64,000 nt of DNA from Setoptus koraiensis (lineage: Eukaryota > Animalia > Arthropoda): the NCBI GenBank assembly GCA_048013815.1, contig CM106585.1, positions 6,510,001 through 6,574,000 of the forward strand, written 5' to 3'. Within the stretch, counting starts at the first letter, position 1, and each line of letters opens with the position of its first letter. Below the pieces are notes generated by a model. That model was not told the origin of the DNA, did no database searches, and was given only the letters and a program-made list of their open reading frames with translations. This document shows positions 1 to 64,000 of the stretch, piece after piece. Made by a program: the position numbers and the translations under genes.

Positions 1-2481
1 ATCGATAGTAATAACAATAATCTACAACAGAAGACGAAAAAGACACTTACGCGAAAGTCCAAATCAACACCAGGTCTAGCCGATACAGTTCAAATGGTAG
101 AGGCTTGGCGATCGTCGAATAATGATGACGAAGAAGATGATGATGACGATCGTTTGACTACCAGTAGTCAAGTTACCACCGGACAAATACAAACAGATAC
201 TGAGGACGCGAGTCGTTATGGTGTTAGAAATGGTAGTCGCACATCCAGCATAGTGCACCATCAAGAGTTCGATGACGACGATAACAACTCTGTTGGTGAT
301 TGTAGCGTTAATGAATCTGCAATTTCAAATATGAATAGGCAGCATGCCCCACACCGGATGAGTAATCTGCAACAGAGTAGGCAACATAAAGATCGTAAAT
401 TGCAAAACAAATTGTCCAAGAGTATGCATCATTTGAATTCTGGTGATTATCATGGCACAAACAATTCCAGAGCTTCGCCTTACAGCAACGGTTTTGATAT
501 CTACAATGGCCAATCACTACATAGTACATCATGTGCCGATATTAACAATGCTACCACACACCCTAATAATTGGATACGCGATGAATCTCAAATCAGCACA
601 CAAATTCCTGGGCCCATCAATGGACCCTATACAAGTAGGGTACCTTCATATCCTGCACAAAGTATGATAAATGGAGTCACTGGCCACAATGGAGGAACTT
701 TGCGCAGCATCAAATCACTTGCAGCGAATTCTATTGCATCAACTTTATTAAAGAGTAAGCGTCATGCAAAGGCTATGTCAACTTCCTCTTCACACATAAG
801 TCCAGAAATGTTGCCGAAACAGGTGCCTATGATGATGGGACCGCACGGACCGATTCCTATGCTATACCCGATGCCAATTCCACAAAATATACGCTCACAA
901 ATAAATGGTTCTCAAACTTTAAGACCGCCATCCAGACACATGGTGCCTATTGTTGGAGGGCCACCGAGTATGCCCCCTCTTAGTTCTAAGGAAATAAAAA
1001 AACTGATAAAAAAAGGAGCCAAACTTGGTTTGGATCCCTCAAAGTTCGGCACTATAAATATGATTCCCCCGAGGCCTGGACCAATGCTTCCTCCTCAGCA
1101 GCAAGTCATGAGTCAGAATATATTTAATAACAGTACACCTATACCTGTCACTAATGGTTACGATACTAGAGGGGACACTTTACCTAATTTTCCGAGGAAT
1201 ATACCAGCACAATTTGATGATGTGGATTCTGGACAACCACGGGGCAGATTCCCTATTATGGCGCCTGTCAGACCCTCGCCAGAATTTCTTAAATCTAAAG
1301 AGGGGAAAAAATGGTTTAAGCAACAAAAAGAGTTGAAAAAACTACTTCCCCCACACCTAGGAAACTTACCAATAGTTTTGGGCGCCCCACCTCCTTTGGA
1401 TGGTGAACCTTTATTGACCCCAAACGTTGTTCACTTTCAGCCTTCTCCACTACCAAAGACAAACTACATGTCGCATGCCGGTCCACAGATGGGAATGCCA
1501 GATCAGTGCATACCTATACCCACGATGGATAGTTCCGGATACTATAACCCTCATCCTTTTTATGGTGCAAACACAAATGGAAATAGCACATCCAATACTA
1601 TGATGCGATACTCTCCTAATTCTGAGTATATTAAAAACGATTCAGGTCAGATAGCTCGACGAATTCCTACTCATATGGACAACTCTGTCGATCAAAATAG
1701 ATTTACGCATCAACAACAATTCTTCGATCAGAACGGAGGTCAAAACTTTTTAGGAGAAAGTTCTAGCGTAAATTTTAGCAATGTTGGCGATAGTGATTCA
1801 TACTATGGTGCAGACCAAACAAATAGATATCCTCCCAGGTACAGAGTGCCGATGCGACCGCCTGTAACGAATTATACGGACGAGGGAATGCCATTAGATC
1901 ATCATGAAAAACAATACTCACATATGAACGGTGGTCCGAACGGAGCCTCATCATCCAGATCCGTGCATTCCTACAGAACCTCAAAATCAAGATCAAGCTC
2001 GAAGAGTCGTCTGAATAGTGATGATCAGCATAATATGAGCCAATCAGACTACACTAATCACCGACAACCATCGATAGAGCACCAGGACCAAATGTTGTCC
2101 TCTACCGATGATCAAAACAGTTATAGTTCGGGCATATACAAGAAAGGTCACATAAATGAGCGCGCATTCAGTTATTCAATTCGTCAGGAGCATAGATCAC
2201 GAGGCGATCTTACAAATATTGATTTCGTGAACAATAAATCATGCGAAATTGCTCCTGATGATGTGCAACAAAATTACCGAAGAGATTATCAACAAATGAA
2301 TGCTCAGCAACATCACCCAAATGAAAATCAGCTAAGGCAGAACGGATATGTTCACTATAATGGAGTTGATGATCAACAGAAATATCAAGCAATGTCTGTC
2401 AACGAATTGTCAGCAAGGTTAGAGCACCAAATGAACATGAGATCGTTCAAATCAAAGTCAAGATCAAGAGAAAGGTTATAA
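1..2481 (+). CDS. 3' part of a large unidentified protein (low-complexity Pro/Met/Asn/Ser-rich C-terminal region); frame is open to the window start
   Basis: Frame 1 is open from base 1 (IDSNNNNLQQK...) through the 795-aa ORF. It is mostly low complexity, with one conserved-looking block SSGIYKKGHINERAFSYSIRQEHRSR near the end. Confidence 0.75.
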   Translation: MDSNNNNLQQKTKKTLTRKSKSTPGLADTVQMVEAWRSSNNDDEEDDDDDRLTTSSQVTTGQIQTDTEDASRYGVRNGSRTSSIVHHQEFDDDDNNSVGDCSVNESAISNMNRQHAPHRMSNLQQSRQHKDRKLQNKLSKSMHHLNSGDYHGTNNSRASPYSNGFDIYNGQSLHSTSCADINNATTHPNNWIRDESQISTQIPGPINGPYTSRVPSYPAQSMINGVTGHNGGTLRSIKSLAANSIASTLLKSKRHAKAMSTSSSHISPEMLPKQVPMMMGPHGPIPMLYPMPIPQNIRSQINGSQTLRPPSRHMVPIVGGPPSMPPLSSKEIKKLIKKGAKLGLDPSKFGTINMIPPRPGPMLPPQQQVMSQNIFNNSTPIPVTNGYDTRGDTLPNFPRNIPAQFDDVDSGQPRGRFPIMAPVRPSPEFLKSKEGKKWFKQQKELKKLLPPHLGNLPIVLGAPPPLDGEPLLTPNVVHFQPSPLPKTNYMSHAGPQMGMPDQCIPIPTMDSSGYYNPHPFYGANTNGNSTSNTMMRYSPNSEYIKNDSGQIARRIPTHMDNSVDQNRFTHQQQFFDQNGGQNFLGESSSVNFSNVGDSDSYYGADQTNRYPPRYRVPMRPPVTNYTDEGMPLDHHEKQYSHMNGGPNGASSSRSVHSYRTSKSRSSSKSRLNSDDQHNMSQSDYTNHRQPSIEHQDQMLSSTDDQNSYSSGIYKKGHINERAFSYSIRQEHRSRGDLTNIDFVNNKSCEIAPDDVQQNYRRDYQQMNAQQHHPNENQLRQNGYVHYNGVDDQQKYQAMSVNELSARLEHQMNMRSFKSKSRSRERL

Positions 2482-2646
2482 ACAACTAAAATAAAGTTAG
2501 ATTTGTTAAAGGATGGAACCAAAAAGCTCAGAACTTCCCTACCTGTTGAGGACTTAACTCGGTTTCTCGCATTTTCAAATTCTGTTACATAATATATCCA
2601 TTGATTGAAATTGAAATCACACCTCTCTACAGTGACAAATGATTGT

Positions 2647-2907
2647 TTAATAGTCCTTTCGGCCGCGAAATCTCAATCTATTGTCTAACAGGCTTCTTTT
2701 ACATTCGAACAGTAGAACTCGCAATTGTTCGCATTCGAGAGGGACCTCGTGGTCTTTGAAACATTGCTTGACGGATTTTTTGTGAATTGAAACACATTCG
2801 GTATTCAACATGCAAAGCTTGAAATCCTTCCTAATCTCTGAGCATGGTTTGCTTTTGGCTGATTTGACCGCCTCCTCATCAGCGTCCTCCGGATAAACTC
2901 GAGGCAT
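2647..2907 (-). CDS. COA5: Cytochrome c oxidase assembly factor 5 (Pet191), 86 aa
   Basis: Twin CX9C-type pattern and C-terminal FECKRSLLDNRLRFRGRKDY; ATG at 2907 (MPRVYPED). Confidence 0.92.
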   Translation of the reverse strand: MPRVYPEDADEEAVKSAKSKPCSEIRKDFKLCMLNTECVSIHKKSVKQCFKDHEVPLECEQLRVLLFECKRSLLDNRLRFRGRKDY

Positions 2908-3240
2908 AATGTGCAGTGAAGGACACGATTGATTGTACACTAGTACACCGGTTGATACATACCAGGGCTTGTAGATGATTTATCTGCCACAAATCTATAG
3001 AATTCCATAGAATTTCTTTGATTGTGCGCACTGCGCAGAATCAAAGCTAAGTTTTTGTGCCGCGCCGGATTTTTATCGATCACATGTTTTTTAGAGAATA
3101 GTGTTGTTGTCATTTTGCTGTAATCTCGCTATCTCATAATTTTTTCACTTGACACCATACTGGAACTTCCAACAAATAGAGGGGTTGTATTTATTTTCGA
3201 ATACCCCATAGAATATTAGGGGCACCTCATAAGTGGCGTC

Positions 3241-5460
3241 ATGGCTCAGGCAAACTGGAGACCGATGAGTATTCTACCATGCAGTGAGGAATTAGAAATC
3301 AATGAACCGCTAGTAGCTAATATTTTGTATGAGAAGGCCCTCGTTAAGAATCCTAGAAGTTACAAATTATGGAAAGCATATTTGGCGCACCGTGTCAGAC
3401 AGTTGAAGGGCAAGAAACTAGATGATGCTATGTTTGAGGAGGTCAATTTTTGTTTTGAGCGATCTATTGTATTCATGCATAAGATGCCCAGGATTTGGAT
3501 CAATTATTGTCAGCTATTAACGAAGCAATTACTCATCACAAAGACACGGCGGACATTTGACCGAGCCCTGGAAGCGCTGCCTATAACCCAACATTTTAGA
3601 ATTTGGCCTTTTTATATCGAATTTATAAAATCTAACCATGTGCCACCGGAGACATCTGTTAGGGTATTCAAGCGCTACATGAAATTGAAGCCTGAGGATG
3701 GCGAAGATTTTCTTGATTATTTAATTCGAGTTGGCCGCTTAGATGAGGCCGCTGTTCTCTTGTGTGACATTATAAATTTGGAGAGATTTCAATCAAAACA
3801 TAATAAGACCAAATATCAATTGTGGAACGAATTATGCGAAATGATTTGCAAGAATGCTGATCAAATTACATCTTTAGAAGTCGACGTTATCATCAGAGAT
3901 GGCATTAGTAGGTATCGCGATCAACAAGGATATCTGTGGAACTCGCTGGCAGAGTATTATATCAGATTGGGTCTATTTACCAAAGCGCGTGATATTTATG
4001 AGGAAGCACTAGAAAAAGTCATGACTATAAGAGACTTCGCCCAAGTCTACGATGCCTATGCGCAAACTGAAGAGTCATACAATGAACGTCTGTTGGAGCG
4101 CTTAGGTTCGGGTGAATCTCCCGACGACGATGACAATGACGACATTGACTTGGAGATTAGATTGGCCAGATATGAGGATTTAGTTCAACGGAGGCCGTTA
4201 CTCTTGAATAGTGTCGCTCTCAGACAGAATCCGCACAATGTAAATGAATGGCAAAAAAGGATAAAATTATATGGTGATGACCACAAGAAGGTCATTGAGA
4301 CCTACACAAAGGCATTGAAAACAATCGATCCCAAGCAAGCGGTAGGGAAATACGAAAATCTGTGGATCGAGTTTGCCAAATTTTATGAGACGCACGATCA
4401 ATTGGATGATGCTAGATATATATTCGAGAAGGCAACTCAAAGTAACTTTGTCAGAGTTGACGATTTGGCGACTGTCTGGTGTCAATATGTTGAGATGGAG
4501 CTACGTCATGACAATTTCGACAAAGCACAAAAACTCATACGAAAAGCAACCTCTCCGCCGCCGGGAAAAACTAAGGCTGATCTCTATGATCTCAATCAAC
4601 CTGTACAATCCAGAATATTCAAATGTTTAAAATTATGGCTTCTGTACGCTGACATTGAGGAAAATTTCGGCAGTTACGACTCAACTAAGGCCGTATATGA
4701 AAGAATAATTGATCTTAGGATAGCAACTCCTCAAGTCATCATCAACTACGCTTCATTTCTGGAAGAGCACAAATACTTTGAAGAATCATTCAAGGCGTTC
4801 GAAAAAGGGCTATCATTATTTAGATGGCCTAATGTTTATGATGTTTGGAGGACATACGTTACGAAATTTCTCGCCAGATATGGTTCGCAAAAGCTCGAGA
4901 GAGCCAGAGATTTGTTCGAGCAATGTATCAAAGATTGTCCTCCCAAGTATGCTAAAGAGTTCTATCTTAAGTACGCTAAGTTAGAGGAGACACATGGATT
5001 GGCCAAAAGAGCTATGGATATTTACAATAGATCTACGGATGCGGTCGAGCCAGGCCAAAGAGCCGAGATGTTCAAAATCTATATACGAAAAGTCTCTCAA
5101 CTCTTTGGTTCAACACAAACGCGAGGTATTTATCAGAAAGCTATACAGTCATTGCCCGATCACGAGGCCAAACATTTCTGTTTTGAATACGCCAATCTCG
5201 AAAAGGGATTAATGGAAATAGACAATGCGAGAGCAATTTATGCTAATTGTAGTCAAATGTGCGATCCTAGAATAGACAAAGAATTCTGGCAAACCTGGTT
5301 GGAATTCGAGACTAAGTTCGGAAATGAAGATACCATAGCAGAAATGTTGCGCATCCAAAGAAGTGTTAAGGCTTTGTTTCCTCGCCAAGTATTTTTATCT
5401 GACACCACCAAAGCCATCACCACAGATCCCCCAACAAACACTAGTAACGATCAAAGTTAA
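3241..5460 (+). CDS. XAB2: Pre-mRNA splicing factor SYF1/XAB2 (HAT repeats), intronless, 739 aa
   Basis: Motifs FERSIVFMHKMPRIW, RRPLLLNSVALRQNPHNVNEW and GLSLFRWPNVYDVWRTY. Confidence 0.97.
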   Translation: MAQANWRPMSILPCSEELEINEPLVANILYEKALVKNPRSYKLWKAYLAHRVRQLKGKKLDDAMFEEVNFCFERSIVFMHKMPRIWINYCQLLTKQLLITKTRRTFDRALEALPITQHFRIWPFYIEFIKSNHVPPETSVRVFKRYMKLKPEDGEDFLDYLIRVGRLDEAAVLLCDIINLERFQSKHNKTKYQLWNELCEMICKNADQITSLEVDVIIRDGISRYRDQQGYLWNSLAEYYIRLGLFTKARDIYEEALEKVMTIRDFAQVYDAYAQTEESYNERLLERLGSGESPDDDDNDDIDLEIRLARYEDLVQRRPLLLNSVALRQNPHNVNEWQKRIKLYGDDHKKVIETYTKALKTIDPKQAVGKYENLWIEFAKFYETHDQLDDARYIFEKATQSNFVRVDDLATVWCQYVEMELRHDNFDKAQKLIRKATSPPPGKTKADLYDLNQPVQSRIFKCLKLWLLYADIEENFGSYDSTKAVYERIIDLRIATPQVIINYASFLEEHKYFEESFKAFEKGLSLFRWPNVYDVWRTYVTKFLARYGSQKLERARDLFEQCIKDCPPKYAKEFYLKYAKLEETHGLAKRAMDIYNRSTDAVEPGQRAEMFKIYIRKVSQLFGSTQTRGIYQKAIQSLPDHEAKHFCFEYANLEKGLMEIDNARAIYANCSQMCDPRIDKEFWQTWLEFETKFGNEDTIAEMLRIQRSVKALFPRQVFLSDTTKAITTDPPTNTSNDQS

Positions 5461-6937
5461 TACAATGCAACACTCGAATTCGAAAGAGCAAGTCGCTTTC
5501 TTCTGAGTGGAGCATGTACATTGTTCTTGAATCATTCAAAATTAATACAATAGCTATTTTTTTAAATACTAATATGATGATGATTGAAAACATAATTTAA
5601 TAAGGATCTTTGGGTTTCGTTGTCTAACACTTCTGCTTTGCGCTTCACTCATGATACTGCTATTCAAAGACCAAGTGGAATTAGGATTGAAAACAACTTG
5701 ATGATTTTCTCGAATGAAGATGCACAATCAAAAGATTCATCAAAGATGGCATGAATAAGAAAAGAGGTCAATAAGTCGAGATGACGAGAGAATGGTAATC
5801 GAAAAGAAAAAGAAAGAATCAAACAGTAAGCCTATTGAGGTCAATATGATAGGATGAGTAGAGTATCCAAATAACTGGAAATAGCAATGTTCTCGTCTAT
5901 ATGTGGTCGGTTGTGTTCTTCTGTGAACGGCCAATGCTTCAAACAACTTGAAGATATATTGTTTATCATATTGCCTTATAACAAGTGATAGTTCAATTAG
6001 ACAAACACTAACTTTTGTTGAACCGTTCAATGGTTTTGACGACTTGTATTTTGCCATTTTTTCTTGTTTTCATAGATTACACAATCGCCTATTTTGATCT
6101 TCAACCGCCAGGAATGATCAATCAAAAACTGACTGTCAGAGCCATGGAGCTATTGTGTAAGAGTTTGCTCACCAACTCAGGAAGCAGCGGGAATCTAGAA
6201 TTGCGTAAGAGTTCCACAACAAGAGAAAAGCAGTAGGAATAGATCAATAGCAGAACGTTTTCATTCTAATGTCATATCTCATGTTCATCTTTGAGAGGCG
6301 ATTCTCTCTCGTTAGATTTTCCATCTATATCGAATCACTCTCTTATGGATTACGTATTCAAATCCTGCCTCTTTCTATTCCATGGAGCTCGACTAGTAAG
6401 AGATGAAGATGCATTTGCCGCAGTTTCTGCGCTGATCAACTTGACTTGAGATCAACTGATGGCAACTACTTTTGTTATTGCTTATTGTAGCGATGTGTTC
6501 CATAACGACCTCAATATAGAAAAAGTCGAAGTCAGCCAGAGAAATCAGGGTTAATCGGCCAATGTCTAGCTGTTACCCTGCATTCAATTCGATATAACTC
6601 AATATGTGTTCAAATGATTGAAGAATTATCTACTTTTTTTAGTTTATTGGTGTTATTCTATTATTTACGTTTACATCGATTTAAATATAAAATAAATAAG
6701 ATTGTGTGTTACAAATTAAACTGAGAATAGACAAATTGTATTAAGTATATAGTTTTAAATAATGAGTTGGTATAAATAAATTAAGTGCAAATGATTGAAT
6801 CATTTATAGATTTGTGTATGGTGATTTTGTATCAATCTTGTCTATTATTGACTTAATTGGATGTCATAAACGTGCAATCTAAGTCGATAAATTGATCTTA
6901 GCATCTTAGCAACCAACAAGTCTTAACGCGGTAAGCC

Positions 6938-9900
6938 TTAATGTACATTGGTGCTACCAATTAATAGACTGTCCATGTAATGAGTGGCTTGGCCCAATCC
7001 AACTTGATGTAAGATGGTGGAAAATAGTAGACGATTCTGTGCATAACTATCTGACACATAATCTATAACGTGATTTATATTGGCTGCTGTTGATGGCTTT
7101 TGTGGTTTACTAATGTGCTGATCAACACTTCTAGTCTTCCTAGAAAGACTCGAGCTTGACGATGGTGAAGATTGGCTGGCTTGTTGACTTGGCGACTTTG
7201 ACTCTGACGTTTGTTTGTTGGCAGATACGACTAAATCGGGTGAATCATCTGAACGGCTGTTGGCGACTGATTGACTTGAGTGATCAACATGGAGACTGTC
7301 TGATTGATAAGACGTCGATTGTGACGAAGCTGCTGATGAATTGTCTGTCGCAGCTACTGACGAAGATGCCTTTGATTGCGCCTTAGATGATCGGTCATTT
7401 GCATTAGCTGCGGATGGATTTGTTTCCATAGGAGATAGGTCTGAGTCACTCGAGGGAGACTTTCTGCTATTCATTTGATCACCGTTAGACGATTTCGAGC
7501 TAACCACAGCTGAAGAGGAGACCGGATTTGATTGAGATGGCGAAGTTGAGTGACGCTGTAAGCTTGTGGTCAGTGTTTCCAAAAGAGCATGGGCTATTTT
7601 GTCAGCGGCCTTCATGATACCCGATGATGATGGCGAGTGTTGTTTTGATGGCGATTGCAATGAATCGGTGTTATAATTGAATTGAGCACCTCCATTGTGT
7701 GACGATGAGGTGGTTATCATCCTCTCAGATAGTGTGTTGCCACCTTGATTCTTTACTTTGTTGTTCGATGCAGCCGAAGATGAGGCGGCCGATGATGGAG
7801 CGGACACTTTGTTAGCGTTACCTGTCATAAATGCCGGCAAGAAGCTTGTATCTTTAATTAGTGCCTGTATTAAGCTCATCTTTTGATATTGCTCATAGGG
7901 GTTCACGGGTTTGCTAGCTGTCTGACCAGACGATGAAGCTGACGATGAACCAGAAGAGGTGGGCGATTGGGCCGGAGCTCGGCTAAAGTAGGATTTGAAT
8001 TTATTGATTACATGTGAATTGGACAAAACGTCGGCCGGTGCTGCTGCGCCCTTAGACTCGCTTGCTGAGCTGTGATGATACCCATAGCCATTCAAAATGT
8101 TATCACCGAGATAATCAAGAGGTTGATTACCCATAGTGCCAATTCTTTGGTTCAGAGTGCTACTGGTGCCACCAGAGGCAGATGCAGCAAGTTTTGCCGA
8201 GCCGCCCCCAAAGAACGACCTGGAAGACACAACGGGCTCATAATCGAGACTAGATTTTCGTTGAGCTACATCGGGTTGGTGTTGTTGTTGCTGACCGTTG
8301 GATTGTTGGCCAGGAAAACTGACTGAGCCAGCCGAATAAGCTTGTTGATTGTGGGCTGCGGGGCCGGCCGAAAACTGCTGCCCCTTGGGCCCAGTGAGCC
8401 CATTTGACTGTTGTTGTTGCTGCGGTTGTTGATGCATACGCTGATAGGCATTGACATATTGCTCCTGTCTTTGTTGATTGTTACCGTTATACCTGAACGG
8501 TACCTGGGTGTTCACAGGTAGAGATGGCATTTCTGGCGGGAAACGGCCAATAGGTGGCTCAGGTAAACTTGGTACAGGCAATGGCTGGATGGTTAGTTAA
8601 TGAAGAGAGCGAGAGAGCCACAGAGAAAAAAAAAAGAATGAGAATGAGATAAACGATTTTTTGCGCCATGCAGAGAGAATAACAAGAATAATTAGGTCGC
8701 TGCCTATCGATGCTTGCTTCGGTCGGAATGGCTGCTGCAAGTTCACAATTTTCCACATTCGGAGAGAGGCACTATCCTGCTACTTTGTAGACATAATAAT
8801 TATTCTAGGAAGTGTCAAGTTTGAACATGGCTAGACGCAAGCGACTCAAACGGCAACAAATTGGTGCAACCAAGTGTGTCCGGCAATCTACACTGATAAC
8901 AGCGGCGATTTAGCACTGTCAACAACTAGTTTTTACTCTATATTGCCTAACTGACCCTGATCAGCCGGACAGCAATGTTTGTTAATTGATAGCACTGCTC
9001 TGCGGGCTGTTGTTAGTTTCCTCCTCAGTAAGGTTCATCGGACACATGTAGTGGACACACACTCGCATGCCTTAACATTGAACCAGCTACGAACAAACAT
9101 TGCAATACTATTTTGCTAAAAATAACCAAGCTTGTTGGCCGTTCGCAGAACTAGATCAAATAGGGCTTCTTCGCCTGACGTGATAATGATGATATATCTA
9201 ATCAACAGGCTAGCTTGTTGTTATACTTACAGATATCGGCGATTCATAGAAAGCCATTAATGCCACTGCTCCGAGTAGCGCCGAAGCCACATAGGCCGGC
9301 ACAGAGTATTTGCTTTTCAATATTGACCGGACCGAAGCACCGATACCTGTTTAGAGGCGATGCAAGCAAAGTAGTAAAGCGGAGTGGGATAAAATCTTGA
9401 TTAGAAACTGATTATTTATGGTCACACACACACACAGCGGACACAGAGGGCAATAAAGTAGCGGCAAGATTGCACCAGATATTGCCGCCAGATTGCGTAT
9501 TGACTCACTTCGTGAAAAGCCGTTATTTGTAACATCCTTCAGCGAGCTCAACATGTCGCCCAATTTTGACGAGTGTTCCATTGACGAAGACTGTAAGCGT
9601 CTCTTGTCGGATTTTCGCATTGCGTCAGCAAATAGGTGTCGTTCAGCGATAGCCGAATAGGAATCGTGCTTTGATACATAGTGGCTGGGACTGGCGCCTC
9701 CGTTTGAGCCAGCTGAACCGCTCGATGCAGATTGGGACGATTTGGAGCTCGATGATGACGACGATTTGGGCGACAGCGACGACTTGCTGCTTGAGCTGGA
9801 TTTGTTTTGGCTGTTAGACGACGATGAGGATGATTTTGTTTCAATGGACGGCGAAGCTGCTGGCTCTGAGCTGGTGTCGAGAGCCTTCTTGCTGCTGGTG

Positions 9901-10778
9901 CTGGTCTTTTGGGCCGGCGAAGATTCGGCACTGTTGGCGGCCGACGACGCTGTCGAAGAGTCAACAGCCCTCGATTGACGCGAATTTGACTCTGAATTAG
10001 TTTCCCTAGTATCTTGCGATGACAGGGCCACTGCTTCCGCTGTTGGTGCCTTCTTTGGGGGCTCGATTGATTCCAAATCATGCGCTGATCTGTGTTTGTC
10101 TGCAGCTGAAGCTTGATTCGCAGATACTTCCGCTTTTGGCGATTCACCGGAAGATGACGACGATGGTTTCAGCGAATCAACAACACTGGCTAATGGCTGC
10201 TGTTTGCTAGTGGCGGCCGCCGCCGCTGATGCTGACGACAACTCGGTGACGATCTCGGCATTGTTGACAGACGCTTTAGGTGGAGCTGCCAAAGCTATGG
10301 AGGCCACTATCACTAACGATATGATCACTATTGTTAACAATAATGAGGACTTGATAAACTTTATTGGCTTCATATTGGTGGTCATCAACGTTGCTTGTAA
10401 TTTCGCAATTTGTTTTGCTGATGATAATTGAAATTGTTGGTTGTTGTTATGAAATAAATGCTTATGATTGCGTAATCGTCTATTGATCACACAAGTTACT
10501 TGTTTGGATTGGATAGCACTAGTGTTTTTTAAGTTGATCTGATTCTCTTTTGTATGATGATGATCTTGTTCAGTAAAGTGAGTGTCGCTTGAGCCTGAAC
10601 GAACTGATGCATAGGATGTATGATCAAGTTGGTCAAGATGCTTATAACTACTAATATCGGCGTTGCTGTTGTTGATGATCGTGATCTTTTCGTCTCCTCT
10701 CGCAGTACCTATCAAACTATTAATGCTGCTACTACTATCACTGAAACGCCTTGTCCTCCTCGTATCATCATCAGCCAT
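6938..10778 (-). CDS. Unidentified Ser/Gln-rich secreted or membrane protein; 3 exons (10778-9509, 9346-9231, 8584-6938)
   Basis: Two long ORFs join in frame through a 116-nt middle exon (SIGASVRSILKSKYSVPAYVASALLGAVALMAFYESPIS) with GTGAGT/AG and GTAAGT/AG splice sites. There is a hydrophobic signal-like segment LLLTIVIISLVIVASIALA. The start codon is uncertain (10778 or a downstream ATG). Confidence 0.7.
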
Positions 10779-11902
10779 ACTAATGTTAACCGTTAATCTT
10801 TCTCTCTTTACAACACCCGTTTGTTTATTGTGTGTGGACAACACAAGTTACACCAGGTCACCAGTAACTACTAGTAGTCGTTAATTAACCAACTAACTGA
10901 ACAAAGTTTTCTTTCGCAACTATGGCAGCAACAATTTTTTAATAAGAAAAAAAAAATGTGTTTTTGTGTGTCTGTATGTGTGTGTATGTGCTGAATTCAC
11001 CTGCAAGAGGAACTAGATGAAGGACACATATGCCTAGATGGAATATGGATTAGAATATGATAAATGAATAAAGTATAACGAGAGCTTTAGTAGGTTGGTT
11101 TTACTATTCACTAACTAGGAACTACCACTGCTGCCGCTGATGCTGATAGTGATGATGCTGACGATGATGATAATCATATTTAAACTGCTACCACTATTGC
11201 TGGTCTCTTCTCATAGTTTCTGTTGTAAGCATCACCTAATTATGAACCACTAGTTGATATCCTGAAAGTATCATCGTTGTCGTCATGAATATCATTGTCG
11301 TTGTTGTGTGTCTTCTTCTCCGGGGTAAATCTCTCACTCTGTGTCTCATAAAGATTATGTCTTTTGCCCCGGCGACTCTGGCTATCGGCAAACAAAAGTT
11401 GACGGAACATCCGCGACCAATGCTATATATCATCTAATCGGGTTACGTTGCACCGACTAAGGCGACTTATTTGCCGACATCAGCGCAGTTTGCCCTTCAA
11501 GCCGCTGATGAATCCAACCGAACGAAGCTAAACAAGAAAGTTAACGCTACTTGTGTCCGATAATAGCATTGGTAATAGTATTTTGGTAATAGTATTGTAG
11601 TTATGGCCATGTCTGAACTTTAGCCGTGCTACCACCGCTTGTTCTTCGTCGTTTGAGCTCTTTTTTACCTGCCAACTCAAAAACAAATATCCATAAATAC
11701 ATTCAACCGGTATTAACAGACTCAGTTGTAGTGTTTGCCGCTGGAACAAGTGGGTATAAGTTTGAGCTTTTTCAAGGTGAGACATGCAGACTTGCAAACA
11801 ACAACTCTTCTCTCGCAAACACACACACACACACTCACACACACACACTTACAAAACAACTTGTAACGGCTCAATACTTGTTGTGGTTGTTATATTGACC
11901 TC

Positions 11903-12169
11903 CTAAATGTGGAATAGGATAAGACTATCTGATGTTGCGCGACGATCACAATTGGGACAGATACAATTGTACTGCTTCTTTGTCTTGGTCAATGGCTGAC
12001 CAAACACATCTAAACCGGCCTCGTCCTTAATTTTGCATGACTCATCGCCGGCGTCCGTAAATATTAATCCCATCTTAGCCGCTCGATGAATTTGTAGGCA
12101 CTCACTGAATATCACATCGTCGATCAAATTAGCTAATATGTCATCTGGACTCGGGCCTGCGCTGGACAT
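11903..12169 (-). pseudogene. SGF11: SAGA DUB subunit Sgf11/ATXN7L3, N-terminal half only; stops inside the zinc finger
   Basis: DDILANLIDDVIFSECLQIHRAAKMG...GLDVFGQP...CICPNC is the Sgf11 N-domain. The expected RFAPHLEKC half is absent and a stop follows 14 codons after CPNC. Confidence 0.7.
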
Positions 12170-12544
12170 TCTGGTTCCTGTCCGAAAATTGAATGTAATA
12201 ATATATGCAATGATACCATCATATTATTATGCAATATCGAAAAATGTATGATGGAATGAATGATAAACAAAATGGTATCAGCCGACCTCTCTTCATCGGC
12301 ATGCGGCTTCTGCACTGTCAGTACGTGCGTGCGTTTGTTTGTGTTTGTTTGGTGTTTGTGTTTATAAAAAGAAAACACATGACTCGCTCGATTTTCCGAA
12401 ATCTGATCCATTTTAATGTTCTTTTTGAAAGGAAAAATGAACAACTTTAGTGACAATTACACAAAACTAACACTAATTATTAAGAATATAATTGATTTCC
12501 AGCTATCACCATCAAAGTAACTGATAGACCAAATTCCATCCAAT

Positions 12545-13150
12545 ATGGCTGCTATTCATGTAAGCTGTTGCTCGAGGCGTGCCACAACACCAACCTATCT
12601 ATTCGATCCAGATAAACTGACAAAATTAAAATCTTGGCCCACAATCAAGCAAGAACTTGGCAAGTACAATCTTGTCGCTCGACCTCTTTGTTCGGACGAT
12701 TATCACAATGGTTACCTAGAATTATTAAGTCAATTAACAGTCGTTGGTGAGATTGACTCGACCACATTCGCGAGACGATTCGACGAAATGAAACAAATCA
12801 ACATGAATGCCAGCGTCGATCATTATGTAATTGTTGTGATCGAGGATTCCGTTGCCAGGAAGATAGTCGGGGCATCAACATTGTTTCTCGAGTTTAAGTT
12901 CATCCATCAATGTGCCTACAGAGCACGTCTTGAAGATGTTGCCGTTTTGGACAGTTATAGAGGAAAACGAATTGGTCAAATTGTAGTGAAATTAATCGTA
13001 GATTTGGCCAATGAGGTGTATCATTGCTACAAGATTAGTCTGGATTGTAAAGATGATTTAGTGCCTTTCTACGAGAAGAATGATTTCAAATTACAATGCC
13101 ACATGATGGGCATAAGATTTGATGAGGCTACACTAGCCATAGACGGGTAG
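12545..13150 (+). CDS. GNPNAT1: Glucosamine-6-phosphate N-acetyltransferase
   Basis: ARPLCSDDYHNGYLELLSQLT, EFKFIH...RARLEDVAV...RGKRIG, CYKISLDCKDDLVPFYEK. Confidence 0.95.
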   Translation: MAAIHVSCCSRRATTPTYLFDPDKLTKLKSWPTIKQELGKYNLVARPLCSDDYHNGYLELLSQLTVVGEIDSTTFARRFDEMKQINMNASVDHYVIVVIEDSVARKIVGASTLFLEFKFIHQCAYRARLEDVAVLDSYRGKRIGQIVVKLIVDLANEVYHCYKISLDCKDDLVPFYEKNDFKLQCHMMGIRFDEATLAIDG

Positions 13151-13189
13151 TGACTGTTGCAAACAAATTTTTATTCATATGAAATAAAA

Positions 13190-13328
13190 CTATCGTTCCA
13201 ATGATTTATTCCGCTGATGGATTTGGTTTTCTATCCATTGCAATGCATCCATCTGCGCGTTCAAAACCATTTCTATCTGATTGATGGGGTCAGTGGTGTC
13301 CTCTTCGGTGCTGGTATCATTCAGTCTT
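13190..13328 (-). pseudogene. NUP62: Isolated NUP62/Nsp1-like C-terminal coiled-coil exon (45 aa)
   Basis: RLNDTSTEEDTTDPINQIEMVLNAQMDALQWIENQI resembles the Nup62 tail (DPLQQICKILNAHMDSLQWID). It is preceded by a pyrimidine tract and AG (13330-13329). No upstream Nup62 exons are recognisable. Confidence 0.55.
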
Positions 13329-14201
13329 CTGGAATGGAAAAATCAGTATGGAGGTATCATTCAGTGAACATTGTAAGTGATTGTGGAACGTCCAACAGTG
13401 CACGATCTCATTGACTTTGTGTCATTCTATTGATATCTGTAATGTGTCCGTCGAAAAAGTTGCAGCAGAATAAATTGTTTCGTAACCAAAGCTCTTTATC
13501 TTGCATTTTCTTCTGGCTAGCATGATTAGCAGCTCTCTACAAAGTGCGCCCTCGCTCTGGATGCCGAAAATTGTGCAGGCGGGACGGATCGATCTCGACG
13601 GAAAGGCACAATCCCTCAGATGTAGGCGAACTTCGCACGAGTTATGATGGAGACAAATAGGCTCGTTTATGCATGCTTTCGAGGTCGAGCCTGCGGACAA
13701 TGGAATCGACTCTCTCATTGATTTGGTTGTATCCACCATCAAAAGCCTACTATTTGTTCTTGTTAGCGAGATATACCGAACATATCCTATTCCAATCGTT
13801 TCTCATAAAGCCGCGCAACGTGACGTGATATTTGCATAGCATAATGATACCCGGACATGGGTCTCAAATTTGGAATGGATAATCCAGGCCTCGAATCAAA
13901 TCGACACCCATTCTCCGGGTTAAAAGTTACAAAGTTCGGGACTCCACAGTTTCGATCCTCGCATAAGCTACTGTTTCATTCTCCTACGACCGTCTAAAAA
14001 GTAAACATCCCAACATTTTTCAACTCTACTGGCAGATTCATTGTGGCATCCACTTCTTTACAGCAAGTCGATAATTAAATTGAGCGGTGCAGACATAGTA
14101 CACAGACGGGTAGTCGGATAAAGATGGAAATTAAACCGATTTCGCCTAACATATTCATAATGCTACACCAAGTTGTTCTTGACTGTCTCGAAGTGGCCGG
14201 A

Positions 14202-16622
14202 TCATTCATTCAAAAGCTTCAGCAGCAGCCATCTCAAATGTCGTGCCTGATAAGTTACAGTATCCTTTCCGGAAACGAAATCATCATCCGAAAAATGCTC
14301 AAAAGGGTTCACCAAAATAGATAAATTGTCACCGATGAAGGCCTCTGTTTGATGCTGGTCTGCTGGTGTTTGTTTTGAGCTAGCTTTGATTGTGAGTCCA
14401 TATTTCTCGCATTCCATTAGAAAATCTATACATTGCATCAGAACATTGTCACTAACCACAGTGGTCATTTTACAAATATTTTCCAGCATTGATAATATGC
14501 ATCTTTTTGCGTAGAACCATGTGTCTCGGTTGAGTTTCTTTCCAACGGGTTCTACACTCTTTATTATTCGTGTTATACCAAACTCATAATTGGATTTGAC
14601 ACAGTATAATGTTCCAATAACTAGATTGATGATGCACGAATGCATTGGTATAGTTTGTTGATCGTAAGTTGACAATCTACTCTGATGATCTATGTCACTA
14701 TCGTAGATGATATTGTCGATTGTTTGTTTTGTCTCTAAATCGTCCTCCAGCGAGCTTAATCTGGGCCCATTCTTCAACTTGATCAGGGTCTGTCTAGCCA
14801 CTTGTCTAGAGTACTTTTTTTGTTGCAACCGATTGTTGTCATTATCATCAGATTGGTCGGTGGTTTTTTCGCCATTTACAAGTTCGTTCTCCTCCAACTC
14901 AACCTTTCTCATGAGTTCTTGAGCGTCCTCATTTTGGCCGATAAGCACATAAGACACACAAAGGTTGGCTATAATCATTGGATCAACGCTGAGTAAATGT
15001 TTGAAGTTGTCTCTGATGAATGGTTCGTAAAACAGAAGAACCTCTTTAAATTTTGAGTCTTGCATGTAGAGTGTATGGGCAACATTTAATTTCCAGACAT
15101 GGTGGTCGCTAAATATCTCCGCTGTCTTCCTGAACAATCTTTCCAGCGCCTTGAAATGATTTCCAGTCCAAAGAATGTGACCTAAGCTCATAAGTATCTC
15201 AATTCCAAACTCCAATTCGTTATTGTAAGTAATTTTGTTACTTTCTATCACTGCCAAGTTTGTAGCTGTCTCATCGGTCGATTCATTTTTCAGTGTTCTC
15301 ACTTTTTCCATTTGTTTCTCTAGCAATTGATACAGTTTCCTGTAGCCATCCGTATCAGACGAATGTTTAGTTATAACACCATCCAAGAACATGAACATAT
15401 CCTCACTGAGATATCTAAAAGTAATTTGTTCATCCTCCATAGTGAGTCTCGTAGCAATATCAAAGTGATTATTAGTGATATATATCAATAGTATATTAAA
15501 AAATGCCTCATCGGGCACTGTAGCATCCTGTGTTGTTGCGCTCATCAATAAGAATCTTAACTTGTCAAAACTTGATAGTGGTTCGCAATCTAAATTAATA
15601 AGGCCCAAATTGTGCAAAGTTGTCGGATCGAGCTCGTCCTGATTTCTTGGTGGCATGTCGGTGAGGGCTTGCTTTGCACTAGCTAAATCGTCCAGGAGAT
15701 AATAGATTGAGGCCTTCAGATTGAATGCCCCGATCAAGCACGATTGTTCCAGCTTGCGTGAGTTGCCTACGCTATTTATCTCTAAATCATTTGTATTTGA
15801 GCCAATGTTTAACTCGGGATAAGCGGACACACCGAATGCTATGATCTCACCAACGAGATCCAAAGCCTTGTTGTAATTCTCCAGCATGTAATAATTAAGA
15901 GCCAGATTATACTTTATATCTAAAAGTGATTTTTCGTCGTGATTATCATTATTGTTTGGCCTCAACTCGCTCATCAATGATTGAAGGATTGCTATAGCTT
16001 CATGATGTAGTTTTTGTTTGGTCAAACAAGAGGCCAGATTGAACATTCTATTCTGAAGTGCAGACCTATTTTCCGGATAAGATGAGTTCACTTTGGAATC
16101 GAACAGACTTCGAGCAGCTGCGATGTCGCCTTGACTAAACTTAATCAAAGCCTGAAGCGTCTTTAGTCTGGATTTATAGTCCTGACAAGACTCGATGGAA
16201 AGATGTTGATTGGTGTTGATTGATTCCCTATTTGCTTCATCAATATATATATCAGATATAATTTTGTCCAGTTTACGATCTAAACTAATAGTCGCCCTAA
16301 TAGAGAGATCGAACTCTCCACTTGAATACAAAGCATTTGCGTAGTTGTAACTATGCTCCAGATATCGTGATAATTTTGCCTTGTCTGATGCCATGGTTTC
16401 TCTTGGTTGCTCCAAGATAATTTTTAACTGGTTATAACAATTACACGCCTCACTATAATCTTGGGCCATGTAGTAACAATAACCCATGAGAGATAACAAA
16501 GATTCCGAAGGTTCATGCTCAATGGAGATAGCTTGCAACTGTTTGATGGCATACAAATAATTGCCCTTCTTGATTTCACCGTAAACAATCGAAGTCAACG
16601 ATGTAACTCTTGCGGCCGACAT
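14202..16622 (-). CDS. TTC30: Tetratricopeptide repeat protein 30 / IFT70 (fleer/DYF-1)
   Basis: LEQSCLIGAFNLKASIYY, LTDMPPRNQDELDPTTLHN, WKLNVAHTLYMQDSKFKE, HSCIINLVIGTLYCVKSNYEFGITRIIKS; first ATG at 16622. Confidence 0.95.
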   Translation of the reverse strand: MSAARVTSLTSIVYGEIKKGNYLYAIKQLQAISIEHEPSESLLSLMGYCYYMAQDYSEACNCYNQLKIILEQPRETMASDKAKLSRYLEHSYNYANALYSSGEFDLSIRATISLDRKLDKIISDIYIDEANRESINTNQHLSIESCQDYKSRLKTLQALIKFSQGDIAAARSLFDSKVNSSYPENRSALQNRMFNLASCLTKQKLHHEAIAILQSLMSELRPNNNDNHDEKSLLDIKYNLALNYYMLENYNKALDLVGEIIAFGVSAYPELNIGSNTNDLEINSVGNSRKLEQSCLIGAFNLKASIYYLLDDLASAKQALTDMPPRNQDELDPTTLHNLGLINLDCEPLSSFDKLRFLLMSATTQDATVPDEAFFNILLIYITNNHFDIATRLTMEDEQITFRYLSEDMFMFLDGVITKHSSDTDGYRKLYQLLEKQMEKVRTLKNESTDETATNLAVIESNKITYNNELEFGIEILMSLGHILWTGNHFKALERLFRKTAEIFSDHHVWKLNVAHTLYMQDSKFKEVLLFYEPFIRDNFKHLLSVDPMIIANLCVSYVLIGQNEDAQELMRKVELEENELVNGEKTTDQSDDNDNNRLQQKKYSRQVARQTLIKLKNGPRLSSLEDDLETKQTIDNIIYDSDIDHQSRLSTYDQQTIPMHSCIINLVIGTLYCVKSNYEFGITRIIKSVEPVGKKLNRDTWFYAKRCILSMLENICKMTTVVSDNVLMQCIDFLMECEKYGLTIKASSKQTPADQHQTEAFIGDNLSILVNPFEHFSDDDFVSGKDTVTYQARHLRWLLLKLLNE

Positions 16623-16908
16623 GGCTAATATAAATTCAGTTACATCTGTCCAGCAACGTAATGATGGCAATTACTTCATGATTGAAGTTAAATCAAATAT
16701 TGTTTAGAATGATTGTCCTAATAAAGAACGAGCGAACAAATGAATGAGAAAAAAAGGGAAACGTCAGGTTTCCATGACTACCAAGAGCAGAAAATATTAA
16801 CATATAATACTGTTGATAATAAAGACTCAATAATTGAACAGCTTTTATTGGTGGTAGAAAAAAAATCACGACTTTGTTTTTGTTACTCCACAGTTACTCA
16901 GATAAATA

Positions 16909-16998
16909 CTAGTTGTTGGCCGATCTTTTGGCCGACCTTGATGGCATTCTCCCCATGCCCATACATTTCTCGAGGTGTGGCGCTAGCCTGGCAGCGGC
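16909..16998 (-). CDS. SGF11: Sgf11 C-terminal half of the zinc finger, running into the N gap
   Basis: Hand translation AAARLAPHLEKCMGMGRMPSRSAKRSANN* matches Sgf11 ASRFAPHLEKCxGMGRNSSR. Confidence 0.88.
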   Translation of the reverse strand, partial: AAARLAPHLEKCMGMGRMPSRSAKRSANN

Positions 16999-17498
16999 NN
17001 NNNNNNNNNNNNNNNNNNNNNNNNNNNNNNNNNNNNNNNNNNNNNNNNNNNNNNNNNNNNNNNNNNNNNNNNNNNNNNNNNNNNNNNNNNNNNNNNNNNN
17101 NNNNNNNNNNNNNNNNNNNNNNNNNNNNNNNNNNNNNNNNNNNNNNNNNNNNNNNNNNNNNNNNNNNNNNNNNNNNNNNNNNNNNNNNNNNNNNNNNNNN
17201 NNNNNNNNNNNNNNNNNNNNNNNNNNNNNNNNNNNNNNNNNNNNNNNNNNNNNNNNNNNNNNNNNNNNNNNNNNNNNNNNNNNNNNNNNNNNNNNNNNNN
17301 NNNNNNNNNNNNNNNNNNNNNNNNNNNNNNNNNNNNNNNNNNNNNNNNNNNNNNNNNNNNNNNNNNNNNNNNNNNNNNNNNNNNNNNNNNNNNNNNNNNN
17401 NNNNNNNNNNNNNNNNNNNNNNNNNNNNNNNNNNNNNNNNNNNNNNNNNNNNNNNNNNNNNNNNNNNNNNNNNNNNNNNNNNNNNNNNNNNNNNNNNN
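16999..17498. other. Assembly gap (500 N)
   Basis: Run of N. Confidence 1.
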
Positions 17499-17851
17499 TG
17501 GGGGGTTCATTGGTGTTTTTAGGTGTGGTGTTGGGGAGGGTGTTGGAATCGATGTAGAGGAGGTCCTATCTTTCTGCCTTACTGGGGGGGGGGGGGTACG
17601 GGATAGTGGGGTATTTATGGTCAACATGCAAAGGTCACTTGGGAATTTCGATAAAATTTGTAATGATGGTTTGGGGGTGTATAGGTGGGTATTACGATGA
17701 GTGTAGGGGAGTGACGTGAGGTGGACATGAGTGTCGGGTTGTATTATGGGGATGTAGGAGGAATGGTGGTTGGGAGGGGGAGATGGGTTGGGGAGGGGAC
17801 GGCTGGGGGAGAGGCTGGGGGGCCGGGTTGGGGGGGAGAGGGGAATGCGGG

Positions 17852-17891
<40 letters not shown>

Positions 17892-18984
17892 GGGGGGGGG
17901 GGTGTGATCTGCTAGGGATGTGGTGTGGGTGGTTGAGATTGGGTTTGGGGTGTGGGGGTGTTGTGTTGTTGGGGGGATGGGGTGTTTGAATGTGGGGAGT
18001 GGGGGTTTTAGGACTAGAGACTCTCGAGATTACGTGGGCCAAGAATATCGCCTGGTGACCGTGGCAAAGGGGGCTATGCTAAAAGTAGGGGGGGGGGGGG
18101 GGTTGGGGGGGGTGGGGGTGGGGGGGGGGGGGCGGGGGGGGTGGGGGGGTCAGGAGTTGCACTGCTCCCGCTTGAGGGGTGGGGGGGGGGGCGGGGGGGG
18201 GACTGACCAGCAGGAACACATAGCACTAAGAAATTCCCGTGCGATACAGTACTACAGCTGACCATGCGACTAAGATAAACACTGCGTTTACTAAACGCGA
18301 TACAATGATCCACAAAGCGGAAACCACATATATTACAGTCTTGTTAGTAACGAAGTAGCTCATCATTTTAATATGTAATACGTAGTATCTCTCCCACCCA
18401 TAGATATGAAGTCTAATCATCAAGCTTGAAAACTATCCCATGATGGCAGTAAGAAAAACTGTGATTTCACCAGTACGTCCACTCTCACCAAACCATTTCG
18501 AAACATTTTTACTAGAAATTAGCGGCATCTGAACCGCAAGTCCGTTCGTCTGTCTGCAGCGTAGCGCGCGCGCTTTTGCTCAAGAGCGGTTTATGTATGG
18601 TGGTTGCCATTCTCTACGCCCCTCTCCCCCCCCCATGCGCGGCGCCAACCCGCAATCTGCTATCCGCACACCCCCATCAATACCCTCAAGTTGAGACTCC
18701 AACCCTCTCAAGCGATGGAGAAATAGGGGTGGGGGGGGGGGGGAGGGGGGTGGGGGCCAAGATTTGCAACACACCACCCCAACCGATGCACCTAACACGG
18801 CGCCGCTAACCCGCTCCACAAGGATGGGACCCAGCGGGGGGGGGCTCACCACCACATACACCGCAAATGCAAACCTTGGGGCAACACCGCACGAGCGGGG
18901 GGGGGGGGTGGGGGGGGGGGGGGGGTGGGGGGGCGGGGGAGGGGGGGGGTATCTATAATGGGGGAGGGAGGGTGGGGGGTGGGG

Positions 18985-19021
<37 letters not shown>

Positions 19022-19900
19022 GGGGAGAGGGGGGGGGGGGGGGAAAAAACCCCCCACAACTCAACCAACACCCCCCCATCAAACCTACCCCCACCCAACC
19101 CCCCCCACCAACAAAACTTGAGTGCCTCCCCCCTCTCAAAAAACGCCCACCACCCCACAACACCCAAATCACCACCAAAAAAGGGGGGGGACCCTCCTCC
19201 CCCCGAACACCCCTCCCCCTCACCGACCACCCACCCCCCACACCCCCCCACCCCACCCGCCGAAACAGCCCCCCCCACCCCTCCTACCCCACATCCGGTA
19301 CAACGACCCTACCCCCCCCCTCCACAGCCCATGCCGCCCACCCCCCGCCTCCTCCCCGCCTCCCGCACCACCCCCACCACCAGACCCCCGCTGCATCAGC
19401 CGCGTCCGGACTCGCTCCCCCCCACCCCACCCCCCCGCATCAACTGAGCCCGCCCAAGCACACTCATCATTCTACCCCAGCCCAACTCGCCTACACTCCC
19501 AACCCACAGGCACTACCCGGCCCCATCCCACCCGACCAACCCTCGCCCGAGCAGAAAGGCCTCTACATCACGGGCCCCCCCCGCGGGGACGAAAGGGGGG
19601 GGGGGGGGGGGGGGGTGGGGAGGGAGGGGTGGGGGGGGAAACTCATACAGGATGTATTTCAGACTATAGCCCCCCTCTCTGCCCCCCACCCCCCACTCCC
19701 ACCCGGCCTCGGGATTGGCCACCCAATATTAACGCCACCACCCCCACCCCCAAACGCCCACACCCCCCCGCACACCACCAGACCCCGCCCAAACCCAGCA
19801 CACTGCCTCCTCCCCCCCCCTCCCTCCCGACCCTCACCCCTGCCTTCCGCCCCAGATCCCCCCCCCCGCACCCCCCCCCCCACCCCCCCCCGCGACCCTT
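17499..19900. other. Low-quality G-/C-homopolymer-laden sequence adjoining the gap (probable sequencing or gap-fill artefact)
   Basis: Long poly-G then poly-C runs interspersed with normal-looking fragments; composition unlike the rest of the window. Confidence 0.8.
18226..18540 (-). other. Error-ridden fragment of a class A GPCR (TM2 end to TM4)
   Basis: MPLISSKNVSKWFGESG...FLTAIMG*FSSLMIRLHIYGWERYYVLHIKMMSYFVTNKTVIYVVSALWII shows an ECL1 W-FG motif, the ERY motif and the TM4 Trp 26 residues after the ERY Arg. There is one in-frame stop. Confidence 0.45.
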
Positions 19901-20485
19901 GTGAGGAAACCGGCCCCACAAAACAGAGCACACACACATTACACCAACAACTAGCCACTAATGATGATATTGTTGCATCATTGTTGTTGCCTCCACTATT
20001 ATTATTATTATTATTGGCATGATCTAGCTGGCTGCTGGCGATAACGAGTCGTTGTCGTAATCTACGTGCTTCATTATTATCAACACACATACTGTTATTA
20101 TCACACTTGGCAATACAATCTATGCCAAGGCTCCTCGCTACCCATCTAAACACCATTGTCCTGGCCGGTTGTTGTTGTCGTTGTTGTTGCTGTTGTTCTG
20201 CCTGCATCAACAATATCAACAATATCACACAAAAATAAAACTACGGATCATTACCATTACTGCTTATATTCAATATTTGTTATTATTTAGATTTATTGTG
20301 TCTAAATTATTATTATTATTATTATCATTATTACAGAGATTATAAACGACAACCCCAGGCACATCACCTCTCACAGGTTCAACCGATCAATATTATTACC
20401 ATATCCAAATCACCCATTCATAGATAGATATCCATTATCATTATTACAGTCAGCAGAACCGGCACACACACACACACCTCAAAAT

Positions 20486-22585
20486 ATGGCCTCAACTCGA
20501 AAAAGCGAGTTCAATCTCGATCCGGAGACCATCTTCACCAAATTGGAACGCATTGGCCGGGGCTCCTTTGGCGAGGTCTTCAAAGGCATCGATAATCGCA
20601 CCCAGCAAGTGGTGGCTATTAAAATTATTGATCTAGAGGAGGCAGAAGACGAAATTGAAGACATCCAACAAGAAATCATGGTCCTAAGTCAATGTGATTC
20701 GCCCTATGTTACAAAATATTACGGTTCCTATCTCAAGGGAACAAAATTGTGGATAATAATGGAATATTTAGGCGGTGGCTCCGCTTTGGATCTTATGAAA
20801 GCGGGCCAATTCGAAGAAATGTACGTGGCCATTATATTGCGTGAAGTACTCAAAGGACTAGACTATTTGCATTCGGAAAGAAAATTACACAGAGACATTA
20901 AGGCGGCCAATATTTTACTATCAGAGATGGGCGATGTCAAACTGGCCGATTTTGGTGTTGCTGGCCAGCTCACTAGTACAACCAGTAAAAGGAGCACATT
21001 TGTGGGTAGTCCCTATTGGATGTCACCAGAAACTATCAGACAATCGGCCTATGATTCCAAAGCGGACATTTGGAGTTTAGGCATCACGGCCATAGAACTA
21101 GCCAAAGGTGAACCACCCAATTCTGAAATGCATCCTATGCGTGTCTTATTTCTTATACCTAAGAATAATCCACCACAATTGTCGGGCGACTATTCAAAAC
21201 AATTCAGGGAATTTGTTGAAGCTTGCCTCAACAAAGATCCGGAAAATCGTCCCTCTGCTAAGGAGTTGTTGAAGTTTCCATTTATCAGGAAAGCCAAAAA
21301 GAATTCTTATCTTATAGATCTGACTGAGCGATTTAAACGCTGGCGAGCGATAGGCACTGTTAATAATGACAGTGATGATTCAGAAGCATCCGATTCTGAT
21401 GACTTGAAAAACAAATCTACTCTGAGTAGTACCATGAATTGGGATCTCACCATTAAACCACAAACTGTTAGTCGACTTGTAGATCAGCAAATACTGAGCC
21501 AAAATCAAGCAGTTGATCAGATAGCTAATCTCAAAGTAGGAGCAACCGAGGACAATAGTAGAGACTCCTTTAAAGCCCCAACAGAATCAAATATGCAATC
21601 AAAAAATCAATCAAAAATGGGCAACAATTTGAGTGAAATCGACTCTAAAGCCGCTTCATCTCTCGAATCATATTACAATCACAATAATAATGATGAGATC
21701 GGGAACAAGAGTAAAAATGCAAATGGTATTTATGATGAGAATAATCATAATGTTAGCAGAGCTACCACAGAATCTAAAGTCACAGATAGCACCCTTAACA
21801 CACCTAGTCAAACACAAAACAATTTGATGTCAGCAGAATACGGAGACACCAAGCCATTTATTGATACCGTCGCTCAATCTTCCAGTTCTTATCACCATCA
21901 AAGTAGTGCAGAACAATCCGTTAGCGATGAAGAGTTAGTATCAAATCCTAATCGAAGATCTGACCAAGCAAACCAAATGAAGGCTGTGCCAAGAAATAAC
22001 AATCAACAACAAAATCAGACACATCAAGGGCATCGTCAGAAATCAAATACAAACAGTACGAACTCATTCAATCCAACATCATCTCAACACACTTCTAATG
22101 CGACCGCCCAGCAAAATATTGTCTTGGAACAGCAACAATATTCTTTACTGCACAATCAATCATCCAGCCAATATCCTTGCGGCAATGAGATTGTGAACTC
22201 TATACTAGATGAACTGATTCTAGAATGTAAAAACAATCTAGCAGCTATTAATTCATCGGCAAACCCATCAGCCAATAGTGTCGCTTGTTTAAATTCAAAA
22301 ATTGAGGCCATAAGAGAGTTATATAAAGCATTTGACGGAGCAAACCAGCAATGTCAGGGCATAGGTGATTATTTTGCAAAAAGAATAGCATGTAGTTTAT
22401 TCAATAAGACTTTCGAGTCTAGTGAGTTTGTAATTAAGATTGAACCACAACTTGTCGTGCCTTTGAATAAGAGAACGGCATCAGGTCCGTTGTCTCAACA
22501 CCGCAATCAACATAGCCAGAATATTAGCAGTAACCAGGAGCAATATAAGAGTTCTCATCTGTTACGAAATAATTTCAACTCCTAA
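20486..22585 (+). CDS. GckIII: STE20-family GCK-III kinase (STK24/25/26-like), intronless
   Basis: [42 protein letters not shown]... kinase domain; degenerate PDCD10-binding helical tail. Confidence 0.96.
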
Positions 22586-23039
22586 AAGGACGCACATATT
22601 GATTAAGTATGTCTATGTTATCAAACTCTAGTATTATTATATAAATATAGCCTTAATGTAAAGGACATAGATATTTGACGATTATGTTCGCTGACTTTAT
22701 TAGTTAATTACAGCTCGCTAAAATAAGAGTTGGCAGTTAGAATCCAGCATAGTGATAATATAATTATTAGAACTTACTAATTATTAACTTATATGAAAAC
22801 AATCGTTGATACTGTAGTACAAAGACAGAATAATATAGAGGTTGAGCATCAATTTACTAGTTCGAACTTCCTCTTATAAATAACGCTGTTACTCAAAAAA
22901 AGTCCCACTTGTATGACTCACCTCGCGACATGAATCCTGAGACACCCTGTCCAGTTCAACACTTTCTAATGTTGATAGCTATAATACATAAATTTAGAGT
23001 CAGTTGGCTCCATTCTGCCGAAAAGTTGAGACACCCCTA

Positions 23040-25952
23040 TCAACCTGCCGTAGAGGTTCCATTCTTAACTGCCACTTGGGGTCTATCAAGAATGACCGGT
23101 TTTAATCTTGTTGAGCTAGCACTTTCATAAGCTCCAGAGTCATCTGAATCGTGGGGTGGTTCTTCTTTGTTCTTGGCAACTAATTCTGTTATTTCGCGCT
23201 CTATTTCAGCAACTTGGTCGTCACCCGGCGAACTATAATGGCGCGAGTGCTTTTTAGAATCAGCATGACGACCGAAAAAACTTTCGTCATCCTCATCATC
23301 AACAACTGGATTGTAGATGCCATCTCTTGAAGGACTGTCTCTACTAGAGGCTGCGTGATTATCGCCTCTGAAACCCTCATATCTTCGCTCGTTGCCCTCC
23401 AAAATGTTGCTCAAATCTTTAGTTGACATGTAATGATTATCAAGATTGTATCGCTCGAAGGCTGCGTTGAATGGGTCTGCCATGTAATCAGATTTTCCCG
23501 AGGCCGAATACATCATCTGGTTGTTTGTATTGGCGTACATGGGAGTCATGATATCATTGGCGGTCTTCATTGGATGACGACTATGTTGAGGCTCCTCTTC
23601 GTTCGGCTCAGCTTGACCATACCGATTGGGTAGCACATTTCTCTCCGAAATAGAGCTGGCAACACCGGCAGGATGATCAGGGTCGTGAGCTAACATGTCG
23701 TCCAGACTACTGAAACTGTTTTTTCTTGATTTAAATTGTTGTAATGTCCTCATCGCATCCGAATTAGGTTTTCTAGCAACTTGTTGTTTCCTATCAGAAG
23801 AGGACGCTTTCAATCGCTTCTTATCCGGATATTCCTCTCGCCGATCTTCCTCGAGGGCCTCTTTCAGACTAGACACAAATGAACCAAAATCGTTTTCAAC
23901 ATCACTTAGATCATTCTTGTCTTGGTGAGCCGGTGAATTTTTTTCATCTGGATGATGCCGCAGGTTAGCGGAATATCTTGATTCGCTCAACTGCTGGTTG
24001 AATGGATGATCTCTATAATAGGGTCTAATATGACTATTTTTTCCATAGTTTTGGTTGTATCTCGCACTATAACCGTCCTCCTGAGCCGACTGAGGTGTTA
24101 TACGATGTCTTGAGTGTGCCGTCTCGTATTTTGGTGGCGGAAGGAAAGAACTGGACGCATGAGATTGCTCTCTATCATGATAGCTGGTCAATTGTTCGTT
24201 TTCGTTGTTTTTGAAATTATTCAAAGCCGAGGCCGCCTTCAGCAATTGATCTTTTGTTGTATACAACCTGAGACTACCCAATACAGCCTCTAAATTATGA
24301 TCCAACATACTTTTTGCGGGATCGTCGTTCAAATTATTTTTGTTTTGGGCAGCTTTATTGTTGGAAGATTCGCCATTCATGTTCATATCGCCAATATAAT
24401 CTGTCAACTGTGCGAGAATATCAGCCATTTGGTTTGTTCTTTGATTATTTTTTTCATTGTTGTTTGCTCGCTGTGAGTCGAAATTCCCCTCGTTATCATT
24501 ATTCGACTGAATGTTTTCGGCTTGAGAGTTGGACAGTGGTGGTCGATCAAAGGAATCACTCAAACTTGTTGGCGACCCATTCAAAGGGTCTGCATCGCTG
24601 TTGATATAATTGGAATGATCCCAGGGAATAATTAGCCGTATTTGATTGGCTGATTGATGCGATCGCTGCTCATTAGGTTGATTGGATGGTTGCGCAGTGT
24701 CGATCGCAAACGATGAGTCCCTATGTGCCTGATCAATTCCAGTTTGGATGTCTGTTGTTCCTTTGTTGCTGCTGGACCCATAATCAGTTTGTAATATCAA
24801 TTTTATACGAGGTTCATCTACAACGATAGCAGGTACACCGGAAGTTGTTGCAGAAACTGTTCTGGGTCTCTCATGATGAAACATTTCAACATTGTCGTCA
24901 GGAGAGGAATTCATTCGAATGGGCTCATTAATTGCTAGTACAAAACTCGATCTGGGTGGCCCATCTCGTTGGGACTGACTAGATGCCTCTAACTGATTGC
25001 TACCAACCAATTCGGAGTTGTCCGTTGCGTATTGTTGCGAAGTATAGGTGTTTTGATGTTGATGTTGTTGCTGCTGGTACTGTTGTTGCTGCTGCTGCTG
25101 TTGATGCTGCTGGTACTGTTGTTGGGGCTGTTGGTGTTGTTGCTGGTCTTTTTGCTGCATCTGCTGTAGCTGTTGTTGTTGGTATTGTTGTTGCTGCTGC
25201 TGATGTTGCTGGTCTTGTTGATGCACCTGCTGTGGATGTTGTTGCTGTTGTTGTTGCTGCTGCTGTTCAACACTATCAACTGATGAGCTACTCGGGTCTG
25301 ACAATTTGCCATTGGTCATAATATACGGTTGTTGTTGGTGCTGCTGCTGCGACTGCTGTTGATAATTACCAAAATTGCTCTGTGTCACAGGCGATTTTTG
25401 ATTTTGGTCTTGGCCAATAGATTGCACATATTCATAAGTTTGTGGTTGTTGCTGATACATTTGGCCAGAATCAAGGGATTCACTTTGTCGTTGAACCATG
25501 GATAGCTGATCATTACCACTGGTAAGTATTGGTGTTATTCCAATTGTCACAGTCTGTAGGTTGTTCCGGTTGTTGAGCACATCATTGCTGTAACTAACCG
25601 AACCAGGATGTGGGTAGGCATTTTGATCTTGGGGCGACACAGCGACGATTTTTGAATCAGATGTCGATATAACATTGGATGGTAGTCCTCTTGAGTTTTG
25701 CTGCTGAATTTGAGGAGGCCTTGCGTTGGTGATTATATGCAACGCCAAACGTTGCTCTTCGGGTACATGGTCCTCTATTGTTGTCTTATCTAGACCGTTG
25801 GCAAATTTCTTTGATAGATCTCGCCTCTCTCCATAAGTCGACAAAACTGAATGTTGAGATAAGTTAACTAGAACTAGGAAAGTAACTAAATGTGTCAAAT
25901 AAAATATATTTAGGCAACATTTGAGAGGAACTAATGGGTTGAAATTGGTCAT
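23040..25952 (-). CDS. Unidentified secreted polyQ/Asn/Ser-rich protein, 970 aa
   Basis: Long ORF with N-terminal hydrophobic signal (LNIFYLTHLVTFLVLVNLSQHSVLS), a polyQ tract and several dibasic sites. Confidence 0.75.
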   Translation of the reverse strand: MTNFNPLVPLKCCLNIFYLTHLVTFLVLVNLSQHSVLSTYGERRDLSKKFANGLDKTTIEDHVPEEQRLALHIITNARPPQIQQQNSRGLPSNVISTSDSKIVAVSPQDQNAYPHPGSVSYSNDVLNNRNNLQTVTIGITPILTSGNDQLSMVQRQSESLDSGQMYQQQPQTYEYVQSIGQDQNQKSPVTQSNFGNYQQQSQQQHQQQPYIMTNGKLSDPSSSSVDSVEQQQQQQQQQHPQQVHQQDQQHQQQQQQYQQQQLQQMQQKDQQQHQQPQQQYQQHQQQQQQQQYQQQQHQHQNTYTSQQYATDNSELVGSNQLEASSQSQRDGPPRSSFVLAINEPIRMNSSPDDNVEMFHHERPRTVSATTSGVPAIVVDEPRIKLILQTDYGSSSNKGTTDIQTGIDQAHRDSSFAIDTAQPSNQPNEQRSHQSANQIRLIIPWDHSNYINSDADPLNGSPTSLSDSFDRPPLSNSQAENIQSNNDNEGNFDSQRANNNEKNNQRTNQMADILAQLTDYIGDMNMNGESSNNKAAQNKNNLNDDPAKSMLDHNLEAVLGSLRLYTTKDQLLKAASALNNFKNNENEQLTSYHDREQSHASSSFLPPPKYETAHSRHRITPQSAQEDGYSARYNQNYGKNSHIRPYYRDHPFNQQLSESRYSANLRHHPDEKNSPAHQDKNDLSDVENDFGSFVSSLKEALEEDRREEYPDKKRLKASSSDRKQQVARKPNSDAMRTLQQFKSRKNSFSSLDDMLAHDPDHPAGVASSISERNVLPNRYGQAEPNEEEPQHSRHPMKTANDIMTPMYANTNNQMMYSASGKSDYMADPFNAAFERYNLDNHYMSTKDLSNILEGNERRYEGFRGDNHAASSRDSPSRDGIYNPVVDDEDDESFFGRHADSKKHSRHYSSPGDDQVAEIEREITELVAKNKEEPPHDSDDSGAYESASSTRLKPVILDRPQVAVKNGTSTAG

Positions 25953-27190
25953 CTTTATTTAATTAGAAATTAACCCTCAGATGAATATTTGATCTTAGTG
26001 AATTTCGATGCACTTGTTGTTCTAGCCTGATTGATGCCTTGATGATGATGTTGTTGTTGTAAAATTACAGAACTCTTCATTTGGTTTAAATTTTCTCGCA
26101 AATCCAACAATGCAAAACTATTCCGTGAGATAGTTAGACGATCTTGTCTGAATAAGATGGAGAGCTCGCTCATTCAGAACTAGGACCATGACTGTCATGT
26201 GAATCTTCTAAAGTAGATTTGATCATCTGCCAAGATTTTCTAAATCACAACAAATAGATTTAATTCCAACTTTTCTAAAGCTAAATGACGCTCATCAGGT
26301 GTTAGCACTAGAATTCTTTTCCTTTCTCTAGCAGATACAAGCCTTGTAACGAAAATACGAATGGCATGTTTGATTCGTCCGAATGAACAATATCATGTTT
26401 CGTATGTTAAGAATCAACAGATGCAGGTCAATATCACTCAAAAGCATCAATCAATTGTAAGTTGGAGTAACAAGATGATGTCTCCCGACTAATTTTGCAA
26501 ACAATTTTTTCTTCATCACAACACACAGACAGATGTCAGTGATTTGATTCAAATCATCATCTGTCAAATAAAAGCCGTATGAGCGTAGACACACCGGAGG
26601 GTGGAATCGATTCACATTCTGTCGTGGAGTTTTTTTCCTCTCTCTCTTCTGTTCTCTCGTCAAATCCTTTTGTTTGCTTATATGGTTAAGCTGTATTCTA
26701 GTTTACTATCACATGCATCTTCCTGTCGGATTTATACTATGTCGCATCTCTGAATATGTACATTTTTTTTTCTCTTGTTCATACGTACTTTGTTATGATC
26801 TTTGTCATGGCAAATTTTTGTGCTCGGGGTAAAAAAGCAAGTCGAACAGGAATAGGAAGTCGTCATGAGCAATCCTACAAGCGTTTGAGTATCGAACACA
26901 TTTCCAAGGATCTTATCACTTTCTTTATTGAAGGATGACCTTTGTGACAAACGCTGAAGGAAAAGGGAAAAAAACAATCAAAGTTACCTGATCATCATGT
27001 TGATCATGTTGTCGTATCTCATTAATGGCCCGGCGTAATCAACATAATGATCAACAACGACGACCCACGGCAATATTATGTAATGAAATGTGAAACAGCC
27101 ATGAGATTATTAAAATGGTGATGATATCCATAAGGCCGAGCCAAGGAGGAGGTGGATTTTTTGGTAGGGAAGATGACAAATTAAATCAGG

Positions 27191-30100
27191 TCAAATCCTA
27201 TGGACACTATCTAGTTTAGTTCTCGAATCCAAGTTCATACATTTACAGTCGCATCCACTGACTGGACATTCGGTGTTCTCATTGAACCAACTTAAAAGGT
27301 GCGCTGAGTGTGCTCCATGTCTACAAGTTTGACACCATGAAAACCAATTAGAGAATGGATTAGTCTTGTTGGCGTTATTATGACTGTTGGCACTACTACT
27401 ATTGTTTTGTGATCGATTCGCCGACTGCGGCTTGTTTGTGACGTTTAAATTGTCCATTTTAGCGGCCATCATGGAGGCTGATGAGAATAATGATGCTGAA
27501 GCCAATTGAGTGGCGTTTGTTGCTGCAGCAGTTGATATGGAAGAGTGAAAATTTCGCTGATCTACGACCACGTTTGAACCTAATTGTGTGAGACATAGAC
27601 AGCATTTAGCGAAGGAACATTTTTTACAATTTGAGCAACTCTTGTTTCTACCGCCAGGACCAGAAGTGGTGGTCGATGAAGAGCCTAGATTACTATTTGT
27701 CTGGGAAGGCAAGGCTAAAGTCATTGTCTGATTAGATTGAGCACTTGGCACGGATGTGTTCGACGCGCTACCGCTGCCAACTAGAGAAGATGACGGTGCT
27801 GTTGTCGTCATCAAATTGGATAAATTTGCTGTGGTGCCACTACTAACGTTCGATTGTACGGGAGTTGATGATATCTGTTGAACAGTCTGACCACTGTAAA
27901 GATCAATTGTGGTGGTAGCTGAGGTAGATATAGGCACAGGTGTGTTAGCACCCATATTAGATTGATTGGCTAACGTTGTTGACCCCGAAGCTGTAGATGA
28001 AGTGGTTGAGCCTGTTGTAGACGATAAAAGTTGTTGTGACGAATGCTGTTGCTGATGTTTGGCTATATTATTTCCACAATAATTGCAACTGATTAGTATG
28101 TGATTGGGAGGCTTGATAAAGCTGGGCGAATTGCTGTACCAGAGGTTATCGAATATAGCTCGCTGATGCCACAATCTCCAACAATCTAGCATACCCCTAT
28201 AACATTCTACCCATAGCTGAGCACGTTCATCGTTGCAGATAACGCTTGGTAATGAATGTAAGATAATCAGGCTAACTGATTGTATATCACTTGATATTTC
28301 TATATAGCGTTGAAGCAAATCTAACCCGTCGTTTGTGATACCGGTGAGCAAAATACCATTTAAATCGCCGCTTGTGACTAGTTTTGACATTGTATTAGAT
28401 AAATATTCGCTCAAACGATCATCTGGCAGATACAACAGTGAAAAAGCTACTCTGTCAGCCAAAATTAAATCTTTGTCATAGATAATTTCATCAAAATCTG
28501 ATTCGCTCTCGCTTGTTAGGAAGGCAAACATTGCTTTCATGTAGGGGTCTTTCAACTGACTCTTCAAAGATTGACACATCTCTCTCCAAACTGAGTTTCT
28601 TTCTCCTGTATAGCCACTGAGTGCCATTGCAACAGAACTTAGATTGGGTTCATTGTGATTGGCGCCAATGGTGAGCGATTCTATAGCTCTTTGTAGTCTC
28701 ATATTAAAAACAGCTATACTAGCTGCTCTCATATAGTTACCCTCTTGTTCTAAATAATCGATTATGGGAATTTGTTGACTAATGTTATCAATGTCAGGTA
28801 TCCAGTCGCACAAGAGAAGGGCCCTACTTCTGAGTCCGCTGTGATAAACTTGTATCTTTACAGGTGCTACCAAGTAAGGAGTGGCTTGAAAGCCAGACCA
28901 GTTGATAGCTCTAACTTCTGCTCTAGATGGACTTAGGTAAGCTCCATCGCGTAACAGTGAACCCACTCCTAGAATTTCATTGCACTGTCTTGATTGAGTT
29001 TGCTGAGAGGGGTGATGTATTTGATGAAGTTGCTTCACTTGTGTCGCTGCGCCTCCGGAATTTGAAGAATCATCTAAGGATTTGGCCAACTTGACCCATC
29101 TAAGTAAACCGATCAGATCAGAATCGTCGCCCCGTTGATGGTGCGGACCTTCTTCAACTATCATTCCGTAATTGGTGATAGCTCTATGACGCATATTAAC
29201 AGATATATCATCTAAAGATTTGTATTTTTCATCTCTTGAGTCTAGACATTGTAGGATCTTTTTACCTTTTGTCCAAACTATTTCACAGATTGGAGACCAA
29301 TTCAAGGTTATTCTATCACAGATTGTTAATGCTCGAACATCGCGACTATTCGATATAGCAATCATTCTGAGTTCATCATTTGCATGCCAATCATATGAGG
29401 TCAGCTGTTGATATCCAGAGTTATGGCTAGTCACGAACGGATGTATCAATCTGTCGACAATTTTTGCCTCAAAATCATCCGAGAAAAGAGATGCTTGTTG
29501 AATGTCGTATATCTTGACACAGTCGTCGCCAAACATGAGCGCCGAAAATGAGTGATTCCTAGTTGGACACCAGCTTGTTTGCGAAATTGGTTTAGATTCA
29601 ACAATAGTAACAAGAGGTTTCTCCAAGAATCTCGTATCCCAAATTAGTATCTGATTGTCAACATAAGAGGCCAACCTTTTGTCTGAGAAGGTGTCAACTG
29701 TCAATCCATATACGGCACGCGTATTTGTTGTGAGTTTCGGTTTAGTTAGATCACGCAAATCAAAAACACGCAATTGCTTATTGTTTGCACCGCAAACAAT
29801 GGACTGCTCCTTCCTGAGCCATCTCAAGGAATTAATTGAATCACCTGGACATGTTTCAAAAACGGGACGATTATTGGGTGACATTGAGAAATGAAAAGAA
29901 TATTTTCCTGTATCAATAATGCGATTGATATCCCAAATCTGCAATGAGTTGTCCACTCTGAATTTGTCCCATCCAGTGGCTAACAGGCTACTATTAACGA
30001 GGCTCCAATCAACATCGTTACAGATGCTTCGTTTTGCTATTAGGTCTATGTAAATAGAATTGTCTATGGAGTAGTTGGCTGCCGGACGAAGACAAACTAG

Positions 30101-30415
30101 GACTATTTTTCCGACATTAGGCCCGCCGCCGCATGAAATAGCGACGAGGCTCTCGTCATCCGACACTGGTCCCGGATAACATGATGCCGCCTTGAAATAT
30201 GGTATCTCTGGTCCAGTTGCAATGAGCTTCGAATTGGGATAATCCGTTTGATATTGTTTATTTTTAGAATTGAACTGTTGATTAGTGTTCGTTTGTTGTT
30301 GCGTTAGTAGTGGCGAGGCATTTTGTGTCAATTCGAACAGCTTGACATCCGAGCTGATGGCAATATATTTATTTTTGTGGTTCTTGGACCAAATAACAAC
30401 ATGCTGATAGGCCAT
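27191..30415 (-). CDS. MIOS: GATOR2 subunit MIOS (WD40 plus C-terminal Zn fingers), intronless
   Basis: WD40 region, LSSVAMALSGY, LKDPYMKAMFAFL, DRVAFS, PFSNWFSWCQTCRHGAHSAHLLSWF...CPVSGCDCKC. Confidence 0.96.
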   Translation of the reverse strand: MAYQHVVIWSKNHKNKYIAISSDVKLFELTQNASPLLTQQQTNTNQQFNSKNKQYQTDYPNSKLIATGPEIPYFKAASCYPGPVSDDESLVAISCGGGPNVGKIVLVCLRPAANYSIDNSIYIDLIAKRSICNDVDWSLVNSSLLATGWDKFRVDNSLQIWDINRIIDTGKYSFHFSMSPNNRPVFETCPGDSINSLRWLRKEQSIVCGANNKQLRVFDLRDLTKPKLTTNTRAVYGLTVDTFSDKRLASYVDNQILIWDTRFLEKPLVTIVESKPISQTSWCPTRNHSFSALMFGDDCVKIYDIQQASLFSDDFEAKIVDRLIHPFVTSHNSGYQQLTSYDWHANDELRMIAISNSRDVRALTICDRITLNWSPICEIVWTKGKKILQCLDSRDEKYKSLDDISVNMRHRAITNYGMIVEEGPHHQRGDDSDLIGLLRWVKLAKSLDDSSNSGGAATQVKQLHQIHHPSQQTQSRQCNEILGVGSLLRDGAYLSPSRAEVRAINWSGFQATPYLVAPVKIQVYHSGLRSRALLLCDWIPDIDNISQQIPIIDYLEQEGNYMRAASIAVFNMRLQRAIESLTIGANHNEPNLSSVAMALSGYTGERNSVWREMCQSLKSQLKDPYMKAMFAFLTSESESDFDEIIYDKDLILADRVAFSLLYLPDDRLSEYLSNTMSKLVTSGDLNGILLTGITNDGLDLLQRYIEISSDIQSVSLIILHSLPSVICNDERAQLWVECYRGMLDCWRLWHQRAIFDNLWYSNSPSFIKPPNHILISCNYCGNNIAKHQQQHSSQQLLSSTTGSTTSSTASGSTTLANQSNMGANTPVPISTSATTTIDLYSGQTVQQISSTPVQSNVSSGTTANLSNLMTTTAPSSSLVGSGSASNTSVPSAQSNQTMTLALPSQTNSNLGSSSTTTSGPGGRNKSCSNCKKCSFAKCCLCLTQLGSNVVVDQRNFHSSISTAAATNATQLASASLFSSASMMAAKMDNLNVTNKPQSANRSQNNSSSANSHNNANKTNPFSNWFSWCQTCRHGAHSAHLLSWFNENTECPVSGCDCKCMNLDSRTKLDSVHRI

Positions 30416-31454
30416 AATGTAAACAAATAGTTAATCGACGGCAATGGCCGTTTAGTTTTTATTGTTCGGTGGGGCACACTGGCTGGCTGGCCGGTAGTAG
30501 ATGCACCATGGCTAATAAATGAAGAGATAAATGGAGGATAAATTGGTGGTCGAATTGTGATCAGAAATGCAACACTTTGCATGTGCTTTAGGCGATCATA
30601 TGGCATGGTGAGACGAAGAAAAAAGCAAAACAAAATAATGGAAAACGGCGCAGTCGCGAGTGTGTGCGCCCAATCAGTTATTTGTGTTCGAATTCGTGTT
30701 ATTGGTGGGTTACATTTCGCATGCAACGACCACCATTGGCAGCGCGTTTCCTCTGCATTTTTTGGTTGTATATTTCTGGACACCTATTGAGAGCGTCTCG
30801 CGAAATGCCCGCCAGCAATGGTATTACCAGCGCTGGCACCAATAGTGACAAACTAATGGCATTGCCACAGGTAACAGTGACATTATTGATCATTCAACAA
30901 AACAAAAGGACGATTTTCAAGAGATTGTGTAACTATGCGCCACTGATTCGCTAGCGGTGGCGCCACCTCGAGTCGTCATCGCACACAATTGGTGGTCAAG
31001 GTGGTGAAAATGTTCCATTGCAAGTGTCTCACTCACAAGTGTTCATACAGTGAGTTACAACGAACTTGTGGAGTCACATGGTTCGTGCATGAGAATTTTA
31101 TACGCTCACGTTTGGTGTCGTTCCAACCACGACCACTCGAACAAAACTCAAGATCGTATCGGAAATTGCAAACAGCCTCGACAGAAACATGGATGACAAA
31201 GCCAATACAAGTCACCAAGTGTGACTGATCCAATTGCGATTAATTTTGCAGAGATGGCACGAGATCTCTTGCGAATTAGGTCTTGTCCTTTGCAGGATAA
31301 AGAGTGCGCTTTGCATAATCAAGTCCGCACATAGAACACGCACTAATTTTCGAAAGTTTCGAATTTGAAGGCGAACAAATCGGCCACAGACAGCCGCAGG
31401 ATGTTTGGCCTTTGGTGCGGTTGCCTGGCAAGGCGCTCGCTCGCACCTCGGGAG

Positions 31455-31465
31455 GCCGCCATTTT
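31455..31465 (+). promoter_or_regulatory. YY1/Pleiohomeotic consensus site GCCGCCATTTT
   Basis: Exact extended YY1 consensus immediately before the tandem repeat. Confidence 0.35.
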
Positions 31466-31466
31466 T

Positions 31467-31634
31467 GGTCGGTTTGTTCGACGTCTTTGGTCGGTTTGTT
31501 CGACGTTTTGGGTCGGTTTGTTCGACGTCTTTGGTCGGTTTGTTCGACGTCTTTGGTCGGTTTGTTCGACGTTTTGGGTCGGTTTGTTCGACGTCTTTGG
31601 TTGGTTTGTTCGACGTCTTTGGTTGGTTTGTTCG
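31467..31634. repeat. 22-bp CpG-rich minisatellite, about 7.6 copies (GGTCGGTTTGTTCGACGTCTTT with variants)
   Basis: Units start at 31467, 31489, 31511, 31533, 31555, 31577, 31599 and 31621; variant order A-B-A-A-B-A-A'-partial. Confidence 0.95.
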
Positions 31635-31876
31635 TCGGTCGGGGCTGTCGTCCACGTGAGTGTGGTTTCGAAGACGGAGCAGTTGCATTCGACGAGAATG
31701 TCGCTGAACTGACAACGTTGTGGCAACGAGGTTGCCTACACCGTGTAGGCTACACGTTCGTTGCGATGTCTATATACACCGTGTATAATGGACTTGTATA
31801 AAATGTAGCGCAAGTAAAGCAGTAGCAGCGGCAGCAGACTGTTACTGGCAGCAATGCGGTAAGGCAACGCCGACAA

Positions 31877-31909
<33 letters not shown>

Positions 31910-32092
31910 GTGCGCGCGTGTGTGCAATCGAACAAACCAGCTAGCGAACATGTGAGTTTGTGCGCTCGAATTGTGTGAAAAAGAACAAACGAGCAAGCGA
32001 ACTATTGATCGAGCTACCGAACAAGCGCAACAGATGAAAATGTTGCCGCTGCAGCAGTGTGTGTGCGCTAGCAGTCATGCTCACATTGGGCT

Positions 32093-32137
<45 letters not shown>

Positions 32138-32245
32138 TAGTGTAGCAGTGTGAATAGAATGAAATGTTTGAATCGTCGCTCGCTTGTCGCGCCGTCTACT
32201 GCTACTCACTGCATTAGTCTCCCTCTCCCTCGCTCGCAAGCATTG

Positions 32246-32288
<43 letters not shown>

Positions 32289-32290
32289 GC
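31877..32290. repeat. Cluster of (TG)n/(CA)n microsatellites upstream of the HSF-like gene
   Basis: Dinucleotide runs at about 31877-31925, 32095-32135 and 32253-32290. Confidence 0.9.
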
Positions 32291-32772
32291 ACACTTGCAC
32301 ATTCTGGCAGTATCAGCAGTGCAGCAATAGAATTTTGCTGCTCGGCTAGCGCTGCCAAAGCGGCCGCTTGGGCTGCTGTTAAAGGCTAGCTAAAGGGAAG
32401 GGGGAAAGGAAACAAACGCACGCACCGAACTGTTTGTATTGCTCGTGCATTACTAGGTTCTTTGCACTACTACAATACAACAACTACACATTCAACAATT
32501 GCTACGACAAATTCTATTCGCTTGGCGTTCGTCACTCGGCACCGTCCTCCGCTTGTAGCTGATAGCTGTAACATAATCGTCGCAGATTTAACATATATTA
32601 TAATTATTCTCTTATTAGTCACCACCATTAAGTTATTATCGTCGTCCTCTAGAGGTACTTGGTGCTGACTCGGTTACAACTATTATCACCACATTACTAC
32701 TATTATTATCGCCGTCCAACCGCTCACAAAGACACAGTGAGAGAGCGAGGGAGATAGAGAGACATTTGTATC

Positions 32773-33574
32773 ATGAAGAAGCAAACGGCCTATAACTCAA
32801 CACCAACGGCAACAACCATTGATCAGCAACAACAACAACAAACGATAAACCATAATCACCCGGCTAAAACCACCATCACAAAACCCATAGATGACTATCC
32901 CATTACACCCAACACCCCGCTAGAGGGCAAGAGGCAATTGTTTCCATTGAAACTGTGGGATCTCGTCAATTTGCCAGAACCATACAATCCCGGTGTCAAA
33001 TGGTCAGACGATGGCACGAAAATAATCGTCGACAGGCAAAGCCTGCAAAATAGCTATCTCAAAAAGGATGATACAATATTCAGGACTAGAAGCGTTGACT
33101 CATTCGTCAGGCAATTGCATTTTTATGGCTTTCGCAAAACCGTTGGACCAAAAGAGTCAGACACTGTTGTTTATTATCGTCACGAATGCTTTCAACGAGA
33201 AAAACCAGATCTATTGCTCAAAATGAAGCGCCAATACAAGTCACGCAGGCCCTCTTGCACGTTACAACAACAAAACAACCATGCCATGCCAATTATGCAG
33301 CAACACCAACCACTATTACAACAACAACAACAACAACAGGGCCCGCAACAAGTACAAAATATTGTACAAAACCCAAATATTATTAAACAACCACTAAACA
33401 TCATTAAAACCGCAAGCACCATGGTGCAACCGCAAATCAACAATATCAACAATATTAACATCAACAACATCAATAACAGCAACAACATGCAAACCACAAT
33501 GCAACACGCCATGCAATCAGCCATGCAACAAGCTATGCAAACAGCCATGCAACAACAATTACAACAACAACAAC

Positions 33575-33605
<31 letters not shown>

Positions 33606-33837
33606 CGCCATCCAGACAACAACCACACAAACAAACACTATGAGAAAGGGCGATGATGAAAAACCCGATGAACCAGTGGTCATCTACACCATTACAGACA
33701 CTAGCAAAGAACCCCTAGATCCCGGTGCTGATGCCTATGCCAAGGCCCTATGGCCCGATCAACTGGTCCTTCTCAATTCTTGGCGAGGCCAATATCATTT
33801 TCTAGAGGCCCATTTTATTTATAACCCAAAGAAATGA
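32773..33837 (+). CDS. Non-canonical HSF-type DNA-binding protein (HSF5/HSFY-like), Q/N-rich tail
   Basis: FPLKLWDLV...WSDDG...FRTRSVDSFVRQLHFYGFRK is an HSF DBD. No HR-A/B heptad region is evident. Confidence 0.88.
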
Positions 33838-34328
33838 AATCTATCTCATGAGTTTATATGTTATATAATTTTGTCACTCTGACACTACATCTATCTATGA
33901 TCGGCTTCAATAATATAAATATATGCGTGTTTACTGTTAGATACAACTTAAGCATCAGGTAGGGCTGTTTGTGTGTCTAGTGTTTATTACTATTGTGTTG
34001 GTCGCTTGCTACTATTGATCTCTTCCGCCATGTTATCATATTCATGTCCATGATACATTATTAATATTACGATTATTATTAACCACTACATCGTGTTGAC
34101 CTCCATTTCCAGTTATAGTGGATGATACATATATAGGTACTTGTGTATTTGTGAATTACGGTTTATTAGGCTTTTGATAGCACTCCCTCTTGTTATCTTT
34201 GCGTTTCAAATAGTTATGTGTTAATTGGCTCAAATAAGTTTTCAACCGTTCCCCCAATTTCTCTCTCACTCGCTCACTCGATTCACTTGTCTCAGATTTG
34301 CGACAGTTTTTCTCCATCATTTGGTCGA

Positions 34329-34762
34329 TCAATGTCCCGCATTATCATGACCCGACTGTTCATCTCGACCCTTGACGAGCTCATATAGTAGACCGCTCAA
34401 ATCTACAACGGCTATGGGTTGGGTAGCTTCAGTCATTCTGTTGTTGCTCATTGGAATACTAGAGAGACCCCTGAAGATTGAATCATAATGACAACCCCAC
34501 GGTCCACAGTTCTGTCTGGCCATTCCATTATCTGTATTCGTGTATGGATTTCTTTTGCCCACCCTAAGGAGAAATTCAAAGATTTATCAACAAAGTATAA
34601 GAGTTTCGTTCGATTTTACGCGGACATTCTAAACTTTTCGTATGCTAACTTACCTTGGTACAAACAACGGCGTTCTAGCCACTACTGCACCACTTTTGTC
34701 TAATGTGGCCTCATTCAGGTAGGTGTATTGTTCTGCATTATTGTCTGCGGGGCTCGCTGATA
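34329..34762 (-). CDS. Pyrokinin-like (FXPRXamide) precursor, exons 34762-34654 and 34563-34329; signal exon uncertain
   Basis: The spliced frame reads ...SGAVVAR-TPLFVPR|VG-KR... across a 90-nt GTAAGT...AG intron. The predicted peptide is TPLFVPRVamide. Confidence 0.72.
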
Positions 34763-35237
34763 CTGATGGTCGAATCATTGATCAATTTATCAAGAGAGTT
34801 AAATAAAATGCGATATTTTTGTTATATGCGATTGTTACCGTTAACTAACTAATTAAGACACACATAGTGCAAGACGAGTGTGAAAAGTGCATAGTGCTCA
34901 TAGTGAATACCTGAACTATTGTGCTTGTGTGGTGCCGTATGTGCGAATTGATTGTGCTCGTGCCTCATTGATCTAGTGATTAAGTGTTTTTATGATTGTG
35001 ACCTCAAATGAATGGAGTTTTTTGTTGGTTTGTAAATGTGTGTGGGTGTATGTGCGTGTGTGTGCGTGTGTGTGCGTGTGTGTGTTTTAAGGTGATTAGA
35101 GTGACTTTGATTAAATTGAAATGGTGCATATATTGGTTGCAAAGTTTGATGCCATGCAACAAACGAACGCGGTCCTAGTGCTCGGATGACTCTCTATACC
35201 GTTGTCTACACCACAGCAAGTACACAACATGGTGCAA

Positions 35238-36056
35238 TCACCACGCTATAGTTCCGCTTAGGATATCGTCTAACACTGTGCTCGAGTCGCTCATAGATTC
35301 CGCGGGAACCTCTAATTGACCAAGGTCATTATTGCTCGACGATTCGTCTAACAATGATTGTCCATTCATGTTCTTTTTGTCATTGGTGTTTCCGGTCATA
35401 ATTGGGTGAGAATCTGGGAAACTAAACATTGGTACGCTGTTGAAATTGATGCGATGCGGCAAATGATCTAACACTGCTCCGCTTCGGCGACCAATTCGCG
35501 GTTGCGGCATCAATCCCATAGGTCCCGACGCTCTGCGACCTATGCGCGCCTGTGGCAACAAACCGCTTCGTGGCGCCAAAACTCGTCTACTATTGCCAGC
35601 GTAAAAAACTATTGATGATAGTGGCGAAAATAAAGAATTTTGTGCTTGACCTGTGCCACTTGTTAGATAACTGGCGGTCTGAATGGGCGACCTACCAATT
35701 CTAGGCTGCGCCAATAGATACTGGCGTTTGTCTTGTGATTGTTGCTGCTGTTGCTGCTGATTCGCACCGTTGGGATCAAGCAGGCCCTGGTCTTGATCGC
35801 AGAGGATGCCCGGGCAACTTGAACCTTATCGTAGGAATTAAATGAATGATATAAATTATACAACGCGTGTGCAGCGGAAATAAGTAGAAATGAGGCTTGT
35901 GTTTTGGTGATATTTGTGAATAAGTGATAAGGATATTTCAAGTGCTCTTATACTACCAACTGGACTGTTAAGTTACTCTCTCGCTCTTCTTTGTCACTTA
36001 CCAGCTAGGACAGCTACAACCACTATACAGATTATACTACTGTAACAATTATTCAT
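35238..36056 (-). CDS. Capa: CAPA/periviscerokinin-like precursor, 213 aa (exons 36056-36002, 35824-35238)
   Basis: The signal exon MNNCYSSIICIVVVAVLA is spliced in phase 1 (GTAAGT...AG). There are three amidation cassettes: KR-QYLLAQPRIG-R, R-SGLLPQARIG-RR and RR-ASGPMGLMPQPRIG-RR. Confidence 0.82.
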
Positions 36057-37664
36057 CGTGTGTTTTTTGTTCTCAAATGATGCACTGATTGTTCTGATTG
36101 TTAGCTGGTTCGATTGCGTTGATTTGCTACTGGCAGTAGATTTATGCTAACTTGATTGAGAGAAACAAAAATAATAATCTTGAATAGATGCTCTCTGACT
36201 ATAATCTGAATGTTATGCTGTGTTCACCGACTCCGGAGGCAATGGTTGTTGGTGGCGGAGCTATCTTGCGGGGACTAAAGATGTTTGACTTTAACAGGAT
36301 CGCTGTCGCTGACAACTCTTTGTCCCTGGTAGCACTTTCATCTCAACCTGAATCCCCCCAGACACGCGAAGCTGAATCCCTTTATACGCTCTACAACTCT
36401 TGAAAGTTAACTCTTGCATCACGTGGAGCCCACTGTTTTAATATACAGTTAACACCCTCCTACGCGAACAACATTAGTCTATAGCGACACACCACGGGCT
36501 ACTGCCACTATTACTACCTGGCCCACAACTAATGTCAGTGGCTAGCTAAAGCTATCACGTAATTGTGTAATTGTAAGCATCTAGCGGCCTTAATCTTTCT
36601 GACACAAGGTCTTGACAACACACTAATGCTGGCTCAAGTTTATCGATGTTTTATATGGCGGTCATTTGCTCTAACGCTGTATCTAGTGATGAGTTTAGAT
36701 GCGCAAACGCATTGCGTCACCCCACTATAAAACATGGCAGTTGATCGATCTCATATTGTGTCTTACGCAATGCTTTCAGAATAAAACCCAGACAATTAAA
36801 CGACAAACGAGATAAATTTCCGGCGAAATTCAATAAAGTGGCCATCACCTAGATTTAAGTACATGTATCCTGTCAAACTTTACCTCGTTTGACCATCTGC
36901 TTGGCATTCTTTATGAATGTCGCAGTAACTGGATCCCCATCTGCTAAGCAAAGCCGATCGAACCAAGTTCAATCTACCACATGCTGATTATTATATTGGT
37001 ATGAAACCAATATAAAAAAAAGATCACGGGAAAAATTGCCCTTAAGCCGTTTCTTAGTGGTCAATAGTAGCTGGTTTAGTGTTTTAGTCGAGAATAGTAA
37101 TGAGCAGTGGACAACAACGAATGTTGGAGTTAATATTGCATCAGATGCCTCGAGCTATTTAGCCTCGTCGGGTCTGCGTATGATACCAATCAGTATAATA
37201 TAGCAATATAGCGCAAATTGTTATAATAGCGCATCAGATTGGTGAAAATAATATCGTTTATATTCCACAAGCTCGAGCATAACGACTAAGCTGCTAGGCT
37301 TTGTCGGGAAAGCTCTAGAGTAGAATGTGTTGAATAATTCGCTCGCAACCCCAGAACTAAAAAGACTCAGAACGAAACATCACGGCGATAGAACGGTCAC
37401 CGAACTTCACAATTGGTGAGGTATGGATCAAAGTATTGGCCGGAAGAACAGGTGCACGATTAGCCTAGTTACTCAATTGCTTTTGCTCCATTTGATGATT
37501 TTGAGAACCATGACACTAAATTCTGTCGTGGACAACAAATAATCGAGAGTAAGAATGAGTGATGCATTAGTTTCGCTATTCTCTGCTCTCGGAAATCTCT
37601 GAAAGACTTCAGAGATCGCCGATCAAGGTGTTTTTGTACTGTGAGATTTCGCGAGTTTTCCATT

Positions 37665-38130
37665 AGGAGTTTTTGAATGCACAAACAATCTCTTCATAGG
37701 TCAAAGGACGAGAGGGATTCGTCATTGTCTCAGTTGATTTGCTGCCTCATAACGCTGGTAGCGCCCTTCACATTGTACACACAATATTTTGAGAATTTGA
37801 TGCTGTCGAGTGTCAGGGTAAGTATTCTTATCCGGACGATTGGCTCTACTGAACTCGTACCTATATTTTTGAATGCAGAGAGGTATGAATATTGAGTGTG
37901 GATTCCTTTGTTGCGATCTCTTGATAAACTCAACGCAATGTGTGAGGCATTATTGAGCTTCATCATCGGAGCCTGACATCAATTTCATGGTTAGAACATC
38001 GACTTTTGGGCGTTATTGTTGACGAGTAACATGCTGGATGAGTACTATATCCTCCTCGAGAGAACACTTTCCAAGCTGGAATTCATGGGATGCTTCTCAA
38101 ACTTAGCAACCAAGTTGCGTATAGGACCAT
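37665..38130 (-). pseudogene. AGK: Decayed duplicate of AGK exon 2 (about 53855-54180) plus a piece of the AGK-ABCF1 spacer (about 55025-55100)
   Basis: Direct nucleotide similarity, e.g. cttattcggacgaatggctc vs cttatccggacgattggctc and ttttgggcgttattgttgac. It translates FIPLCIQKYRYEFSRANRP vs FIPLDIQKYWYKFKRAIRP, with frameshifts and stops. Confidence 0.88.
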
Positions 38131-38205
38131 GTAGAATTTGTGTCGATCTTTTGCTGATTACATCGCGGGGCTCCTGTATCCAGCATCATTTCGGATCATT
38201 AATCC

Positions 38206-39143
<938 letters not shown>

Positions 39144-39157
39144 TAAAAAGCACTTAT

Positions 39158-39400
39158 GGACACTTGACATCTACGTCAGGTGAACGGCAAGTTAATCACA
39201 GTGCCAGGATAGCCAAATTTGATCAAGACAGTGGACAACATCTGACTACAGGAGGAAATCTTAATTGCAAGCCAGTTGTCATTATCAAACTATGCTCGTT
39301 TGGTTCACAACACGCTCATGCGAATCTGTGCAAAGACTACAAAGAAACAGGATTCTGTGGCTACTCCTGCATTTATCTTCATGATAGATGAGATTACAAG
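39158..39400 (+). pseudogene. Mosaic of an ABCF1 NBD2 fragment (~57844-58035) and a second RNF113A CCCH fragment
   Basis: [30 protein letters not shown] vs ABCF1 [30 protein letters not shown], followed by [22 protein letters not shown]. Confidence 0.9.
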
Positions 39401-39453
39401 CAATGAAAATATATATAATGGAATTTTGCACGGGTCCTTGGATTGTTTATACT

Positions 39454-40514
39454 TCAAGCTCTAGTTCCTCTGTAATTGTGCGACTGCTTATTGCGCTTTC
39501 TGGATATCAGTCTAGTTTCTATGTAAAACAACAAAGAGGCTATCCATAGAAATATAGAACCTATCAAAGCGGCGACAAACGACCATGAAAATCTATTGTG
39601 ATCCGGGTCCGGCATCCAATCCTCGCGATTTCCATAGATTGCAAATATGGACACGGCAGCCGTGCTACAAATGGCTATTAGTGGTATCAAGGACGAAAGT
39701 TTTCGGAAGTTGGATCAACATGACTCATTCATTATAGATAACATAACCGAATCTTGGTTGAATCGTGACTTACCAGATAGAAGGCTAGCTATAGATAGTA
39801 TTCTAAGCGCGTGATCTTCTCTGTCCACGACAAAACATTGCTGCATGGCGAGTATTCCGACGCACGTAAATAGTAATATTAGGAAGCCCAGTGTAAAAAA
39901 GATCTGAGTTGCTATGAAGAACGCTGTTTGATAATAATTATGGAGGAAAGGTTAAAAGAATCAATATTAGGAATTCAACGTATTGATTAAAAGGGAAATT
40001 CGAATGGATCGTGATCGAAGAGTTAAAGAATAGACTCCCTTAGAGAAAAGTTGTTTTGGGATAAAGCAAGCTGAGTTCGCGCATCGTTAGACTGGTGAAA
40101 CGAACCGGGCATTAAGTAACTGCGGATATATTTATATTCGTCGGCAAATATCCAACGACATCCTACGTAAAATTTTTTGTACTCGTAATCAATAGGCGAA
40201 CTGAAACTTCTGAAGCACATTCTCCAAAGCCCTAGCTTATTGAATTTTGAGCCATAGTATCTATTATCCGACACGAGCCAATAGTTAGAAAAGAAGGCCA
40301 CCAACATTAATATCATGGCTAAAGACAAGACAACAAACAGTGCTCTCCTCACTTGAGACAATTTGTTGCGTTGACCAAATTTTGCTGTTATGGCATCATT
40401 TTGTTCAGTGCTCGCAGTCAGTCTTTGTGTTACCGCTACACCATCTCTTGCTGATGTATTGGAATGTTTGCTAGAGCCACCTCTAGAGGAGCTGTCGTGA
40501 CGACTATGTTCCAT
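39454..40514 (-). CDS. sinu: Claudin, Sinuous-like isoform, 259 aa (exons 40514-40106, 39923-39774, 39674-39454)
   Basis: W...LGLW..C signature, KKFYVGCRWIF, MPAFFIATQIFFTL, DWMPDPDHNRFSWSF; all junctions are phase 1 GT-AG. Confidence 0.88.
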
Positions 40515-41943
40515 GTTCAATGTCTGTCGACAGACCAATCGATGATTGGTCTATCAATTAGAGGTTAAAGTATTAGTTTTTTCTATCTTGTATTGTGATT
40601 GTGCTGTTATGTAACTTGAATTGTGCTTTAGTTCCCGTACGGTTTTGAGTAACAATTTTCTATCATGAGATAATTGAATAACTGAACGCTCGTGTATGTG
40701 TGTGTGTGTGTTTGCGTTGTTAGATCAAGCACCTTGTTGATTGGTGATGACAGCAACAATGGTGTTGAAACTAATATATGGCAGGTGCAAAATAACACGA
40801 AATAATTATGGGCGGTAGATCTATTGATCTATTTGAGTGTTGTTGTTGTTGTTTGTGAAATTACAGCTATGAATTGGCGTAAGTGAGCGTGTTGGCTGTT
40901 TGTTGTTGTTCATCCAGTAATTATTGACTTTTCACACAAACGTAAACAACATGATTGTTATTATTATTTGAATGGTATCGATAACACATCTTCGATACAG
41001 ATATACAGGCAATTGTTGCCTTCGTTACCAAGATAATGTGTATTTGTCTGTATGCGTGTGCCCCGTTCTATCTAGTTTCGTGTTTTTTATCCGTTAATTA
41101 ATACACTAATTAACAAGGTGTGTGAATGAAAAAATGGCGCAGAAACTAGGCTATCTACAGGTCGTCGTCAACAAACACATGTCATTGCCTATTAGTGGTA
41201 TCATGTTTTGTAGTTTTTATCCTTATCGCACTGAAAATTCATGCATAAATAGGCCTGCAATGTAACCTGGTGTCCATTGAGTAAAGCGTGAATAATACTA
41301 CGATGCATCATGGCAGCATAACATTACGCAATTCGTTTTCTTTGGCCAGACACAAACAAGCACACACACACACACACACACACAAACATACACACACACA
41401 GACAGACGGACCAACAGTTTTGGGAGTGGTTGTTGTTGCGGTGGTTCCAAGATCACGGGCCAATGCACCTTGAGAGGTGCAACATCGCAACAACGGCAAC
41501 AACACGAAACATGGCTTGCCATTCCTATTGCATCAACATGTGGCATTACTCTTCAGTGGTGCATTCAAATAATTAAAATTTCTATTGCATCAACAGTGCC
41601 ACTTGTTAGACACGAATGCGTTTTGTTGCTCTCCATCGGTCTGTTGGGCGTCTAATCACCGATCGCAGCAACAACAACAACAACAATTAGCAATTTTGTT
41701 GTCTATTTACAAAAAAAAAGAACACCAGGCTGACTGGTTAGATGCTGACAATGAGCGCCAACGACTATCGTGAAAATACAATTTGCAATGAATCGAGATG
41801 AAATTGAACGGTGTTCGCTTACAACAAACGACACACACAATAGAGTAAAACAAGTGCACTGCATCAGTGCGATTTGGGCGCATGTTGCCAAGGTAACAAC
41901 ATGATGATCAATCTGATTCATGGGCTCACAGCAATACGTTGCG

Positions 41944-41967
41944 TTGCAACGTTACGTAACGTTGCAA
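41944..41967. promoter_or_regulatory. Perfect 24-bp palindrome TTGCAACGTTACGTAACGTTGCAA centred on a PAR-bZIP-type site GTTACGTAAC
   Basis: The sequence equals its own reverse complement. Function is inferred only. Confidence 0.45.
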
Positions 41968-42089
41968 ACGCTCTTGTTTACACTCTTAACTCAATCCATC
42001 CAGATCGAATCACTACGAATGGTTATGTCGTAGCCAGAGAGCGGTTGTGAACAGCGCAAACACATTTAAAAATTCGTCTAACTACTTAC

Positions 42090-42375
42090 GTGGTTCGAGA
42101 AAATTCATTAAAAATGTAAAGTCTTCGTCGAATATCCATTTGCAGCCAGTGACGACGCGATCGTAACGAAAATGAATGTCCTGCAAATTAAAGAAACACG
42201 CCTCCCATAGTCCTAAGCGCTTAAATCTCTGATTTGGTATCTGCTCAGACTCGAGCCAATAGGAGGTGGCAAAGGCTATTGCCATGACAAATGTCGATAT
42301 GAATATTGATATGGTCGCATAGGTGACGCACCTGATCGACATCAGATCTGGAAAAATTTTGATGTGTTTGGCCAT
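42090..42375 (-). CDS. kune: Claudin first exon, Kune-kune-like (TM1 plus ECL1), predicted to splice to the shared exon at 39923 (218-aa isoform)
   Basis: YWLESEQIPNQRFKRLGLWEACFFNLQDIHFRYDRVVTGCKWIFDEDFTFLMNFLEP ends in a phase-1 GTAAGT donor at 42089. Confidence 0.8.
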
Positions 42376-43485
42376 TGTCTTTGATTTTCATCGATGTCTA
42401 TAATTCTTCTAAATATTTATCTCAATACTCATTTGTCTGTTATTCTTGTGTGGATTGTCTATTCTTTAGATCGTCTCTCTTTGTGTGGTCAGTTGCTGTT
42501 GGGGATCGAATGGTGTCTGCGGTGAATCCATTGGATGTCCGTAGGATGGCTGTAGTGCGTGCTCGTTGCTTTTATTGATGAGTGTCTTCATTGGGCTTGT
42601 TTCACGACAGAGAATAAATTCAGTTTCTCTTAAATTTTGCAATTTTGTCCACACTTTTGTCGCAATTCCATACGAAAATCAAATGCTGTTGCAAGTGGAA
42701 AATGATAAGAGAGGGCCACTCGTTTATATCTCAGAAGCCATTGGGTGTGTATGTGTGTGCGTTAGTTTAAATTTTCTGGCCAAACAGAGAGATTGTGAAA
42801 TAGAAAAGTTCTTTAAAAAAAACTATTCCACTTACCGCTGGGTGGAGCCACAAACGAATTGCACCTGTTGTTCTTCCCATACCACTGTCAAGTTAAAAGT
42901 TGTCTGCCTAGGAATAATACACGGCCAGGCGAATGAGCAAGCCAGGCATTTGTGGTTGATATTTTCTCCGCTTTCGTCGCTACAACCACTCTTTTGCATC
43001 ATTCCGGTGTCCACTTTACCGAAACATGTCCCCATTGACCAACCGTAATCATTTTCAAACTTTTTTATTTTGTTTCAGATAGAGCGTTTTGCTAAGACGC
43101 GATCCTTTTTCGATAACTAACGCGGACCAATGTGACCTGTTCGTAGCACTTCAACTGCCTACCAACTGCAAAGTCGAAGAAGATGATAGAAGAGGATTGG
43201 CGACTGGTTGCCGCATAACTCGAGCATGGGCCCAACAAAGACAAATAAATAAACAATCCGAAGAGGGAGGGAGAGAGAAGGGGAAACTGTTCAACCAAAG
43301 GCGCCGAAGACTCCAATCAAATGCGTTTTATCGGTAATCGATACTTCTTTATTAGATCGTTTGGAGGTCGCGAACGTAGATCTTTATTAATAGATTGTAT
43401 TCAAGCAATGCCAGTCGGCCACACACAATTTGAATTCCTCGCACAATTTCGATCTGTCTCAAAGCAATCTACCTCTGTTATGCTG

Positions 43486-46158
43486 TTAATAGTGTTGATG
43501 GGGCAATGCGAACACTTGCTCGTAGTACAAGTCAAAACCAGAACCACGGTTCTTGCCGCGACTGTTAACATAAACTACCAATGGGGAACCGGATACAACA
43601 ACAGAGCCGCGTCCACGATTAAATTGATTGCCGCACATTTCGGCGGTTGAGCCGAAACTAGGCGGAAAAGTGATGACGTCAGAATTCGAACAAGATCTAG
43701 GCTCGCAATGTGGCGGCTCAATAAGTTCTATTTCGGGGAAGACAACCTCGTGGTGACGTTCTTTTTCCTTTTTGCCCTTTTTATCGTCCTTCTTCTGATC
43801 CTTCTTACCATAATCGTAATGTTGATAATTATTTTCATAGTATTTGTCTTCTTTGCTTTTATGATTCTTCTCATTCTGATAGTACATCTCCTCATATTTC
43901 TTGCCAAACTTATCGATTTCCTTGTGGTAAGCTCCGCCAGCATGAGCATAACCATAAGGATAAGCCTGTTGTGGGCCGTATGGCTGTTGGCCGTATGGCC
44001 GGTAGCCTGGGTGGTCCATGCCATGATGGTGCTTCATATGGCCACCTTGATGACCGGCAATTTTGAGGGCCTCATGGTGGCCAGCACTCGGTGTGTATTG
44101 TGGGCCGTAGGTCGGGTATCTAGTGGAGGCGTATGGATTAGGTGTTGATTGGTGGTAGCCTGTTTGGGGGTATTGGGGCCCGTAAGGTGTTAATGTGGTG
44201 CCATATGGACCATTTGTTGACGGGTATAGCTGATGATGAGCTCCGTGATGTTTGTTGCCCTCATGAACAAATTTCATGTGACCTGGATAGTCGCCTGGGT
44301 AAGGCGAGTAGCCTTGATTGTAGCCGTGGGTGGTGTAATTTTCGCCCTTGTTTTTGTTTTCTTCCTCTTTGCTTGGTTCGCTACCCCACAAAAAACTTCT
44401 TTTCATTGGTTGACCATTTAAATCGAGCGACACTTGACGGCGCTCTCTCTTTAGGCTCAATCTACTTTCTACATGCCTTTTATATCTCATAGTTGGCACA
44501 CCATAAGCTGGCGCAGGCGTGTAACCTGGCGGTGGTAGGTGTGGTATATGACCTGGTGGGGCCAGCACTAGGTGGTGAGGATTATAGGGATGATTGTAGG
44601 CTCCCTGTGGCGGAGCGGTCGATTGATAGCCGCCGGGTTGTTGCGAAACATGATATTGTGTCGACTGTCCAGTTTGGTAATGTGGATTCAGGTGAATCTT
44701 CTTTCTTATTAATCCCGGTCTCGACGGTGTGGAACATTCGCCGCTCGACATACCGAAATAGTTATCGGTGAATCTGATACCACTGTATCCGTTGTCTATG
44801 CGAAAACAGATGGCATAGTAGAGACCGCGTAAATTTTTGCCCAAATTAAAACTTCTCACAATACCCGTGGTGTCTGTGTAGTATTGCAAACAACCTGGCG
44901 GGGCCTGAAGATAGTTTTTTTCATCCATTTGTATGATCTTGATAGACCAACGACGACCGTAATTAGAGCCCGATGTTGCCACGGACAACACAATTGGATC
45001 GTCTACTTGTGACACATCTAAATACAAATGCTGACCAGTGTTCATACCGCACAATCTGACATTTGAATAAGGCGAGTATCTATTTGATGCTAGCTTCACT
45101 TGGAAAATATCAGTGACGCACTCACCCTCGTAATCTGGCAGGGCCAATTCAAAGTATTCAAATTCAATAAGAACTTGTGCTATATTCTTAGATTTTTTCT
45201 TAACTTCCACTTCGCACAATCTGGCGTCCCACGAACTATCTGGGAAATCAGGATTAGCGAAGAAGGTGTTGTTTTCGCTGGATTTGTCTCCGCAACTTAG
45301 CGCTATCACACAACAAACACCCAAACCGCCCATGCAAGAGCCCTCCGGGCGCCCCTTTACTTTTCTACAATCAACGTCGTTCTTGCACACTCCCGATTTG
45401 CCTGAAGTATCGCCAGAACAAGAGGTCCATCCGTCAAAACCATAAGTACGAGCCGATGACGGGGCCAATGTTTGGTTGGTTGAAAGTAGGCTGGTATCGA
45501 TTGGAGGAGTTTGGTTAACGTAGGTTGGGATATTTTGAAGTTGGGGCACCTGGTTGGCTGGCATAATTTGACCGTAATTTGGATCTTGCTGGGGCAACAC
45601 AACTTCACTGCCCTTTTCGATGATCTTTGGAGGAGGTGGAGCTGGTTGATAGTTGGCCAAGACTGCCTGGTCCGGACTTGGGGTCAGTCCTAGACCTCTG
45701 CCGGTTGATGCTGGTTTCGGAACTGTTGGATTCTGGGCCTCACCAACCGCTGTGGATGGTTGTTGTTGTTGCTGATGCTGCTCTTGTTGTTCTTGTTGTT
45801 GCGGCGGCTGTTCTGGTTGTTGCTGCGGCTGATCTGGTTGTTGCTGCGGCTGTTCCGGTTGTGCGGATGGTGCTGGAGCGGCTGCTTCCACTTCGGGGGG
45901 CGGTGGTGCATCGGAGGAATATGCTGGATTAGGTGGATTTACTGAGTCGCCGGGGCCCACCCTTTCAGGTTCAACATCCTCAGTTTGTGCTGGTGCAGAT
46001 TGTTGATTTACACTAGTTGGCATACCAATTGGTGGTTGTTGTAAGTAACGTCTAACTTTAGGAATCATCGGCTCGCTTAACGAGTGCGTTGATCTTATGA
46101 TGCTAGTTGATCCAACCAGCATCACTAATAGGACACTCAATCCTATTAGAGGCCTCAT
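43486..46158 (-). CDS. Secreted arthropod CUB-domain protein with Pro/Gln stalk and a large His/Tyr/Gly/Pro insert, 890 aa
   Basis: Signal peptide; GSCMGGLGVCC...CG..NNTFFANP...LCGMNTGQHLY...APPGCLQYYT..SFN...YAICFR...MCG...GFDLYYEQ. Confidence 0.88.
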   Translation of the reverse strand: MRPLIGLSVLLVMLVGSTSIIRSTHSLSEPMIPKVRRYLQQPPIGMPTSVNQQSAPAQTEDVEPERVGPGDSVNPPNPAYSSDAPPPPEVEAAAPAPSAQPEQPQQQPDQPQQQPEQPPQQQEQQEQHQQQQQPSTAVGEAQNPTVPKPASTGRGLGLTPSPDQAVLANYQPAPPPPKIIEKGSEVVLPQQDPNYGQIMPANQVPQLQNIPTYVNQTPPIDTSLLSTNQTLAPSSARTYGFDGWTSCSGDTSGKSGVCKNDVDCRKVKGRPEGSCMGGLGVCCVIALSCGDKSSENNTFFANPDFPDSSWDARLCEVEVKKKSKNIAQVLIEFEYFELALPDYEGECVTDIFQVKLASNRYSPYSNVRLCGMNTGQHLYLDVSQVDDPIVLSVATSGSNYGRRWSIKIIQMDEKNYLQAPPGCLQYYTDTTGIVRSFNLGKNLRGLYYAICFRIDNGYSGIRFTDNYFGMSSGECSTPSRPGLIRKKIHLNPHYQTGQSTQYHVSQQPGGYQSTAPPQGAYNHPYNPHHLVLAPPGHIPHLPPPGYTPAPAYGVPTMRYKRHVESRLSLKRERRQVSLDLNGQPMKRSFLWGSEPSKEEENKNKGENYTTHGYNQGYSPYPGDYPGHMKFVHEGNKHHGAHHQLYPSTNGPYGTTLTPYGPQYPQTGYHQSTPNPYASTRYPTYGPQYTPSAGHHEALKIAGHQGGHMKHHHGMDHPGYRPYGQQPYGPQQAYPYGYAHAGGAYHKEIDKFGKKYEEMYYQNEKNHKSKEDKYYENNYQHYDYGKKDQKKDDKKGKKEKERHHEVVFPEIELIEPPHCEPRSCSNSDVITFPPSFGSTAEMCGNQFNRGRGSVVVSGSPLVVYVNSRGKNRGSGFDLYYEQVFALPHQHY

Positions 46159-46916
46159 GATTATATGTTTATAAGATATCGATGTTGATTGAGATTTCGT
46201 ACACTATTGAACTGATCAACGGCATCAGTTATGAAAAATCTTGATTGCTACTATCGCCAGAGCACGTAATCTGGCAAACAAAAAAAATCTAATTATTATA
46301 CTATTGTTATTGCCACCTTCACCGTGTGGCGACAAAAAATCTAAGCTGAAAAAAGAAAAACCTTCAACAAGACTCAGATAGTAGAAGTTGCATAATTTTA
46401 ACCATCATAATCGTCACATAATCATTTCACTATAGAATATCAGCATTATAATATTAGTTCTCTCACTCTCTTAGTTACAAATGACTAACATCATAAGCGG
46501 AAACTCTTTTGCATGTAATCTATTACGCATATTCACCAACATCTAACAAACTAAAAAGCCAAATAGTATCCCATACTATGGTGTGTATATTAGAAAAGTG
46601 TGAAATAGTCAGTAACGACCACAATAAAACTAGAGTGGATAACATTGGTGATAAATAGAGTTAGCGTGCCCATCTAGTTGATGCTATTCTCACTCATGTA
46701 ATTGATTGGCAATGGTAGATTGTATCATAGTTAAAGCTATCATTTAATCATTTGTGTGTGTGCAAAAACGATTTTTGCAGTTGTCAGCTATTTCTGGGGT
46801 GAAACTATCTTAAAATTTTGTTTTTCTTTTGAGACTCGGGCATAGAACGCTAACACCCAAGTATCATTCATCTAAAATAAGTGGTGAGATCACTCTTACT
46901 TGACAATTTGAAAGTA

Positions 46917-48605
46917 TCAAGAAATCCAACGAAAATATTTACAAGATGTAATCAATGGCTTATTTGGGTCTCCTTTAGGCAAGGAACAGGCCCAAAATCT
47001 TTTTTTGTAATTTGGACCTTGTTTACCACAAGTGTTCATGACACAAGGAACTTTATGACCATCACATAGAGGGGGTTTAGGAGGTCCTGCCATAATTTTA
47101 TCCAATAGACTGATTTTCGGTTTCTCTTTCGGAGACTTTGATTTGGCTGAAGACGATTTGCGCTCTCCGGTCACTGTACCATTTTGAGTTGCTTTGCAAT
47201 CTTGGGTGGACACAGTGTTATCTGTTGAATTTCCAGAATCACTAATCGGACCGGATCCAACATTACCCTCCGATTCATTATTGGCTTCGCTTTCCACTTT
47301 GACTGTATATTCCACTGTATCTTCACAGTCAGCTTCAGCTTTATATTCGACAGTCACTTTAGGATCAGCATCGAGAGTTGGGTCTACATCCATCTTAACA
47401 TCTTTTTCTTCATTCTTTTCTTCATTTTTCTTGCTTGGTATTATCATGAAAGCCTTGATACTACTCTGCTGAATTTGCTTTTTCTTAGTCTTTTTCTGGT
47501 TCTTAGTGACTTTGACATTCTTAGGAGAAGGATTGACACTTGGAGCTGAAACTTTTTTCGGTGGAGATTTCACGGGTTGTTGAGACTGCGAAGACGTTTG
47601 ACTGCTGGTCTTATTGAAGAAAGAGGTCAGCCTTAGTTGCTTTTTACAGCCAAACTCTGGCCATAGTTTTGTAGATATTGAGGGATAATCAGGACTTGCA
47701 ATCCATTCTATATTATTGAGTGTGATAGAAACAGGACAATGATCCGAGCCCATGTAACTCGATAAAATCGACACATTTTCTATATGTTGTGACAGTCCTG
47801 AATCAACAAGTACATAGTCTATTCGAGTACCAAAATTGGTAGCTCTGGCTCTTATTTGAGTATTCCAGCACGTGAATGCCTCTACTGTGTTTGGGTGCAA
47901 TAGCCTATAGGAATCAATCATATGCCTGCGCAAATTGTTCTCATCCGGTTCGAGAAATGACGTTAACCATTTTTTATAAATACATTCGTCGAAGTCGGGA
48001 CTTGGATCACAGTGGTCGATCTGTTTGTGAGATATGTTCATGTCGCCAGCAATTATCACATGAGCGGCTGGATCTTGTAAGTATACATTTGTTTTCATTT
48101 CAATCAATCTATTGAATCTGTCTTTGAATTCATCTCTACCCGCTTTGTCAACATCGAGCCGAGGGAAGTAAACATTGAATATGTACAATTTTTTTGGCTC
48201 CTCTACCTCCAGCATCTTTACACGGTGGCAAGTAATCAGGCATCTACCTTCCGAATCTAATTCCTTGACGAGATTCTTCTTAGAACCATACTCATCGTGC
48301 ATGCTCAATGTCTCTCTCCAGCTATCCGAGCAGTTTGCTTCATCATTCAATCCGGCTTCAGCGTGGAATGGACGTGCCTCCTCGCGACAATAGGTGGCAC
48401 AACCAGAATATCCGGCCATGAGTCTTGGAAAGACAAACTGTGATGAGAAGCCATCTATGAAGGCCACAGCTTCATCTACTTGATTCCTGGACAGTTTAGT
48501 TTCTTGTAGACAAACGATATCTGAATCCAAGTCTTTGAGCACTTTGTTGAGATCTTTGAGGGTTCGCAATCCATTGACATTCCAAGTGGATAGTTTGATC
48601 ACCAT
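46917..48605 (-). CDS. APEX2: AP endonuclease 2 (EEP domain, PIP box, GRF Zn finger)
   Basis: STWNVNG, CLQETK, AGDMNISH, GTRIDY, GSDHCPV, PIP-like QLRLTSFF and C-terminal PLCDGH...GPNYKKRFWAC...CKYFRW. Confidence 0.96.
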   Translation of the reverse strand: MVIKLSTWNVNGLRTLKDLNKVLKDLDSDIVCLQETKLSRNQVDEAVAFIDGFSSQFVFPRLMAGYSGCATYCREEARPFHAEAGLNDEANCSDSWRETLSMHDEYGSKKNLVKELDSEGRCLITCHRVKMLEVEEPKKLYIFNVYFPRLDVDKAGRDEFKDRFNRLIEMKTNVYLQDPAAHVIIAGDMNISHKQIDHCDPSPDFDECIYKKWLTSFLEPDENNLRRHMIDSYRLLHPNTVEAFTCWNTQIRARATNFGTRIDYVLVDSGLSQHIENVSILSSYMGSDHCPVSITLNNIEWIASPDYPSISTKLWPEFGCKKQLRLTSFFNKTSSQTSSQSQQPVKSPPKKVSAPSVNPSPKNVKVTKNQKKTKKKQIQQSSIKAFMIIPSKKNEEKNEEKDVKMDVDPTLDADPKVTVEYKAEADCEDTVEYTVKVESEANNESEGNVGSGPISDSGNSTDNTVSTQDCKATQNGTVTGERKSSSAKSKSPKEKPKISLLDKIMAGPPKPPLCDGHKVPCVMNTCGKQGPNYKKRFWACSLPKGDPNKPLITSCKYFRWIS

Positions 48606-48759
48606 TGTTAAGTTGTACGAAGACAATATGGTGAAAGACAAGAGATCTAATACGATTTATATTTACTAATAGTCGGAATGAAGTCCACCGAACTGTAAAT
48701 AGATCGATTGCAAATCGGGCGAACAAGACACGAGAGAGAAAAAACAACTATGACGTATA

Positions 48760-49280
48760 GCGCGAAATCTAAAATGTGTTTTTTCCATATCCACGCGTGA
48801 ATAACAGCTCCTAATCAAATGACTGGGCCACTATCGATCGCAGTTTGTGAATAGTAAGAACAGTTTTTTGTTGCGCGTTGCACAAGCATCTGCTAAAAAG
48901 AAGAATCAAACCGCATGTTCTCCATCCAAACCATGTGAGCTTTGTTTTTGTATGAGAATGTACTCTTGAGGTCTATTCCCGACAAGACTTGTGGGGCACT
49001 AAGGCTGGCATCTTTCTCGTTAACATTGGATCTTTACGATATTAATTATGGCAGGCAGCAGGCTTGCAAACTTCGGCCCTATATTCTCTAGGTAAGTGTC
49101 TCACTATAGACCCTCCACCATTTTCTTGATACGACTCATCATCAATAATCTCATCCAACAGGATGACAGGTCTCTTGGAATCCAGCACCATCAAGGAGGG
49201 TCCTACATGGTATACCGTGCACAGATTTCGCCCTCTCGTACATCACAGCTCACTATCCACAGTGGAAATCAAAGAGAAAC
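48760..49280 (+). repeat. Inverted duplicate of the MRPS23 promoter, exon 1, intron and start of exon 2 (partner at ~50370-50905)
   Basis: Exon 1 is 41/44 nt identical; the intron ends gtaagtg...ctcatccaacag are shared; upstream aatcaaaccgcat...aaccatgtg...ttgtttttgta is shared. Confidence 0.92.
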
Positions 49281-50236
49281 CACCTAAAGAGTACTGTGAA
49301 CCGACCAAAAAGTCTAAACGAACCAAGACTCGTGCGATCTTCGAGCTGATGCGGTGGCACAAGCCCATCGGTACCTTCTTAACATTAACGCCAGCATTAT
49401 GGTCTGTTGGTCTAGTCACACCATCAACGCAATTATTTCCAGACCCTTATATTCTGGCGGTTTTCACAGCTGGAGCGATTGTAGCTAGGGGTATCGGATG
49501 TACGATGAATGATATATTGGATAGAGATTTTGACAGGCAAGTGGAAAGAACTAAGGATCGGCCCATAGCTTGCGGTGACATATCCACCAAAGAGGCTCTA
49601 GTCTATCTAGCTATTCAATCTTCATTAGGTCTCTTTATATTGTGCCTGAACAATGCTCTAGTGATAAAATTGGGATTATTTAGTGGGCTTCTGATTGCCA
49701 CTTATCCATTATTCAAACGATTTACCTACTGGCCCCAAGTAATGTTGGCACTGACGTTTAATTGGGGTGTACTCATGGGCTTTGCCGCTGTCAGAGGGAC
49801 ATTAGAACTTGGTGATATTCCCGTTTTTGCACCTATATACTTAGGTTCAATTTTTTGGACTCTCTACTATGACACGATATACGCGCATCAAGATAAAAGT
49901 GACGACGAAATTATTGGGATAAAGTCAGCTGCCTTGAAGCTTGGGTCGCATACCAAAAAATTTCTCAACGCAATGAATCTAGGAATGTTCTCTAATTTGG
50001 CCATGGCTGGTATCATGACTGAACAATTGTGGCCTTACTATTTATCAGTGATTGCCTCAAATCTATTCCTCGCCCAACAAACAAAAAATGTTGATTTAGA
50101 TAATTCAGAGGATTGTTGGAAGCAGTTCAATAGTCAAAAGTATATTGGTCTTACTATATTAGCAGGGGTGTTAACTAGCCTAGCCTTAAAATCTAGACGC
50201 AACAGTGAAAATGTAGAGTCAAGTTGTAATCAATAA
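49048..50236 (+). CDS. COQ2: 4-hydroxybenzoate polyprenyltransferase COQ2 with an MRPS23-derived N-terminus, 372 aa (exons 49048-49091, 49162-50236)
   Basis: UbiA motifs MRWHKPIGT, GCTMNDILDRDFDRQVERTKDRPIA and YDTIYAHQDKSDD. A 70-nt phase-2 intron joins MAGSRLANFGPIFSR to the ORF. Confidence 0.95.
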
Positions 50237-50277
50237 TAAACGGGAATCTAAATATATTCTGGCAAACATGGTGATGA

Positions 50278-50610
50278 CTATTTATTTGACTTTTCCGTCG
50301 TATAAGCGGACAGTTGAGGCAACGGCTTTTTGGCCAGCTCGTAATCTTCTTTATATACTATCTCTCTTATCTCCAAAGTAGAAGGTGTCCGATTTGCATT
50401 GGGTTCCACCGGCGGGGGAAATCTTTTGTACACAGTATACCAAATCGGAACTTCCTTAACAGCGCCGGATTCTATGAGACCTGTCATTCTGTTGGATGAG
50501 AATAGCGATGATGAGATGCTGACCTAAGACGAGGCGTGAACACGGTGAGTGCATTGAGTCACTTACCTAGAGAATATCGAGCCAAAGTTTGCAAGCCTGC
50601 TGCCTGCCAT
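50278..50610 (-). CDS. MRPS23: Mitochondrial ribosomal protein S23, short 84-aa form (exons 50610-50567, 50488-50278)
   Basis: MAGSRLANFGSIFSRMTGLIESGAVKEVPIWYTVYKRFPP.VEP...IREIVYKED matches mS23 (MAGSRLETVGSIFSR...PLWFDVY.AFPP..EP...I.Y.ED); 78-nt intron. Confidence 0.88.
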
Positions 50611-51101
50611 AGTTTTTCTGCCGAATAGATTTTTATCGTACAGGTCCTATATCAGCACGTGGAAAGTTGTGTCTGGAGATTATTTTTCGGGATATGAGTC
50701 GCAAGGACATTCGAGTGTTTTCTTCTACAAAAACAATCGTGAAACACACATGGTTCATAGAGAATGCGGTTTGATTTTTATCTCTTGCACTTGCCTGTGT
50801 AGCACAAACCACAACAAACAGTTGTTGCCATGAATAGTGGACCACGATTCATGGTCGGACTAGTATCATATGCATGCGTGTAAACACATTTAGTTCTCTC
50901 GCGCACCACACCAGGCGCAGTAATCCTCGTCGTTATTTACCCGTGAATTTGGTAAAAACAAATTTCAGATTTCGCGCTAGGCCCAATGTTGTTTCTCTGC
51001 GGCTCCATTTCACTCTCGTCTGATATTCAATCTGTCGCTATCGAAATAGCTTCACGAAAACGTACTCTATATTAGAATTTTTGTTGTTATCAACAGAAAC
51101 A

Positions 51102-51971
51102 ATGATGGACAACAGCGACAGCGAAATGATGGTGGACGATTTGGATCCAGAGGCTGAACATCTAGCTCAATTGCAACAGCAACTCGAGGCACCACCCTCG
51201 GTTGCACCGCCTGTCCAACAAAAGACCCAGCAGCAACCGCCGCCATTACCACCTCCACCGCTCGCCCCCGCAACACCCAGTCAAGATGTCACTAACAGTA
51301 ACTCGGTGGCTAACACCCCGGTCGCCCCAAAGAGCTCGTCGGCTCTTGGTCCACTATCTGTGGCCAGTTTCATGCCACCAACGCCTGGTCCACCTCCTAT
51401 GACACCGATAACGCCACATTCCACTGATGCTGGCCTTGTTCCACAATTGCAAAATATCGTGTCAACGGTGAATCTTGGCTGCAAATTGGACCTAAAGAAG
51501 ATTGCTTTGCACGCTCGTAATGCAGAATACAATCCAAAACGATTTGCCGCCGTCATCATGAGGATAAGAGAACCAAGGACAACAGCGTTGATATTCAGCT
51601 CTGGTAAAATGGTGTGCACTGGTGCCAAAAGTGAGGAACAGAGTCGATTGGCTGCCAGAAAATATGCGAGAATTGTACAAAAGCTTGGATTTGAGGCAAA
51701 ATTCTTAGACTTCAAGATACAAAATATGGTTGGTAGTTGTGACGTGAAATTTCCAATTCGTTTGGAAGGTCTTGTTTTAACTCATAGTCAGTTCTCTAGC
51801 TACGAACCTGAACTATTCCCTGGTCTTATATACAGAATGGTGAAGCCCCGCATAGTTTTGCTTATATTCGTTTCTGGCAAAGTGGTTCTTACCGGTGCCA
51901 AAGTCAGAACAGAGATCTATGAAGCTTTTGAGAACATATATCCTATCTTGAAAGGTTTCAGGAAGCAATAG
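51102..51971 (+). CDS. TBP: TATA-box binding protein
   Basis: Canonical core [43 protein letters not shown]...[10 protein letters not shown]. Confidence 0.98.
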
Positions 51972-52663
51972 TGTCCAATTGATTACACATGCTTGATTGT
52001 CCATACCAAAACTAATCATGAATTAATCTTCATGAGCACCACACACAAACATATTGTAAAATACACACTAGTGGTCAGTGCTTATCCAAGACTTACTTAT
52101 ATTATTATCATCTATGCAATGTATAGCTGTTTCATGTATGTTAACGGCATCATACCAACTCAGGCCTAGTTGAAGAAATGCCATTCCATGCACCATGTGT
52201 GCATGATTGACTGTAAAATAAAATGCGCCACCTGTATGAATCTTCATATTACATAACAAGACAAGCAGGTGACTGCACTCAACTGCCCTTTTGGGCTACA
52301 CTTTCTACTTCATGTATGCAATGTGTTTAGGCGTGCTGATAGCACTCAAACAAATGTTGTGGGTTCTTCGTTGTTGTGTAACGTTCATATAACAAAACAG
52401 TTCTTTTTTATTTCGAAGCTAAACCGTTCCTTAGTTAGTCAGATCGGACATGAATTTATTCAAGATTCGGATAATATCATATAGGTAGGAGCAGTTGCCA
52501 CACCTTTGGGTTATAGGGAGGCATAAGCCTAAATTGTGCAATAGTGCAACAGAGATTAAGAGCAAAAACATATATCTCTTTAATTAACATAGAAACAATT
52601 AAACGCATTCTGTTAGAATAATCAAACAAGATATAAGCCCATCTAAGTGCATATACATTCGGC

Positions 52664-53236
52664 ATGATGTTCAAACTGCCAATCAGGTCAAACCTAACAT
52701 TTTTATTACTGGTGGCAGTTATTCTTGAACTACTCATTGTTCAAGATGCTGTTGATTGCATTCGGTGTTACAGTTGCGATAGTAAAAATGACTTAGAATG
52801 TAGTGAAAAGTTTCCCTTGAATACTCGCTTGCAGCCCCAACAATGTGACAATATTACCAACGCTGCTTATTGCATCAAGACTACCAATGTGTATGCAGGT
52901 AATTTACCATTTACTGTAATGAAACTTGATTCCTCCAACAGAAGGCTACCATGAATGATTCACCTAAATCTTTATTTTCATATAAATTTTAATTTAGGCG
53001 AGCTTGGAACTAAAAGATTTTGTTCTGCCACAGACCAGGGGAATTATTGCAAATATGTCCGACAACCAACGGGCGACAGGGAATATAGAAGCTGCGTTCT
53101 GACATGTTCTAGCGATGCTTGCAATGGTGCTCCATCGCTAAAAGACTACGATCATTCACCAAGGTTCCTTCTATTATTCATATCTCATATCACCATGGCG
53201 ATAATGACCTATTCCATTTGTAATCGTAGAGACTGA
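52664..53236 (+). CDS. cold: Ly6/uPAR GPI-anchored protein, Coiled-like (exons 52664-52898, 52998-53236)
   Basis: Signal peptide, three-finger Cys pattern CYSC...GTKRFCS...GNYCKYVR...YRSCVLTCSSDACN, hydrophobic GPI tail and a 99-nt phase-1 intron. The orthologue name is from memory. Confidence 0.8.
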
Positions 53237-53413
53237 TCTATCAACCCAATGACGAAAACTCAAATAATGTTGAATCTGTCCCGCTATATCCTGGGCTGAA
53301 TTGCAATACATATTGCCCTTATCTATTTTTGACAACGAATCTCAAAATTCCATAATAATAAGTTAGGATATGCTACAAGTCTACTAGATCGTATTTTCGA
53401 TCCCAGTAAATCA

Positions 53414-54793
53414 TCAAATATTCGCACTTCCTGTGAAAATGGTAATATTCTTGAGCGTTGATAGTTCAACAGCTCTGCAAACTGTCGGTTCGCCATCGAC
53501 AATGAATTTAGTTCTTTTATCTTCGACATCTACCTCCTCCGATTGTTTTTCATTCTGATTCTGAGTGACAAGTGTGGGTTCAGGAAGTTCATCACACTTC
53601 ACATGAATACGCACGTTTTGAGCTTTGATTTCCTCACTGGGTAAATAATCATCATCTTTGTGGATTGAGAGTTTGATTGAACTATGCCCCCCAGAGATTG
53701 CTTCAATGTTTGTTATATCCGTGGGTTTTAAATCTGTCCATAAGTTGCAGTCATGGTTTACTCGGTTGGCTAACAATAAATTCATCCTCTCTTCCTCGGT
53801 TTGAGTTGGTCTAGTAGATATAGGAATTAGACTAGCCCACCATCTCTTGGAGGGAGTATTTTTATTTTCAACGAATACCTCATCTGTGATTTTGTGACTC
53901 TCATAACACTGAGAGCACCCTTCACAATAGTTTGAGACTTCGATGCGGTCTATCGTGGGGAAAGTATGCTTATTCGGACGAATGGCTCTTTTGAACTTGT
54001 ACCAATATTTTTGAATGTCAAGAGGTATGAATGAAGATTCCTTTGTTGAGATCTCTTGATAAACTCCATACTTCAATCCTCTGAGACAATATTGCACGTC
54101 AGCATTGGTATCTGAGATGGATTTCATTGTTAAAACATCAAACTTTTGGGCGTTATTGTTGACCAAAGACATTGTGGATGATATCAAGAACCTGACACGG
54201 AAAAATGGTGTAAGTTAACAATGAGCAATGACAGTAGTTTAAATAGATAATATAAGTTGAACTTACTCTTTGGTGCTACTCCGAGGTAAGTTTTGATGTA
54301 CATGCTGAGCGATACTATTCTTTTTACCGACCGGTATAATGGCAATCGGATATGCTTTAGAAGCCGAGGCCGCATCGGGACGACTTAACAAACCATTCAG
54401 TACCTCATGGACAGTACCATCTCCACCAACAACGGCAACACAGTCACAGTTGGACATAATCTTCATGAGCTCTTTGGCTTGGCCCGGTGATTCGGTTTCT
54501 ACCAGACTAACTTTTAAGCCAGCCAAGTGAAGTAGAGGCTCAACAAATTTTGTATAATACTTTTTGGATTTGCGTTTTCCAGATACTGGATTCAAAATGA
54601 CAGTTACGTGCCTGGGCTGACTCCGTAGTGGCAGCGGTTGATTTCCTAATTCCTGAGCCTTTAAACAGTTTTGTTTCATGATTTGACGATCGCCAATATA
54701 GTTGTACAGTCGATAAGCCCCATAGTTACCTACTATAGTGATGAAAGTTGTTTTCTTCCAATTATTCCTTAGAACTGTAAAAAGACGGGCCAT
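53414..54793 (-). CDS. AGK: Acylglycerol kinase (Mulk), 434 aa (exons 54793-54267, 54191-53414)
   Basis: LRNNWKKT, VTVILNPVSG, VVGGDGTVHEVLNGL; 75-nt GTAAGT...AG intron. Confidence 0.93.
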
Positions 54794-55668
54794 ATTCTCT
54801 GAATCTATTTGTTTGTATTGTTATCCTACGTATTGTTTGAACATTAGATACATCAGAGTAGTGAATGAGCGAAGTAGGTTAGGCAAAAAATGACAACAAA
54901 TGAGAAGCGATAACCACATGTAAATAATGTTTTCGCCATGCGTCTTCATTATGATTTTGTAGAATTGACTTGTAGCTTGCAAGGTGCGAGTGCGGTCACG
55001 GTCTACTCCCCTGTCTCCCACGAACCTCTCCTTGGGAGAACAATTTTCAAGCGGGAATTCCTAGGATGCCTCTCAAACTTTGCAAAGAAGTGTGTAGTCA
55101 TTTCGGATTGTGATCATCTTGCACCAGAGATCGCCCCTTCAAAAGTAACGTGTATCACAACACGTGATGATTTTGCTCACCATTCGATTATCGAACTATC
55201 GGTATGATCACTGGTAAATCTCCAATTATCTAACTTGTTAGGACACGCTATTGCTCTCCACTCTGAACACGTGTAGTATTCTCCCTTTTCGAGCACGTAA
55301 CACACAGAGCTTTCACTCATAGGACTATGATGACCAGCTGACATTCACAAGACAAAGGATGACTAGCACTTACTGACAATTCGTGAGAGACTATCGAGCC
55401 AATTGCTCTGCAGGCGACCATTGTGTTATAGTGTTTAACTTTGAAGCTCATCAGTACAATAAACCATTTTAGATATTACTCCTGAACAAACCATTCATTA
55501 CGAGACTTCCATTGCACGATCTCTACAGGTGTAATAGTTTCTCTATCGAATCTGCTGATTTAGATCTTGTGAGCCAGTTTATACAGTCGCGCAAAGCATG
55601 AATGTAAGAGTTATGCAAATCACAGTATATTCGCACAAGGTGGAATGAACAGTCAAAAACGGGATCAA

Positions 55669-56293
55669 TAGTGATCGGGGGAGAGCGGGAGAGCGTCTCC
55701 CAAATGGGAGGTTCCCCTCTCCCCTCCCGTTCAAATTTTTGGGAGAGGGAGAAAAAATCTCCCCCTCCCGTTTCAAACTCGGGGAAGGGGAGAGGGCATC
55801 TCCCCCTCCCTCTCCCGCTCGGGGAGACGGGAGAGGGCATCTCCCTCTCCCCCTCCCGCTCGGGGAGATGAGAGAGGGCATCTCCCGGGGAGAAATCCGT
55901 CTCCCGGGGAGAGCCCGGGGAGACGATTTCTCCTGCAGACACTGCAACAGGCTCACTAGTTTTGCCCATATTCAGCAATTGACGAGGACAATTAACAGTG
56001 GACACTGATATTTTGCCAAAAAAACCAGTGAATTGTCGTGGCGAGTGCCATGCTGACGAGATCGTCTCCCCGGGCTCTCCCCGGGAGACGGATCTCTCCC
56101 CGGGAGATTCCCTATCCCGTCTCCCCGAGCGGGAGAGGGAGAGGGAATCTCCCTCTCCCCCTCCCAAAGCGGGAGACGGGAGGGGGAGACTCCCTCTTCC
56201 CTCTCTTGACAGCGGGAGGGGGAGATTTTTTCTCCCTCTCCCCTCTATACAAGGCGGGAGGGGGAGAGGGAGAGGGCTCTCCCCCGATCACTA
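55669..56293. mobile_element. Non-autonomous hAT-type MITE, 625 bp
   Basis: Perfect 18-bp TIR TAGTGATCGGGGGAGAGC (55669-55686; 56276-56293) and 8-bp TSD GGGATCAA (55661-55668; 56294-56301). The empty site is seen in the paralogous copy at 38206-38213. Confidence 0.95.
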
Positions 56294-56544
56294 GGGATCA
56301 AATGTGATTTGAATCACCCGCGCGCGAATCACACGAAATGCCTACCGTGATGACACCGGCTCCTCGGCACCGTGCAATTCATTCTCAACTCTGATCTATG
56401 CCCGGTGAGGGAAGATATCAACAATTATTGGAACTCAACACAATATTCAGAATCGAATTTGATGGTCATTTTAGACCTTAGAACTTTTAGAACTTTTAGA
56501 ACTTTTTATACTCTATAATCAACGTGACAGATATAAAAGTGATC

Positions 56545-58386
56545 ATGAGTGCTCCTAGTAAATCTCAAGGCGATGGAGACATCAGCAGGAAGGAGAAGAG
56601 GAAGATGAAACTTCAGCAAAAGCACGAAGCTGAAATGGCCGAACTATCGGCCAGAGTTGGATCCCTTGATGCTACATTTTCAGTGTCCTTCTCCAATCCT
56701 GGTGGTGGCAAAGGTCAGTCTCAGGTGATCGATAATGCCATCAAGATTGACAATTTCAACATGTCGGCAGCAGGCAAGGCATTGCTAACAGATGCTAATC
56801 TCAGTATTACATTCGGCAGACGCTATGGTCTTGTTGGCCCCAATGGACACGGAAAAACTACATTGTTGCGTCATATTGCCGACAAAGCTGCGCTTGGTCT
56901 ACCTAAAGACCTTGATATACTTCTCTGCGAGCAAGAAGTTCTGGCCGATGAAACACCGGCTGTTCAAGTAGTCATGAAAGCTGATAAAAGACGCATGAAG
57001 CTCGAGGAAGAATTGCAAAAATTGGAAAAAAACGACGACGCCAAAGAGACAGATGATAAGGACAGGCATGCTGACAGAATAAATAAACTTTACGAAGAAT
57101 TGGAAAGTCTTGAAGCGGACAAAGCGGAGCCGAAGGCCAGGAGAATACTGGCTGGTCTTGGTTTTACAACTCCGGAAATGCAGGACCGACCTACTGTCAA
57201 CTTTAGTGGAGGTTGGCGTATGCGTGTTTCATTAGCAAGAGCCCTTTTTATGGAACCCAGTATTCTTCTGTTGGATGAGCCTACTAACCATCTCGACTTG
57301 AATGCTGTCATCTGGTTGGATCATTATCTTAGTGGCTGGAAGAAAACACTATTGATAGTATCTCACGACCAATCGTTTCTTGATAATGTTTGCACAGATA
57401 TTATTCACCTCGATATGAAAAGACTATTCTATTACAGAGGAAACTATTCACAATTTAGAAAGATGTTGGAACAAAAACGGCGCGAACAGGTTAAAGATTA
57501 CGAGCAACAACAGAAAAAATTGAAAAACCTTAAGCAAAGTGGAAAATCTGGCAAGCAGGCAGAGAAGAAGGTAAAGGAAGATAAAACCAGAAAGGTTGGA
57601 GAGGTTCAGCAAATAGATTTATTGGAAAAACCAAAAGAATATATTGTCAAATTCAAATTTACGGAACCACCAGAGTTGAAGTCCGAAACGGTGATTTTAG
57701 GTTTACATGATGTCTATTTCAGGTATAACGAAAATCAACCCATGCTCTTCAAAGATATCAATTTTGGTATCGATCTAAAGTCTCGTATTGCCATAGTAGG
57801 ACCGAACGGTGTTGGAAAATCAACTTTCCTTAAATTATTAAACGGTGACTTGACACCTACATCAGGCGAACGACAAGTCAATCACAGAGCCAGGATAGCC
57901 AAATTCGATCAGCACAGTGGAGAACATCTGACTACTGAAGAAAATCCTACTCAGTATTTGCAAAGATTATTCAACTTGGATTATCAAAGCGCTAGAAAAC
58001 AATTAGGTTCGTTTGGTTTGGTATCGCATGCTCATACAATTCCGAATGTGCAGCTTAGTGGAGGACAAAAATCACGAGTGGCCCTCTGCGAGATGGCCTT
58101 ACAAGGTCCACACGTTCTTATTCTCGATGAGCCTACAAACAATCTAGATCTAGAGTCTATCGATGCTTTAGCAGATGCATTGAATTCTTTCAAAGGTGGT
58201 GTCGTAATTGTTACTCACGACGAACGACTGATCCGAGCAACAGATTGCAATTTATACGTTATTGAAGATCAAAGTATAGCTGAAATCGACGGTGACTTTG
58301 ATTCTTATAGAGAGGAGATATTAAAAGATCTCGGCGAGGTTGTTAACAATCCTTCGTTATCTGCCCAAATAGCTGGAGCTGTTTAA
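56545..58386 (+). CDS. ABCF1: ABC-F family translation factor ABCF1, 613 aa, intronless
   Basis: Two NBDs ([26 protein letters not shown]; [17 protein letters not shown]) with ABCF1-type [18 protein letters not shown] and KPKEYIVKF. Confidence 0.96.
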
Positions 58387-59770
58387 AATAAAAATGGTGA
58401 TGATATGATTTTTTTACCGCTGAATTGTGCTCCAAATTTATTCATCTTTCATAGACCAATTGAGAAACTTTGGGCTAAATCAACCCCCTCTGGATTTATA
58501 GGTGGGGTTTACCATGGGTTTGTGAGCGACAACCCCGAGGAATAAGAAACTGTGAAAGAGTGTTAAATTTCATACAATGGGCAAAGATGAGGCAGAGACT
58601 TGGAACATTGCATTACTTTCGTCGGGGTTCCTTCAATTATCTTTGACTCATTCGTCTGGACTAGACATTGCGAGAGAAAATGGCCATCTTGTCGGTCTTA
58701 AGCTCTAAAATATAATCGAACAGATTGATTTCGTGGAGTATTTTAGTGAGCTGCAGTCAGCTAGCTTAGCGTGAGGCTGTCATGCATTTGTCTAGGGGAT
58801 ACCGTTTTCCTCCTCCATGAGGTACGCAGTTCTCGAATATCTATTAACAAAATGCGTTACAATCGCGATACATAAGCTGTGAACTGTTCTGCTGTTCGAT
58901 GAACCTATCGCATTAAATTCCCCTTGACGCTTAACACAATTATTGATGTTTTGATAAGATTCTAATGAGGGCGGGAAAACTACGTTCTCTAGAATACAGT
59001 GCGAACATAAGTATACTGAAGCGATCAATTGTGCAACATCTGTTATAACCATTAGTGAGGATAACAGGTGAATTTGCCAATAGTAGACGGGACCCTATGT
59101 AATGTGTAGTGTGGGTTGAATATAAGTCTAGTAGTTACTGCGAAGGAAGGAAACTTTTGTTACTCATATAGCCATTTTGCCTGTTATTCTTTCCGCATGG
59201 AATGGTACCTCATCTTGTGCGTAGCCGATGTAGCTTTAAGATTAGACTTACATCAATCAAGACCTAAGCTCGAATGTTGTTTACATATTCATGGAAAAAC
59301 ATACGAAACGAGAAAGTTTGCTAATAGACTTTCGCTCATTTAGTCGCTTAGTTGGAACTGTAGAATAGATGATGAAGGCCGCCTACGCAATTTATGTAGT
59401 AAAATTAAAAGTGTGTCGACTTATACGCGCTTGCGCGCTATTTATTATTTGCCTCTTGTGAAACAATATGAAGGTGTTATCAAGGTTAGGCCAAGGTTGG
59501 CTAAAACCTTCTCTGATTCTTTCAGTTTGAGTTTCTCTAGAGGGAAACTAAGCAAACAACAACAATGATGAACACGATGATCTATGTACCATCCCGGACA
59601 TAAAGATCACGCAGCAAACAATCGCACCAACATAAGATACATGACCCACCTATAGCTAAAGAATAGATTTAGTCCAACATTTTGAAACAGGATAGAAGAC
59701 TCAGTATAATAAAAGAAGAATTGATTGAAAGTTAAGTGACCAACGACAATATATAAGCAGATATAGCGAT

Positions 59771-60668
59771 ATGTACGATACCTATGTTGAGGTGGAAAGG
59801 GGTGGGGTCATTATTACTCCGAACCCAAACTCACAAGAATTGTACTATAGAAGGAAACCAAATTGGTCTGCATCAACAAGTTGGCTGCATTTGCTGATTT
59901 GCATAATAGCTTGTCCTCTGATTGTTTGGAACCTCTTTAACTTGCTCGAGACAATTATCGTATACACAAGGATTAAGATAGATCCCCTATCCAGTGAGCC
60001 AGGCACAACCGGCACTAGTGTTCATCCAATTGGGTTATTTATTGTATTGTGCCCCATTTTACTGAGTTTGTAAGTATCTAAAGTATAAGAAAATCATTCA
60101 GTAGGGTTATTATGACACTTGCCATAGATATCTTGTAACAAAGTGAAGATCGATTTTTAAAATCCCTTGTACAATGCATTCATTTCGTTCGATCTCATAA
60201 AATAGGTTGGGAGGTATATTTGCCTTAGTCAACGAATCATCATACTTCTCGTATCGCCTGGCCAAATTCTTGCATACAATTGTTTTCCTTAGTATTATAA
60301 TATCCGTATTTCTGGTACTATTCACCTATAAGATTGTAGGGATTGTTTGGTTGGTGGTGATACTATTGTTTATGATTCTCTACGCAATAGGATACTGGAG
60401 ATTCATCATCAATTCTGCGCCTTACTTGAATGAAGAAGGACCCATTTGGTTCAAGCCACTGCTATATTTCTGTTATGCAGCCATACCTATACTGATTACA
60501 GGAAGTCAATGCCACGATCGTGCTACGTACGGTTGTCTGCCCAGCGATTGGATAGGTGGTAGAACAATGTTCATAGATGTTTTTTCATTTGTATTGATGA
60601 CAGCGATCGCTGTAATCAGTGTATTACCTTATCTATTCAGTTCGAAAACAAACACAGGAAGAGCTTAA
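59771..60668 (+). CDS. Unidentified ~6-TM membrane protein, ~253 aa (exons 59771-60069, 60206-60668)
   Basis: Two hydrophobic ORFs join in frame across a 136-nt GTAAGT...AG intron. Confidence 0.72.
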
Positions 60669-61497
60669 TTAACGGAGCGAACTAGTTGAAGCAAGACAGC
60701 CTAACGAACCACTAATCAACTAAAGAGGATTCAATACCTTGTTCAATTGAATTAGATGAGATTGATTCTCAGAAACAAACACAAAATAACAAAAAATTTA
60801 ATCTAATCTATTTCGATCCACAATATATCAGCAATTTTTTGCATCGATTCTTACTTTCACTCCATGCTACGTTTCATTGACTTTTTGAAGTATCGTATAA
60901 ACATGGGCTCGCAGGATTATTTTTCGTTATAGCACTTTGTTACCACACGATTCATTCGGATGATCAGACTCTAATGAAGGCGTAACTTCGCCGAATTCTC
61001 TCTCCGCACAAAACCATGTTTGACCTGAAATTCGATCATACCGGAAATAGAACAAATAGCCAATCGACATTCCGTTCTGATATCTCTGACACGCTCGGAT
61101 CTTACTATGATATAGAGTCAGATTTATTCAACGATCAGAACGAATGATCTAAATTATGACCATAAAATTATAGAATGCACTATGGCGTCTCACAAGTGTG
61201 TATGTTTTCTAGAAAACCACCGGATGATAGATTTCAGCATCTAACATCGAAATGTGCAAAACCGTTTAAATTTGGCGCGACTTTCGCCAAAGAGTGTGGC
61301 CGTATTCTTTTTTTACTGCTGACGATGATTATTCCTATCCAGCGAGACTGAGCACATTCTTTCTCCAACAGCCAGCTTTCCGTCATGGTATCAGTACTTT
61401 AATAAACATTATTGTCATTATTAACCATCAATATTTATATTGCAATATCCGTATTGTTGCTTTTAGGACGATATCGACTCAACAACACACACCAAGA

Positions 61498-62136
61498 ATG
61501 CATAAACAATTTATCTATTTGATATTAACGATAACAGTACTATTTATAAGCCAATACTGTCATGTGGAGGCAATCAGATTCGAGCTACAGGCCAACACAA
61601 AGAAATGTCTCCGAGAAGAAATGAGAAAAGACCTACTTGTGGTCGGAGAATACGATATTAGCGCCTTGCCTGGCACAACTATTGATTTTCAAATCACTGA
61701 TTCAAAGGGGCACACTGCCTTAATACGTGATAACATCAACGAACCCGGTAAATTTGCCGTTACATCTGACAAAGACGATGAATATGATTTCTGTTTCTCC
61801 TATTCGTCATCACCCGCTCATCATTTGGCTCCTAGAGAGGTCTTTCTCAATGTTAAAGTAGGCATCGAGGCCAGATCATATGAGGCTGGACCGAACGATG
61901 ATAAGATGACTGAATTGGACCAGTCGCTAACTAGAACACAGGATGTGACCAATTCCATCATCGATGATCTCGCTTATCTCAAGAAAAGGGAATCTGAGAT
62001 GCGTGACACAAACGAATCCACAAGCAGGAGAGTATTTTATCAATCAATCATTTCAGTTATAATATTAATAGTCTTAGCAACGTGGCAAATATTATATCTA
62101 AGAAGGTTTTTCAAAGCCCGCAAATTAATAGATTAA
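61498..62136 (+). CDS. TMED10: p24 cargo receptor TMED10 (baiser)
   Basis: Signal peptide, GOLD domain KKCLREE, MRDTNEST, TM and ILYLRRFFKARKLID tail. Confidence 0.95.
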   Translation: MHKQFIYLILTITVLFISQYCHVEAIRFELQANTKKCLREEMRKDLLVVGEYDISALPGTTIDFQITDSKGHTALIRDNINEPGKFAVTSDKDDEYDFCFSYSSSPAHHLAPREVFLNVKVGIEARSYEAGPNDDKMTELDQSLTRTQDVTNSIIDDLAYLKKRESEMRDTNESTSRRVFYQSIISVIILIVLATWQILYLRRFFKARKLID

Positions 62137-62559
62137 ACCTATATTTACAACTAATCTATCAACCAATAAATATATCACACTACTAGAATTCACATGAATA
62201 ACGCCTCATTACTATCTTTCTCGCTCTGATCTCGTATTGCTATTGGCATTGTACTTGGGCTTGTGATATGAAACGTTGTCAGTTGCCTACAATAATCTGG
62301 ACCTCTTAACACCTAATATTGTTGTACTGTATGAACCGGTCTTTTTTTATATCTGCTTTGGTAACAGTGCTGCCATCCAGTTTCTAAAGCGCGCTATCTG
62401 CTCTGTAAGTAAACTGCTCCGTGCACAGCCAACCGCCGGTGCACCACCATGCGGTGTCCATGTCGTAACTTGGTCAGTATTTTTTTGCAAGATATTTCTT
62501 TCATTTACTGTCTAGATTATCATTGCTTCCTTGTTAGACAGAAATCACTTCCACCAATA

Positions 62560-64000
62560 ATGGCCTCGTTGAATAGAGCAATACCCTCCAAGATAAGATG
62601 CATCAGCAGGATATGTGGTAATACGTTAAATGATCATCGGTTGATGATGTCAACGGCAAAACTTATAGAAACAGAAGAGAGTAGAAAGTTGAAAAATCTT
62701 AGTAGAGCAGACTATAGTATAAAAGAGAGGATCCCTTTCAGTAATGCCCCCCCAACCAAGGCCCCTACTATGATAGAATCGCTGGATATTCAAATCAAAG
62801 ATAGAAAGCATCACGTTAGTTTCACGGCCGATGAAGTGATTAAATGGATCAGATTCGGGCTATTGGATCCAAATATTGCAACTCAGTATTGTTTCTTTTT
62901 GTCAAAATTCTGCAAGTCCTGCAGCGAGGAGGATCAAAAATATTTTGGTAGATTTATTATAAAAATTCTCCAATTAGTAGCGAATCGCAAATTGCCAAAT
63001 TCAGTCAAGGCAAAACTCTGCTCAGAGGCAGCCGCTGCAACTCCAGAGGTTTGTCACGAAGTTGTTACAAAAATCATTGATATCTTTGGGGAATCGGATT
63101 CTTGGTCACCAATCAGATATTCTGAAATTCTGATTGCATGTTATAAATTCTCGTTGATTGAAGATGCTGAAAAACTTTTGGACAAATATGGCTCAATTAT
63201 AGTCACAGAGAGTGCGGTTGACGCTCTCTTAGACATGATGAACAACCATAGTGTGCACGAATCGAAAGACAAGAAAGATCAGGCAACAAATGCAACCAAA
63301 GAGTCTTTAGTTAATCATTTCGTTAAGGTCATGAGTAATTTAGAGATCAAACAAAGTGCTATGATTTGTCGAGATAGGGACTCACGTTTGTCAGGACTGG
63401 AGAAGTGTGGAATATCGATCACTAGAGACGCCAACATCAAATATGGTGGAAAATGCACCAATTGTAACAACCATGTGCCGCTGCTGGAGAAACAAATTGC
63501 CCAAACAATTCATACTGCCATAAAAACGAATTGTTTTGACCAACAGTCATTTCTAAACAAAACATCAACGCCCCAAGAAATCGAGCGTTTTGAGAAATTC
63601 CTCGACAATCTTTATAAGAGAGACCGCAAACCTCTCGATCTAGTTATTGACGGCTTAAATATCGCGTTCAACAAAAACTACAGTTTTAAGGTAGATGAAA
63701 CTATTCAATCGGATGGCGTCAAAAAAATTGTGAGGGACACTTCGAACTCAGATGCACTTTCTCAAAGGTTAGTCAATACAATCATTAGGACTGAAGTGCT
63801 CAATAATTATCGCAGAATCCTCCTAATAGGTAGATTCTCTATGAAACATTGGCGTGGTTTAACTTTCTTCTTGAATAAGCACAACGTGGACGTATTTTTT
63901 CTAGACGCCAAGTCGAATGACGATTTATTCACACTGTATGCCGCCACAAAATATCCAAAAACGCTGTTCATGTCCAATGATCTGATGAGGCAACATATCC
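62560..64000 (+). CDS. PRORP: Mitochondrial RNase P catalytic subunit MRPP3/PRORP, runs off the window end
   Basis: Hand translation gives GKCTNC (Zn), TSTPQEIERFEKFL, DLVIDGLNIAF, DAKSNDDLFTLYAA and FMSNDLMRQH (NYN domain). It is absent from the ORF track because there is no stop within the window. Confidence 0.92.
   Translation, partial: MASLNRAIPSKIRCISRICGNTLNDHRLMMSTAKLIETEESRKLKNLSRADYSIKERIPFSNAPPTKAPTMIESLDIQIKDRKHHVSFTADEVIKWIRFGLLDPNIATQYCFFLSKFCKSCSEEDQKYFGRFIIKILQLVANRKLPNSVKAKLCSEAAAATPEVCHEVVTKIIDIFGESDSWSPIRYSEILIACYKFSLIEDAEKLLDKYGSIIVTESAVDALLDMMNNHSVHESKDKKDQATNATKESLVNHFVKVMSNLEIKQSAMICRDRDSRLSGLEKCGISITRDANIKYGGKCTNCNNHVPLLEKQIAQTIHTAIKTNCFDQQSFLNKTSTPQEIERFEKFLDNLYKRDRKPLDLVIDGLNIAFNKNYSFKVDETIQSDGVKKIVRDTSNSDALSQRLVNTIIRTEVLNNYRRILLIGRFSMKHWRGLTFFLNKHNVDVFFLDAKSNDDLFTLYAATKYPKTLFMSNDLMRQHI

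Follow-up and report, generated by a model that had tools for sequence, protein, structure and literature searches.

Apparent in-place replacement of the 5′ ends of COQ2 and RNF113A by copies of neighbouring genes in the mite Setoptus koraiensis

Results

COQ2 and RNF113A begin with sequence of other genes

The stretch of DNA analysed here, termed the window, spans 64,000 nucleotides of Setoptus koraiensis contig CM106585.1 (assembly GCA_048013815.1, positions 6,510,001 to 6,574,000), and all coordinates are those of this whole stretch (Table 1). The S. koraiensis genome is a very small plant-mite genome. Among the genes of the window, intronless single open reading frames (ORFs) are the rule. 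Two of these genes, COQ2 and RNF113A, start with DNA related to the front ends of MRPS23 and ABCF1, respectively, and each recipient and each donor is single-copy in the genome. For the COQ2 and RNF113A proteins of S. koraiensis itself, a search found no RNA or other database records. A preliminary description of this DNA had listed two clear cases and one possible case in which the promoter and first codons of a neighbouring housekeeping gene were duplicated locally and now head an unrelated gene. Two of the three, COQ2 and RNF113A, are real, which places at least two such events in the window.

Table 1. Features of the window, with positions, strand and distinguishing properties
Feature	Position	Strand	Remarks
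Circularly permuted block (Sgf11 5′ half, GNA1, TTC30, Sgf11 3′ half)	11942..16998	.	99.3–100% identical to chromosome 2; ends at N gap; not part of the mechanism
AGK exon 2 and AGK upstream relics, pseudogenic	37735..38150	-	copied with the ABCF1 front; in-frame stop and frameshift
Captured ABCF1 module	38206..38498	+	~215 nt upstream, ATG at 38421, 26 codons ending ..KKVQ
Ancestral RNF113A body	38499..39146	+	codon 27 to double stop; CCCH and RING fingers (Pfam); sole RNF113A in genome; orthologous to sister L044 428–1074
ABCF1 body relic (aa 429–467)	39143..39263	+	begins directly past RNF113A stop; absent in sister species
Broken second copy of RNF113A CCCH finger	39317..39445	+	stop codon and 6-nt deletion; joined to ancestral RNF113A 3′ flank
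COQ2 upstream region	48742..49047	+	inverted diverged copy of MRPS23 upstream; 48742–48805 vs 50994–50932 at 80–85%; 48851–49312 vs 50831–50326
Captured COQ2 coding exon 1	49048..49091	+	ATG and 14 2/3 codons (MAGSRLANFGPIFSR); ends AG|GTAAGT
Captured COQ2 intron, 70 nt	49092..49161	+	GTAAGT...AACAG; donor and acceptor conserved in both arms
Captured start of COQ2 exon 2	49162..49312	+	~50 MRPS23-derived codons; sister COQ2 orthology resumes at 49316
Ancestral COQ2 body, UbiA prenyltransferase	49313..50236	+	PF01040, E 7e-56; sole COQ2 in genome; orthologues found
Donor MRPS23 and upstream region	50278..50994	-	exon 1 50610–50567, intron 50566–50489, exon 2 50488–50278
Donor piece, 5′ part of AGK exon 2	53887..54181	-	DAGK_cat in AGK exon 1
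Donor ABCF1 upstream region and first 25 codons	56294..56622	+	left edge adjoins multi-copy inverted-repeat element
Donor piece inside ABCF1 body	57848..57949	+	collinear match to 39162–39263

The MRPS23-derived front of COQ2

The front of COQ2 is an inverted, diverged copy of that of its tail-to-tail neighbour MRPS23, made up of ~300 nt of upstream DNA, a 15-codon exon, an intron and ~50 more codons. In the within-window nucleotide comparison, 49044–49233 matches 50614–50414 in inverted orientation at 76% identity (E 5e-30), and a more sensitive search lengthened the match to 48742–49312 versus 50326–50994. The relationship was established by DNA and peptide alignment, with the exons of both genes compared separately; the COQ2 leader alone has no match in Pfam. 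The predicted MRPS23 product has 84 residues, with PF10484 at positions 13–67, and its stop codon is shared with the sister species.

Conservation within the module is uneven. Exon 1 is 93% identical between COQ2 and MRPS23, with only one amino-acid change, versus 68% for the intron, 66% for exon 2 (66–68% outside exon 1) and 46% in a control comparison, a pattern that suggests selection on exon 1. Its peptide matches the canonical MRPS23 start of outgroup L047, and its 15 residues include two Arg and no acidic residue. The captured part of exon 2 contains acidic residues, unlike a classical presequence, and diverges fast between S. koraiensis and the sister species. The 15-residue first exon, almost unchanged in both genes, most likely serves as a mitochondrial import signal. 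Unspliced read-through of exon 1 meets a stop directly past the donor site. The conservation of these elements suggests that the captured promoter is used, that exon 1 is spliced and that the captured codons are translated.

Comparison with related mites gives the COQ2 capture a direction and a relative age. The sister species has an MRPS23-type COQ2 start and the same chimera in an independent assembly, and in both species orthology of the COQ2 body begins again at codon ~51. The leaders of about 40 other eriophyoid COQ2 proteins are ordinary ones, unrelated to MRPS23. In the eriophyoid outgroups L046 and L047, COQ2 is followed by MRPS23 on the opposite strand in the same tail-to-tail arrangement, with an ordinary COQ2 leader, a COQ2 body that is likewise a single ORF, and no repeats there. 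By these sequences the capture appears to predate the split from the sister species. The two COQ2/MRPS23 arms of the sister species are 93% alike, versus 76% in S. koraiensis; therefore, gene conversion or a second independent capture is needed. In addition, synteny breaks at the COQ2 5′ end, the ancestral upstream neighbour now lying on another chromosome (C2:11.84 Mb). The break and the capture coincide in position and may be causally linked.

The ABCF1-derived front of RNF113A

The front of RNF113A was copied in direct orientation from ABCF1 and comprises upstream DNA and 26 codons of that gene; 38206–38488 matches 56294–56609 at 73% identity (E 2e-48) in the within-window comparison. A sensitive search recovered further collinear pieces (37735–38041 with 53887–54181, 38052–38150 with 55028–55120, and 39162–39263 with 57848–57949). 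Relics of AGK and ABCF1, bearing stops and a frameshift, surround RNF113A in donor order; because these decaying pieces flank the gene in that order, at least 4 kb of DNA was apparently copied. The junction is sharp: ABCF1 homology extends to 38488–38498 and sister orthology begins at 38499, which locates it to within 10 nt. The relics of ABCF1 (86%) and of the CCCH finger (85%) are about equally old.

In the sister species, RNF113A has an ordinary start at the same locus, free of ABCF1 or CCCH debris, and adjoins the same claudin genes as in S. koraiensis. The copying of AGK-ABCF1 sequence to RNF113A thus appears to postdate the split from the sister species. For both genes, comparison with related mites, as proposed in the preliminary description, settles which state is ancestral: at the corresponding loci, COQ2 of the outgroups and RNF113A of the sister species start in the ordinary way.

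The left edge of the donor ABCF1 module directly adjoins a multi-copy inverted-repeat element (55741–56294), as might be expected if the modules were themselves a mobile element or repeat family carrying a promoter and a start codon. However, a search of the whole 48.8-Mb genome found exactly two copies of the COQ2/MRPS23 module and exactly two of the RNF113A/ABCF1 module, so the modules are not a transposon. They also encode the canonical N-termini of MRPS23 and ABCF1, and donor exon relics accompany the ABCF1 copy. We regard a mobile origin as scarcely credible.

Start of translation

Capture could also have been limited to a promoter and leader, with translation starting at a downstream Met (Met63 of the COQ2 ORF, Met46 of RNF113A) and the shared codons carried along as untranslated passengers. 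Several database COQ2 models do begin at the equivalent MRWHKP Met, and the rapid divergence of the captured exon 2 part would fit such a start. Against this, in neither species is the COQ2 frame interrupted between the captured ATG and the body, and exon 1 is strongly conserved, as described above. COQ2 translated from Met63 would be leaderless, whereas all full-length relatives have 50–90 residues at this position. For RNF113A, the junction is in frame and the protein has 240 aa in total, as does that of the sister species. A downstream start is therefore improbable, although it is the strongest of the alternatives considered here, and translation from the captured start codons is preferred.

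Ancestral position of the coding bodies

The preliminary description had pictured the attachment of intronless bodies, by which processed or relocated genes would gain promoters. On this account, a retro-copied or relocated body would have inserted into, or been joined to, the duplicated 5′ module of a neighbour, with subsequent loss of the parent gene. Both bodies are single ORFs, and the RNF113A stretch, whose end coincides exactly with its stop codons, is flanked by ABCF1 codon 26 on one side and ABCF1 aa 429 on the other, as would follow from insertion into a copy of ABCF1; the broken second CCCH piece on the ancestral 3′ flank could be a remnant of the original RNF113A. However, COQ2 and RNF113A keep their ancestral downstream neighbours (MRPS23 and claudin, respectively), no poly-A tract lies past either stop codon, and no COQ2 or RNF113A with introns occurs at a different locus in L044, L046 or L047. 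RNF113A, if re-copied at all, moved by less than 1 kb within its own locus.

The intronless state, proposed as a hallmark of the recipients, marks nothing because nearly all genes of the window are single ORFs. COQ2 is not intronless, since its captured module carries a coding exon and an intron, and no intron loss is specific to COQ2 or RNF113A because the outgroup bodies are also single ORFs. Retro-copying or relocation is thus unlikely, and the evidence favours bodies that stayed put while their front ends were replaced. Very probably, each gene kept its ancestral site and coding body and lost its upstream region, start codon and first 25–60 codons, in whose place now stands a copy, made at the DNA level, of the front of a nearby gene.

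The Sgf11 block and the assembly gap

The third proposed case, a 5′ copy of Sgf11, is rejected as a capture. It is the cut edge of a 5-kb block that is 99.3–100% identical to another chromosome, and nothing is fused to the Sgf11 piece. Positions 11942–13143 are 100% identical, and 13364–16998 99.3% identical, to C2:3377818–3382668, where an intact GNA1-Sgf11-TTC30 block lies; the version in the window is this unit circularly permuted and broken inside Sgf11. The truncated Sgf11 ORF, which is not recognised by Pfam, consists of 80 codons followed by 8–9 unrelated codons and a stop, and blastn and tblastn found no second copy of the Sgf11 5′ region in the window. The 3′ half of the Sgf11 zinc finger that the truncated ORF lacks is found left of the N gap (16945–16998, minus strand) and continues into the Ns. 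To the right (17499 to ~20200) the sequence is 63% G+C, poly-G-rich and without a match to the C2 block, and the two sides of the gap are therefore not continuous. The chromosome 2 copy adjoins a gap of its own. The block may be a misassembly.

This suspect block raises the question of whether chimeric joins or misplaced contigs also made the apparent fusions, an outcome that the preliminary description had named as refuting its proposal. An artefact is possible for the Sgf11 block and very unlikely for COQ2 and RNF113A. The copies in these two cases are 64–86% identical rather than near-identical, so they are not collapsed-repeat artefacts. Furthermore, neither case touches the N gap, the diverged module copies occur nowhere else in the genome, and the COQ2 chimera is present in the independent assembly of another species.

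Other cases in the genome

The recurrence of such captures extends beyond the window, as a domain search identified two further cases by domain architecture. In the first, OPA3 positions 2–47 and DNA_pol_A share one 1165-aa frame, a POLG with an OPA3 start, 0.8 kb from OPA3. In the second, Ribosomal_L13 positions 1–53 and mTERF share one 400-aa frame, an mTERF gene with an MRPL13 start, 3.4 kb from MRPL13. A search with PF00238 (Ribosomal_L14) produced no third hit bearing on mitochondrial IleRS. A pair-finding script that recovers both window cases without false positives found no chimera in ~95 kb of other loci (mostly 3-kb pieces, giving low power), and returned one ordinary tandem paralogue pair.

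Discussion

The preliminary description had raised the prospect of an undescribed mode of genome remodelling. Chimeric genes formed by partial duplication at the DNA level are well documented, with surveys in C. elegans and Drosophila (review PMC3449122) and chimeras arising from tandem duplication (PMC4069613). The re-headed COQ2 and RNF113A share the features of such duplicates (PMC3449122): a partial DNA-level duplication joins the upstream region and opening codons of one gene, in frame, to coding sequence of an unrelated kind, and the homology ends within both ORFs. The donors remain identifiable, as MRPS23 and as ABCF1 with AGK, with two copies of each module, and the outgroup COQ2 and sister RNF113A distinguish the ancestral from the derived state. 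In contrast, the classical chimera is an additional gene beside two persisting parents, whereas here the recipient is the only copy of a conserved essential gene, still at its ancestral site but deprived of its original 5′ end; the genome holds no other COQ2 or RNF113A, and only the donor is intact. The re-headed genes are a known kind of chimera in an unusual form, in which the 5′ ends of single-copy essential genes are replaced in situ, and recurrently. Neither of two papers on eriophyoid genomes makes mention of chimeric or re-headed genes.

Two other routes by which genes gain new front ends offer comparisons. Retrogenes of mammals and Drosophila recruit a nearby promoter or 5′ exon, and COQ2 and RNF113A resemble them in having an intron-poor body under a borrowed promoter or first exon. 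They differ in that the bodies lie at no new locus, downstream synteny being kept, and in that no poly-A tract follows the stop codons and no intron loss is specific to these genes. Instead, donor intergenic DNA and exon relics of a neighbouring gene were co-copied. Plant mitochondrial presequences, in turn, are reportedly acquired by duplicating existing targeting signals. This resembles the present cases, in which one nuclear gene encoding a mitochondrial protein has supplied the N-terminal region of another (MRPS23 to COQ2, OPA3 to POLG, MRPL13 to mTERF), the COQ2 leader being the N-terminus of a PF10484 protein. The plant recipients, however, are genes newly transferred from the mitochondrial genome without a signal, whereas here a long-established nuclear gene would have swapped a working leader for one that, by its sequence, is a putative import signal.

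The layout of the two loci suggests how the replacements might have arisen. A break or rearrangement at the 5′ end of a gene would be repaired by copying from nearby templates. For COQ2, a fold-back switch could have placed a mirror-image MRPS23 copy before the body, supplying a leader from another mitochondrial protein. For RNF113A, the copying in direct orientation of at least 4 kb of the head-to-head AGK-ABCF1 locus, 18 kb away, would have involved several switches between ABCF1 and RNF113A templates. The 26 codons of ABCF1 now lie in frame with RNF113A codon 27, and the rest of the copy remains as decaying debris on either side. Only in-frame products that brought a functional promoter, a start codon and an acceptable leader would then have been retained by selection.

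FoSTeS/MMBIR and fold-back inverted duplications generate complex rearrangements by replicative template switching. The patchwork seen here, in which short stretches collinear with a nearby locus alternate with local gene pieces, is similar, and COQ2 has an inverted copy beside a rearrangement breakpoint. Here, template switching is suggested by this layout, the events being too old (~25% divergence) for any junction microhomology to be read. A stepwise route, in which one large duplication was later trimmed by several deletions, would explain the layout just as well.

On a broader scale, we tentatively consider, with somewhat less than even confidence, that eriophyoid mite genomes systematically and unusually often overwrite the 5′ ends of essential single-copy genes in place, using the duplicated promoter, start codon and leader of a neighbouring gene, often in mirror image. 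Chromosome rearrangement and extreme compaction may be linked to such overwriting, and swaps between genes with products in the same compartment may be favoured by selection, amounting to mitochondrial leader swapping in an animal. In practical terms, annotation of such genomes will place gene starts wrongly, COQ2 exon 1 being an example, and chimeras may be taken for gene-merging artefacts. Comparison with the sister species shows RNF113A before and after its change and COQ2 in a state common to both, which makes the events datable and their junctions comparable. If the rate is truly high, this genome would be a natural experiment on the ways in which essential genes withstand rearrangement and the loss of promoters as a genome shrinks, on the interchangeability of promoters and N-terminal leaders, and on the exchange of mitochondrial targeting signals between animal genes.

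COQ2 begins with a first exon copied from MRPS23

The window (C1:6510001-6574000) is gene-dense and intron-poor, in a genome of 48.8 Mb on two contigs, and the genes of interest in it were assigned from ORF lists and Pfam (table). An array of about ten 22-nt tandem units (CGACGTCTTTGGTCGGTTTGTT) at 31435-31676, with a mutual likeness of 90-95%, lies ~1.1 kb upstream of an HSF-type gene at 32773 and is flanked by long GT and CA microsatellites at 31867-32310.

Genes of interest in the window and copied pieces around RNF113A
Feature	Position	Strand	Basis or remark
Truncated Sgf11-like ORF	11903-12169	-	ORF list/Pfam
GNA1-like acetyltransferase	12545-13150	+	ORF list/Pfam
TPR protein	14202-16670	-	ORF list/Pfam
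AGK exon-2 piece	37735-38041		now with stop and frameshift
AGK upstream piece	38052-38150		sensitive comparison
RNF113A (CCCH + RING)	38421-39143	+	ORF list/Pfam
ABCF1 body piece, aa 429-467	39143-39263		directly after RNF113A stop codons
Broken second copy of RNF113A CCCH finger	39323-39400		85% identical; stop and 6-nt deletion
Claudin-like gene	from 39454	-	ORF list/Pfam
COQ2 (UbiA)	49163-50236	+	ORF list/Pfam
MRPS23	50278-50487	-	ORF list/Pfam
AGK, two exons	53414-54793	-	ORF list/Pfam
ABCF1	56545-58386	+	ORF list/Pfam

Self-comparison of the window aligned 49044-49233 with 50614-50414 as an inverted match of 76%, which a more sensitive comparison stretched to 48742-49312 against 50326-50994. 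The module has only two copies in the whole genome, and COQ2 and MRPS23 are each single-copy. When the arms were read, the best-conserved 60 nt proved to be a coding first exon, not a leader. Both arms contain an ATG (49048 in COQ2, 50610 in MRPS23), 14 2/3 further codons and AG/GTAAGT, followed by an intron of 70 or 78 nt with AACAG at its 3′ end. The encoded peptide, MAGSRLANFG(P/S)IFSR, is the canonical MRPS23 start and is uninterrupted in the outgroup eriophyoid locus L047. The MRPS23-to-COQ2 case of the preliminary description, a local duplication of a promoter with its first codons, is real. Identity between the arms is 93% in exon 1, 68% in the intron, 66% over the opening 50 codons of exon 2 and 55% in the upstream DNA, with 46% for a control comparison of unrelated sequence. 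Because the exon 1 value is far above those of the other segments, exon 1 is constrained in both genes. The predicted proteins measure 372 aa (COQ2) and 84 aa (MRPS23); outgroup COQ2 models reach 372-388 aa, and outgroup MRPS23 proteins have 82 and 91 aa.

The mitochondrial ribosomal protein MRPS23 is itself strongly truncated in eriophyoid mites, where its 82-91 aa match positions 13-67 alone of the 128-position Pfam model (window 50278-50610 (-); outgroup loci L046 4067-4315 and L047 7098-7373).

The front end of COQ2 was replaced in situ

Aceria tosichella and Fragariocoptes setiger, both eriophyoid mites, supply the nearest named relatives of the COQ2 protein, which marks the source of the window as an eriophyoid mite. 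Among ~43 eriophyoid-type COQ2 proteins, an MRPS23-type start occurs only in the closest relative, the sister-species protein P0001 (81% identical; Logan run SRR33593474). In the remaining proteins the leader is unrelated; in those with a full-length model it is Arg/Ser-rich, like classical presequences. In the sister species the orthologous COQ2 body resumes at codon ~51 and MRPS23 lies tail-to-tail with COQ2, the resumption point and the MRPS23 stop codon both being the same as in the window. In outgroups L046 and L047, MRPS23 also follows COQ2 on the opposite strand, COQ2 has its own leader, and no inverted repeat was found at COQ2-MRPS23. With this order shared and an own leader in the outgroups, COQ2 has never changed place relative to MRPS23; the replacement of its front end took place in situ and is old. 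A relocated body that gained a promoter is not supported for COQ2. A Pyr_redox_2 protein, the conserved upstream neighbour of COQ2 in each outgroup, here lies on the second chromosome (C2:11.84 Mb), so that a synteny break coincides with the replaced COQ2 end. The break may be causally linked to the replacement.

Over the 121 nt available, the two sister-species arms share 93% identity, versus 82% between species, and the COQ2 start resembles the MRPS23 of its own species (WYAVY in the sister, WYTV here). The simplest reading is that gene conversion homogenised the sister arms; alternatively, their likeness may reflect a second, independent capture. The sister contig L045 (1422 nt) starts (1-121) and ends (1302-1422) inside these 93% identical arms. 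Since the assembler broke there, the sister arms probably exceed those in the window in both length and mutual likeness.

RNF113A carries the front end of ABCF1

A second module links 38206-38488 with 56294-56609 at 73%, taking in ~215 nt upstream as well as the first codons. It has only two copies in the genome, in which RNF113A is single-copy. The sister RNF113A (P0121) has 240 aa, the same length as here, and lies beside the same claudin genes, with an ordinary basic start and without either downstream relic. Sister orthology starts at 38499 and ABCF1 homology stops at 38488-38498, so that codon 26 (..KKVQ) is joined in frame to codon 27 (SSDESDDD..). The ABCF1-to-RNF113A case of the preliminary description is real as well; it took place in situ and is younger than the COQ2 event.

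In a sensitive comparison, pieces of the donor locus, with the ABCF1 front following the two AGK pieces, form a collinear patchwork around RNF113A (table), the second CCCH copy joining the ancestral RNF113A 3′ flank at 39403-39445. The copied stretch thus spanned 4 kb or more and took in intergenic DNA and an exon of the neighbouring gene AGK, which makes this a duplication at the DNA level and not retroposition. This co-copying, together with the claudin neighbours kept in the sister species, speaks against the processed-gene origin suggested earlier. The interleaved order ABCF1, RNF113A, ABCF1, RNF113A, with relics of like age (86%, 85%), suggests that a single complex templated repair event produced the patchwork; an equally possible route is one duplication and then several deletions.

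To the left of the ABCF1 module, 56240-56294 is part of a multi-copy element, namely the end of an inverted-repeat MITE-like element (55741-56294, between AGK and ABCF1) with arms 77-87% complementary. This end recurs at at least five other sites on both chromosomes at 92-95% identity, and the block copied to the RNF113A locus lacks the element.

The Sgf11 block is a permuted unit and no capture

Four intact Sgf11 genes lie within 110 kb on chromosome 2 (3.30-3.41 Mb). Window 11942-13143 matches C2:3379019-3377818 at 100% identity, and 13364-16998 matches C2:3382668-3379026 at 99.3%. On chromosome 2 both pieces are adjacent and together make up an intact 5-kb GNA1(-)/Sgf11(+)/TPR(+) unit. The window copy (11942-16998) is a circular permutation whose break falls inside Sgf11: the 5′ 80 codons lie at one end (12169-11942) and run into a handful of unrelated codons with a stop, and the 3′ half lies at the other end. 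No gene body is attached to the Sgf11 5′ part in the window. What had been listed as a possible third capture is therefore the edge of a permuted block.

An N run occupies 16999-17498. To its left, 16945-16998 (-) encodes the C-terminal half of the Sgf11 zinc finger, running into the gap. To its right, ~2.7 kb from 17499 to ~20200-20250 has 63% G+C, compared with ~40% in the rest of the window, and contains long poly-G/poly-C runs; it does not match the chromosome 2 Sgf11 region. The stretch 17499-20250 resembles artefactual or low-quality sequence more than true genome, and with half a finger on one side and unrelated poly-G-rich sequence on the other, the gap sides are not continuous. The chromosome 2 unit also abuts an N gap (3377318-3377817). 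The block is either a very recent segmental duplication, through a tandem array or circular intermediate, or a misplaced repeat unit or scaffolding error. The COQ2/MRPS23 and RNF113A/ABCF1 cases are both remote from the N gap.

Just before the chromosome 2 gap, C2:3375595-3377174 (595-2174 of the extracted stretch L031) holds a tandem pair of paralogous ORFs (165 and 162 aa) that agree at 82% over 785 nt. The pair is a complete tandem duplication of the ordinary kind, no chimera.

Front-end replacement recurs in the genome

A script that looks for local two-copy matches of 60-97% identity, each copy with an ORF start aligned to that of the other but with an unrelated ORF body, picks up exactly COQ2/MRPS23 and RNF113A/ABCF1 in the window. 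Further cases were checked by searching the entire genome for domains. OPA3 positions 2-47 share one 1165-aa open frame with DNA_pol_A, with the true OPA3 0.8 kb off on the opposite strand; Ribosomal_L13 positions 1-53 share a 400-aa frame with mTERF, with the true MRPL13 3.4 kb off on the opposite strand. A 204-aa frame 7 kb from MRPS6 starts with a weak Ribosomal_S6 N-terminal match (E 0.2). Donor and recipient are both mitochondrial in three of the four verified cases.

Discussion

From sequence conservation, we infer that the captured promoters are in use, that the captured COQ2 exon is spliced and that the captured codons are translated in the recipients. The COQ2 leader would serve in mitochondrial import, and the copying of front ends may have proceeded through a repair mechanism.

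A classic finding in plants, reportedly by Kadowaki in 1996, is that one gene's mitochondrial leader can be copied onto another gene. Worms and flies commonly have chimeric genes that arose by partial duplication (PMC3449122, PMC4069613). Front-end-replaced genes are not mentioned in the published eriophyoid genome descriptions examined for a prior report. In contrast to partial-duplication chimeras and plant leader copying, the recipient here is the sole copy of an essential gene, still in its ancestral place and deprived of its original front end, and in this genome such front-end replacement happens repeatedly.

What the first reader, a model, noticed from the sequence alone, without database searches (positions are those of the whole stretch)
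39454..42375. One claudin gene, two paralogue-like ectodomains: alternative first exons Kune-like and Sinuous-like
Two complete TM1+ECL1 exons (42375-42090 and 40514-40106) both end in phase 1 at the same protein position (FLEP| and YLMP|). Only one set of TM2-TM4 exons exists (39923-39774, 39674-39454), and I found no hydrophobic exon in 40540-42089. Drosophila kune and sinu are separate genes. Here they seem fused into a variable-ECL1/constant-body locus, and ECL1 governs claudin barrier selectivity and adhesion. I know of no description of this arrangement.
Basis: partly seen in the sequence, partly recalled or inferred. Interest (0 to 1): 0.82.

Follow-up and report, generated by a model that had tools for sequence, protein, structure and literature searches.

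The report
Two-headed septate-junction claudin gene
This mite makes two versions of one cell-junction (claudin) protein by starting the gene at either of two alternative first exons, one resembling the fly protein Kune-kune and the other Sinuous; the layout is real and shared with horseshoe crabs and other mites, and it works like the known vertebrate claudin-10 and claudin-18 genes.

Summary
On the minus strand, two complete first exons (1a 42375-42090; 1b 40514-40106) each carry an ATG, TM1 and the first extracellular loop. Both end in phase 1 at the same protein position, upstream of the only TM2-TM4 exons in the 64 kb (39923-39774, 39674-39454).

- The a-exon, b-exon, single-body layout recurs in two other eriophyoid-like contigs, in Brevipalpus and in Limulus.
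- RefSeq models the Brevipalpus locus as isoforms X2 and X1 with identical bodies.
- An Aceria tosichella protein joins a 1a-type head to the body at the predicted junction.
- RNA-like contigs of this species cover both first exons. Neither first-exon junction was captured; only the exon 2-exon 3 junction was.
- An exon-wise tree puts 1b with insect Sinuous (100/97) and 1a with Kune-kune (90/82).

It is not a local fusion. The arrangement spans Chelicerata. The body tree favours, without proving, an ancestral two-headed gene that insects later split into tandem kune and sinu.

The mechanism is not new. Vertebrate CLDN10 and CLDN18 also swap TM1 and the first loop by alternative first exons. 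I found no paper describing the arthropod case. Interest is moderate.

The parts
42090..42375 (-). Alternative first exon 1a (a-type, Kune-like): ATG, short N-tail, TM1, ECL1 with the W-GLW-C-C motif. Ends in phase 1 after ..NFLEP, donor GTAAGT.
   Evidence: Pfam Claudin_2 E 7e-10. Orthologous exons at 62-70% identity. Tree placement.
42376..42707 (-). Transcribed 5' leader of exon 1a, separated by an uncovered gap (42727-43287) from the upstream CUB gene's 3' end.
   Evidence: RNA-like contigs cover 42206-42409, 42303-42550 and 42441-42707. Depth is zero at 42727-43287.
40515..42089 (-). Intron sequence for isoform A. Its 3' part (about 40515-40945) is also the promoter-proximal leader of exon 1b. 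It contains (GT)n and (CAA)n repeats and no claudin-like coding exon.
   Evidence: RNA-like coverage at 40488-40685 and 40723-40945, and none at 41044-42165.
40106..40514 (-). Alternative first exon 1b (b-type, Sinuous-like): ATG, N-tail of about 55 aa, TM1, ECL1. Ends in phase 1 after ..SYLMP, donor GTTCGT.
   Evidence: Pfam E 1.5e-9. An RNA-like contig ends exactly at 40106. Clade with insect Sinuous 100/97*.
39924..40105 (-). Intron between exon 1b and exon 2 (182 nt, GT..AG).
   Evidence: RNA depth is about 0 at 39922-40108.
39774..39923 (-). Constant exon 2: TM2, the intracellular loop and the start of TM3. It provides the shared acceptor for both first exons.
   Evidence: An RNA-like contig starts at 39924.
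39675..39773 (-). Intron 2 (99 nt), seen spliced out in an RNA-like contig.
   Evidence: The joint 39674/39774 skips 99 nt with ends CT..AC, which is GT..AG on the minus strand. Brevipalpus has an intron at the same position.
39454..39674 (-). Constant exon 3: rest of TM3, ECL2 (..DWMPDPDHN..), TM4, C-tail ending ..GTRA, stop TGA.
   Evidence: Pfam Claudin_2 E 4e-8. The 3' UTR is covered down to about 39103.

Best explanation
A single septate-junction claudin gene of the Kune/Sinuous group is transcribed from two start regions.

Each alternative first exon supplies its own 5' leader, start codon, cytoplasmic N-tail, TM1 and whole first extracellular loop. Each ends with a phase-1 GT donor at the same protein position. 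Either donor is spliced to the one acceptor at 39923/39924. The products are two four-pass proteins of 218 and 259 aa. They share TM2, the intracellular loop, TM3, ECL2, TM4 and the C-tail. They differ in the N-tail, TM1 and ECL1.

Shown:
- The exon anatomy.
- There is only one body in the window.
- Both first exons are covered by RNA-like contigs.
- Exon 2 is spliced to exon 3.
- The layout is conserved in Eriophyoidea, Brevipalpus and Limulus.
- a-head-plus-body and b-head-plus-body proteins exist in relatives.

Inferred:
- Both junctions are used in this species.
- The two isoforms do the jobs that Kune-kune and Sinuous do as separate, non-redundant septate-junction claudins in Drosophila.
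- The ECL1 difference (31% identity; net charge -3 against +5) gives them different partners or barrier properties.
For: - Anatomy and frames. Pfam matches. Four hydrophobic spans in both products.
- No second body in the window.
- RNA-like runs X4 and X5 give exon-only coverage. They cover 1a (42206-42707) and 1b with its leader (40106-40945), with nothing at 41044-42165. Contigs end exactly at 40106 and 39924. The joint 39674/39774 is present.
- The same a-b-body layout, with phase-1 donors, occurs in L001 and L003, in Brevipalpus L010 and in Limulus L012.
- Brevipalpus LOC141857064 isoforms X2 (a-type) and X1 (b-type) have identical bodies.
- Aceria tosichella A0A6G1SBP4 (P0183), P0187 and P0194 join an a-type head to the body at exactly the predicted codon.
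- The nearest relatives found for exon 1a, 11 exon ORFs on Logan and ENA contigs, are 62-70% identical. Exon 1b is 89% identical to its nearest relative, P0060.
Against: - Neither first-exon-to-exon-2 junction was captured in this species. Only assembled contigs were available, exon 1a depth was low (about 3-8), and its last 116 nt (42090-42205) were uncovered.
- X4 and X5 carry no library label. They are judged to be RNA only from exon-only coverage and one spliced joint.
- Whether P0183, P0187 and P0194 come from transcripts or from intron-less genomic genes could not be settled.
- Function at septate junctions is by homology only.
Confidence: 0.88

Rival explanations
1. Evolutionary rival (origin, not present function). 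The arthropod ancestor had two separate tandem genes, kune and sinu, as beetles still do. The chelicerate stem lost the upstream gene's TM2-TM4 exons, so the orphaned Kune-type first exon was captured by the downstream Sinu body. This would be an ancient fusion.
For: - kune, sinu and pickel lie in tandem on one strand in Agrilus, in the same order as a then b.
- The tardigrade Ramazzottius has four separate tandem claudin genes.
- AU tests do not clearly reject chelicerate bodies grouping with Kune bodies (p 0.057 and 0.137). Grouping with Sinu bodies is only marginally rejected (p 0.074 and 0.046).
Against: - In the body tree, insect Kune and Sinu bodies are each other's sisters (97/86*, or 94/85 after removing long branches). 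The myriapod Strigamia sits outside them and the chelicerate bodies lie apart.
- That pattern fits duplication of a two-headed gene after the chelicerate split. The fusion model predicts chelicerate body plus Sinu body, which is the least favoured alternative.
- Gene conversion between tandem insect bodies could mimic this pattern.
Confidence: 0.35
2. Exon 1a is not part of this gene. It would be a relic or pseudo-exon of a lost Kune gene, or the first exon of a gene whose other exons lie elsewhere. Its RNA signal would be non-productive transcription.
For: - No 1a-to-exon-2 junction was captured in this species.
- Exon 1a coverage is low and partial.
Against: - The ORF is intact, with ATG and a strong GTAAGT donor in the right phase.
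- At least 11 orthologous exon ORFs, 62-70% identical, keep the same exon end.
- Proteins from other mites and the Brevipalpus RefSeq model join a-type heads to this same body.
- There is no other body in the 64 kb.
- The upstream neighbour on the same strand is an unrelated CUB gene.
Confidence: 0.05
3. A recent fusion of kune and sinu specific to this mite lineage, which is the first reader's 'here they seem fused'.
For: Drosophila kune and sinu are separate genes. Named orthologues form two distinct groups.
Against: - The identical layout is found in Limulus (Xiphosura), Brevipalpus (Tetranychoidea) and other eriophyoid-like contigs.
- In ticks, an a-type protein of Haemaphysalis and a b-type protein of Amblyomma have near-identical bodies.
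Confidence: 0.02

Closest known systems
Vertebrate CLDN10 (claudin-10a / claudin-10b)
   Same: It is one claudin gene with two alternative first exons and a shared remainder. The isoforms differ in paracellular ion selectivity: 10a is an anion channel and 10b a cation channel (PMC7642450). That each first exon encodes TM1 and most of ECL1 is from my own knowledge. Here too the two ECL1s differ in net charge, -3 against +5.
   Different: CLDN10 is a vertebrate tight-junction claudin (Pfam PF00822 type) with a short C-C spacing in ECL1 (own knowledge). The mite protein is an arthropod septate-junction claudin of the Claudin_2 type, with 17-18 residues between the ECL1 cysteines. No selectivity data exist for it. 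The two systems are an analogy and are not orthologous.
Vertebrate CLDN18 (CLDN18.1 lung / CLDN18.2 stomach)
   Same: Two promoters, each with its own first exon, give tissue-specific isoforms of one four-pass junction protein (PMC11178514).
   Different: Tissue specificity of the mite isoforms is unknown. The two genes are not orthologous.
Drosophila Kune-kune and Sinuous (pleated septate-junction claudins)
   Same: The a-type head groups with Kune and the b-type head with Sinuous. ECL1 motifs are shared: a-type/Kune have ..Y.YD..F.GC.WIFDE[DE]Y.., and b-type/Sinu have ..[KR][KR]F[FY]VGCRW... In flies both are required and are not redundant (review PMC4267209).
   Different: In flies they are two genes, each with its own TM2-TM4 body. 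Here, and in other chelicerates, they are two heads on one body.
RefSeq models in other chelicerates (Brevipalpus obovatus LOC141857064 X1/X2; Limulus LOC106473481 X1; Tachypleus LOC143233537 X2; Haemaphysalis LOC144176052 X2; Ornithodoros LOC135394253 X2)
   Same: They are orthologous loci. Brevipalpus X2 (a-type) and X1 (b-type) share an identical body, and the Brevipalpus and Limulus genomic layouts match the window's.
   Different: These are automatic annotations labelled 'uncharacterized protein', not a published description. Only one isoform per tick or horseshoe-crab locus was retrieved. Intron sizes differ greatly: about 23 kb for the Limulus gene against 2.9 kb here.

Membership tests
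Claudin superfamily (Pfam PF13903 Claudin_2; PMP22/EMP/MP20/claudin clan) | Profile match above the curated cut-off | tested here: met
   Exon 1a scores 39.4 bits, exon 1b 38.4 and exon 3 33.7, against a cut-off of 29.1.
Claudin superfamily (Pfam PF13903 Claudin_2; PMP22/EMP/MP20/claudin clan) | Four transmembrane helices with a large first extracellular loop | tested here: met
   A Kyte-Doolittle scan finds TM spans at about 14-41, 95-129, 134-160 and 174-199 in isoA, with matching spans in isoB. ECL1 is 54-56 aa long.
Claudin superfamily (Pfam PF13903 Claudin_2; PMP22/EMP/MP20/claudin clan) | ECL1 signature W...GLW..C...C | tested here: met
   1a has YWL..RLGLWEACF..(17 aa)..GCKW. 1b has YWL..KLGLWRMCF..(18 aa)..GCRW.
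Claudin superfamily (Pfam PF13903 Claudin_2; PMP22/EMP/MP20/claudin clan) | Localisation to, and requirement for, occluding (septate) junctions | not testable with these tools
   Known only by homology to Drosophila Kune and Sinu.
Sinuous orthogroup (exon 1b head) | The head groups with named insect Sinuous proteins in a tree rooted on pickel-type claudins | tested here: met
   The clade of all chelicerate b-type heads plus insect Sinu has support 100/97*. The AU test rejects a clade of all chelicerate a and b heads together, p 0.016.
Kune-kune orthogroup (exon 1a head) | The head groups with named insect Kune-kune proteins | tested here: inconclusive
   The group of a-type heads, Kune, Strigamia and a tardigrade has support 90/82, which is not starred. 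The best full-length hit of 1a is a Drosophila Kune at 45% identity.
Alternative-first-exon claudin genes (CLDN10/CLDN18-type architecture) | Two first exons, each with its own start codon, TM1 and ECL1, joined to one shared set of downstream exons | tested here: met
   The same layout occurs in L001, L003, L010 and L012.
Alternative-first-exon claudin genes (CLDN10/CLDN18-type architecture) | Separate transcription starts for the two first exons | tested here: inconclusive
   RNA-like coverage lies upstream of each exon (to 42707 and to about 40945), with none between 41044 and 42165. No 5'-end mapping was done.
Alternative-first-exon claudin genes (CLDN10/CLDN18-type architecture) | Both splice junctions observed in mRNA of this organism | tested here: inconclusive
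   Contigs stop exactly at 40106 and 39924, but no contig bridges either junction. Both forms exist as proteins in relatives: P0183, P0200 and P0202.
Alternative-first-exon claudin genes (CLDN10/CLDN18-type architecture) | Isoform-specific barrier or channel properties | not testable with these tools
   The only hint is ECL1 net charge, -3 for a against +5 for b in this mite. a-type/Kune loops are mostly acidic across taxa, and b-type loops are neutral to basic.

The most novel reading that the evidence does not exclude
The two essential, non-redundant insect septate-junction claudins Kune-kune and Sinuous descend from the two alternative-first-exon isoforms of one ancestral arthropod gene. 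Chelicerates, including this mite, still keep that gene. Insects duplicated the whole unit in tandem and each copy kept one head. If so, everything that distinguishes Kune from Sinu function originally lay in the N-tail, TM1 and ECL1.
Probability: 0.5. Interest if true: 0.62.

Novelty: new member of a known kind. Interest (0 to 1): 0.48.

Why it matters
Drosophila needs Kune-kune, Sinuous and Megatrachea separately to build septate junctions, and it is unclear why. Chelicerates make Kune-type and Sinu-type proteins with an identical TM2-TM4 body and C-tail. This suggests that the functional difference sits in the N-tail, TM1 and first extracellular loop.

That can be tested directly by head and body swaps in flies.

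The locus is also a clean example of the same diversity being encoded as isoforms in one lineage and as paralogues in another. It shows that the CLDN10/CLDN18 strategy arose independently in arthropod septate-junction claudins.

For annotation, chelicerate 'kune' and 'sinu' orthologues should be sought as isoforms of one locus, not as two genes.

Tried and rejected
- A second TM2-TM4 set in the window. tblastn with this gene's own body and with 63 diverse family bodies found only 39454-39923. Weak hits at 45208-45441 (E 0.06 or worse) lie inside an unrelated CUB-domain ORF upstream of exon 1a.
- Direct junction evidence in this species. The single read-laying run used assembled contigs. It confirmed only the exon 2-exon 3 joint. 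No further read calls were available.
- Looking up the full isoA or isoB protein by exact sequence. This was not done, because the spliced proteins have no reference and long sequences may not be typed.
- Finding this species' own spliced proteins in the 5.8-billion-protein set with a body profile that included this window's exons. None was returned. The best hits to the body are 57-67% identical.
- Using a tardigrade to polarise the history. Ramazzottius has four divergent tandem genes and no clear b-type head, so it is uninformative.
- Using a spider. The Parasteatoda locus has an a-type head and the body, with no b-type exon between them. The layout is therefore not universal in arachnids.
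- AU tests on the body tree. They were borderline, p 0.046-0.137, so the order of events is not settled.
- Literature. No paper in the searched library describes a single kune/sinu locus in chelicerates. Nelson et al. 2010 is not held.

Full report
**1. The observation**

- Exon 1a (42375-42090) is 286 nt. It starts with ATG, encodes 95 codons plus one base, and ends ...FLEP with c|GTAAGT.
- Exon 1b (40514-40106) is 409 nt. It starts with ATG, encodes 136 codons plus one base, and ends ...YLMP with g|GTTCGT.
- Exon 2 (39923-39774) follows an AAACAG acceptor.
- Exon 3 (39674-39454) ends in TGA.

Joining either first exon to exon 2 gives an open frame. The products are isoA (218 aa) and isoB (259 aa), each with four hydrophobic spans.

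Both first exons and exon 3 match Pfam Claudin_2 above its curated cut-off. Both first exons carry the W...GLW..C...C loop signature.

1a and 1b are 31% identical. tblastn with this gene's body and with 63 bodies from across the family finds no other TM2-TM4 coding sequence in the 64 kb.

**2. RNA in this species**

Two runs, X4 and X5, carry no library label. They behave as RNA, because their contigs cover exons only and one contig skips 39675-39773 with GT..AG ends.

They cover:
- exon 3 and its 3' UTR down to about 39103;
- exon 2;
- exon 1b and its leader up to about 40945;
- separately, exon 1a and its leader (42206-42707).

Nothing is covered at 41044-42165 or at 42727-43287. Contigs stop exactly at 40106 (the 1b donor) and at 39924 (the exon 2 acceptor).

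So 1a is transcribed as a unit separate from both the upstream CUB gene and the 1b leader. Neither first-exon junction is bridged by a contig, and the last 116 nt of 1a are uncovered. The decisive junction is therefore not shown in this species.

**3. Relatives**

*Exon 1a.* It has at least 11 orthologous exon ORFs at 62-70% identity. All stop being conserved right after ..LEP and then read through a GT donor.

*Eriophyoid-like contigs.* Two contigs long enough to show context, L001 and L003, have the same order: a-type exon, about 0.9 kb, b-type exon, about 140 nt, then one body exon. Both donors are in phase 1. L001 also shares the upstream CUB gene with the window.

*Body profile search.* A profile of the body (A1) retrieved full-length proteins.
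- Aceria tosichella A0A6G1SBP4 (215 aa) is an a-type head joined to the body at the predicted codon.
- Brevipalpus obovatus LOC141857064 isoform X2 has an a-type head and isoform X1 a b-type head. Their bodies are identical.

*Genomic layouts.*
- The Brevipalpus locus (L010) has the a exon, b exon, exon 2 and exon 3, with the body intron at the same place as here.
- The Limulus locus (L012) has the same four-exon order over 23 kb.
- In ticks, an a-type protein of Haemaphysalis and a b-type protein of Amblyomma have near-identical bodies.

The arrangement is therefore old and widespread in Chelicerata, and automatic annotation already treats the Brevipalpus locus as two isoforms.

**4. Which fly genes?**

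A search seeded with the best Drosophila hit of 1a (P0020) and a Glossina protein (P0135) returned named orthologues.
- The P0020 group is Kune-kune, for example D. virilis 'kune' and D. melanogaster Q8SY89.
- The P0135 group is Sinuous.

*Head tree.* In a tree of the head region (87 columns, rooted on pickel-type claudins), all chelicerate b-type heads form a clade with insect Sinuous (100/97*). The a-type heads group with Kune, Strigamia and a tardigrade (90/82). An AU test rejects putting chelicerate a and b heads together (p 0.016).

*Body tree.* In the body tree (126 columns), insect Kune and Sinu bodies are sisters (97/86*). Strigamia lies outside them and the chelicerate bodies lie apart. 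After dropping long branches the support is 94/85.

*AU tests of the alternatives.* These are borderline.

| Constraint on the body tree | p, full set | p, cleaned set |
|---|---|---|
| Chelicerate bodies + Sinu bodies | 0.074 | 0.046 |
| Chelicerate bodies + Kune bodies | 0.057 | 0.137 |

*Reading.* The head split predates the chelicerate-mandibulate divergence, while the insect bodies look younger. This fits an ancestral two-headed gene that was duplicated in the insect line, each copy keeping one head. In the beetle Agrilus, kune, sinu and a pickel-like gene are still tandem on one strand, in the order a then b. An ancient fusion, or gene conversion between tandem insect bodies, is not excluded. 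I put the ancestral-isoform reading at about one half.

**5. Mechanism**

The best-supported reading has two start regions. Each has a first exon that encodes everything up to the end of ECL1, and both use one acceptor.

The two proteins share TM2 to the C-terminus. They differ in the N-tail (about 15 aa against about 55 aa), in TM1 and in ECL1.

ECL1 net charge is -3 for a and +5 for b in this mite. Across taxa, a-type and Kune loops are mostly acidic, while b-type loops are neutral to basic.

In Drosophila, Kune and Sinu are both required for septate junctions and are not redundant (review PMC4267209). By inference, the mite needs both isoforms in its septate junctions. No functional claim was tested here.

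**6. Comparison with what is known**

Alternative first exons in a claudin gene are well known.
- Cldn10a and Cldn10b differ in their first exon and form anion and cation channels respectively (PMC7642450).
- CLDN18.1 and CLDN18.2 come from lung and stomach promoters (PMC11178514).

The mite gene works like these but is not their orthologue. I found no paper describing a single kune/sinu locus in chelicerates, although RefSeq models show it.

**7. Verdict**

The feature is real. 'Fused here' and 'undescribed arrangement' are not right.

It is a new, apparently unpublished member of a known kind of gene architecture, with a moderately interesting evolutionary corollary that remains to be proven.

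Confidence in the two-isoform model is 0.88, and interest is 0.48.

Noticed in passing
L004:5001-5636, L005:843-1478, L006:226-861 (SRR10674650, SRR10674643, SRR10674634); L007 and L008:5001-5675; L009:957-1631: In two other eriophyoid-like species the a-type head and the body form one uninterrupted ORF (211 and 224 aa), with no b-type exon in the fetched flanks. L004 keeps the CUB-upstream and HSF-downstream synteny of L001. Either these are transcripts, or the intron together with the Sinu-type exon was lost, perhaps through an isoform-A cDNA.
   Followed up: partly
L011:9287-20800 (Agrilus) and L013:565-16910 (Ramazzottius): The tandem claudin cluster lies inside a PfkB-family gene on the opposite strand in both a beetle and a tardigrade. 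The beetle cluster is kune, sinu and a pickel-like gene. The tardigrade cluster is four claudin genes. This looks like nested synteny conserved across Panarthropoda.
   Followed up: no
L014:10001-18092 (Parasteatoda tepidariorum): The spider orthologue has an a-type first exon and two body exons, with no detectable b-type exon between them. All named spider hits were a-type. The b-type head may sit in another copy of the gene or may be lost.
   Followed up: partly
window 43486-46158 (-): An 890-aa single ORF with a weak CUB-domain match lies directly upstream of the claudin gene on the same strand. It is highly covered in the RNA-like runs and is syntenic with CUB genes in L001 and L004.
   Followed up: partly
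window 39103-39143 against 38400-39143 (+): The claudin 3' UTR, with RNA-like coverage down to about 39103, overlaps the 3' end of the convergent RING/CCCH zinc-finger ORF (RNF113A-like). This points to tail-to-tail overlapping transcripts in a compact genome.
   Followed up: no
window 39454-39462 (C-terminus) and tick proteins P0219, P0223, P0226, P0227: The protein ends ..GTRA, and the tick orthologues end ..QTRA. Limulus (..GTVI) and Drosophila setifemur Kune, P0020 (..QTDI), end T-x-I. This may be a conserved C-terminal PDZ-type motif, and both isoforms would share it.
   Followed up: no
window 41345-41417, 41660-41695, 40686-40722: (GT)n, (CAA)n and (CA)n microsatellites lie inside the 1a-1b intron and the 1b leader. 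DNA-run contigs break at 41345-41417.
   Followed up: no
window 16999-17498: A run of 500 N, which is an assembly gap.
   Followed up: no

Follow-up and report, generated by a model that had tools for sequence, protein, structure and literature searches.

A COQ2 gene in an eriophyoid mite with a 5' module from the neighbouring MRPS23 gene, probably serving as its mitochondrial import leader

The window, a 64,000-nt stretch of the Setoptus koraiensis genome, contains the genes COQ2 and MRPS23 in a tail-to-tail arrangement. The outer neighbours of the pair were identified by Pfam as APEX2 on the COQ2 side and TBP on the MRPS23 side, as a sequence-only reading of this DNA had named them. APEX2 (AP endonuclease 2; 46917..48605, minus strand, ATG at 48605) is divergent to COQ2, has an Exo_endo_phos domain (7e-20) and a GRF zinc finger, and its closest homologue (P0121) is 79% identical. 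COQ2, on the plus strand, begins with a 44-nt exon 1 (49048..49091, MAGSRLANFGPIFS plus 2 nt), followed by a 70-nt phase-2 GT..AG intron (49092..49161) and by an exon 2 made of two parts, 50 codons running from MTGLLESS to EPTKK (49162..49312) and the ancestral core, from SKRTKTRAIFELMRW to the stop codon (49313..50236). A spacer of 41 bp (50237..50277 by ORF coordinates, as first read) separates its stop codon from that of MRPS23. The latter gene, on the minus strand, is composed of a 44-nt exon 1 (50567..50610, MAGSRLANFGSIFS plus 2 nt), a 78-nt intron, also of phase 2 (50489..50566), and an exon 2 of 69 codons and a stop (50278..50488; Pfam MRP-S23, 1.8e-12). Its promoter and 5' UTR (50611..50979, minus strand) are divergent to TBP (51102..51971, plus strand; Pfam TBP 2.9e-69, with an RNA contig starting at 51027).

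The 5' parts of both genes form a diverged inverted repeat, with a left arm of 555 bp (48758-49312, plus strand) and a right arm of 654 bp (50326-50979, minus strand) that enclose the COQ2 core together with the 3' portion of MRPS23 (49313-50325); the first 54 codons of MRPS23 exon 2 (50326-50488) belong to the right arm. A repeat search found four collinear inverted blocks between the arms, their MAFFT alignment has 76% column identity with indels, and blastn of one arm against the other gave matches with E 8e-34 (201 nt, 76%), 1.4e-11 (48 nt, 85%) and 3e-7 (111 nt, 69%). The last two of these, together with inverted blocks I3 and I4, correspond to the region in front of COQ2 (48758..49047, plus strand), which was copied from the promoter and 5' UTR of MRPS23. 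This shared upstream module had been described as a promoter of ~290 bp; the module is there, but not all of it is promoter, as ~88 nt or more are 5' UTR. Exon 1 of COQ2 is a copy of that of MRPS23, identical at 41 of 44 positions (49048-49091 versus 50610-50567), just as had been counted. Within exon 2, block I1 is 80% identical over 89 nt, and the linker matches mS23 at 42 of 66 nt, a value reached by none of 5000 shuffles (0/5000). The amount of coding sequence copied was underestimated at ~55 aa; it comes to ~65 residues (15 from exon 1 and 50 from exon 2), and the junction had to be moved to 49312|49313. No third copy of the module was detected by blastn elsewhere in the 64,000-nt window. 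In another part of the window, the stretch 38206-39143 holds a direct repeat only, and inverted repeats of 40 nt or more are absent from it.

The assignment of COQ2 is clear from its UbiA domain (PF01040; E 6.6e-56, 189.8 bits against a cut-off of 34.2, residues 75-322), from its best named matches, all of them 4-hydroxybenzoate polyprenyltransferase, mitochondrial, and from the Asp-rich motifs NDILDRDFD and YAHQDKSDD in its translation. The enzyme core is under purifying selection (dN/dS = 0.10 against the sister species). On the genomic DNA the ORF is unbroken from the module into UbiA. Contigs of two sequencing runs, X7 (record 2, blocks 48960-49089 and 49160-49349) and X8 (record 7, blocks 48981-49089 and 49160-49491), match without mismatches and skip the GT..AG intron (joint 49089/49160, cut +2, by which 49091 is joined to 49162), reaching the UbiA-coding region from the module (in X8, 48981-49491 across the splice). 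The splicing of this junction, which had been proposed as a check, is thus seen in both runs, and their contigs, containing exon 1, the module and the start of UbiA, speak against an mRNA that begins downstream of the duplicated segment. The MRPS23 intron is also removed in both runs (joint 50488/50567), confirming the phase-2 intron predicted in each gene. RNA contigs on the 5' side of MRPS23 extend to 50703 and 50760, and this gene, with a product of 84 aa, stays intact beside the chimera, spliced and expressed. Neither X7 nor X8 is labelled as RNA; their splicing and their coverage, which leaves out the intergenic promoter regions in both runs, are the grounds for taking them as RNA. A run that is labelled RNA-Seq (X17) has zero reads on the stretch and weighs neither way. 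A chimeric COQ2 mRNA, with donor- and recipient-derived parts in a single transcript, exists; such spliced contigs show presence rather than absence, and shorter COQ2 isoforms starting in the intron or in exon 2 are compatible with them.

An artefact, be it a fold-back misassembly or transcript contigs in which adjacent genes are fused, has practically no chance of accounting for this structure. A DNA contig from another sample (X1) spans 48500-51150 with no differences and gives no sign of the misassembly that had been named as a refuting condition; X1 may share its source material with the window. The genome paper of A. lycopersici warns that in compact genomes of this kind neighbouring genes are often fused in transcript contigs (PMC7738191), a point that we counted in favour of an artefact. 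Against it, the arms are only 76-92% alike and differ by indels, which does not resemble a fold-back artefact, the ORF is continuous on genomic DNA, the splice is a true GT..AG one in two runs, all sampled words of the locus occur in the runs of four or more other samples and studies, and a different species has the same layout.

The origin of the module was examined using mS23 proteins of outgroup mites. An outgroup mS23 protein matches the right arm (3e-24) and also exon 1 and exon 2 of the left arm (2e-7); in tblastn with the mS23 of outgroup locus L002, the left-arm matches lie at 49048-49092 (80% of 15 aa) and 49160-49225 (55% of 22 aa; E 2.2e-7). The leader module of COQ2 in the sampled sister species (the relative) passes the Pfam threshold for MRP-S23 (PF10484; 7.1e-5, 23.5 bits, cut-off 22), and the 53-aa exon-2 module of the window's COQ2, scanned alone, gave no MRP-S23 match at E<=10. 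The sequence MAGSRL is the start of mS23 from mite through mammal. Deposited mS23 chains of mature mitoribosomes align from residue 1 or 2, that is, the mS23 N-terminus is kept in the mature particle. MRPS23 is supported as the donor of the COQ2 5' module, in agreement with the initial proposal. Two promoter motifs, AAACCGCAT (-140) and ACCATGTG (-118), occur in the left arm, in the right arm and in the left arm of the relative. In the same scan at L002 the sole match was AATCCGCAT at -78, with one mismatch; MRPS23 also has the exon-1 intron in four of five outgroup loci, and the stretch scanned there is not promoter.

The ancestral state is seen in the other eriophyoid mites. COQ2 and MRPS23 are tail-to-tail in five of six outgroup loci (L002, L003, L005, L006 and L007), and these five have the same gene pair without the inverted duplication. 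All of the 27 outgroup COQ2 proteins have an N-terminal leader of 60-90 aa, an ordinary presequence unrelated to mS23, and the mS23 module is absent from ~40 other eriophyoid COQ2 genes. An exchange of the COQ2 presequence, as had been suggested, is borne out by this comparison. The boundary is sharp, with conservation of COQ2 across the 27 outgroups beginning at -12 and mS23 homology stopping at -13. Since the outgroup COQ2 genes are single ORFs, the COQ2 intron came with the duplication. The surroundings of the pair have changed too: none of the neighbours of COQ2 at the outgroup loci (Pyr_redox_2; CDK2AP, p29 or Alg14) was found in the window, APEX2 or TBP flanks the pair in no outgroup locus examined, and neither COQ2, MRPS23 nor TBP was found at three outgroup APEX2 loci.

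We consider it highly probable that COQ2 is here a chimeric gene created by one ancestral rearrangement, with the mS23 module as its 5' end and import leader, and later subject to conversion. In the common ancestor of the window species and the sampled sister species, a local rearrangement would have duplicated the MRPS23 5' module (promoter, 5' UTR, 44-nt exon 1, phase-2 intron and about the first 50 codons of exon 2) and set it, inverted and in frame, before the COQ2 core, so that COQ2's own promoter and presequence would have been replaced exactly at the boundary between variable leader and conserved core. The route that we favour is a micro-inversion of ~1.6 kb in which one break, a staggered one, ran across the MRPS23 5' module and the other fell within the COQ2 leader, a single event that would generate the inverted duplicate and remove the old COQ2 5' end at the same time. 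If a micro-inversion took place, either arm could be the original. For this origin step only, template switching or fold-back (of the FoSTeS/MMBIR type) or copy-and-insert, with a separate loss of the old COQ2 5' end, is quite possible, if not what we would expect; the left arm would then be the copy and TBP the original neighbour of MRPS23. The end structure would be the same, and nothing left over from the old COQ2 leader was found, in particular in the ~50-125 bp available between the right arm and TBP, where the inversion predicts one unless it was deleted later. On the other hand, copying needs two coincident steps, in-frame insertion at the core boundary and loss of promoter and leader, instead of one. 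Moreover, both flanks of the pair differ from those of all outgroups, and therefore breakage at both ends of the pair happened in this lineage.

The sister species offers a second view of the same arrangement. Its COQ2 (P0001) is 81% identical, has an mS23-like N-terminus (COQ2 N-termini of related mites had been proposed as a check), and forms a clade with the window sequence (support 100/100); the whole architecture is in common, including the APEX2 flank. One of its contigs (L001) carries the COQ2/MRPS23 pair and has reverse-complementary ends, and another (L009) has APEX2 opposite the promoter copy, exon 1 (MAGSRLSNFGSLFS) and GTAAGT. The arms are closer within each species than the orthologues are between species: at the informative sites, 17 follow the species pattern, none the gene pattern and one another pattern, which indicates gene conversion between arms within each species. 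The tails of the introns are identical at 36/37 positions between the relative's arms, 25/37 between the window's arms and 15-17/37 between species, and dS is 0.23 between the two arms of the relative and 0.59 for the COQ2 core between species. This conversion kept the arms alike, recently in the sister species and longer ago in the window species. The same 17 to 0 pattern would also be expected if the module had been gained independently in the two species by recurrent duplication, and the weak mS23 similarity of the relative's linker (27/66 nt, p about 0.02; 24/66, p 0.12), where homology is too weak for the module junction to be placed, is in line with this. We regard it as very improbable all the same, because the same donor, orientation, recipient, exon 1, intron use and APEX2-facing layout would have had to arise twice in sister taxa, with the module in none of the ~40 other eriophyoid COQ2 genes, and because such a pattern would ordinarily be explained by conversion between inverted repeats. 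In addition, TTGGATCT is common to the two species' left arms, against TAGGACCT at that place in the window's right arm. An apparent equal spacing of 22 codons in the relative's linker failed once the alignment was anchored on MRW.

The role of the module in COQ2 can be judged from its N-terminus. Read from exon 1, the protein has its first acidic residue at position 21 and a charge of +2/0 in its first 20 residues. ATG 49048 is the first AUG of the observed 5' UTR (48960-49047 is without ATG), with A at -3 and G at +4; translation from it would give a COQ2 of 372 aa. In this protein the mS23-type N-terminus (20 acid-free residues with two arginines) would be the import signal replacing the lost presequence, and the basic motif that has been retained immediately ahead of ELMRW, R-x-K-x-R-[AS]-I, is a candidate processing site. 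The first 30 residues of yeast Rsm25, the mS23 of that organism, carry information for targeting although they score low as a presequence (PMC8724765). By this analogy, the mS23-type N-terminus probably now imports COQ2 into mitochondria.

Alternatively, the module may be transcribed without being a functional leader, translation starting at M16 (ATG 49163) or the module being neutral filler, with import through internal signals of the UbiA core; such signals are possible in polytopic inner-membrane proteins. This seems unlikely to us. ATG 49163 is indeed in frame and common to COQ2 of both species, the module of the window's COQ2 evolves fast (dN 0.21-0.31, 19 private changes), and the relative's module can hardly be recognised over residues 29-50. 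However, a start at M16 passes over the well-placed first AUG and an exon 1 that is intact in COQ2 of both species, it places an acidic residue at position 6, unlike every outgroup leader, and the presence of a leader in 27/27 outgroups suggests that one is needed. The fast evolution fits a relaxed leader and equally a merely tolerated one, and conversion from MRPS23, instead of selection on COQ2, could be the reason for the low dN/dS of exon 1.

Chimeric genes that arose by partial duplication, such as jingwei and those found in Drosophila surveys, are well known; in them a coding region takes its promoter and 5' exons from the partial copy of a different gene. Chimeras of the jingwei type are usually extra, dispensable genes, whereas in the mite it is the sole visible copy of an essential enzyme that has been remodelled. 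The copying of a targeting signal by duplication is also known already, and the COQ2 case is a variation on it. Rice rps11-1 took its presequence from atp2, Arabidopsis sdh3 from hsp70 and carrot rps10 from hsp22 (Kadowaki et al., 1996, as described in PMC2631504). As in those plants, the N-terminal targeting region of a mitochondrial protein would come from the duplicated 5' end of a second gene that encodes a mitochondrial protein. In the plant cases, as that account gives them, the recipients had newly moved from the organelle and were without presequence, while COQ2 is an ancient nuclear gene in which an existing presequence was replaced. Compared with the same account, the donor region is here an N-terminal domain that normally stays uncleaved in the mature ribosomal protein, promoter and intron were copied along, the donor is an adjacent convergent gene, the copies undergo gene conversion and the host is an animal.

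As to the rearrangement, 17 of 29 Drosophila inversions have inverted duplications of unique sequence (median 321 bp, range 46 bp to 1.9 kb), which may be one-sided (Ranz et al., 2007, PMC1885836). The mite locus resembles them in that an inverted duplicate of unique genic sequence, at 555-654 bp within that range, flanks a short segment. It differs in that inversion of the COQ2 core is putative, in a symmetric cassette whose flanks are not conserved in outgroups, and in that the Drosophila duplicates are mostly decaying fragments, whereas the COQ2 copy came to function as the 5' end of an essential gene. Rsm25 offers a parallel for the signal, since its mS23 N-terminus is uncleaved, scores poorly as a presequence and targets a foreign passenger, GFP (Bykov et al., PMC8724765). 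That was an engineered yeast fusion of 30 residues; the mite has a natural one, with ~65 mS23 residues of putative targeting function on a polytopic inner-membrane enzyme.

The finding would thus represent a natural swap, in which the essential COQ2 lost its canonical presequence and now, as far as is visible, relies on an mS23 N-terminus. The portability of unconventional signals, addressed before only with GFP in yeast, becomes testable in an animal. In an extremely compact, intron-poor genome, one local rearrangement can hand a gene a full new 5' end with promoter, intron and leader, and the transfer of the module amounts to intron gain by duplication. The inverted arms are a datable system for conversion between functional 5' modules. 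The copied promoter could place COQ2 under MRPS23-like transcriptional control, and two mitochondrial functions may share one promoter type. It is a long shot that the mS23-derived region stays uncleaved, so that mature COQ2 would carry an mS23-like domain (~65 of 84 residues) binding mitoribosomal small-subunit or assembly partners and coupling ubiquinone synthesis to translation, and that the arms may flip the 1-kb core between them. If this were true, arm recombination would maintain the core in two equally functional isomers, and the domain and the shared promoter would link ubiquinone synthesis to mitochondrial translation, physically or regulatorily.

The hybrid COQ2, a gene that begins with the 5' module of its neighbour MRPS23, is real, expressed and common to two species. 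Between APEX2 (ATG at 48605, minus strand), the outer neighbour on the COQ2 side, and TBP (ATG at 51102, plus strand), that on the MRPS23 side, there are two convergent genes, COQ2 (UbiA family, Pfam 6.6e-56) and MRPS23 (MRP-S23, Pfam 1.8e-12), with stop codons 41 bp apart. The same module is found at the 5' end of both in opposite orientation, as a left arm of 555 bp (48758-49312) heading COQ2 and a right arm of 654 bp (50326-50979) at the start of MRPS23. A repeat search recovered four inverted blocks in collinear order, of 48, 24, 60 and 89 nt with identities of 85%, 79%, 92% and 80% respectively, blastn of one arm against the other gave three collinear pieces (E 8e-34, 1.4e-11 and 3e-7), and their MAFFT alignment had 76% column identity with several indels. 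Exon 1 measures 44 nt in each gene, with 41 of the 44 positions identical, and is followed in both by GTAAGT and a phase-2 intron. These results bear out the inverted module described in the sequence-only reading.

A blastn search found no further copies of the module elsewhere in the window. Other kinds of repeats are present. Two adjacent direct-repeat blocks (38772-38854 and 39323-39399; 38 and 37 nt, 92% and 84% identical, with about 550 bp between them) code for a stretch that resembles a CCCH zinc finger, and no inverted repeats of 40 nt or more were found at this place. A nested inverted repeat at 55741-56242, with arms of up to 109 nt, 87% complementary and 113 nt apart, and with G/A-rich ends, may represent a foldback element or hairpin locus. 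At 31877-32306, microsatellites of (GT)n and (CA)n, 50-60 nt each, lie in inverted arrangement, and across about 1.8 kb (18084-19900) long near-pure poly-G tracts stand opposite poly-C-rich tracts, a composition that is very unusual in a compact genome.

Four sequencing runs were aligned to 48500-51150. Run X17, which is labelled RNA-Seq, yielded no reads there and so carries no weight. The library type of two of them, X7 and X8, is unlabelled, and they were taken as RNA because their contigs are spliced and the intergenic promoter regions are empty. One contig of X7 (record 2) matches 48960-49089 and 49160-49349, and one of X8 (record 7) matches 48981-49089 and 49160-49491, both with 0 mismatches and both skipping the COQ2 intron (49092-49161, 70 nt, GT..AG). 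The predicted splice of 49091 to 49162 is therefore present in both runs, and the X8 contig carries exon 1 through the mS23-like portion of exon 2 into the beginning of the UbiA domain within a single molecule. In MRPS23 the homologous position is spliced as well (intron 50489-50566), and within the duplicated upstream sequence the contigs of the two genes start in homologous portions (48960 and 48981 on the left, 50703 and 50760 on the right). A COQ2 mRNA starting only downstream of the duplicated segment is at odds with the X7 and X8 contigs, which contain exon 1 and the module. A misassembly is likewise contradicted by run X1, taken from a different sample but possibly of the same source as the window, one DNA contig of which covers the whole stretch with 0 differences; all sampled words also occur in sequencing runs of four or more further samples and studies. 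Transcript contigs may merge neighbouring genes, as cautioned in the A. lycopersici genome paper (PMC7738191). That artefact does not account for the present hybrid, whose reading frame runs unbroken through the genomic DNA and whose joint is a genuine splice. Separate 35-nt matches of X7 and X8 at 49710-49744, with 3 mismatches and long unlike flanks, are probably COQ2 of another organism in the samples (the host or a co-occurring species).

The N terminus of mS23 (MAGSRL..G.IF.R) is conserved from mite to mammal, and several deposited mitoribosome mS23 chains align from residue 1 or 2 in a solved-structure search. The mS23 of an outgroup eriophyoid (locus L002) matches the right arm at 3e-24 and exon 1 plus exon 2 of the left arm at 2e-7. 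The COQ2 leader of the sister species exceeds the Pfam MRP-S23 threshold (23.5 bits vs 22); the exon-2 module of the window alone is too diverged and falls below it. The nearest named COQ2 relatives are those of the eriophyoid mites Aceria tosichella and Fragariocoptes setiger, and among about 40 eriophyoid-type COQ2 proteins only that of the sister species (P0001) has an mS23-like start, the rest having ordinary, mutually unrelated leaders. MRPS23 was thus correctly named as the donor.

The ancestral state can be seen in five of the six outgroup loci, where COQ2 and MRPS23 are tail-to-tail without the duplication and a Pyr_redox_2 gene lies upstream of COQ2. When 27 outgroup COQ2 leaders are anchored on MRW, conservation sets in abruptly at -12 (S-G-R-S-K-x-R-S-I-x-E-L-M-R-W). 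In the window, mS23 homology extends to -13 and gives way at -12 to the COQ2 consensus, with the chimera junction at 49312|49313. This match of boundaries indicates that the entire variable leader was replaced and the conserved core lost nothing, in agreement with the proposed presequence swap. Most outgroup MRPS23 ORFs begin at the exon-2 position (MTGLLE...), and therefore the intron is ancestral to MRPS23 and reached COQ2 with the copy. MRPS23 of the window has its splicing-supported phase-2 intron after codon 14, and the ORFs of outgroup loci L005-L007, beginning at the exon-2 position, imply the same intron. In L002 (7098-7373) the gene is intronless, a single 91-aa ORF starting MAGSRL, which is a lineage-specific intron loss.

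Inverted duplicates of unique sequence around a short segment have been attributed to staggered-break inversions by Ranz et al. (PMC1885836), who saw them in 17 of 29 inversions (median 321 bp, maximum 1.9 kb), sometimes on one side only. The present structure would follow in one step from a micro-inversion in which one break, staggered, crossed the MRPS23 5' module and the other fell in the COQ2 leader, so that the old COQ2 5' end was discarded. Template switching during replication, or copying and insertion of the module, leads to the same outcome. Neither APEX2 nor TBP adjoins the pair in any outgroup examined, and outgroup APEX2 loci have other neighbours. Given the symmetry of the cassette, arm-to-arm recombination upstream of the junction is predicted to flip the core, leaving MRPS23 intact and COQ2 chimeric.

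In the COQ2 tree, the window groups with P0001 (100/100) on a long stem inside an eriophyoid polytomy. This stem, the longest internal branch of the tree (0.71 changes per site), reflects either unsampled diversity or faster evolution of the COQ2 core once the leader had been swapped. In contig L001 of the sister species the two genes are tail-to-tail and the contig ends are mutually reverse-complementary inside the intron, so that assembly came to a halt where the inverted repeat is identical. In its contig L009, APEX2 faces a promoter copy, an mS23-type exon 1 (MAGSRLSNFGSLFS) and GTAAGT. Together they show that the whole architecture is common to both species, making a single origin before the species split the parsimonious reading. 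AAACCGCAT and ACCATGTG occur at matching distances in all three visible promoter copies. The arms are more alike within each species than between species: informative sites in the intron tail and codons 1-28 comprise 17 of species pattern, 0 of gene pattern and 1 other, and intron-tail identity is 36/37 between the relative's arms, 25/37 between those of the window and 15-17/37 between species. The dS of the relative's arms is 0.23, vs 0.59 for the COQ2 core between species, and that of the window arms is 0.24 in exon 1 and 0.82 in codons 1-28. Such a pattern is the hallmark of gene conversion acting on the inverted arms, which in the relative was recent and in the window lies further back. 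The COQ2 module of the window, with 19 private changes (dN 0.21-0.31), is thus drifting away from mS23; the COQ2 core is strongly constrained (dN/dS 0.10).

Chimeric genes arising by partial duplication are well known. Duplication has also supplied targeting signals to plant genes that had only recently been transferred out of the organelle (PMC2631504). Unlike in these cases, the recipient here is a long-established nuclear gene that exchanged a presequence it already had, the donated region belongs to the mature N-terminal domain of a ribosomal protein, promoter and intron accompanied the leader, the donor adjoins the recipient and the two copies evolve in concert. Our literature search found no published description of this COQ2/MRPS23 leader copy.

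No earlier AUG than the ATG at 49048 occurs in the observed 5' UTR, and the context of this ATG is favourable, so that a COQ2 product of 372 aa should be expected. With exon 1, the first 20 positions of its N terminus contain two arginines and nothing acidic, equal to mS23 and, over that length, similar to outgroup COQ2 leaders, in which the acid-free stretch is much longer; if exon 1 is left out, an acidic residue comes as early as position 6. Residues 1-30 of yeast Rsm25, entered as mS23 in the solved-structure search, hold targeting information despite low presequence scores (Bykov et al., PMC8724765). From this charge pattern and the yeast finding, we infer that the mS23-derived leader acts as the COQ2 import signal. 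The conserved basic motif retained before ELMRW might, as a guess, be a processing site. Through the copied promoter, COQ2 is probably co-regulated with MRPS23.
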